A stretch of 39,723 nt of DNA from Emiliania huxleyi CCMP1516 (taxonomy: Eukaryota). The stretch lies in assembly GCF_000372725.1 (NCBI RefSeq), contig NW_005201298.1, positions 21,936-61,658 on the forward strand, read 5' to 3'. The notes beneath the pieces are model-generated. The model worked only from the letters and a program-made list of their open reading frames with translations. It did not search any database and was not told where the DNA came from. A program made the translations under genes and the position numbers. This document shows, one piece after another, positions 1 to 39,723 of this stretch; within the stretch, counting starts at the first letter, position 1; the number at the start of each line of letters is the position of its first letter.

Positions 1-4
1 GAGA

Positions 5-71
<67 letters not shown>

Positions 72-96
72 AGAGAGAGAGGGAGAGAGGGAGAGA
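1..96. repeat. (GA)n microsatellite, imperfect
   Basis: Run of GAGAGA with occasional GGGA from the window start. Confidence 0.95.
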
Positions 97-223
97 GGCT
101 GTGTTGGGGAGGGGGGGGGAGGGGGCGGGGGCAGCACCCTTGCGACATCGTACGCCGCCCGCAGCAGCGACGCCCACCCCTCCTCCTAGCTAACCAAACG
201 GGCGCACTCGCTACCCCCTCCTA

Positions 224-2422
224 CTACTTCAGCAGCGACGCCCGCCCCCCCTCCGAGAGCGCCTCGCCGACGCCCTTGGCAGCAGGCGAAGCGCGCTCTC
301 CCGCCGCCACCTCGTCCGCCGCCGCCTCTCCCGCCCACGCCGCCGCCGCCGCCTCCGCCGCCGCCTCCGCCTCCGCCGCCTCCGCCGCCTCCGCCGCCAC
401 AGCCTCCGCCCCGGCCGGCCCCGCCGCCTCCGCCGCTCCGGCTTCCGGCACCAGAGGCGACGCCTCCACCGCCCCGCTGATTGAGACGCCGTCGGCTGCG
501 CCGCCCGCGATAGAGCAGGCCTGAGGGGGGGGAAGGTGAGGGTGAGGGTGAGGGTGGAGGGTTATGGGTAGGGGTAGAGGTTGGGGTTGGGGGAGGGGCA
601 GGGTGAGGGCTCTATGGCTGTGGGCAGGGTTGGGGTGATGGGGTGCGGCGAGGGGTGCGGAGAAGGGTCGTGGCTGCAAGCCTCGATGAGGGGAGACGCG
701 CGCTCGACCCGCACGCCATGTCCGCCGCTGGCGCTGACACTGTTCTTGCGCAGCAGCGGCGCTGCCCCTGCGTGAGGGATACGCCGACATGGGGGCGGGA
801 GGACGGTACACTGTGCAGCGTCTTCCGAGCGCCGCGTGAACAAGCGAGGGGCTGCGAGGACAGCGGAGTGCGGCGGAGTGAGTGATTTGTCCTCTCGAGC
901 GCTGGCTGGGAGACAAGAGTGCGTGGTGGTCGGCTTGCTAGCGCGCTGCGCCGTCAAAGATGAGGAAGCCCGCCCCTCCCGCGCCGCTCACCTAAGACTC
1001 GTTGGCAGCTCATTCACTCGCGCATCAGCGACGGCGCGTCGAGGAGGATGGCCCGCCCCTCCCCCCGTCACTCACCGTGCACCCCTCCACCGTCGGGCCG
1101 CCTCCTCCTCCTCCTCCTCCTCCTCCTCCTCCTCCTCCTCCTCCGCCACCGCCATCTCCGCCGCCATCTCCGCCGCCGTCTCCTCCACCACCGCCGCCTC
1201 CGGCGCCGGCGTCACCTCCCGCCGCCCGCCCCGAGATTTGAATGCCCGCCTTTGCGCACCCCGCGACGGAGCAAGCGCGGACGATCGCCCCGCTGCCACA
1301 GTCGACGAGCATCATCCCCGCCGCCCTGTGGTTGGGTGACTCTATGATTAGATGCTCTAGAGCTCTACAGGAGGAGGTGACTCCATGTGAAAGGTGGCTC
1401 TATGGTGAGAAGGCCTGCCGCCCTCCACCGCGCTCTCCTCCACCAACAGCGAGCTGGCGCCGCGGGCGGCGATGGCGGCGCGGCGCGCCCCCCTCACAAC
1501 CGTCTTGCGGACGGTCGCTGCGCCGCCTTCCCCAACCTGGACGCCACGCAGGAGTGATCTCGCGGACTCTCGAGTCCTCTCGGCTCCTCTCGCCTTCCCC
1601 AACCTGGACGCCGCTGCCGGCCGGGCTGTCGATGGTGCACTTCTCCAGAGTCGCGCGCGCCCCCGCGCGCACCGACACGGACGCGTGTCCCGCCCCGCCG
1701 CCGCCGCCGCCGCCCTCACCCCCGCCGCCGCCGCCGCCGCCCTCACCCCCGCCGCCGCCGGCTCTTTCTCCCGAGAGCTCGCACGCTCGCAGCGTGGCCG
1801 AGGCGGCCTTGCCGGAGAGGAGGAGGGCGCTCTCGCGGCAGCCGCGCACGGCCACGCCCTCGGCGGTCAGTGCGCAGCTCGAGAGCACGAGGAACCCGCA
1901 GCCGCCGCACCGGGCCAGCTCTCCGCCAGACACGCGCAGAGCGCCTCTCGCCGCGAGCACGGCGCCGTGCGAGGAGGGGGCCTCGAGGGTGCAGGCGGAG
2001 AGGGAGGCGGACGATCCGTGCACCAGCACCGCGGCGGAGAGCCGCGCCGCCGAGACTGCCACCAGCCGGCAGCCATCGATCGAGACGCCGTCTCCGGCGG
2101 CAGCGCCTCGGACCTCCAGTGCGTAGGCCGGAGCCTTGGGCGTGTCGATGGGCTGGCGAGCCTCGAGGTTTGCGACGCGCACGGCGCTTCCAGCGCAGAC
2201 AATTGCGCTCCCGTCCGAGCCCTCGACCACCGTCGACCCGGCACCCTCACCGAGGAGCGAGACGCCGGCCGGCACGTGCAACGTGCCCTCGCGGTATGTC
2301 CCAGCGCCGAGTAGGACGGTCCCGCCGCCCAAGGTGGCGGCGGCGGTCAGCGCGGCGGCAGCGCTGGGGTACTCGGTCGCGTCGGCGCCACCATCAGGGC
2401 GGAGGCGCGCGGTCGGAGGCAT
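224..2422 (-). CDS. Right-handed parallel beta-helix (pectin lyase-like fold) repeat protein. Six inferred exons: 2422-1604, 1536-1415, 1325-1076, 991-952, 767-682, 520-224
   Basis: N-terminal AALTAAATLGGGTVLLGAGTYRE cap and repeated xxIxGCxIxxxxxxGVxV-type turns (VSIDGCRL, LEKCTIDSPAGSGVQV, VRACSVAGCAKAGIQI, ACSIAGGAADGVSISG). The six exons join in phase through GT/GC-AG introns to the TAG at 224. Confidence 0.75.
533..620 (+). repeat. Degenerate telomere-like hexamer array (GGGTGA/GGGTTA/GGGTAG) inside an intron
   Basis: ggtgagggtgagggtgagggtggagggttatgggtaggggtagaggttggggttgg... lies within the inferred intron 521-681. Confidence 0.6.
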
Positions 2423-3489
2423 GTGTGTTTGTGGCTTGGTTTTGGTTCACGTAACCAGGTATCTCGAGGTTCTCGAGGTGGATATCCTTTGGCCGCGTTG
2501 CGTAGCGAGGATTGGTGTAACCCGAGCCACGGAGGCGTGTTTTCTGGCGGCCGACCGTCAGTGCACGGAGTTGCCACTTCTCCGACTGCCCCGGCTAGTT
2601 CCCGAGGTCGTCGGGTGTGACCCCTTCGTCCCCCGAGACCTAGCGCGGGTGGGTTGGAGGGGGCTCGCCCCGTTCCTCCCCATCGGGCCGCGTGAGCGGC
2701 CTCGCCTCGCAGATTCGTTTCTCGCGCCTGGGTCAGGCGCGCGGGGCATCCCCCGGGTCGCTCGACCAGCGATCCGAAGAGTGGCCGCTATGCGAGGGAA
2801 AGAGCGGGGCCCACGGGGTACGCCTCCGTCCGGCCCCCTCCGAGGGGGGAAGGGAATTGTGGGGTCCCCACGGGCGCCTCAGTTCGGCCCTCCCGAGGGG
2901 GGGGAGGGGAGCAAGGGGGTGGGGGGATCGGGGCGGGGGGGGAGGGGTCTCGGTTTCGTGTGGCTAATGCTTGCCTTTCGGGGAGGGGCCTCGGTGACAG
3001 GCGAGCGCAGTTGCGCGCGCCCAACGTCTTCCCCTCCTCCCCAGAGGCAGCAAGTAGGCAGCGAGTGGAGCACTCGAGCGCCTAGTAGGTTTGCGAGATG
3101 GCGATGGGAATGGGCGATCGGGTGGTGGGCGAATGGGCAGGTGGGCGGGGCGGGCGGTCGGGGCGGGCGCGCGGGCGGGATGGGGGAACCAGGTATGGTG
3201 CACTGAGCGAAACACAACAAATGAATTCAACAAGAGCCATGAAAAGAGCCACATACCCTGAAAAATTCTTTTAAGATGCCAAAGAAGAAAGAAAACCGAT
3301 CCGGTGGCCTGCTTCAGAGAGAGAGAGAGAGATTTTTAGCAATACCAAACAAATCTAACACTCACACGTCATTTGGGGCCTGGAGCCCTGTTCACGCGCG
3401 CGCGAGACGTGCAGACAGGGTTGCCAGGTGAGATCGAATGGCGCGGTTCACGCCTCGCACAACATTTGTTTTGTTGTGAAGAGTGGGCG

Positions 3490-4190
3490 CGCCACCCAAG
3501 AGCCTAGGTAGGTGCGGATCGGCAAGGCGCACGGGTCCAAGACTCGGGTCACATATTCGCTGCCCCCAGAGAGGGACGACGGATATCGGCGCGGCCCTAG
3601 CGTGGTGTGCGCCACGGTCCCCCAGGGCACCGTGGCGACGACCGTCGCCTCGGACTGGCTCGCGAACGAGCTGGCCGAGCACGGAGAGATTGATGCGGCA
3701 TGCCGCGACAAATATGTCATGCACCTGATGACGGCCGCCGGCGCCTCGGCGCCGGCCGACGCCGTGTTCAGGTTCACGGCTGGCGAGGCGATGCAGACCG
3801 AGGACGACGACGAGGACACCGGCTCCGAGGAGTATTCCGACGACAAGGCGTCCGACTAGCTGGCTTCACCCATATCTTACCCTCTGCCCCCCCCTCCTGC
3901 TACCCCCCAGGCTAGATGTAGTCACAGATAGCCCCACACAGCCCCTTACCCCTTCACCCTCGCCTCGCTGCTTGGTGTTTCTGAACACGTAGACGACCAC
4001 GCTGTGGGGGTTGTGTTATAGGAGTAGGAGTGGGGTGCAGGTTGTGCTCACCCACGGCACCGGGCCGGTGCTTGCACTTTGAATGCCGTGGGGCTCCTGC
4101 CCGTGTCCGGGCGTGGAGATGCGAGGGTCGCCCCCCCTTGCCCCACCACTTTGTGTGTGTGGAGCGACGTTTACCTTACCTTACCTTACC
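3490..4190 (+). mobile_element. 3' remnant of a non-LTR retroelement ending in (TTACC)4; 5' boundary uncertain
   Basis: An ORF end (stop at 3859) is followed by a UTR and (TTACC)4 at 4171-4190. The last ~140 bp are similar to 34983-35118, which has the same tail and a TSD. Confidence 0.6.
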
Positions 4191-4391
4191 TTCGTTCAAA
4201 AAACGCCCGCCCGCCCGCCAACCCGAGGCGGCTCGGCCCCCCACTCACCCAGAGATCAAAAACGCTCGGCCCCTCGCGAGCATCTGAAACGCTGCCGTTT
4301 CTTTTTCCTTGGGCGAGGGCCTCACGCCCATCAGTCATCCCAATGGAGGCGCTCCCCCCGAACCCGCACCCATACCGAGGACAAGCGACAA

Positions 4392-5372
4392 CTAGTACGC
4401 GGGCGCGAGCGTATAATTCGCAAATGGGACAAAGCCGGCAACGCTCGCGAGGCCTTGCAGCCGCGCGAGGTCGCACTTGCACGCGAGGCGGACCTCCTCA
4501 AGGCCGTTCTCGAGGGCGAGAGGGGCGGAGAGCAGTCGCCGGAGTGGGGTTGGGATTGCGCTTCCGTTGGGTAGGTACCACGCGTTCGGATCGGCTAGGT
4601 AGAGGGCCGCCTGCACCATCAAGCCGACGGCGGCAGTGGCACCGACGAGGACGCCTCGCCCCGCCGTGCCGCTCTCCACATGCGCGCGAAGGCTCGCGCT
4701 GAGAAGTGGCACGCTGTGCGCGACGAGCGACTGCGCCGCGAGCACGCATAGCGATGCGACTCGCACCGGGCGGACGTAGAGGAGCGCGAGGGCGAGAAAC
4801 GTCGACACAGAGACACCGAGAAGGAGCGCGGCTGCCCATCGCCGACGGTAGCCTCTCATGCACGCGGAAGGCGCAGAGGCCGCTCCGCCTCCGGTCGGCG
4901 AAGACAACATCTCCGACACCTCCGATCGGCCGTCTGCCATCGGCTCCAATTCCTCTTGATATGCACCGCCGTTCTCCGCTCGTGGCAACAGCCCCTCGAG
5001 AATGCCACCTACCCGCCTTCCCATGTCGACGCCAACGGCGACTGCGGCAGCCGCCTCATTCCGCAGCACCGTTACTGCTGCAAAGCCACCCGAGTACAAG
5101 CCCGACATCACGGGCTGGTACGAGGCTGGGTCGAAGAGCGCGCGTCGCTGCCGCAGCACAGAGAGTCCCCGCTTCACCTCTCCCAGACCGGCAGACGAAA
5201 AGGCCTGGAAGACCGTCAGCGTGAGCGTGAACGAGGCTCCATAGCAGAGAATGATTGCGTCGATAACAAGAGGGGCACAGGAGAAAAGCTGGACCCAGTC
5301 TCGAGCCGCTCTCTCTCCCTTCTTTTGCGCGCTCGGCGACGACGCGAATGCGGGCTCGCGTGATTTCAGCAT
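4392..5372 (-). CDS. Multi-pass membrane protein of unknown function, intronless 326 aa
   Basis: Several hydrophobic segments (APLVIDAIILCYGASFTLTLTVF; WAAALLLGVSVSTFLALALLY; VLVGATAAVGLMVQAALY). DPxxxxxxxxGLYxGxxAAVTVL resembles an uncharacterised algal/protist family (from memory). Confidence 0.7.
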   Translation of the reverse strand: MLKSREPAFASSPSAQKKGERAARDWVQLFSCAPLVIDAIILCYGASFTLTLTVFQAFSSAGLGEVKRGLSVLRQRRALFDPASYQPVMSGLYSGGFAAVTVLRNEAAAAVAVGVDMGRRVGGILEGLLPRAENGGAYQEELEPMADGRSEVSEMLSSPTGGGAASAPSACMRGYRRRWAAALLLGVSVSTFLALALLYVRPVRVASLCVLAAQSLVAHSVPLLSASLRAHVESGTAGRGVLVGATAAVGLMVQAALYLADPNAWYLPNGSAIPTPLRRLLSAPLALENGLEEVRLACKCDLARLQGLASVAGFVPFANYTLAPAY

Positions 5373-5602
5373 GTCGGAGCCGCGTCCTTTGGTCGATTTC
5401 GGCCTGTTTCGGCCGATATTTTGAAGAAAAAGGGGGATGTCTGTGAGCCCGAGAGCGATATGCCCTGTCCGCCTTGCGTTGTTTCATAACACGAAGGCTA
5501 AGCTCAGAAAAAAAGCAAACGTTTTCTCAGCACGATATCTCTTCCACGAGCCAATCCAAAGGACGCGGCGAGAAGCAGCGGAGGCGAGGGTTTTGGTGCG
5601 CC

Positions 5603-6892
5603 ATGTGGGATAGCGTGAAGGCGATCAGCAACACACTCGCTTCGAGCGTCGAGCAGGTGGGAGGTGCTGTGCTGGACGGTGGCGCAGCCGTTACCGAGAC
5701 AATGGCTGCTGTCGGCGAGCAGGTGGGCGGTGCTGTGCTCGATGTCGGCGAGCAAGTGGGCGGTGCTGTGCTCGATATCGGCGAGCAGGTGGGCGGTGCT
5801 GTGCTGGATGGCGGCGCGGCTATCGCGGGCACCTCATCATGGTTGGTCGATGAGGCAACGGATCACCTCGACAAAATGGCTCTCGGTCATCGCTGCGGCG
5901 GCACCTCCAATGTTCCGAGCGCGACTCTGTCGGCACAGCAAACCGGCTCCGCCGTCGCCACAGCCGCCGTCGCCACAGCCGCCGCCGCCACAGCCGCCGC
6001 CGCCGCTGCCACACCTTCCGACGGCGGTCGCAGTTTCGCCGCCTCGCGATACAAGACCCTGTACGAAGAGATGCCACGCGTGACCTATGCCTATGAGCTG
6101 CAGCGCGCGCTCCACAGCTTCGTGCGAGCCTGCGCCTCCCACCCGACGATGCGGGTTCCCGCGCCTGAGGGGGACGCGTTCTTCGGCCGGCTTCTAAACG
6201 AGGCTCTCGCCGCCGGTGGCGTGGCTGAGATACTCGACGAGGCAGCCCTGAGCAGGTTCGCAGTGCGCGTGTGGACCTCGCAGCAGCTCTGGGGCGGGCG
6301 CGAGTTCTGTTCTCTGCTAAACCAGGCCATTCGCGAGGACGGCACCCGCGCGCCCGCCACGCTGCGGCCTGCAGTGATACTCTGCCGCGCAATCAACGAC
6401 GTGCTGTGCTGCGGCAATCGCAAATCGGGCGCCAGCGAGTGGCCCAGTGGCCCAGGCGCGCTGCCGCCGCTGCTCGGCCAGTGGGTGAGCGCCAGCTGGA
6501 GTTCGGAGGCAGACGCCACATTTCGAGGGGGTGCGCTGCCGGCGGAGCACGAGCCCTTCTTCACCGTCGGCAGGCGCTTTCGCACCTGCATGTTTGTCGC
6601 AACCTCCTTCGATGAGGCGGTCGCGCGGCAGTTTATGGCGCGCGCGCCCGCCGACATGCAGCCGGTGCTGTGGCGGGTGCGCTTCGACCCGGTGCGTCGC
6701 TGCAAGCACGTCAACTATGTCGGCGCGCTCTCGACGGCGAGCTCGCGCGAGGCGGAGTTCCTCTTTCCTCCCTATTCGGTGTTCTCCGTGCTGCGGCTCG
6801 AGCGGTCGCAGCGCCACCTCATGGTGGAGTTGCAGGCGGCCGTGGATAATTTGCACGAACCGATCGAGCTGCCGCTCGCGCCGTGGTCGTGA
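5603..6892 (+). CDS. Mono-ADP-ribosyltransferase of the R-S-E (ARTC / cholera-toxin-like) clade with N-terminal 11-aa repeats
   Basis: ATG at 5603 (MWDSVK). C-terminal motifs in order: TFRGG (R), FVATSFD (xTS), REAEFLFPPYSVF (ExE). 33-bp repeats at 5711-5809 encode (V/I)GEQVGGAVLD. Confidence 0.85.
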   Translation: MWDSVKAISNTLASSVEQVGGAVLDGGAAVTETMAAVGEQVGGAVLDVGEQVGGAVLDIGEQVGGAVLDGGAAIAGTSSWLVDEATDHLDKMALGHRCGGTSNVPSATLSAQQTGSAVATAAVATAAAATAAAAAATPSDGGRSFAASRYKTLYEEMPRVTYAYELQRALHSFVRACASHPTMRVPAPEGDAFFGRLLNEALAAGGVAEILDEAALSRFAVRVWTSQQLWGGREFCSLLNQAIREDGTRAPATLRPAVILCRAINDVLCCGNRKSGASEWPSGPGALPPLLGQWVSASWSSEADATFRGGALPAEHEPFFTVGRRFRTCMFVATSFDEAVARQFMARAPADMQPVLWRVRFDPVRRCKHVNYVGALSTASSREAEFLFPPYSVFSVLRLERSQRHLMVELQAAVDNLHEPIELPLAPWS

Positions 6893-7149
6893 AGCTCGTT
6901 GCTCGTTGCACTAGTATGATTCGCTCTTTGACGATATTCGATATTACTACCAGCTACCTTTTGAACACACGGAGTCAGACCGATTCTCGCATCTCGGGAG
7001 TCGCGGGGGTGACGCCGAGCCGAGCGAGCGAGAGGCAGAGCGGGCGACCCTACTGACGAGCCGCGACACACACAGACAGACTCACAAACACGACAAAAAC
7101 CGGCGCAAAAAGAACGCATCAGATAACACCAATCTATATGAACGTAACT

Positions 7150-7901
7150 TGTACTTGCGCACGAACTACGTAAATCGTGTCAACTCGCACGTTTAGCGTG
7201 TCGTCCGGCGCGAGGAGGGCGTTCCGGTGGCGCCGTCGTACGATGCCCTGCAAGTGCCTCAAGCATAATAACGCGAGTCGGCGTCGCCCCAATGCGCCCC
7301 TCAGCCATCTGTCCTCTGCCCGTGGTCAGACGGAAACCGGTAATGCAGAGGCGGCGGTATTCGTGGACTAGCTGCTCCCTCCCCATGCCCCGTACCTCCT
7401 CTAGCACGGCTTCATCTAGGGTCGTGCTTTCCAGGACTGCGCGGAGTGCCGCCTCGAGGGTCAGTGTGGTGTATGGACATTCGAGGGCGAGGTGGCGTGT
7501 CGTTTCAATTGCTCTCACGCCGCCCAGTGTAGGCCGCACAGGTCGCACAGCCCCTGTCGACGTGGCTTCTCTTACATCTTCGCGGCCCAACCGGTAGGCG
7601 GTAGCGCATCAGTCAACACTGAGTACGCCGTGTCCGACGTCGGTCGTGATAGGGACCTGTCGTGGATAGAGCGGAAGATAGACCGCGTTATCTCTCGTTC
7701 ATCAGAGGCTGCGCTCTCGCCATTCCCCTCTCCCCCCCCGTCGCCGTCGCCATCGTTACTGTCGCCCTCGCCGTCACTTGGCTCATCTCTGCCTCCGTCC
7801 CCACCTACGTCGCTGCCGTCGGAGGGGCTCACTGCGGCGGTAAAGGCGTCCAGGAGTGGGCCAGCGACTGCCTCCTGCGCTAGTCACTCATCCTCCTCCT
7901 C
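7150..7901 (-). mobile_element. Degenerate, frameshifted LINE ORF2 C-terminal fragment (zf-RVT-like)
   Basis: Across frames: TDALP..., GLCDLCGLHW / GGVRAIETTRHLALECPY (C-x2-C...ETxxH...C), then IVRRRHRNALL (IWxxRN-like). Confidence 0.65.
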
Positions 7902-10900
7902 TGAGCTACCTTTGTGCCCCCTTAGGGGCACCCCTCCTGCGCTGCGCGTATGGTCACCCCTCCCTTCCGCCCTGTTGTTTTGGATGCCCCGCTCCGAGAA
8001 AGCATGTCTCGCAGCTGCGAGAAAAGACCTTCTCGGGTCCGAGGGCAGCCTCAACTGGAGTAGGGAAATTTGGATTTTGGTCAAACGCCTGCTGGGGGCA
8101 GCTTCGCGGAAGTATTCCGGAAGCCAGATGATCCCACTTGTCAACAGCAGGCGCCAGCGCCAATCAAATCTCCCTAGTGATGTTGACAACGGGCAGTCGA
8201 GATGGGCAATCTGACCATGAGTCGTTCATCAGGGGATGAACTCCACGTAGTAGTTAATGGATTCCGATCGGCCAACCGTCTCGCGACAGAGCCACCGAAG
8301 AACAGTGGGAGGGCTTTACCGACCCGACTCGGCTAAGCCGTCGGTGCCCGCCGCCCCCGCACGCCCATAGGACGACGATGACGACAGCAGGAGCTCGGCG
8401 CGAGCCGATTTAACTCCCGCCCCATTGTTGTAAGGTGCGTATGGCTCGAACGTGAAGCGATGTAGTAGCTCGAATTGGCGTGAACACCGGCTTGCTGCGC
8501 GGCGGGTCAACCCCATTATGCGCAGTCATCCGGAATTCACCCAATCGTTGAGCTGAGTTGCCCCGACGGTAGGATGCCGTGTCAAGGCCCAGCTGGGCGC
8601 TAGGCGCCCTGCCGCACTGGCGCAGGGCGCGACGGCAGTGGCGGCGGTTTGTGCTGACGGCGGCAGCGCTTCGAAGCGGGAGCGACGGGCCACTGTCAGG
8701 ACAAATCGTCGGGCGCCAGGCAAAATGCGGGCGCGCTGCCGCCGCGGCGCGAACGAGCCCGAGCGAGGCGCGCGCCAGCGCCGCTCGCCGAGCCGCCGTC
8801 GGCGGTAGCGGACCGCGCCAGAGACTGGCCGGCGAGCGAGCGCGGTCGACGAAGAGGTGAAGCGCTTGCGACAGCAGGATGAACTGGCGGGCCAGATCGT
8901 CGGGCGCCAGCTCGAGCGCCCCCAGCGTGTTAGCGAAGCGAAGCCAGCGTGCCATGGTTGCCGACGGCTCACCTATAGGTGTATATTACAGAGCCATCAC
9001 CGAGGCTGGCTGGAATTTTAGAGCCATCACCTTGGGCTGGTCCGGTATTTGGGGGCCGGAGTCGTCACCCAGGTAGGAGCTCCGATGGAAGGTATTTTAA
9101 GGACAGTCACCCAGTCCGATGGAAGGTAGTTTATCGCCGTCACCCAGGCGCAGGATGCTTTACGCCGCATTCCCGGCGACCTTCCATGTGGGCCAGCTCC
9201 GTGGGCCAGCTCCGTGGGCCAGCCTCCGTGGGCCAGCTCCGTGGGCCAGCTCCGTGGGCCAGCTCCGGAAGGTAATCGTCTGCCCAAGGCGGTGCCTCTC
9301 TGCGTCCGTCGCGTTCGGCGCCGGTGCCAGTGAGCGTCCGCAGGTTCCTCGCGCGTCCGGCTGGCCGGTGCCGCGAGCGTCCCAAAGTGGTACCTTGCAG
9401 GCCCGGCTTCTAGGCGCCACAGCATTGGGCTTTAGGCGCCACAGCCTGACTGTGCAAGCTTCCGAGCAGACGGGTTTGGATGCTTTGCGCCGCATTCCTG
9501 GCGACCCGCCAAGAGCCTCCAGGGAGACGGCGGGTGGGTGGCTGAGCCGGCTCGGCTTCTAGGCGCCACAGCATTAGGCTTTAGGCGCCACAGCCTGAGC
9601 CCCGCCGGCGGTGAGGGTCCACCAGACGGGTACCAGCTGCCGGGGTGGCGACGGGGGGCACCGCCGCCAGGGCGGCGGGGCGCAGCGCAAAACCGCCACG
9701 CCGCCGCCGAGCATGCCGCAGCAGCGGACCGCGCCCAGCCTCTGGGCGCCACAGCATTGGGCTTTAGGCGCCCAGTCTGGGCCCCGCCGACGGTGAGGGG
9801 TCCGCCAGACGGGTGCCAGTTGCCGGGGCGGCGACGGGGTGCACTGCCGCCACGACCCGCCGAGATGCCTTGTCGCTATCAGGCGCAAAATCGCCACGCC
9901 GCCGCCGAGCATGCCGCAGCAGCGGACCGCGCCCAGCCTCTGGGCGCCACAGCATTAGGCTTTAGGCGCCACAGTCTGAGCCCCGCCGACGGTGAGAAGT
10001 CCACCAGGCGGGTGCCAGTCGCCGGGGCGGCGACGGGGTGCACTGCCGCCACGGCGGAGGGGCGCAACGCAAACCGCCACGCCGCTGCCGAGCGCGTCGT
10101 GACGGCCGACACGGCTCGGCTGGCAGCGCGCGTCGCAGAGGGCAAGAGGCGAGCGCGCCCCACCGCAGCGAGAGGCGCTGTCGGGCCCACCAGGACAGGC
10201 GCCGGGACAGCGACAGGGCGCACCGCCGCACGGCGGCGGAGCGCAACGCGAGCCGTCCTCGCTAAAGACCGCCGCCTCCGCGGAGTCAGGCAGCACCGAC
10301 CCAAGCCCCGCGATGAAGGCGATCATCAGCAGCGTGCGGAGGAAGTCCTCGCTAAAGACCGCCGCCTCCGCGGAGTCAGGCAGCACCGACCCAAGCCCCG
10401 CGATGAAGGCGATCATCAGCAGCGTGCGGAGGAAGTCCTCGCTAAAGACCGCCGCCTCCGCGGAGTCAGGCAGCACCGACCCAAGCCCCGCGATGAAGGC
10501 GATCATCAGCAGCGTGCGGAGGAAGTCCTCGCTAAAGACCGCCGCCTCCGCGGAGTCAGGCAGCACCGACCCAAGCCCCGCGATGAAGGCGATCATCAGC
10601 AGCGTGCGACCACACCGCCGCTGAGCGCGTCGTGGCAGCCGAAGGCGCCGCGGCTCGGCTGGCGACGCAAAGGAAGAGGCGAGCGCGCTTCACCGGCGGC
10701 GAGAGGCGCTGCCGGGCCCAGCAAATATGTGCGCCAGGACAGCGACGGGGCGCACCGCCGCCACGGCGGCAGGGCGCAACACGGAGCTGCCACGCCGCCG
10801 CCGAGCACGTCGCGGCGGCGAGCCGCGCCGCGGCTCGGCCGGCAGCGCGCGCCGCCGAGGGGTGGAGGCGGGCGCGCCCCACCGGCTGCGGGAGGGAGGA

Positions 10901-12701
10901 CTGTCAGGCCCAACAGGTGGGCGCCAAGACAGCAACGGGGCGTACCGCCGCCACGGCGGCGGAGCGCAACGCAAGCCGCCACGCCGCCGCCGTCGAACGC
11001 GCACTGGCACAAGATCGCGCCGCGGCCCAGCCGGCAGCGCGCGTCGCCGAAGGGGAGAGGCGAGCGCGCCCCACCGACGGTGAGTGGCGCTGTCGGGCCC
11101 ACCAAAACAGGCGCTGGGACAGCGACAGGGCGCACCGCCGCAACGGCGGCGGAGCACAACGCGAGCCGCCACGCCGCTGCTGATCGCGTCGTGGCAGCCA
11201 CAGGCGCCGCGGCTCGGCCGGCGCGCGTGTCGCCAAAGGAAGAGGCGAGCGCGCTTCACCGGCGGCGAGAGGCGCTGCCGGGCCCAGCAGATATGTGCGC
11301 CAGGACAGCGACGGGGCGCACCGCCGCCACGGTGGCAGGGCGCAACGCAGAGCTGCCACGCCGCCGCTGAGCACGCCGCGGCGGCGAGCCGCGCCGCGGC
11401 TCGGCCGGCAGCGCGCGTCGCCGAGGGGAGAAGGCGAGTGCGCCCCACCGACGGCGGGAGGAACTATCAGGCCTTAGGACAGTAACGGGGCGTACCGCCG
11501 CCACGGCGGCGGAGCGCAACGAGAGCCGCCACGCCGCCGCCGAGCACGCCGCGGGAAGCTCGAACGGCGTGTCGTGCATGGCGCGGCGGGACGGATGATT
11601 TAACGCCTCACCCAGGCGGGGACTGAGAGCAGTAGCGGGGCGCCGGGGGCGAGCAGGTAGAGGCGCTTATCCTCGACGCTGCGGCGGCCAGCGTCGCCGC
11701 GCAAGTAGGTCGCCGCATCGCGCGCCTCCTCCAGCCACTGCGGCCCCGCAACGTTGGGGGCGCAGAGCGAAGGGGGCAGCGCGCCCTCCAGCGCGAGCAC
11801 GTAGTCCTTAAAATAGCTCGCCAGTAGTTGCGGGTTAGCACTCGGGGGGAGGCCGTACGCGGAGACAGCCGCTGGCGAGAAGGTAGGGCCGCGCGCGCAG
11901 CCGCCGCCGGCCTCGCCGCAGACGCCGCGGCGCTGGCTCGGCGAGGCGCCCCGCGCTGCGCATGAGCAGCATCCCCCGCCAGCGCGGCCGCGGCGGCGAG
12001 GCCCCCCACCGGGAGGAGATCGGGCTCTTTCACCTCCAGCGCCGCTGGCGACACATCGAGGCGGTCGATCGCCAGCTGTAGTGCAGCCGAAGAGGAGAAG
12101 GGGGCCGCGTCGAGGAGCCCGCACGTGAGCAGCTCGTTCAGGAAGCGAGCCCACGCGGTTCCGGTGAGAGCGAGGTCCAGCGGGCAGACCATCGGGGCGG
12201 GAGTACCGGCGGGGGGCGCCGCGTCCGAGGCGCAGCCGCCGGCCAAAGACGCGCAGCATCGCGTGGTGCGCAAGCTGCACGCGCGCTGCTCCGCTCGGCG
12301 CAGCCGCAACCGGCCCCTAGCGGAGGACGGCAGTAGCCACCACCAGCGGGTGGGCAGCGGGGCCCTGGACGGGGGCGTCGGGCCCCGCGTGGACGCAGTG
12401 CAGATCAATCGGCGGTACTGCCGCGGCCATCGCGCCCGACAGGGGCCGAGCGCGGCTCGCAGAAGCTCTCTTTATTCCCTAGTTCAAGCAAAGAAGGGGA
12501 GGGAGAGAGCGACGCGGCGAGCGCAGGCGGCGAGCGTGCACGTCGCCTGTGCGGCGTCTTGTTCACTCCCCTTTGAGCTACCTTTGTGCCCCCTTAGGGG
12601 CACCCCTCCTGCGCTGCGCGTATGGTCACCCCTCCCTTCCGCCCTGTTGTTTTGGATGCCCCGCTCCGAGAAAGCATGTCTCGCAGCTGCGAGAAAAGAC
12701 C
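7902..12701 (-). mobile_element. 4.8-kb element bounded by identical 128-bp direct repeats, with decayed gag-like ORFs; class unresolved (LTR-like or YR/DIRS-Ngaro-like)
   Basis: 7902-8029 is identical to 12574-12701. Frameshifted minus-strand coding lies at 11600-12430 and 8410-8975. No TSD seen. Confidence 0.55.
8974..11606. repeat. Complex repeat block: 13-mer GTGGGCCAGCTCC array (9188-9266), four 90-bp tandem units (10255-10608), many diverged longer modules
   Basis: Tandem units directly visible. Recurring motifs include ggcgccacagcattrggctttaggcgcc and gcgcaccgccgccacggcgg. Flanked by CTCACC direct repeats. Confidence 0.85.
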
Positions 12702-12780
12702 ATTCTGTACATGTCTGGACGCTCCACAAACCCTATTGGGGACTCGGACGCGATGGATTACACGCTGCCAATACGGTATT

Positions 12781-14785
12781 CTACGGCTGCACTATTTGCT
12801 GCGGCTCGGCGGGGCGCCGCCGCACGAGGCGCGCCACCGCGATGCGGCGGCGGAGGAGCTGCCACCGCCGCTGGAGCGGTCCCGCATCGCAAGGCACGGC
12901 TCCCATGCTTGTTAGTATGAGGCGCAAGCTCACCGTGCGGTGCGCCGGAGCCGGGTAGAGCGGCACCGCCACCGTGTCGAAGAGCTTGTACGGCGGCTGC
13001 TGCAGCACCTGCGGCGTCTGCTGGAAAAAGTTGCGGAAAGGAACGCCGCCGCAGCTTGGCTCCTGTTCGTGGACCGGGGCGATGACGATGCCCCGGTCCA
13101 TCGCCGCCTGCACGAGGCGCGCGACGGCGCCGCCGGCGTCCAGGAAGGTCTTATCGTTCAGGTAGAGCAGGAACACTACGTGCCCGGAGAGCGGGGCCGC
13201 GTTGACTCCCTCGAGCGCCTCCTCCGCATCGCGGATCGCGACCGCCTCGGCGCTGGCGGTAGAGCCGCGTCCCTCCCCCGCCGCCGTCTCGACCAGCTCC
13301 GCTACATTGGCGGCGCCCTCGTTGCCGCTGCACACGAGGATGGTGACGGGGCCGCTGAAGGCAACGGGGCCCGCCTGGCCGGGCACCATCACTCCGTCGG
13401 CGAGCTCGGCCGGGCGGCTCGCGTAGTAGGGAGAGTGGCGCAGCATGCGCAGCACGACAGCCTTGAGCGACACGAGCTGAAAGGCGTTCACCCGCACCCA
13501 CACGATAGGCATCGCCTCCTCAAACACGCGCGCGAGCATCTCGTCTGGCCCGCGGTAGGAAGGGTAGCCAGGCGGAGCGACCTCGACGCAGTGCTCGCGG
13601 CACTCTGCCTTCAGCGCCTCGATCGAGGCGCCGCCCTTTCCTGTGTCTGCCTCAAAGATGGGGATGAAGGGCCGGTTCGAGCCGAGCGCCGCGTACAGCT
13701 CGCGGCGACAGTTGAAGCTCTTGAAGTATCCCGCGCTGAGGAAGACGAGAAAGGTCATCGCGTCCCTCACCGACTCCTCGAGCCTGCCCACGTCCTCGAG
13801 GTTGTCGACGTCGAGCCAGATCCGGACGCCGGGCAGTAGCAGCTGGAGTCGCCGCACGACGGTGTGGGTCTGGTCCTGGCCGGTTCCCCAGGCGTGCGAG
13901 ATGAAGCCGTGAAAGTGGCACTCGGGGGACAACTCTAGGACTGGGGGGCGGCCGGAGCAGACGAGGCGGACGGTGGGCATGCGGACGGCGCTGATTGTCT
14001 TGAAGAGGACGACGAGCAGCGACGCGATGAGCATTGCGGCGGCGAGCACGATGACAAACTCGCTCGCGCCGCGCGCGCTGTCGAGGCCCACGAGGGTCTT
14101 GCACATGTCCTCGTAAGCGGCGCTCTCGCACAGCTGAATCACCGTGCCGGAGGTGAAGCAACAGGCGAGCAACATATTGGCGGTGCACGCGAGGTAAAGG
14201 TCGTCGTCGCGCTTGAAGGGACGGGTGAGGGCGAGGACGGCGAGGTAGAGGGCCGAGACGACAGACGCGATGAAGAGGCGGAGGATCTTGCTCGAGCCGT
14301 CGTCTGTCTGGATGAAGAGCACCAGCGAAGCGAGGAAGAGCTTGCGGCCCAGATCGACGACCTCCCAGAAGAGGAAACGCGGGTCGTAGTCGCGCCAGAG
14401 GAAGCGGCAAGCTCGTGCCGTGGCCATGACTCGCTGCGCCCGCACCTCGGAGCGGATCGAGAGCAGGAGCGCCAGGAAGGCTAGCGGCACGAGCACCGGC
14501 CAGAGCACGAAGAACGCCCAGAAGTAGGCGTCGAGGCCGCTGTACTCGTCGTCGTCGGCGCTGCAGAGCACGTCGAGGTCGGCCACGAGGTAGCTGCGCC
14601 TCTCCCCGGTAAAGAGGTTGATGTCAAACGACTCGCACTGCTTCGCCTTGAAGATGGAGCGAGAGACGGAGGGCAGCACGAGGTAGGCAACGAGGATGGC
14701 CCAGTAGATCAGGCGGCGCAGCGTAGCGCGGACGACGTCGCGACGGAGGCTGTCGGCGCAACCAGACAGAGTCGGCGTCGCCCTA
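12781..14785 (-). CDS. Multi-pass membrane receptor-like protein with a cytoplasmic TIR domain and a second degenerate TIR-like domain (long terminal exon)
   Basis: TM segments (LIYWAILVAYLVLPSV, YFWAFFVLWPVLVPLAFLALLL, FWEVVDLGRKLFLASLVLF), then FHGFISHAWGTGQD...IWLDVDNL...FLVFLSAGYFKSFNCRRELYAA (TIR with Glu). A second unit reads VFLLYLNDKTF...IAPVHEQ. Confidence 0.85.
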
Positions 14786-14845
14786 CGCGTCGAACGCGGG
14801 ATGGGGTCACAGAGTGGGTCGGCAGACGCCGGCGCGCACAATGCC

Positions 14846-15890
14846 AGGCGCTCGCCGCCGGGGCGGGCTCCTCCTTCGGAAACTCCTTGATCGACGGCAG
14901 CGGCGCGCCGCCGGCCTCCGCCGGCTTGAGGGCCGTGGCGACCTTGGTGGCCGGCTTGAGCGACGGGTCGTTCTTGATGGCGCCGGTCTCGTCAACGGAG
15001 GCCTCCGCGCCAGACTCTGCCGCAGGGATGTCCTTCTTGAGGGCGCCCTTGACGGCGCCGGTGGGGGCCGTCGGTGGGCCGGTCGGGGGCGTAAACTTGG
15101 ACCAGAAAACGGCGGGCGGGCACGGAGCGTGGGTGGCGAACATGGCCTTGGCCTTGTCCGAGTTGACCGCGCCCGCGGCCTTTTCCGCGGCCGGGTCCTT
15201 CTTGAGGACGCCCTCCGGGCCAGACTTTGCCACGGAGATGTTGACGTTCTTGACGCCGCACGCCTGTGGGCGAGGGAGAGTACAGTACGCGCAGGCTTTC
15301 GGAGACGGGAGAGGATCATAATCCTGGTGTGCGCACGCGCACCTTGGCTCCGGGGAGCGAAGGCGACACCGACGCGGAGATGACGAGCGTGACGCGGCCG
15401 TCGTCAGCCGGCACGATTCCGACCTTCGCGGAGGACGTCATCGGCGAAAACTCGCCCTTGACGTTGCCGCCGCCCGCGTCAACGCCGTCCTTGAGCGGGA
15501 CAGGCTCGCCCTCGGACGGGACGTTGCCGGTGCCGGTGCTGGCGGTGCCGGTGCCGCCGGTGCCGGTGTCGATGCCATCCTTGAGCGAGACGGGCTCGGA
15601 GGGGATGCCGACGGCGTTGCCTCCGCCGGAGTCGATGGCGGTCGTGTTGTCTGCCAGAGACGCCTGTCAGCCACAGAACGCGAGAGGCTAGTCTTGCGTG
15701 CATACCCCCTCCCTGAGCCAGTGCAAATTAACGCACACCTGCTTGTCAGCAAGCGGCGGCGGAGGAGAGAGCTTGAGCACAAGCTTGTCACCGGCGGCCG
15801 GCACGAGCTCGAGTTTGAGCATGTTGATCGAATTCCTGCAGAGAGTCAAGAAGCGGTTGAAGGTGGTGCTCGAGTGGCCCTAGCGGCTGC
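14846..15890 (-). CDS. Three inferred low-complexity exons (~15890-15739, 15664-15344, 15263-14846), possibly the 5' part of, or fused to, the TIR gene
   Basis: Coding-like codon usage and AG|GT donor / CAG| acceptor sites at ~15738, 15665, 15343 and 15264. Pro/Ala/Lys/Gly-rich; no domain recognised. Confidence 0.4.
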
Positions 15891-17813
15891 GGACACAGAG
15901 TGGCTAGAGAGCGTGGGCGGGGGGAGTGGTGTGGTGTGGTGTGGTGTGGTGTAGGGGTGTGGGGAGGGGTGGGCTGGGCTGGGTTATAAAGGCGATGGAG
16001 AAAATCTCGGGCAATCTCGGGCGACCTGGCCTAAAAAGACAGAAAGAAAATCAACGCGCCCGCGTGCCGCAGCAGGAGAGGAGACTAACGGGCTTCTTGA
16101 CTTGACCGGGAAGGTTCGAGCCTGAGAGAGTAGAGCTGCGCCTACGGGCAGCACGCCTCGGCGTTAGCGTCGCGACGACCGGCACACTCTCTCGTGTCCT
16201 CGGCGCTCGGACTGGAGCCGGGCAGCGATTGGCAAGCGAGCGGGCTGCGTCGCTCTCTCGCCGGAAAAGAGTGGGGGCAATCGGGCGGGTTCGCTCGGTT
16301 TAAGGGTGGGGAACGAGCGGCAGCGGCCGCGTCTCGCGGCTCCTCGATGGCAGCAGCCTCACCTGCGAACGGGAGGTGGCAGGCATTGTGAGGCCGAGAG
16401 GGGCGTAGCAGATTACGCTCGTGCCCCAAGCGAAGCGCATCGCATGGTGGGAGCGGAGAGGGAGCGGCGGGTTGCGCGAGCAGGAGGCGTCGCGCCGCTC
16501 GGGCGTGCAGCTCCCCGCGGCCATATGTGCGTCGACGCAAGCGCGAGCGGAACGGGAAAGGCGAGGGACCTGCGAGGGACCTGTGGCGTCGAGGGGAATG
16601 TGACGCGCGCTTTTGGATATCTATATGATAGCCAGCCTCGATCAAAAAGAGCGCCTTCGGCACTACTCTCTCGAGGTCTCGCGGATCTTATAAATCAGCC
16701 GAACGGCCACAGAAGGTTCACCGACACCAGGGAGAGAACGGGAGCCTCCAAGAAAAGAATTTTACAACAAAACTCCCCCTTCGCTGGGAATGTGGGGATT
16801 TATCTCGGCTTATGGGAAATGCTTATGCATCCTTTCGCCAGGGGAATATGGGGAACATCTCATGTTCACACTGTCGTCTGTGGCTGCAAACTGTGGCCGC
16901 GAAACCAAACAAAACCCTGGCCTCCTCACAGATTTTCGGCACGACGTACAGCGTCAGCGAAAATCAATTGGTGGACCCTGACGGCTCCTCACCGAGATAG
17001 CCGGCTCTCGGCGTCTCCGACACACACCTATGATCGAGTGTTTTTTCATATCAACGCGAATGGAAATTCTTCTCTTGCGCACCAGTCCCGTGCCAGTGTG
17101 TCCGTGCGAGGGAGCTTTGTTGTAAAATTCTTTTGCTGTGTGTTAGAGTGCCGGCTCGCGGCTGCCGGGGTGTCTAAACACGGCGCAAGGCCCATGAGCC
17201 ATCCCAAGCTGCAGAAACGAGCTTTAGGCACTGAGATTATAGTGCGCGTGAGTGAGCTCATTATGGTGCGCGCGGAGCGCGCTGGTGCTACTCGGACATA
17301 CGCGCGGAGCGCGCTAGCTAGACACACGCGCGGAGCGCGCCGGCTAGGTACCGCGGAGCAAGCAAATCAACGCAACCGTTCCTTCGAATGCTGACGCCGC
17401 AAGTCGTTGCCGCCGGTTGCCAAAGTGCGCCTGGATTGCTCAGCAGCACAAGCTCCACGGAGCCAGCGAGCGCCGAGCGACATTGCCTTGACTGAGCCGG
17501 ACTGGGACATGTCGGCGGGCAAACTTGTAAAATGGTTCCGATAGCCGAGGTAGCTCCGGCGGACGTGAGAGCACGGCCTGACGATCAAGCACGAGAGCGA
17601 CGAACGGAGGCGCAGATAACTGGCGGTGAACTCACTACCGAGAGGGCCTCAGGCTCGGACTGGACACCAACGCGGTATGGGTGGACGCTGGACAGATGAT
17701 GACGAGCGTGCCGAGCATGAGGCCGAGCTGGGAGCTGGTGTTGAGGGGGACGTGTAAATACACTCGGAATTCTCACTTTGGGACACGGGTGGTGGGGGTC
17801 CCGGGTGGTGGTA

Positions 17814-18760
17814 AAAAAGAAAGAAAGAAAACAGACAACCCAAGGTAGCGATGGGAGCACGGCACGCCGCCACCACACAGGGATTTTAAGGAGAGGGGTG
17901 TGGTGCGCTAGCCGTCGCCCACCCTTGGGCGTCCGCCTCTTCCTATCTCTCTTCGCAGTCCCTCGCCGATTCTCGCTGCAACCTTCATGCCACCTCGCGG
18001 TCGCCCCCTTCTCGTCGTGCTCTCCCTTGTCGCTTCTTCCTCTGTCGCGTCGCTCTCCTCTGCCTCGTTCTGCGACGCCGCCGCCGCCTGCCGGACGGTC
18101 CCTTGTTCTCGCGGCTTCTTTCGCCTTTCGGCGCAGCTCCGCCCTCCTTGCTGCATATGCTGGCCCCTCGAGTCTATCGAGCTCTCCTCGAGCAAGGACG
18201 AGTCTTCTGACGCCCACTGCTATCATTTGCTGCCCAGTCATGTGGTTGCTCAGGTCCACTCTCTCTTCGAACACTTGAGCCTTCACGGATGATGCCGGCG
18301 CTGGGGTCCCCTTCGGGTGCATCGTGACAGCTGACAGCGGGATTTCCACTGGTTCGTCCTCCTCGGAGTCGTCTTCCCCGGCTTCCTTCCGCTCGGCTCT
18401 ACGTTCGGTACGTTCGGCGTGGCTCACCCTCCATGCCGTGAACAGGCGCTTTATCCACCCTATATTCTTCTCTCGTTCCTCTGCCCGTGCCTTGGTCTTG
18501 TCGTTGTTTCGCACCCATGTCTGTATGGCAATCGAGGCTGCCTTCCCCACTACCTGTAGTTCACTCGTCACCTCTCCCGCGAGCTCCCTTCTCTTTCTTT
18601 CGGGTATGGAGTCCGTGAGTGCGGGTAGCGTGCAGGCAATCACGGGCGCTATTTTGTCGTACTCCTCTTCGGCGAGCGCTCCGAATCTAGACCCTATTGC
18701 CTTTAAGGAGGCTGCCACGCGTGGGGAGACCTCGTTGTGGTCCTGAAGCCGATGTTGCCG
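17814..18760 (-). mobile_element. Probable 3' remnant of a retroelement: charged ORF tail followed by a (TTTC)n/T-rich end
   Basis: Lower-GC open frame (VAASLKAIGSRFG...IKRLFTAWR...) ending in ttttctttctttctttttt on the minus strand. No RT motif seen. Confidence 0.35.
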
Positions 18761-19244
18761 TGGAGGGGCCAGGAAAAGACCGATCTCGTGAACGCGAGAT
18801 GTCGCAAAGAGAAAAATGAAAAAGACGGGCGCCCCCCGCCCCTGCCACCCTCGGCGTGTGCCCCTATCAGTGTGCCTGTGGTAGACAGGACCAAGCAAGT
18901 GGGTGGCGAAGGCGCGCGTCGCTGGGAGCTCAGAGCCGCGTCCCCTGCTCGCCACCCCGACGCTCAAGGCGCCCGAGTCGAACGACAGGCGGCACGCGAA
19001 GACTGTTGCAATCCCGCCGATCCTGGAGAGATGACCGGTTGTTTTTTTCTTCTTTTTTCTAGTCCCGTGCCCAGTGATGCGCAGACAGTACTTCTCTTCA
19101 CAACAAAAACAAACTTTGGCGAGCCAACGCAGCTTACACACGTCGCGGCAGTCGAGGTGTCCACCGCCTCTTACCCCAGTTGCACCGCGCGCGCAGCGCG
19201 GCGCCCGCGAGTCGCGCGACGTCCGACGACAACAGAGTCTTCCG

Positions 19245-19345
19245 TAGCCCGCAGCGCGAACTCGGAGCCTAGCGCAGCGCGAACTCGCCGTCTGAGCCTA
19301 GCGCAGCGCGAACTCGCTGTCTGAGCCTAGCGCAGCGCGGACTCG
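19245..19345. repeat. ~29-bp tandem repeat (gagcctagcgcagcgcgaactcgccgtct), about 3.5 copies
   Basis: Directly visible. Confidence 0.85.
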
Positions 19346-19768
19346 CTCCTGTTCATAGCTGCGCAACCCTAGCCCGGCTCCATGTTTTCTTTTTGCGCAG
19401 CGGCGCCGCCAGACGCCCGCCCCGGCGGTGAACGAGCGGAGCGAAGTGAACCGCCGGGGCGGGCGCCTGGCGGCTCCGCGGAGCGCCTTTGGCTCGGCGC
19501 GGGCGGGGGGGCGAGTATAAAAAGAAATCGAAGAGGCGCTCTCAAAGAAATTTAGTGCGGCCCGACTAACACAACCTTTAGGAACACCATTTTGCGGTCC
19601 TGAGCGGCCGTCTCGGAACGGTACAAGCAACGGTACGGGAGTTGCCCGGGCGGCAATGCTGCTCGCAACCCTAGACGTAGCCGACTAAACAACAATCCGA
19701 GCCTACGGCACCCCGGGCTCGTGATACCGCACCGCCCACGGGACCGACCCACACTGGGTTGCTTCCGA

Positions 19769-22700
19769 TCAAATGAACTGGCGGCTGTCGGGGGAAAGAG
19801 CGGCCTCCATCTCGGCGGCTTGGCGCATGAGCTGCCGCTGCTCGAGGGCGCTGATCCCCTCCTCATACGGCCCGTCGTAAGAGCCGCTGCTCTTCCTGCT
19901 CCCCCACACCGGCGGTGTGGTCATGTCGCCGGCCGCAGCCGCAAGCGGCGTCTCTGGCGCGGGAGGCTCTCCCCTCCCCAGCCGGCGCGGTGTCGGGTCG
20001 GGCGCCTGCCGGCGCTGCTCGACAAGCTCGACACCGCGCGGGAGCTCGGGCGTGCAGTCGGCCTCGGCGAGCCGCGCGTTGACGGCCGCCTCGATGTCGC
20101 CGAGCTTGCCCTTTGCTGCGCGGATGGCCGCGTCGTGCCGCTCCTCAGCGGCGGCCGCGCGCCGCAGCGGCGCCTGCTCCTCCCCAGGCATGTCCCCAGG
20201 CTCCTCCGGCAGCTGCACCGCCGACTGCCGCGCGTCGCGAGCCTTGTCGCGAGCGCGCTGCGCGAGGAAGGCGGCGCGCGCCTCCGCGTGCGCCACCCAC
20301 TGCGGCCTGCGCGGGACGAGCCACTTGAAGAGGACCTTGGCGAGGAGGACTGCGTGCTCGAGCGCCACGAGGAGCACGATGGTCGTGTACCAGACGGTGT
20401 ACCTGCCCACACGACCTCACGCGTGAAGAGTCTCCACTCACAGCGCGACCGCCGTGTGCACGGGACGGCGTGTGCCGCCGCTCGCCGCAGAGCGAGCAGA
20501 GCCGCGCGTCGTAATGCGGGTCGGCCGGGTCGCAGAGCAGGTCCGCGAAGGGCTGCGAGCGGTAGGCGAGTGCGTCGAGGTACTCCGAGGCGGGCAGCCA
20601 CGGCACCGACCCAACCTCCGCGAAGCAGAGCCTGTAGTTACTGCGGCACCGGTCGTCGTGCCAGGAGATGTTGAAACCGGACCAGACGCCAAAGGGAGTC
20701 ATCGCCTCCGGCTCGTTGGGCGGCGCAACCTCGCACGCGGCGTCGTCGCGGTCGGCGACGATCGGCGTCACGATGTAGTCGCGGAACGTCCACGACGTCG
20801 CGAGCAGCAGCACGTTGACCACGATGGCGAGCCACGAGAGGAGCTCCATCATCTGCTGCCACGAGCCCGCGTCCTTGGCGCCGAGGTAGCGCGGCCGCCG
20901 CACCTCGAAGCCGAGCTTGTGCGCGTCGACGCGCAGCTCCACGAAGTTGGCCAGCATCGCGCAGAAGGAGGCGAGCGGGAAGCAGGCCGAGAAGAGGGCG
21001 ATGTACCCGAACTGGACCACTACTCGGAGAAGGTGCCGTCGAAAGGGCGCATCGAGACCTGCGCCAGCGCGGGAGGGGGGGGGGGGGGGGTGCAGGCTTC
21101 GGTGGGCAGAGGGCTGGGGCGGCGGGCCGACGGCGGGGGAGAGGAGACTTGCCTGCCGCTCGATCGCGTAGCGGAACTCCATTTCCTGCGACGCGTGCCG
21201 GACGGCACTCGCGATGCGGTTGACACTCGGCTCCTCGGCTTGCCCGCCCGCCAACACCGCCCGAGGTGTGCCCTCGTTGCTCGTGGCGAGGGACGGCGGC
21301 GGCGGCGGGCGGGCCCCCCTTTGGACCTTTGCCGGCGCCGATTCCGCCAGCTTCGTCCACTGCCTCTCGAGAGCTCGAGCGCGCCGCCAGAGGTTGAGCC
21401 AGCGGACGAGCCTGCAGACAGCGCGTGTGGCGGGTCGGAGGGCCGTGGTGGGTGGACACACCCCCGCGGAAGGCGGGGCGGAGGGGAGCCGTGGCAGGAA
21501 GACTTGCAGCGGCAGCTCGTACAGCGGCTTCAAGATCATGAAGCATAGCATTGTCACGCGGAGCTCGGACCAGCAGTCGTCGCGCACAAAGATGAAGTCC
21601 TCGCCCCCGCCGTCCCCGCCGGCGCTGCAGCGCGATCCGGCGCTCATCGAGGCCCACCAGTCCCTGCCTCGGGCGCCACAGGTGTCCGCATACGGTTCGC
21701 CGTACGGGTCGGTGTACCCCCACCCGCCAAAGAGCGTCAGCGAGTTCGGCTTCGCGAACGCGACGTAGACGAGCGGGCCTGCTAGTCACAGGAACCTTCT
21801 AGGAACCTTCTAGGAACCTTCTCTAGCAGACGAGCGGGCCTGCTAGTCACAATGCTTTGGAGTCTGTGGACACGGCCTCGGGTGGAGCCCCCGTCCTCGA
21901 CAGGCGGGCCGTAAGAGTTGATGCACTCGAAGAGGAGGTTCTAGGAAGTGTCTAGGAAGTGTCGAGGAAGTGTCCAGGAAGTGTCCAGGAAGTGTCTAGG
22001 AAGTCGCGGGCCGTAAGAGTTGATGCACTGGAAGAGGAAGGACTTTCGGATGAGCGCGTCCTCGTACTCTGAGGCCGGGCGAGGGGGTGTGGCGCTCTGA
22101 GGGCGGGGGTGTGGAGCGCCGGCTGAGGCCGCCGGGGGACGGCGGGGGCGGGGGGGGGGGGGGGGGGCCAAACGGGAGGTTCTCCCCCTTTGAGGGCCCC
22201 TAGGGGCGGGGAGGGGCACCGGTGTCTGTCCTGTGGTACTCGAGGCCGTTCAGACAGGCTGCGAGCCGCTTGTACAGCGCGTTCATCACCGAGATCCAGA
22301 CGGTGTTGAGCGCCGCGCCGATGAAGGGACCCCATTGCGAGTTGAGGTAGGTGTTGCCTTCGAACTGTTTCCCCAGCCGGAGCAGCGCGCGGAACGAGAA
22401 AATGGAGAGCATCACCGCGACGGTGGTGGCGGCGACGAGCAGCAGCACCGGCGCGCCGACGCAGAAGAAGACGCAGAGCCGCCGCCACGGCGAGAGGACG
22501 AGCATCTCCTCGCCGGCGGGGTGCGGCACGAAGCGGCGGACGCGCGACGTGCCGCCCCCGGCCATGTAGAAGCCCCGCTGCTTGGTGATGGACTTCATGC
22601 GGTGGAAGGCCTGCAGGCGCTCGCGGGCCATGAGTGTGAGTGAGGGCTCCCACTGCTGCCCCCCTGACTATTGCACTTTTGTCTGTGTGGCGATGCCTTT

Positions 22701-24133
22701 CCCTGAGAACGCACACTCCGCCTCGTGTGCAATACCCCCTGTGTTCCGCGAGTGCGTGTGCCCCGTCTTCCGTGCTAGGACATGTGTAACACTGACTGAC
22801 TGGCTGGAAGGCCTGGACGAAGCGCGGCCGCGGCGCCTCGTCGCGCTCAAAGTTGAGCACGTCCCACTGGAAGGCGAGCGTGTGCTGCCTAGAAGGTTCC
22901 TAGAAGGTTCCTAGAAGGTTCCTATAGAAGGTTCCTAGAAGGCACAGCACTGGAAGGCGAGCGTGTGCTGCCTGCGAGCCCACAGCGTGCCTGCGGGGGG
23001 GGCATCTCCCTCGAGAGTCAGCTCTCTCGGGAGACAGAGGAGCATCGGCTCGCTCGCCTGCCCCCCACGTCAATGTGCAAGGGAGGGAGAGCGCCGGCCG
23101 CGGGAGACTGCGCGCGCGCCTCGGAGGGTCGCCCACAGCGCGATGACGACGGAGGAGAGGGGGAGAGTGAAGGCGGATTTGGTCGTGCACGTCTCCGCGA
23201 GGAAAGAGGTGCGGTCCTATACGTAGCACAGGCAGCCGTCACTCCAAGGTCTGGCCTGCTCCACCTCTGCACACGTCTCCACACAGAGGAAGGAGGTGCT
23301 GCGCTGGAATCAAGGGGGCGCCTACTACTACTCTTGTGTGTCTCGCGCCTTGCGTGTGTGTGTGGGGGGAGCGGGAAGGAGGAACCGCTTTCCAAGAGCG
23401 CCACTCTTGGAGCGCCGCCAAAACCACCCAGAGCGCTGCAAGCAGCGCCGGGGGCAATGACGGCTTACCGCCCAGCCAGCCCCCCCTCGGCACACCCCCG
23501 GCAGCCACAATGTGTGACGGTGCTACTACTAGGGGTGCGCTCCTCGTCGCCCGGGCAGAGGGCGGGCTCGGGCGGCGAGAGCGCCGCCGAGCCGAGGAAG
23601 TCGCACCCGTCGAAGAGGTAGATGCCCTCGAGCGCGAGGGACCCCCACATCAGCAGCCACAGCCAGCCGGTGTAGTGGTCGAGCCTGAGGGGGACACACG
23701 GCGCCATGATGCACCTCAGAAGATACACCCCCCATCTCTCCACACACACAATCTGAGCGGGCGCCGCTCTCTCACCAGCCGAAGTAGAAGGCGATCTTCT
23801 CGCCGTAGTGTCTAGGAAGTGTCAAGGAAGTGTCTAGGAAGTGTCTACTCACCAGCCGAAGTAGAAGGCGATCTTCTCGCCGTAGTAGTCGCGCACGCGG
23901 TGCAGCGGCATCTGGCAGAGGCCGAGGTCCGGAAACAGGCGGCGGCGGGTGCGCAGGACGCCGCCGCGCCAGGGCCAGATGCGGATGCTCTGCAGGGCGA
24001 AGCCGCGGTGGAGGCTGCGGCGCTCCTTGGCGTCGTGGAGAGGGAGGTAGGCGGTGAGGACGCCTGGCGGAGAGGGAGGGGGTGGGTGGGTGGAGGGGTG
24101 CGCGCGCGCCGCGAGCGCGCGAGCGAGCGCCGC

Positions 24134-24172
<39 letters not shown>

Positions 24173-24194
24173 TGTGCGCGCGCGTGCGTGTTTA

Positions 24195-24225
<31 letters not shown>

Positions 24226-24226
24226 A

Positions 24227-24291
<65 letters not shown>

Positions 24292-24998
24292 ATGCGTGTG
24301 TGCGTGCGTGTGGGTGCGCGTGGGCGTGCGTGCGTGCGTGTGTGTGAGTGTGTGTGCGTGCGTGCGTGTGGTGCGTGTGTGGGTGGGTGCAGTGCTTGGC
24401 GGTGTGTGAAAGGCCGCTCGCCCTTTCGCACGAGCTCGTCCAGGTTGAGCTCCGCCCCTCCACGATCGGCCGTCGCCTCCACCATCGAAAAGATGAGTCG
24501 CTGCCGCTCGAGCGAGGAGAAGAGGCGGCCTTGCTTGAGGGCGAACTGCTCGCGCCGCCGTCGCGTGAAGCCGCGATAGGCGGGCTGGCCGCGCTGGTGG
24601 TCCGTCTCCGACTTGGCCTCGTCGAGCAGCAGCATATCCATCTCGAGCCGCTCCGCCTCGCGCTCAAGCCTCTCTAGCGGAGCCGTGATCATGAGCAGGA
24701 GCCGCGAGCCGGTGCCCTTTGCGGCGACGGGCTGGAGACCGATCCGCTTGAGGGACTGGATGAGTTCATCGAGACCGGCAGCGAGGGTCCCGCTCGTGCC
24801 GCTCGGGTGAATGAGGACGAGGTCCGCCTCGAGGCCCGCCGCGGCCGCAGTGGCTGCCTCGGCCTCGAGCGAGACGGAGGCGGGTGCCTTGAGCTCGGAC
24901 TCGCCGTGGAACGCCTCTTGGACTACGATCGCGAATTCCTCAGACAGCCTCCGTAGGTTGGCGCGCCGAGAGACCGGGATCGGCGTGTTCATGGACAT
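19769..24998 (-). CDS. Anoctamin / TMEM16 family protein, multi-exon; apparent frameshifting deletion near 21020 (possible pseudogene or assembly error)
   Basis: Family motifs in order: FSSLERQRLI, PLHD, PLHRVRDYYGEKIAFYFGWLDHY, ALWATLRGTLWARRQHTLAFQW, EYHRTDTEYEDALIRKSFLFQCINSYGPLVYVAF, VVQFGYIALFSACFPLA...NFVELRVDAHKL...RRP, LEHAVLLAKVLFKWLVPRRPQWV. Confidence 0.93.
24135..24370. repeat. (CGTG)n microsatellite in anoctamin intron 1
   Basis: Directly visible. Confidence 0.95.
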
Positions 24999-25171
24999 GC
25001 CTGCAGCGGCGGTTGTACGAGCCTGCAGCAGGGCCTTCGAGACTCCAGATCCCTACAAGCTCGAAATCAAAACCCCCACGATTTTCAGCCGCCGTTCACG
25101 GCCTCCGAGGACATTAGTTCGGGATTTGGGGGTTCGAAAGACGGGCTGCGCGCCCCCTGACCGCGTTTGAT

Positions 25172-25285
25172 ATGGGCCTCTTCGGCAAGACCAAGAAGAA
25201 AGGGCTGCCGCCCAAGCTCGGCAAGAAGTCGGAGACGTCCTCCTCCGTCTCCGATCCCCCTTCCGTCGCCTCGACGCCGCCTCCT
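25172..25285 (+). pseudogene. Possible orphan 5' gene fragment, MGLFGKTKKKGLPPKLGKKSET..., resembling an N-myristoylation plus polybasic start; divergent from anoctamin
   Basis: Coding-like codons for ~38 aa, then an abrupt change to AT-richer sequence. No downstream exon recognised. Confidence 0.35.
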
Positions 25286-25758
25286 TGCTATGGAGCTCAT
25301 CAAAAAAACGGTTCAGTTTTCAAAGGCAAAAACGCCAGCCTACGCCCTCCCCTCACACTGACACTTCTCCCTTATTCCCAACTTTACGTTGCGCACCCAC
25401 GTCTCCCAGCGAGCTAGGATCTCCGCTTTTTCTCCCCTAGTCATCCGCCCGCGCCGCGCGCCTCTATGGGCGTCTAGTGCAGCCACTGACAGAACTATTC
25501 CCGACGGAGCTCGGAGGAGTGGTCGATGTCTCGCCTGAAGTCGGGTGGGCTCGCCTAGGGGAGGGGTGTGTGTGAGGTGGTGGAATGGTAAGGTTTCAGG
25601 CCACGGGGGTGGGGGATTTGGGGGATGAGTCAGGAGCCAGCAGCCTTCCTACTGGTCCTGAGTTCACAGCTCCTCCGCCCGACGGGGTGGTCCCTTGGAT
25701 TCGGGCCCCGCTCCCTTTTCCTGCGCCTGGTCTGTCCCTGTCATGCGTGTGTTGCGAG

Positions 25759-25880
25759 ATGCAGAGCTGGTTAGCTGGAGCACAGAGCTGGTTTTGGGGC
25801 ACTGTGGTTAGGCTGGAGAGCTTGTTAGGCTGGGGCACAGAGCTGGTTGGGCTGGAGCACGGAGCTGGTTAGGCTGGAGC
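25759..25880. repeat. ~21-bp tandem repeat (gcacagagctggttaggctgg-like)
   Basis: Directly visible, 5-6 diverged copies. Confidence 0.8.
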
Positions 25881-26068
25881 GGGGGCGGCGGCGGCCGGCG
25901 AGGGCATCGCAAGCAGGCGAGAGGCGGCCGCGGGGCGTCGAGTGGCGCGACAGGAGGGTAGGCTGGCCGTGGGGGGGCGCCGCATGGCCTCGGCAAATGA
26001 GTGAGTTTCCAGCTGGAGTTTCAATGGTTTATGAGGGGCCAGTATTGTACGCATTTGCACATCGAGCC

Positions 26069-26142
26069 TGGGGCGTGGCCTAGTTGGTACAGCGTTCGGG
26101 TCGGGGACGTTTTGGTCGTTGGTTCGAGCTCAGCTGGTGCAG
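26069..26142 (+). pseudogene. Degenerate tRNA-like sequence (SINE head or tRNA pseudogene) with Pol III A and B boxes
   Basis: A box TGGCCTAGTTGG at 26076-26087 and B box GGTTCGAGCTC at 26121-26131 with tRNA spacing. The T arm GTTGG/TCAGC can pair; acceptor and anticodon stems pair poorly. Confidence 0.55.
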
Positions 26143-26307
26143 TTTGTAGCCGCGCAGCGACGCGGGCGCGCGGGTGCGCGGCAGCCTCGGCAACCGAGGC
26201 GACAGTGGCGAGCAGGGGCGAGCAGGGGCGAGCAGGGGCAAGCAGGGGCAAGCAGGGGCCAGAGCAGTGCGGCGCGCCTGATTTTTTCGATGGGATCGGT
26301 CCGTGGG

Positions 26308-27622
26308 CAACCTGGTTTGTGGAGCTCCCGCAACTGTCCTGACAGTCCTGACAGAGTCCTGACAGAGTCCTGACATAGTCCTGACAGAGTCCTGACAGAG
26401 TCCTGACAGAGTCCTGGCGGGGTCCTGACGGCGCACGGTCTTCACAGTGCTCACAAGTGCCTCCGAAGAGACTTCCACCTTCCTTCACTGCAACCCTCCT
26501 TCCCCTCCCCCCCAGCAGTGAATGATAGACGCCCAGCCCCCCTTTCGACCGTGCGCGCCCTCTGCGGAATCGTCCTGATGGGGCAGTCCTGACGCAAAAC
26601 TTGAGAGTCCTGACAAGCAAACTTGAGAGTCCTGACAGAAACTTGAGAGTCCTGACAGAAACTTAGAGTCCTGACAGACAAAAGAAATCACTCTGGGTCT
26701 CGCGCCACTCGGCCGACCATGAAAAGCGCACAAGCAAGAGAGGCGCGGCCATGGTGCAGGCAACGTTACAGCCGGCAACGTGCATAGGCAGCAAAGCTCG
26801 GCCACGACGTCCATGGCCCGAGCGCCCCCGATTTGCCACCGGCAACCTGCAGGCCAGCGCCGAGCAGCGGACTGACTGACTGCTGACCGAGGCAGCGCCC
26901 ACGGCAGCGCCCACGGCAGCGCCCACAGCAGCACCCACGGCAGCACCCACGGCAGCGCACACGGCTTGGCTGGCCATGTCAGCCGCGCAGGGACCCTCCC
27001 GCGGGTCCAACCCGAAGCGCTCGACCGCTCGACAGCGCAAGTCGGCTGACGGAGCGAGCCGCATAGCCCTCCAGTGCTCACCGCAGGATCAGGCCTGACC
27101 GGCCCTCACGGCCTGGCCTGCCTGTGGACCAGCAAACTCGTTGGCTGTACGCGAGGAAAGAGCTGCGTGGCTGGGTCGATACCGTCCCCGTGCGCCCTTT
27201 CCCTCAGTGGAGGGCCGTCCCTGCCCTCGGGAGTAACTCGACTGTACACCCCTCCCTACTCTCTAGCTAAGGGCTCTATTCACAGCGGGGACAGTGGTTG
27301 TCCTGGCGGAGTCCTGACGGAGTCCTGACAGAGTCCTGACGGAGTCCTGACAGAGTCCTGACAGAGTCCTGACAGAGTCCTGACGGAGTCCTGACAGAGT
27401 CCTGACGGAGTCCTGACAGAGTCCTGACGGCCTATTTTGGAGTTTTTCAACTTTGAGGTATTGTAACTATGTGAAGGCACTATGAATGCATCAGTTCTTT
27501 GGGAGAGTGCAATCCATTTAGCTATTACCTCCAACTCAAAAAAAGTCTGGTGGCAAACGGGCAATGGGGTCCCTTATGGTGGCCTCTAAGGGTAAGTTGC
27601 GGGAGCTCCACAAACCAGGTTG
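26308..27622. mobile_element. Non-autonomous DNA transposon (1315 bp) with perfect 28-bp TIRs and internal 11-mer arrays
   Basis: CAACCTGGTTTGTGGAGCTCCCGCAACT at 26308-26335 and its reverse complement at 27595-27622. GAGTCCTGACA arrays at 26336-26430, 26586-26675 and 27301-27430. Confidence 0.8.
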
Positions 27623-27933
27623 GGCGTGTCAGGAGGCGGCCGGCCGGGAGAAACTCGTTAAAACTCCCGCGCGCACTGGCAGTGGCCCACTGGCACGAAC
27701 ACAGTCGGTGAGACGGCCCGACCGACTGGCATCGCCTCCACGCCGGGGCGACAAGCTTGGCACACCTCACCGCCGGCGCGCGCACGGCGGCAAACGACCA
27801 GCGTAAAGGCCGGCCGGCACCCACCCGGAAGGCACAACGAAAACGCAAGCGCATGCGACTAGAATCCGGCGCTGCTTCCTAGGGCCGATGAGCGATGACG
27901 TCTCGGCAGCTACTCCCACACGCGCCCGAGTGC

Positions 27934-29149
<1,216 letters not shown>

Positions 29150-29385
29150 GGTGTTCCCGGGGGTGGCAGCGCTTTGGAGTACTGACTGTGCGACCGCCGA
29201 GTTTCACGCTGTTTCTTTTTTTGCGCCAAATGAAAGCAAGCGAAGGGACACACACATGACGCGCGCGCGCGCGCGCGCGCGCACACACACACACACCGCC
29301 GCATTTAGCCGCGGTGATTGGCCTCAGTGAGAGGTGCAAAACCCGTCGGCCTCAGTGAGAGGGGGGAACCATCGGAGAGAGCGGG

Positions 29386-29838
29386 CTACAGCAACGCAAC
29401 GCCGGGCCGGCTGCGCGCCATCGCCATCTCCACCACCGGCTCCCACACGTTCGTCGCCGGGTCGTACCTCTCCACCGAGCTGCGCGGGTTGGACGCGCTG
29501 TCTTCACCGCCCACAGCGTACAGCTTGCCGTCGAGCACAGCCACAGCGTGAGTATCCCGCCCCTCCGCCATTGGCGCCACCTCCTCCCATGCATTCGCCG
29601 CCGGGTCGTACCGTTCCACCGAGCTGAGGGTTTGGTCGCCTTCGTTGTACCCGCCAACAGCGTACAGCTTCCCATCGAGCGCCGCCACATCAATGAGCCT
29701 CCGAGACACCTCCATCGGCGCCACCGCCTCCCACGCATTCACCGCCGGATCGTACCGCTCGACCGAGCTGAGGCTCTCACCATGCGAATTCTTGCCGCCC
29801 ACCGCGTACATCTTCCCGTCGAGCACCGCCACGGCGTG
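29386..29838 (-). pseudogene. 3' fragment of a Kelch-repeat protein (three repeats)
   Basis: Three copies of (HAV)AVLDGKxYAVGG...SSVERYDPAxNxWExVAxM. No ATG or AG acceptor upstream; the fragment abuts a (GA)n-bearing foreign segment at 29851. Confidence 0.8.
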
Positions 29839-31755
29839 AAATGTACATCAAGAGAGAGAGAGAGAAGGAGGGCGATACAACAAGCGGGCTAGAGGTTCCT
29901 CTTTTCCGCGCCCCCCCCGCAAGGCGCGCGATACACGGCTACACGAGAACCCCTGGAGACCTGACTGTGCGTGTGTGTGTGTGTGTGTTAATCAGCCCGC
30001 AGAACCCTCCCAGCCTAGTCGGGAACCTTCTCTCACACCCTCGGGCAGGGGGGATCAACCGCACTGGTCCGAGGGGAACCCCCGGACTCAAGCCGACACG
30101 CACGAACCCTCCAGAGCGCGAGGTCGCAAGACCGGCGTTATGACGGACGGGGAGGCCGTCTGTCACGGCACCAGTGCGGTCCTCCCATACCCGTCGGTAA
30201 TGACTAGGGCGCCCGGCGATGACGGTTCGTTGGGCCCCGACTGCGACGGCCCCTGCATGATGTGCCCTCCCCCGCCGCCTTGCCAGCCGCTTGAGACGGA
30301 CGCGTGTGTTGAGGAGTGGAGAGGAGCGTCGCCCCCACCCTCACCTCCAGATGGTGGAGACGAGGCGGAGATGGCTGATGGGCAGGCAGGTCCGTCTCAA
30401 CCCTATGGTATTGGTACCGGTGCGGAAGTGGTGGTGGATGGAGTCTACGACTGGGGTGGCATAAGCAGGTGGGCACGGTATCGAGGGAACGGTCACCTGA
30501 TGGAAAGGTGGAGTGGACAGATGAGTGAGGATGATAGGAGGAAGGCTAGAGGGCTCAGATTCGAACAGGAATATGGGCAATTCAAGGACAATCCAACGAA
30601 GTTCATGGGGGAGACTGGGACGTTACAGGGACGTTACAGACAAACGATATGGGGCATGAGAGCGCCTTCGTGGTAAAAAACCGCAGGCTTGACCCGGCTA
30701 GCCGCCGACCACCGCCCACAAAGAACCAAAGAGAGAGAATCTCTCCCAAGAACCCTGCACAAAAGATCCCGGCGATTTTTTCTTTTCACCGGTGAAAAGA
30801 AAATGGGGCCAGGGACGCTCAGACCAGGGGGGTCTGAGGGGGGGTCGCCAGGGATGGGCGTGACAGAAAGAAGCGAGCGCCACAACCGAGCACTGTAATC
30901 ACACATGTCTCTCTGACACAGTGCTCGCTTGCAATCACACTGAACACCGCCGCGCACCCCCTCCTTCACACATCATCACATCATCACATCCATCTTCGAT
31001 GTTTGTTATACCAGATGTTCCCGACAGCACAGCGCAACCGGCACACGATCCTGACTTGGGCTACGTGGGTTTGGCTGGGCTGACTGGGTTGTTCGTGCCG
31101 GGCTGCACCATGTCGCAGGCTCTTCACTCGCTGCGCGCTCACAGGGCTTGCACCTGACCGATGAGGACCTCTGCGCGAGGGGAGCTCTCGTTATTGAGGA
31201 CCTCTTCGTGAGGACCTCTTCGTGAGGCTTCGCGCCTCAGTCAGGCTCGCTCAGGCCTGAGGAAGCTGTCTCGACGCTCGCCGCCTTGCCCCTTGCTTCT
31301 CGATGCCTTGCGCTCGCAACCTCTCCGGCTCGACTGCACCTGGTGGCTCTCATCACGTGCGGTTTATTTTGGAGGGACCATCGGCAGGTGAGGAGAGGAC
31401 CTTCGCAGTGTTGTGAGGACCTCTCGCCGTGAGGACCTCTGAGCTTGGCCCGTCGCCACAGGGGACAGGGCGTAGCTACGCCTGCGCTGGCACCCACACT
31501 CCTCCAAAATCAAGCAAGCACAGCGCGCCCAACAGCGGCCGGGAATTTGTCGTCGAAATGACACGCGGCGCACAGTACTCGAGACTCGCTCTGTGTAGGT
31601 CTATGTATGTTAGTGAGGCTACTAGAGACGAAAAACCCACTTCTTGTGAAGTGCTGGCTGCTGATCGTTCTGTGCGTAAGAAACAAGCAGCCAGATCCTT
31701 GTTTTTCTTTTCACCCCCTGCTTGCTGCAGCGCCTCGGCCCAGGCGCAGTCGGCG

Positions 31756-31873
31756 ATGTCCTCCGGCGCGGGGAGCTCCGGCAGCGTGATCCGGGAGGTG
31801 TGGGGGCCGAACCTGGAGCAGGAGATGGCCGGCATCCGCGACATCATCTTCGACTACCCCTACATCTCCACAT
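31756..31873 (+). pseudogene. CAF1: 5' fragment of CCR4-NOT deadenylase CAF1/POP2/CNOT7
   Basis: MSSGAGSSGSVIREVWGPNLEQEMAGIRDIIFDYPYIS matches the CAF1 N-terminus. The expected MDTEFPG does not follow nearby. Confidence 0.75.
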
Positions 31874-32462
31874 GGCGCGCAGCAGCCCCGCTCGCAGCCG
31901 CCGTCGTGCGAGGGAGTTTTTGTAAAATTCTTAGGTGCCAGGGCCTCTCAGCGAGCCGTCTTATTACCAGGTTGCAACCCTTGTTCCGCACTGTGCTGTG
32001 AATCGAGCGGCAACCAACAGCTCTCAGGACCCCCCGGTGCTGGGGTGCTGCCAGCAACCAACCAACTCACCGGCGAGCGGAGCGAGCCGAAGAGCGGGCC
32101 AAATTGGCGCTGTGAACGCACCTCTACGTGGCGGGCCGCGCAGGCCCGGCAGCAGGGCACCCCCGCGCGGATGCCGACGAGGATCACGGTGCGCTACCCG
32201 AACGAAGGTGGACTGCCGACAGGGTTTGCGGTGACCGGTGTCAGTTAGTGTATGTAAAAAAATCTTAGAAATTTGCCCCCCCCCCCCCCCCCCCCCCTCC
32301 CGAGAACGGGGCTAGAAGCACACCCCCCAGTGCGGGACATGGGGCAGCAACCGACAACGTGGACGGGGATGGGGTGCTGCTCAACCGGCGGCAACCCGCA
32401 GCTTTCTCGCCGAACAAGGGTTGCACCTGGTACAAGACGGCTCGCAGCCGGCCTGGGGTGTC

Positions 32463-33799
32463 ATGTGCCCATCCCCCGCGGCTGCTTCGCTGCGCCGCGT
32501 CCCGCACGTACGCCAGAGCTTCTCCTGGGACTGCGGCTTCGCCTGCACCGAGATGGCGCTGCGCGCGCTCGGCGTGCCCGCGCGCGAGTGCCACGTGTCG
32601 CAGCTGCGGAAGCGGGTGCCGTCCTCGTCCATCTGGACGGTTGACCTAGCCTTCATCCTGCGCGAGTTCGGGCTGCGCTTCCGATTCCTCACCGCCACGC
32701 TCGGTGTCGACCCCTCCTACTCCGCCGAGGCGTTCTACCGGCCCACGCTCGAGCGCGACGCCGAACGCGTCAACACGCTCTTTGGCCGCGCGGGCGCTGC
32801 CGACATCGCGATCGAGCAGCGGTCGATCTCGCCGTCCGAGCTGCGCGTGCTCTGCGGCGGCGCGCACACGTGCGGCGGCAACCTCATCATCGGCCTCGTT
32901 GACCGGAGAAGGCGCGCGGGACGGCTGGGAGACGCTTCCGAGGCACTTCCGAGACACTTCCGAGACACTTCCGCTCTCCTCCACAGCCAAGCTCGTATGG
33001 CGCGTGGCATGGCAGCCCCCCCTCCTGCCCCACAGCCCCCCGCGCCCTCTCGCCACCGCGCCCACGGCGGCCGCATCGCCACGAACGCGTCCGCCGCCGC
33101 GCCGCATCCCTCACCAGCGCCATCATGCCCCAGCGCCGCAGCGCCGCAGCGCCGCACACTTGCTGCACCGCTTCTCCGGAGAGCAGAGGAGGAGAGGGGG
33201 GGGGAGGCATCCTGGGCCAAACCCAGGGCACGTCCACGACATGTCCGAGGCGTGTCCACAGGCGCGCTGGGGGAGTGCTTCCCTGCGGCGGCGGCGGGCG
33301 AGGGGTACATCGGGCACTACGTGCTGATCACGGAGTACGACGAGGGGAGGAGGGGGTACTACATCCTCGACCCGGCAGGCTCGCAGGCGAGAGAGGGGGC
33401 GAGAGGGTAGCCGAGAGGAGCAGAGAGGAGCAGAGAGGAGATGAGAGGAGATGAGAGGAGCAGAGAGGAGGAGAGAGGAGCAGAGAGGAGGAGCGAGAGG
33501 AGCAGAGAGGAGGAGCGAGAGGAGCAGAGAGGAGGAGCGAGAGGAGCCGAGAGGGGCAGAGAGGGGCAGAGAGGAGCCGAGAGGGGCCGAGAGGAGGCCG
33601 AGAGGAGCTGGAGATAACATGCATCCTCGGGGGTAACGCCTCTCTTTCCCCTCCACCGCCCCCCCCCCCCCTCCCCCCTCCCACCACCACCACCACCACC
33701 ACCACCCTCCCTCTGCCCCACGCCGCCGCCGCCATCGCAGCCCCTCGCCACCGCAGCAGCGCGGGAGAGCCCTGCCCCTCGCACTCAGGTGCTGCTGCT
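32463..33799 (+). CDS. GUCD1: GUCD1-like protein (Guanylate_cyc_2, C39-peptidase-like fold), multi-exon, runs into the gap
   Basis: VPHVRQSFSWDCGFAC, SIWTVDLAFIL, TATLGVDPSY...FY, IEQRSIS, IIGLVD, GYIGHYVLITEYD...YILDP. Confidence 0.85.
33411..33608. repeat. 10-bp tandem repeat (GCAGAGAGGA-like), intronic
   Basis: Directly visible. Confidence 0.9.
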
Positions 33800-34363
33800 N
33801 NNNNNNNNNNNNNNNNNNNNNNNNNNNNNNNNNNNNNNNNNNNNNNNNNNNNNNNNNNNNNNNNNNNNNNNNNNNNNNNNNNNNNNNNNNNNNNNNNNNN
33901 NNNNNNNNNNNNNNNNNNNNNNNNNNNNNNNNNNNNNNNNNNNNNNNNNNNNNNNNNNNNNNNNNNNNNNNNNNNNNNNNNNNNNNNNNNNNNNNNNNNN
34001 NNNNNNNNNNNNNNNNNNNNNNNNNNNNNNNNNNNNNNNNNNNNNNNNNNNNNNNNNNNNNNNNNNNNNNNNNNNNNNNNNNNNNNNNNNNNNNNNNNNN
34101 NNNNNNNNNNNNNNNNNNNNNNNNNNNNNNNNNNNNNNNNNNNNNNNNNNNNNNNNNNNNNNNNNNNNNNNNNNNNNNNNNNNNNNNNNNNNNNNNNNNN
34201 NNNNNNNNNNNNNNNNNNNNNNNNNNNNNNNNNNNNNNNNNNNNNNNNNNNNNNNNNNNNNNNNNNNNNNNNNNNNNNNNNNNNNNNNNNNNNNNNNNNN
34301 NNNNNNNNNNNNNNNNNNNNNNNNNNNNNNNNNNNNNNNNNNNNNNNNNNNNNNNNNNNNNNN
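33800..34363. other. Assembly gap (N run)
   Basis: 564 N. Confidence 1.
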
Positions 34364-34674
34364 CGAGTGACGTCGGGGTAAACGGCTTGGTTACGACGCG
34401 CGCGGACACGTGAGGCCGCGTCCCGCAGGGTCCGTAAATGAATACATAAGAAGCGGTTGGTGCGGTACGTCTCGCTCGGTGTCGGGTCCGGTTTTGAATG
34501 TCAATGTGCTGTGCGCTCGGGCTGGGTGGTGGCCCCACCGCCTGGGGAAGGCTGTCAGGCCACACATAGGCTGACACAGGAGGACATGGCAGCATACACC
34601 TCAATCGTCAATGCCAGGGATGGGGGCGCGGCGGGGCGCTGCCCGACCGCTTAGCCGCTCATCACATGCTAAAA

Positions 34675-35118
34675 GTTGGAAGGCGAACGGCACGATACGA
34701 AAAGGCAGGGCGAGGCGGATGGAGAAAGAAGTGCCGAGGAGCCCATGGTGGAGGGGAGGGACGGGAGGACGAAAGAAGGGCGAGGAGGACGAGCGGCCCG
34801 CACAGGCCGCGAGCAGACAGCGCCTGCTGGCCATTTCGAGACATTCGCAAAGAACGCTGGCTACATGGGAGGGCTTCGTGAAGGATGGATTGAAAAACAT
34901 TCGAACAAAGAAGAGGCGACGGGAGGAACCGGCAGAGGATGCAGTGACGTGAGACACACACACACACACACACACACACACCGCTCACCCACGCGCAACG
35001 GGCCTTGCACTTTGAATGCCGTGGGGCTCCTGTCGTTAGACGTAGAGACGCGAGGGTTGCCCCCCCTTGCCCCACCACCTCGTGTGTGTGGAGAAGTTTA
35101 CCTTACCTTACCTTACCT
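34675..35118 (+). mobile_element. 5'-truncated non-LTR retroelement with (TTACC)n tail and 10-bp TSD CATGCTAAAA
   Basis: TSD at 34665-34674 and 35119-35128. ORF end (stop 34952), (CA)n, then a 3' end shared with 4046-4190. Confidence 0.8.
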
Positions 35119-35179
35119 CATGCTAAAAAAGACCTAAGTGCTCGCCTCGTGGTCGTGCTTGGTGCACCAGCGGAACGCG

Positions 35180-36949
35180 ATGCAGCTGCTCCTGCCCGCG
35201 CCAATAGACGTGGCCGGATGCTCGCTCCTACAAAGTTTACTCAGCTCAGACGACGAAATGGCTGCGGCGCGAGCCCGATGCGAGCAGCGAGTTCCGACGC
35301 CCCGCGCGTTTGCGTCAACCTTCGAAACCGAAGGCAAATGCCCTCTCCAGTTTGGCGTCCGCGAAGGGCCTCCGCGGCACTTCACCGCGCGCTTTGCCGA
35401 GTACTGCAGCAGTAGCGCGCATGGTGGCTCGACGCTCGCTTGTCAAAGCCAGCTTCCTGGGCGCGTCGCTGACAATCCTGCCGTGATGTGCGACGGTCGC
35501 AACCTTCGCCTCGACCCATTTCGACCACTCGGCAACGAGACGCCTCCTGCGTTCTGGGCCGCGTGCAGATGGGGGCGCAACTTGATCGAGCTGAGCAAGG
35601 TGGCACCTTGGAGGCATGCGCATGTTCGGGCCATCGGAAGTGGTACGTCGTTCGGTCCGTTCGTGCTGAGAGAAGGGCCAGATCATCATGGCTGCCGCGA
35701 CCCAAACGCATACGAGCTCTGCAATGGGTCACTCACTGCTCGCGGCAACTTGGAGTACTCAAGCTCGCTTCATGTGGATGAGGACGCACACGAGGCATGC
35801 GGCGACGACGCGGACGTGATCAGCCATCCAGTCGTCTCCTTTCATCGCGGCAATAGCTTCAACCCTTTCCACGCGCACGAATCTTTCCTCGCCCTGTGGA
35901 CGACGTACCTGGCGCGCAACCTAGACCCTTGCGACACCGGCTTGTTGCTGCATGATGCTGAGGTTGAGGGCCACCTCTACGATTTCCTGCGTCGCGTCTT
36001 CGCTCCCGTGCACGGCATCTCCCGTTTGCCGGCGGCGCGCGCTCGCCCCGCCTGCTTTCGGCGGCTCGTATTCGCCGTTCAGCCCCGCCACAATTTCGAT
36101 GTTCCGTACGGCTCTCGCGACCGGCGAAGGGCACCGTGCGGGACGTCGTCCTGGCTCATTGGGTTCACACGATTCGTGCGGGCGAGCTTCGGCTTGGCGT
36201 TCCAACCACCAAAGGTGCCGAGGGTGACCTTCGCCGACCGCGTTCCCATCGGCTCGCAGCGCACCTCCCGATTCAGACGCATGACCAACCGCGACAGCTT
36301 TGTGCGAAAGCTCACCAGCGCTTGTGAAACGGCTTGGGAAGGCGCTGGCCGCACCAACGTGACTGCGGACACCATGCATGTGCCTAGTTGCGAACTGGCC
36401 ATCGCCAACTTTGCGGAGCTTCCGGTTGCGCGACAGCTCAAGCTCGTCACGCGAACCGATGTACTCGTTGGGACTCACGCAGCCTTCGTATACCTCCTCT
36501 ACCTCCCGCCGAGAGCAACCATCGTCGAGTTCGCATCTGCGAACGATTGGCATTACGATAACCTCGCACAGTACATGGGCATCAAGAAGGTGCGCTTCGT
36601 GCAAATGACGCACTTCAAATCATACAGGTTGAATGTTGAGCAGGCGTTGCACCACGTGAATGCAGCAGTGTCGGCCGCTTGGGCGGCCTTACGAGCACAG
36701 ACTGCGCACGAAGATGCACCGATACCATCTCTTCAGCCGCGTGGCATCGCCTGGCCCATCCCTGTCATCCAGGCGCCGCCCGCGCCAGCACATTCTGTCG
36801 CGGGCCCATTGCGCCCGAGGGTTAGGCGTCTAAGGCGTGGCCAGCCAACGAACCTCAGCCGCGAAGTGGCGAGGAGGACCACGGGCCCCGGCGGGGGGAA
36901 CCGAGCCTCGTTCACGTTGACAAAGTTGGACGTCTCCGCCGAGACGTAG
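35180..36949 (+). CDS. Glycosyltransferase family 61 (DUF563 / EOGT-like), intronless; start uncertain
   Basis: NPFHAHESF, ACFRRLVF, PRVTFADR...RRMTNRD, NFAELPVARQLKLVTRTDVLVGTHAAFVYLLYLPPRATIVEF, HYDNLAQYMG. Confidence 0.8.
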   Translation: MQLLLPAPIDVAGCSLLQSLLSSDDEMAAARARCEQRVPTPRAFASTFETEGKCPLQFGVREGPPRHFTARFAEYCSSSAHGGSTLACQSQLPGRVADNPAVMCDGRNLRLDPFRPLGNETPPAFWAACRWGRNLIELSKVAPWRHAHVRAIGSGTSFGPFVLREGPDHHGCRDPNAYELCNGSLTARGNLEYSSSLHVDEDAHEACGDDADVISHPVVSFHRGNSFNPFHAHESFLALWTTYLARNLDPCDTGLLLHDAEVEGHLYDFLRRVFAPVHGISRLPAARARPACFRRLVFAVQPRHNFDVPYGSRDRRRAPCGTSSWLIGFTRFVRASFGLAFQPPKVPRVTFADRVPIGSQRTSRFRRMTNRDSFVRKLTSACETAWEGAGRTNVTADTMHVPSCELAIANFAELPVARQLKLVTRTDVLVGTHAAFVYLLYLPPRATIVEFASANDWHYDNLAQYMGIKKVRFVQMTHFKSYRLNVEQALHHVNAAVSAAWAALRAQTAHEDAPIPSLQPRGIAWPIPVIQAPPAPAHSVAGPLRPRVRRLRRGQPTNLSREVARRTTGPGGGNRASFTLTKLDVSAET

Positions 36950-37676
36950 CCGGTGTAGTGCACGCACGGGTGGCCCTCCCATGCCGTCTCATTCTCGCTG
37001 CAGGCGCGGACCGGTGCTCCTCCACCTTGAAGACGGAGATGCCCCACGCCTGACTGGTCTGCTCGTCGGCGCTGCACGTGGACGTCGGCTCGAGCAGCGC
37101 GATATTCTTGTGGTCCCACGCGGGCGACACTAGCGCGTCCGCCTCGTTCTGGTCGCCCTCGATGGCGTTCGCCTTGTGGTACGGAAAGTCGGTGAACTTG
37201 ACCGCCGTTTGCGGGTAGTAGTTGAAGGAGATGTCGGCCACAAAATGCCCGGCCATGTCGCCCTCGGTCTCGCTCGCCTCGACGTCGCGCTCGTTCATGA
37301 CGACGTTGAGGCTCGAGCAGAAGCCGGACGTGGCGATGAGCCAGTTCGGATCTTCGACCACGTCGGGCACCATCGGGCCGGGCGCAGGGTTGGACGGTGC
37401 AAACAGTGGCCCGCGCTCGGTCTTGGTCGGGAGCGCCGTCACGTCGGGCACAACGGGCGCCGCGAGCACCATCCTGAGCTGCTCCTCCGTGGGGAGGCCA
37501 CCAAGAATTCTGGCCACGCGGCAAACATCATCGTTGGTAGCCTCGTCGGGCGTTGCGGGGAGTGGAACGTTTGGCCGCTCGCCGCTCGCATGCCGGGCGT
37601 TGAAGTCGTCGCATGCCGGCCCGTCGCCCAGCGCCACTGGCAAAAGTGCGAGTGCGGCGATCAGGACATATCGCAT
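36765..37676 (-). CDS. Secreted protein of unknown function with an apparent 1-nt frameshift near 37012
   Basis: Signal peptide MRYVLIAALALLPVALG. Coding-like sequence switches frame from ...SVFKVEEH to VRACSENETAWEGHPCVHYTGYVSAETSNF. The 3' exon is inferred from cctaac...cag. Confidence 0.55.
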
Positions 37677-38208
37677 GACTCTGAGGCCGCGGAGGAGTTG
37701 GGTCGTCGCCTGAGCACAACAGATGAGGCGCGGTGGTAGGGTGAGGGGGTGGCTGGCGAGGCAGGATGCGAGGGGGCGCGGCGCGAGGGACTGCTCGACC
37801 GGCCGTGGCCGCAGCCATCGGGGCGGCGGCGCGCATGCAGCGGCGTGGCGGCGGCGGGCGGGCGGGGGCGGGGGACGCGGGCGGGCGGCCGCTGCTCCGC
37901 GCCGTCGACCCACACCTGCGGAGCAGAGGCAGGAGCAGCAGGGTCAAGGTCAGCGCGGGCGACCGTCGGGCGGAGAGCTCCGGCAGACGTGCGCTGTATC
38001 TCGCGAGGCAAAAGGGCGGCGCGCGGCCAGGGCGAGAGTCCGTGTCTGGAGTGGTGCGCAGAGAGGCGGGCGGGCACAAGCTGGAGGAAAACCTTTTGTC
38101 GGTGTGACAGCCACTGTTTTACTCATAAAATCCGTCGGCCTAAAAGACGCCGCGGAAATAGGAATTTCGGCGTTCGCCGAAATTCCACACATGACTGTGA
38201 ACAATCCA

Positions 38209-38212
<4 letters not shown>

Positions 38213-38287
<75 letters not shown>

Positions 38288-38452
38288 CTTCTGATGCCAT
38301 GCGTGACCTAGTAGTGTCCCCAGCTATGGGCGTGTCCACGTTGGAGCCAGGTGTGGTGTGGACGCGAGAATAGCTCCGCCGTTCATGGAGGCAACCGATG
38401 CGAGTCGACTGGTGTGTGTCGTCGTGGTTTCGTATCAAGAATACTCACTCAC
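38213..38452 (-). mobile_element. 240-bp retroposon with (CA)n tail and 13-bp TSD AACAATCCACAGT
   Basis: TSD at 38200-38212 and 38453-38465; (GT)n at ~38211-38282 is the tail on the minus strand. Confidence 0.8.
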
Positions 38453-38627
38453 AACAATCCACAGTCTACTAAGAGCATAGCCGTCTACTTAGAAGCACCA
38501 AAAGGGCAAGGCATACCGGTGTGAACAAGTCTCCACCGACCCCCTCGTGCATTGGCCGTTGGTGCTTATCCGACGTCTCGGAGTAGCAACCTGGCCGCAG
38601 GAAATTGCATACGGTCTGTCTGGTCGA

Positions 38628-38855
38628 GTGCACGGAGCTAAGTGCCTCGCCGTCCTCGCGGGAGTCGCTTAGGCGGCTCCAGTGGTGTACTGTGTTAGTG
38701 CCAGTGCGCGCCAGTCCCGTGGCAGACGGTGAACGAGCTAGCGTGCGGGGACAGCGGCATTGTGCACGGAGCTAAGTGCATTGCCGTTCTTAACGGAGTC
38801 GCTTAGGCGGCTCCGGTGGTGAGCCGGTGATAGTACTAGCACGCGCCAGTTCGCA
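38628..38855. repeat. Two diverged direct repeats with ~134-bp period (gtgcacggagctaagtgc...ggagtcgcttaggcggctcc)
   Basis: Copies start at 38628 and 38762. Confidence 0.75.
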
Positions 38856-38979
38856 CCTGTGTCGAGCCTGTCTGCTGTGAGAGAGAGTTGTTTTGTTTAA
38901 ATTCTTTTTCCTTCCCGCTCTCTTGAGACAAGCGGTCAACAGCCGCTCCGCCGCTTCGCCGATCTCCCTCTCCCCTCCG

Positions 38980-39723
38980 ATGTCTTTCTCCCTCACCGGC
39001 GTCGACGACGAGGCAACGCAGCGCTGCTTCGCCCACATCCACGACCGCGTCCGCGCCACGCTCGTCCGCGGAGAGCCCGTCACCGTCGCGGGCGGCCGTC
39101 CCGTGCGGCGAACGCTCAAGCTGCTGCGGGCGCTCGCGCGGGGGCACTGGATCGTCGGCGAGGAGTACGTCGCCGCGTGCGCGCGGAATCGCGGCGTCGC
39201 CGTCGACCCCGCCCCCTTCGAGGAGGGGATGCTCCCGCACGTCCCGGGCGCGCAACTCTCACGGCTGAGCGGAGGCGGCCGCGCGCTTGCGGGGCTCACC
39301 GTGACGCTGCGAGGCGCGACGGTGATGCCGCATGCCGACCTGTGCTCCCTCTGCTGCGAGGCGGGTGCGCGCGTCCAGTACGGACGCCCCATCTCCGACG
39401 CGGGCGCCGTCGAGGTATATGCCCTCTCCCTCCCGCCTCCCCTCCATCTCTCTCCCTCCCCGACTCTCTTCTCCACTCCCTCGGCCTCGGCCTCCGCCCC
39501 TCTCCTCCCTCCCGCGCCCCCTCCCAAGCCGGCCACGCCAGTCTCGGGGCCCTCCTCCGAAGCGTCGCTCGGAGCCTTCCCGCAGGTGCACCGCAATCAG
39601 CCGCGCGCCCGCCTTGCCGAGGCGGCCGTCTCTCGCCTCCACCGGCGCGGGACACGTCCACGACACGGCCGCGACACCCCACATAGGCGGATGAGCAGTG
39701 GCTCCTCGCCACCATCACCTCCG
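38980..39723 (+). CDS. Tandem BRCT-domain protein, multi-exon, continues beyond the window (not in the supplied ORF track)
   Basis: Exon 38980-39414 reads MSFSLTGVDD...RRTLKLLRALARGHWIVGEEYVAAC...ALAGLTVTL...DLCSLCCEAGARV. The last visible exon, ADEQWLLATIT, supplies the second BRCT Trp. Confidence 0.8.
   Translation, partial: MSFSLTGVDDEATQRCFAHIHDRVRATLVRGEPVTVAGGRPVRRTLKLLRALARGHWIVGEEYVAACARNRGVAVDPAPFEEGMLPHVPGAQLSRLSGGGRALAGLTVTLRGATVMPHADLCSLCCEAGARVQYGRPISDAGAVEVYALSLPPPLHLSPSPTLFSTPSASASAPLLPPAPPPKPATPVSGPSSEASLGAFPQVHRNQPRARLAEAAVSRLHRRGTRPRHGRDTPHRRMSSGSSPPSPP

What the first reader, a model, noticed from the sequence alone, without database searches (positions are those of the whole stretch)
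952..23886. Candidate intron-generating system: 11-39-bp exon/splice-site duplications flanking a 10-11-bp repeat filler
SEEN: seven sites in two genes have the form [copy]-filler-[copy]. Copies are 22 bp (1524/1591), ~31 bp diverged (962/1044), 24 bp (21767/21828), 33 bp (21904/22006), 11 bp (22603/22805), 26 bp (22865/22948) and 39 bp (23771/23848). Five of the fillers are 37-69-bp arrays of 10-11-mers (GGAACCTTCTA, GACACTTCCTA, nnnnCTCTCG). Every duplication spans an inferred splice junction. Other inferred introns also begin like the next exon: G|GCGCAGCGC vs G|GGGCAGCGC at 951/767, AG|GCTTGC vs AG|GCCTGC at 681/520, G|GCCCGC on both sides of the INSYG intron. KNOWN: duplication of an AGGY proto-splice site and double-strand-break repair are proposed intron-gain routes; introners are transposons with short TSDs. 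INFERENCE: a staggered break or target-primed synthesis inserts a short-period repeat with a long TSD, and events survive when the duplicate supplies splice sites. This would jointly explain GC donors and intronic 10-11-mers. I do not recall this combination being described, but could not search.
Basis: partly seen in the sequence, partly recalled or inferred. Interest (0 to 1): 0.92.

Follow-up and report, generated by a model that had tools for sequence, protein, structure and literature searches.

The report
Introns born from duplication plus filler
In this marine alga (likely Emiliania/Gephyrocapsa huxleyi), short filler DNA, often 10-11-base repeats, sits between two copies of about 25 bases of gene sequence at many sites; RNA shows such an insert spliced out as an intron, so this is likely an ongoing, large-scale source of new introns whose enzyme is still unknown.

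Summary
All five long copy-filler-copy sites are exact or nearly so, and three are seen in independent DNA runs. RNA removes 1537-1603 (67 nt, exactly one copy plus filler) in two studies; 22889-22971 (83 nt) fits relatives' proteins and contig arithmetic. The other three only lengthen older introns at their ends.

In marine-metagenome contigs, 98 of 120 filler arrays have flanking duplications (0 of 300 controls; median 25 bp). All 20 inferred exon-internal sites are splice-precise on the coding strand (null 4.7). Another 56 events use other fillers, many unique; 15 of 17 exon-internal ones are precise. One empty/filled allele pair was found.

The enzyme is unidentified: retrotransposon target-priming (about 45%) or host end-joining (about 35%). 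It is closest to Daphnia staggered-break intron gain (4-12-bp repeats). The scan noted single similar introns in other genomes. Verdict: new variant of a known kind.

The parts
1537..1603 (-). 67-nt GT-AG intron = one 22-bp copy (1524-1545 / 1591-1612) plus 45-nt degenerate 10-mer filler (1546-1590), inside a beta-helix gene exon; likely new
   Evidence: RNA X11 and X15 join 1523->1591, skip 67; DNA X1 and X4 carry both copies and filler; copies
992..1075 (-). 84-nt GT-AG intron whose 5' end (1044-1075) is a diverged copy of the next exon start (962-991); likely an older event
   Evidence: X15 loose end joins 992 to 1077; alignment score 19, 0 of 1000 shuffles
768..951 (-). 184-nt GC-AG intron, start resembles next exon; holds a high-copy repeat
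   Evidence: RNA joint 758->943 in X11 and X15; 7 of 10 matches
21767..21851 (-). 24-bp duplication across the acceptor (21767-21790 / 21828-21851) with 37-nt 11-mer filler (21791-21827, antisense to the gene); lengthens an older intron
   Evidence: bare core intron retained in P0005 and P0016
21904..22038 (-). 33-bp duplication across the donor (21904-21936 / 22006-22038) with 69-nt 11-mer filler (21937-22005); lengthens the same intron
21779..22011 (-). 233-nt GC-AG intron of the anoctamin gene, spliced as one unit with the outer sites; contains the ancestral core of about 72 nt plus the two inserts above
   Evidence: RNA joint 21772->22006 in X11 and X15; boundaries
22611..22812 (-). 202-nt GC-AG intron = 11-bp duplication plus a 191-nt high-copy element that starts with a (CAGT)n tail next to the first copy; the same element sits in L058 between 24-bp duplications
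   Evidence: X11 piece ends at 22602; proteins; L058 match 82%
22889..22971 (-). 83-nt GC-AG intron = one 26-bp copy (22865-22890 / 22948-22973) plus 57-nt 11-mer filler, mid-exon; likely new
   Evidence: single-copy peptide in P0014 and P0018 of the window's lineage; RNA contig length and depth fit the spliced model (start 23612) and not the retained one (23203); the joint itself was not listed
23217..23542 (-). 326-nt GA-AG intron; start matches next exon at 8 of 10 positions, followed by a (TAG)n tail and a high-copy element
   Evidence: boundaries inferred from X15 piece end, depth and proteins
23771..23886 (-). 39-bp duplication across the donor (23771-23809 / 23848-23886) with 38-nt 11-mer filler; lengthens the 168-nt intron 23685-23852
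   Evidence: RNA X11 piece starts at 23852; X2 and X3 contigs show the single-copy form (may be assembler collapse)
19772..25010 (-). host gene: anoctamin/TMEM16 family (approximate span)
   Evidence: Pfam PF04547, PF20877; P0004 and P0005 at 99% and 97%
445..2422 (-). host gene: right-handed beta-helix protein (approximate span)
   Evidence: Pfam PF13229, E 3e-6; RNA pieces

Best explanation
Inserts of about 35-55 nt lie between 12-45-bp direct duplications at many gene sites; they likely arise when two nicks about 25 nt apart are made on opposite strands and a polymerase, most likely a non-LTR retrotransposon reverse transcriptase acting in trans on short repeat RNAs, extends the freed 3' end before gap filling duplicates the target. 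Shown: the anatomy, its generality, the splicing of one such insert, an empty/filled allele pair and the splice-precision bias. Inferred: purifying selection keeps exon-internal inserts only when a GC/GT in the first copy and an AG at the filler end or in the second copy remove exactly one copy plus filler, which gives a new 60-80-nt intron. Inserts across existing splice junctions survive by lengthening the old intron. Speculative: the enzyme and the RNA templates (retroposon tails, satellite read-through from a tRNA gene).
For: Duplications flank 98 of 120 arrays versus 0 of 300 mismatched pairs; 102 of 120 with a wider fit, median 25 bp, 3% divergence, length mod 3 uniform. Splice precision on the coding strand: 20 of 20 versus null 4.7+-1.9, maximum 12 in 2000 runs (18 of 20 before the copy was extended backwards). 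For other fillers 15 of 17 versus 4.1+-1.7. Four sites split a Pfam domain with consecutive profile positions. RNA joint 1523->1591. L001 is empty and L045 filled, with a 29-bp duplication and (TAT)n filler. For a retro-machinery: a tail-plus-body element carries duplications of 11 and 24 bp; filler families are shared between unrelated loci (19 of 56 other fillers); a 1.7-kb array of the main unit lies about 60 nt downstream of a tRNA-Arg gene on the same strand (L017). RTE elements have short-repeat 3' tails and 10-20-bp duplications (PMC2887409 passages), whereas break-repair telomere insertions carried a plain duplication in 3 of 66 loci (PMC7215372 passages).
Against: No reverse transcriptase or endonuclease was found (47 window ORFs scanned), and no shared element body lies next to the 11-mer arrays. 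The two junctions are alike (microhomology of 2 nt or more at 37 versus 38 of 95; 3 or more extra nt at 21 versus 26 of 95) and there is no target-site motif, so the polarity expected of target-primed reverse transcription is not seen. 37 of 56 other fillers are unique in the 190 kb held and many are AT-rich mosaics; 13 of 56 share 11 nt or more with their own flanks versus 5% for other flanks, which fits repair synthesis. Metagenome sites have no RNA support, come from few samples, and are not proven to be the window's species. The tRNA-array link is one locus.
Confidence: 0.45

Rival explanations
1. The anatomy and the selective filter are the same, but the filler is made by host repair: paired nicks or a staggered break are mended by an end-joining polymerase (Pol theta-like) that slips and switches templates on abundant genomic repeats or nearby DNA.
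For: Symmetric junctions with microhomology and extra nucleotides, no target motif; many unique or locally templated fillers; Daphnia introns are gained and then lengthened by repeated staggered breaks (PMC4202315 passages).
Against: A duplication at 82-85% of arrays with a narrow length mode is unlike published break-repair inserts (4.5%; 4-12 bp in 33 of 90 introns). The same few 10-11-mer families recur across unrelated loci.
Confidence: 0.35
2. A telomerase-like enzyme with short internal RNA templates adds the 10-11-mers at staggered breaks, as with interstitial telomeric sequences.
For: Integral repeats of one unit with in-register microhomology at the junction (mean 1.4 versus 0.35 nt), as reported for telomeric inserts.
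Against: At least five repeat families plus unique fillers use the same anatomy; duplications are rare at telomeric inserts; haptophyte telomeres are a 6-mer (recalled, not checked).
Confidence: 0.08
3. Plain tandem duplication of an exon segment (Rogers model), followed by minisatellite growth between the copies.
For: The splice geometry is the same when AG|GY lies inside the copy (10 of 30 cases).
Against: The copy is only about a third of the insert, the filler does not resemble the exon, identical units occur at unrelated loci, copies are about 97% identical, and the one allele pair differs by copy and filler together.
Confidence: 0.07
4. Assembly artefact or chance resemblance to the splice consensus.
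For: Short-read contigs of repeats can mis-assemble; at the 39-bp site two runs show only the single-copy form.
Against: Independent DNA runs carry filled forms while RNA runs skip them exactly; controls give 0 of 300 and 0-1 events.
Confidence: 0.02

Closest known systems
Intron gain at staggered double-strand breaks in Daphnia pulex (PMC4202315, passages read; review PMC3443670, passages)
   Same: New intron = inserted DNA flanked by a direct repeat of the adjacent exon; later staggered events lengthen the intron; presence/absence alleles.
   Different: Repeats are 4-12 bp in 33 of 90 introns there, versus 12-45 bp (median 25) at 82-85% of arrays here. Fillers here include recurring 10-11-mer families whose CTAG supplies acceptors on either strand, most donors are GC, and events are dense (56 unselected events in 174 kb of gene-rich contigs).
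Tandem genomic duplication of an AGGY proto-splice site (Rogers model; PMC3443670 passages)
   Same: Donor, and sometimes acceptor, come from the duplicated exon segment; removal is precise.
   Different: Most of the intron here is foreign filler, and in 20 of 30 cases the acceptor is at the filler end.
Introners (Micromonas, Aureococcus, Symbiodinium, Chrysochromulina; passages of 10.1101/2022.06.06.494994, PMC12130899, PMC11282704)
   Same: Many introns made by insertions that carry one splice site and take the other from the target duplication.
   Different: Those have 3-4-bp duplications, often inverted repeats, and fixed sequence families. Here there are no fixed ends or length. Both screens removed low-complexity candidates, so these would have been filtered out.
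5'-truncated RTE-type non-LTR retrotransposons with simple-repeat tails (PMC2887409 passages)
   Same: Short-repeat tail next to a 10-20-bp duplication; variable truncation. The (CAGT)n-tailed element at 22614-22804 and in L058 looks like this.
   Different: No coding body was found for the 11-mer fillers, no junction polarity was seen, and the passages read do not report intron creation.
Interstitial telomeric sequence insertion at breaks (PMC7215372 passages)
   Same: Short tandem array inserted in one step with in-register microhomology.
   Different: Plain duplication in only 3 of 66 horse loci, one repeat unit, none of the human inserts in exons.

Membership tests
Staggered-break intron gain (Daphnia type) | Direct repeat of exon sequence flanking inserted DNA, above background | tested here: met
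   98 of 120 versus 0 of 300; 56 versus 0-1 in shuffles
Staggered-break intron gain (Daphnia type) | Insert is spliced precisely | tested here: met
   RNA joint 1523->1591 in two studies; 83-nt site indirect; metagenome sites predicted only
Staggered-break intron gain (Daphnia type) | Empty allele or outgroup lacking the intron | tested here: met
   L001 empty versus L045 filled; for the two window de novo sites no empty allele in the 2 DNA-type runs laid on each
Staggered-break intron gain (Daphnia type) | Made by end-joining repair | not testable with these tools
   junction statistics fit but do not discriminate
Introners (DNA-transposon type) | Sequence family with fixed length and ends | tested here: not met
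   variable unit number and phase, many unique fillers
Introners (DNA-transposon type) | Short fixed duplication (3-4 bp) | tested here: not met
   12-45 bp, median 25
Introners (DNA-transposon type) | Terminal inverted repeats | not tested
   none evident by eye; no dedicated scan was run
Introners (DNA-transposon type) | One splice site carried, the other taken from the duplication | tested here: met
   20 of 30
Non-LTR retrotransposon / SINE insertions | Variable-length target duplication | tested here: met
Non-LTR retrotransposon / SINE insertions | 3' repeat tail joined to a shared, 5'-truncated body | tested here: inconclusive
   met for the (CAGT)n element (2 copies); not found for 11-mer arrays
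Non-LTR retrotransposon / SINE insertions | Polar junctions and an endonuclease target motif | tested here: not met
   Fisher p 0.27 and 0.50; no motif
Non-LTR retrotransposon / SINE insertions | Autonomous RT/EN partner in the genome | not testable with these tools
   no genome held; none in 47 window ORFs
Rogers tandem duplication | Intron consists wholly of duplicated exon sequence | tested here: not met
   filler is about two thirds of the insert

The most novel reading that the evidence does not exclude
A dedicated target-primed synthesis system, a retroelement enzyme copying satellite RNAs such as a tRNA-Arg read-through of the 11-mer array, is creating thousands of introns in the most abundant coccolithophore lineage. 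Its self-complementary CTAG unit supplies acceptors in either orientation, and it accounts for most of this genome's introns, their 10-11-bp repeats and their GC donors.
Probability: 0.2. Interest if true: 0.95.

Novelty: new variant of a known kind. Interest (0 to 1): 0.84.

Why it matters
The source of most new spliceosomal introns is still open, and mass gains have so far been traced mainly to transposon introners. Here the birth scars are long, young and dense, so intron birth, survival and ageing can be counted directly. New, polymorphic, end-lengthened and decayed stages all occur, several in one gene. The process would be invisible to introner screens, which discard low-complexity introns. 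It may link two odd traits of E. huxleyi: majority GC donors and 10-11-bp intron repeats (recalled from Read et al. 2013, which is not held). If one event per 3 kb of gene-rich DNA held genome-wide (an extrapolation from biased loci), thousands of introns would have this origin. It also matters for annotation: these inserts look like frameshifts in housekeeping genes.

Tried and rejected
No whole genome is held, so the genome-wide test used metagenome contigs picked by the filler pattern: 122 loci from 22 of 64 parts scanned, about 350 stretches estimated. The pattern gave 0 hits in viral contigs and 1 in prokaryote genomes (L123; not examined, left out).

The first protein search was in the wrong frame, though its two hits still showed spliced junctions. 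My early idea that the junctions are polar, with a primer end and a finishing end, failed when both sides were measured alike. A search for a shared element body behind the 11-mer arrays found none. The excess of G at donor -1 (27 of 30) is largely forced by the geometry and is not used as evidence.

The single-copy form at 23771/23848 in X2 and X3 is not counted as a firm empty allele, because a 39-bp repeat can collapse in short-word assemblies. Summed contig depths over the fillers are not used as copy numbers. The first permutation test had two wrong intron boundaries and was redone.

Rows dropped: 5 nested sites, 6; L017, L123 and 8 redundant loci; 5 sites with two possible junctions. Paper searches returned no description of this anatomy in haptophytes. 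Read et al. 2013 is not held, and the supplements of the two introner screens were not read, so whether this species was in their sets is unknown.
Full report
Setting. The window is eukaryotic, about 65% GC, and is held by marine metagenomes, metatranscriptomes and cultures. Its introns use GC and GA donors. I infer Emiliania/Gephyrocapsa huxleyi or a close relative; no tool named the species. The seven sites lie in two minus-strand genes, a beta-helix protein and an anoctamin.

Observation. Five sites are exact or near-exact duplications of 22, 24, 33, 26 and 39 bp around 37-69-nt arrays. One is an 11-bp duplication around a 191-nt insert, and one is diverged. Independent DNA contigs carry both copies and filler at 1524/1591 (X1, X4) and at 21767/21828, and filler next to a copy at 21904 (X2) and 22948 (X2, X3). 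At 23771/23848, X2 and X3 show the single-copy form, which may be a true empty allele or assembler collapse.

Splicing. RNA contigs from two studies skip exactly 67 nt at 1523->1591, GT-AG on the gene strand, which is one copy plus filler. The 83-nt case (22889-22971, GC-AG) was not among the joints listed. The length and depth of the X11 contig fit the spliced model, and full-length proteins of the window's lineage have the peptide once (P0014, P0018). These two are the likely new introns. The 24-bp and 33-bp events lie at the two ends of one 233-nt intron spliced with the outer sites. A related lineage keeps a bare 72-nt version of that intron with neither insert (retained in P0005 and P0016, spliced in P0019). 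So these two events, and the 39-bp one, lengthened older introns. Ten other introns start more like their next exon than permuted pairs do (49 versus 32.2 matches, p=0.0002), which suggests older rounds.

Generality, main filler family. A pattern covering both 11-mer units found 122 metagenome loci, from a scan that stopped at 22 of 64 parts. Of 120 non-redundant arrays with enough flank, 98 have a flanking direct repeat scoring 12 or more, versus 0 of 300 mismatched pairs. A wider fit gave 102 of 120, median 25 bp, 3% divergence, copy-plus-filler median 72 nt, with no bias for multiples of three. A codon model trained on window exons (97 of 105 in-sample frames right) classed 20 of 96 sites as exon-internal. 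All 20 have a GC/GT..AG pair on the coding strand that removes exactly the insert, versus 5 of 20 on the other strand and 4.7+-1.9 (maximum 12 in 2000 runs) when the same fillers are dropped at random into exons (18 of 20 before backward extension of the copy). In 4 of the 20, the same Pfam domain continues across the site: histone deacetylase, AAA_12, aconitase family (positions 415|417) and SNF2.

Generality, other fillers. The flanks, not selected for these events, hold 71 further events in 174 kb. Of these, 47 are 60-79 nt long and 56 are 50-110 nt, against 0-1 in five shuffles. 15 of 17 exon-internal ones are GC/GT..AG precise and one more has a GA donor (null 4.1+-1.7). Their fillers include other 10-11-mer families, short repeats and unique AT-rich sequence; 19 of 56 match another locus. 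L001 and L045 are the same locus without and with a 29-bp duplication plus 40-nt (TAT)n filler, precise at AAG|GT. Limits: these contigs come from few samples, share repeats with the window at 82-98% but are not proven conspecific, and have no RNA.

Splice sites. Of 30 unambiguous predicted new introns, 19 have GC and 11 GT donors. Exonic GY dinucleotides are 75% GC, and 20 of 30 acceptors form at the filler end, mostly TAG. The main units contain CTAG, so they offer an acceptor in both orientations (15 sense, 5 antisense). The GC share matches the published 56-65% for E. huxleyi (PMC4028052 passages), but cause and effect are not separated.

Mechanism. A near-universal duplication implies nicks about 25 nt apart on opposite strands, synthesis of filler and gap filling (inference). 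Retro-machinery is favoured slightly for four reasons. A (CAGT)n-tailed element with a body has duplications of 11 and 24 bp. Filler families recur in trans. One 1.7-kb array lies just downstream of a tRNA-Arg gene. RTE elements have such tails and duplications. Against it: no enzyme or body was found, the junctions are symmetric, there is no target motif, and many fillers are unique or partly local. I put retro target-priming at 0.45 and host end-joining at 0.35. That the inserts are real and make and lengthen introns I put near 0.9.

Known kinds. The nearest is Daphnia staggered-break intron gain with 4-12-bp repeats; then the Rogers duplication model, introners with 3-4-bp duplications, and telomeric inserts. 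For all papers I read passages returned by term search, not whole texts. Both introner screens removed low-complexity candidates and their main texts do not mention huxleyi; their supplements were not read. Ten library searches found no account of this anatomy in haptophytes. The 2013 genome paper, which I recall noting 10-11-bp intron repeats, is not held. Earlier notes of this scan describe single comparable introns in other genomes.

Verdict. Observation confirmed, interpretation partly supported and broadened, new variant of a known kind, interest 0.84.

Noticed in passing
window about 21020-21030: The window's anoctamin allele lacks 10 nt present in RNA X11 and run X3 (X2 shows 21 gap letters over its longer piece) and in relatives' proteins, which shifts the frame; a strain-specific lesion or an assembly error.
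   Followed up: partly
window 21408-22219, run X3: X3 (kind not on record) has contigs joined across two adjacent introns (21779-22011, 22069-22219), with a break at the next one (21412-21489), yet retains neighbouring introns; either RNA in the library or an allele with adjacent introns lost.
   Followed up: no
L017 1-3369: tRNA spacer: tRNA-Arg(TCG), then 1.7 kb of the 11-mer, then tandem units of about 120 bp, another 11-mer array and a second tRNA, all tRNAs on one strand; a possible source locus of the filler.
   Followed up: partly
window 4060-4195, 35000-35120, 28290-28430: Three copies of a short element with a (TTACC)n tail and variable 5' extent; the copy in an intron of the gene at 28060-29150 appears to supply the acceptor; also in L059.
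   Followed up: partly
window 32912-33281 and 33391-33608: Introns of a Guanylate_cyc_2/peptidase C39-like gene hold the same 11-mer and a 10-mer array without a clear long duplication; the first intron's start resembles the next exon.
   Followed up: no
window 25760-27430: Intergenic arrays of other 11-mers (GTCCTGACAGA type) and 10-12-mers.
   Followed up: no
window 9400-11560: Nested tandem repeats of about 190 and 374 bp interrupted by a near-perfect 90-bp repeat in 3.9 copies.
   Followed up: no
window 12784-14991 and 5447-6889: A long single-exon membrane protein with a TIR_2 domain, and an ORF with a weak, sub-threshold ADP-ribosyltransferase match.
   Followed up: no
L030, L071, L098, L099: Nested copy-filler-copy-filler-copy structures, suggesting repeated hits or re-duplication at the same site.
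   Followed up: no
L123: One match of the filler pattern in an archaeal MAG contig; not examined.
   Followed up: no
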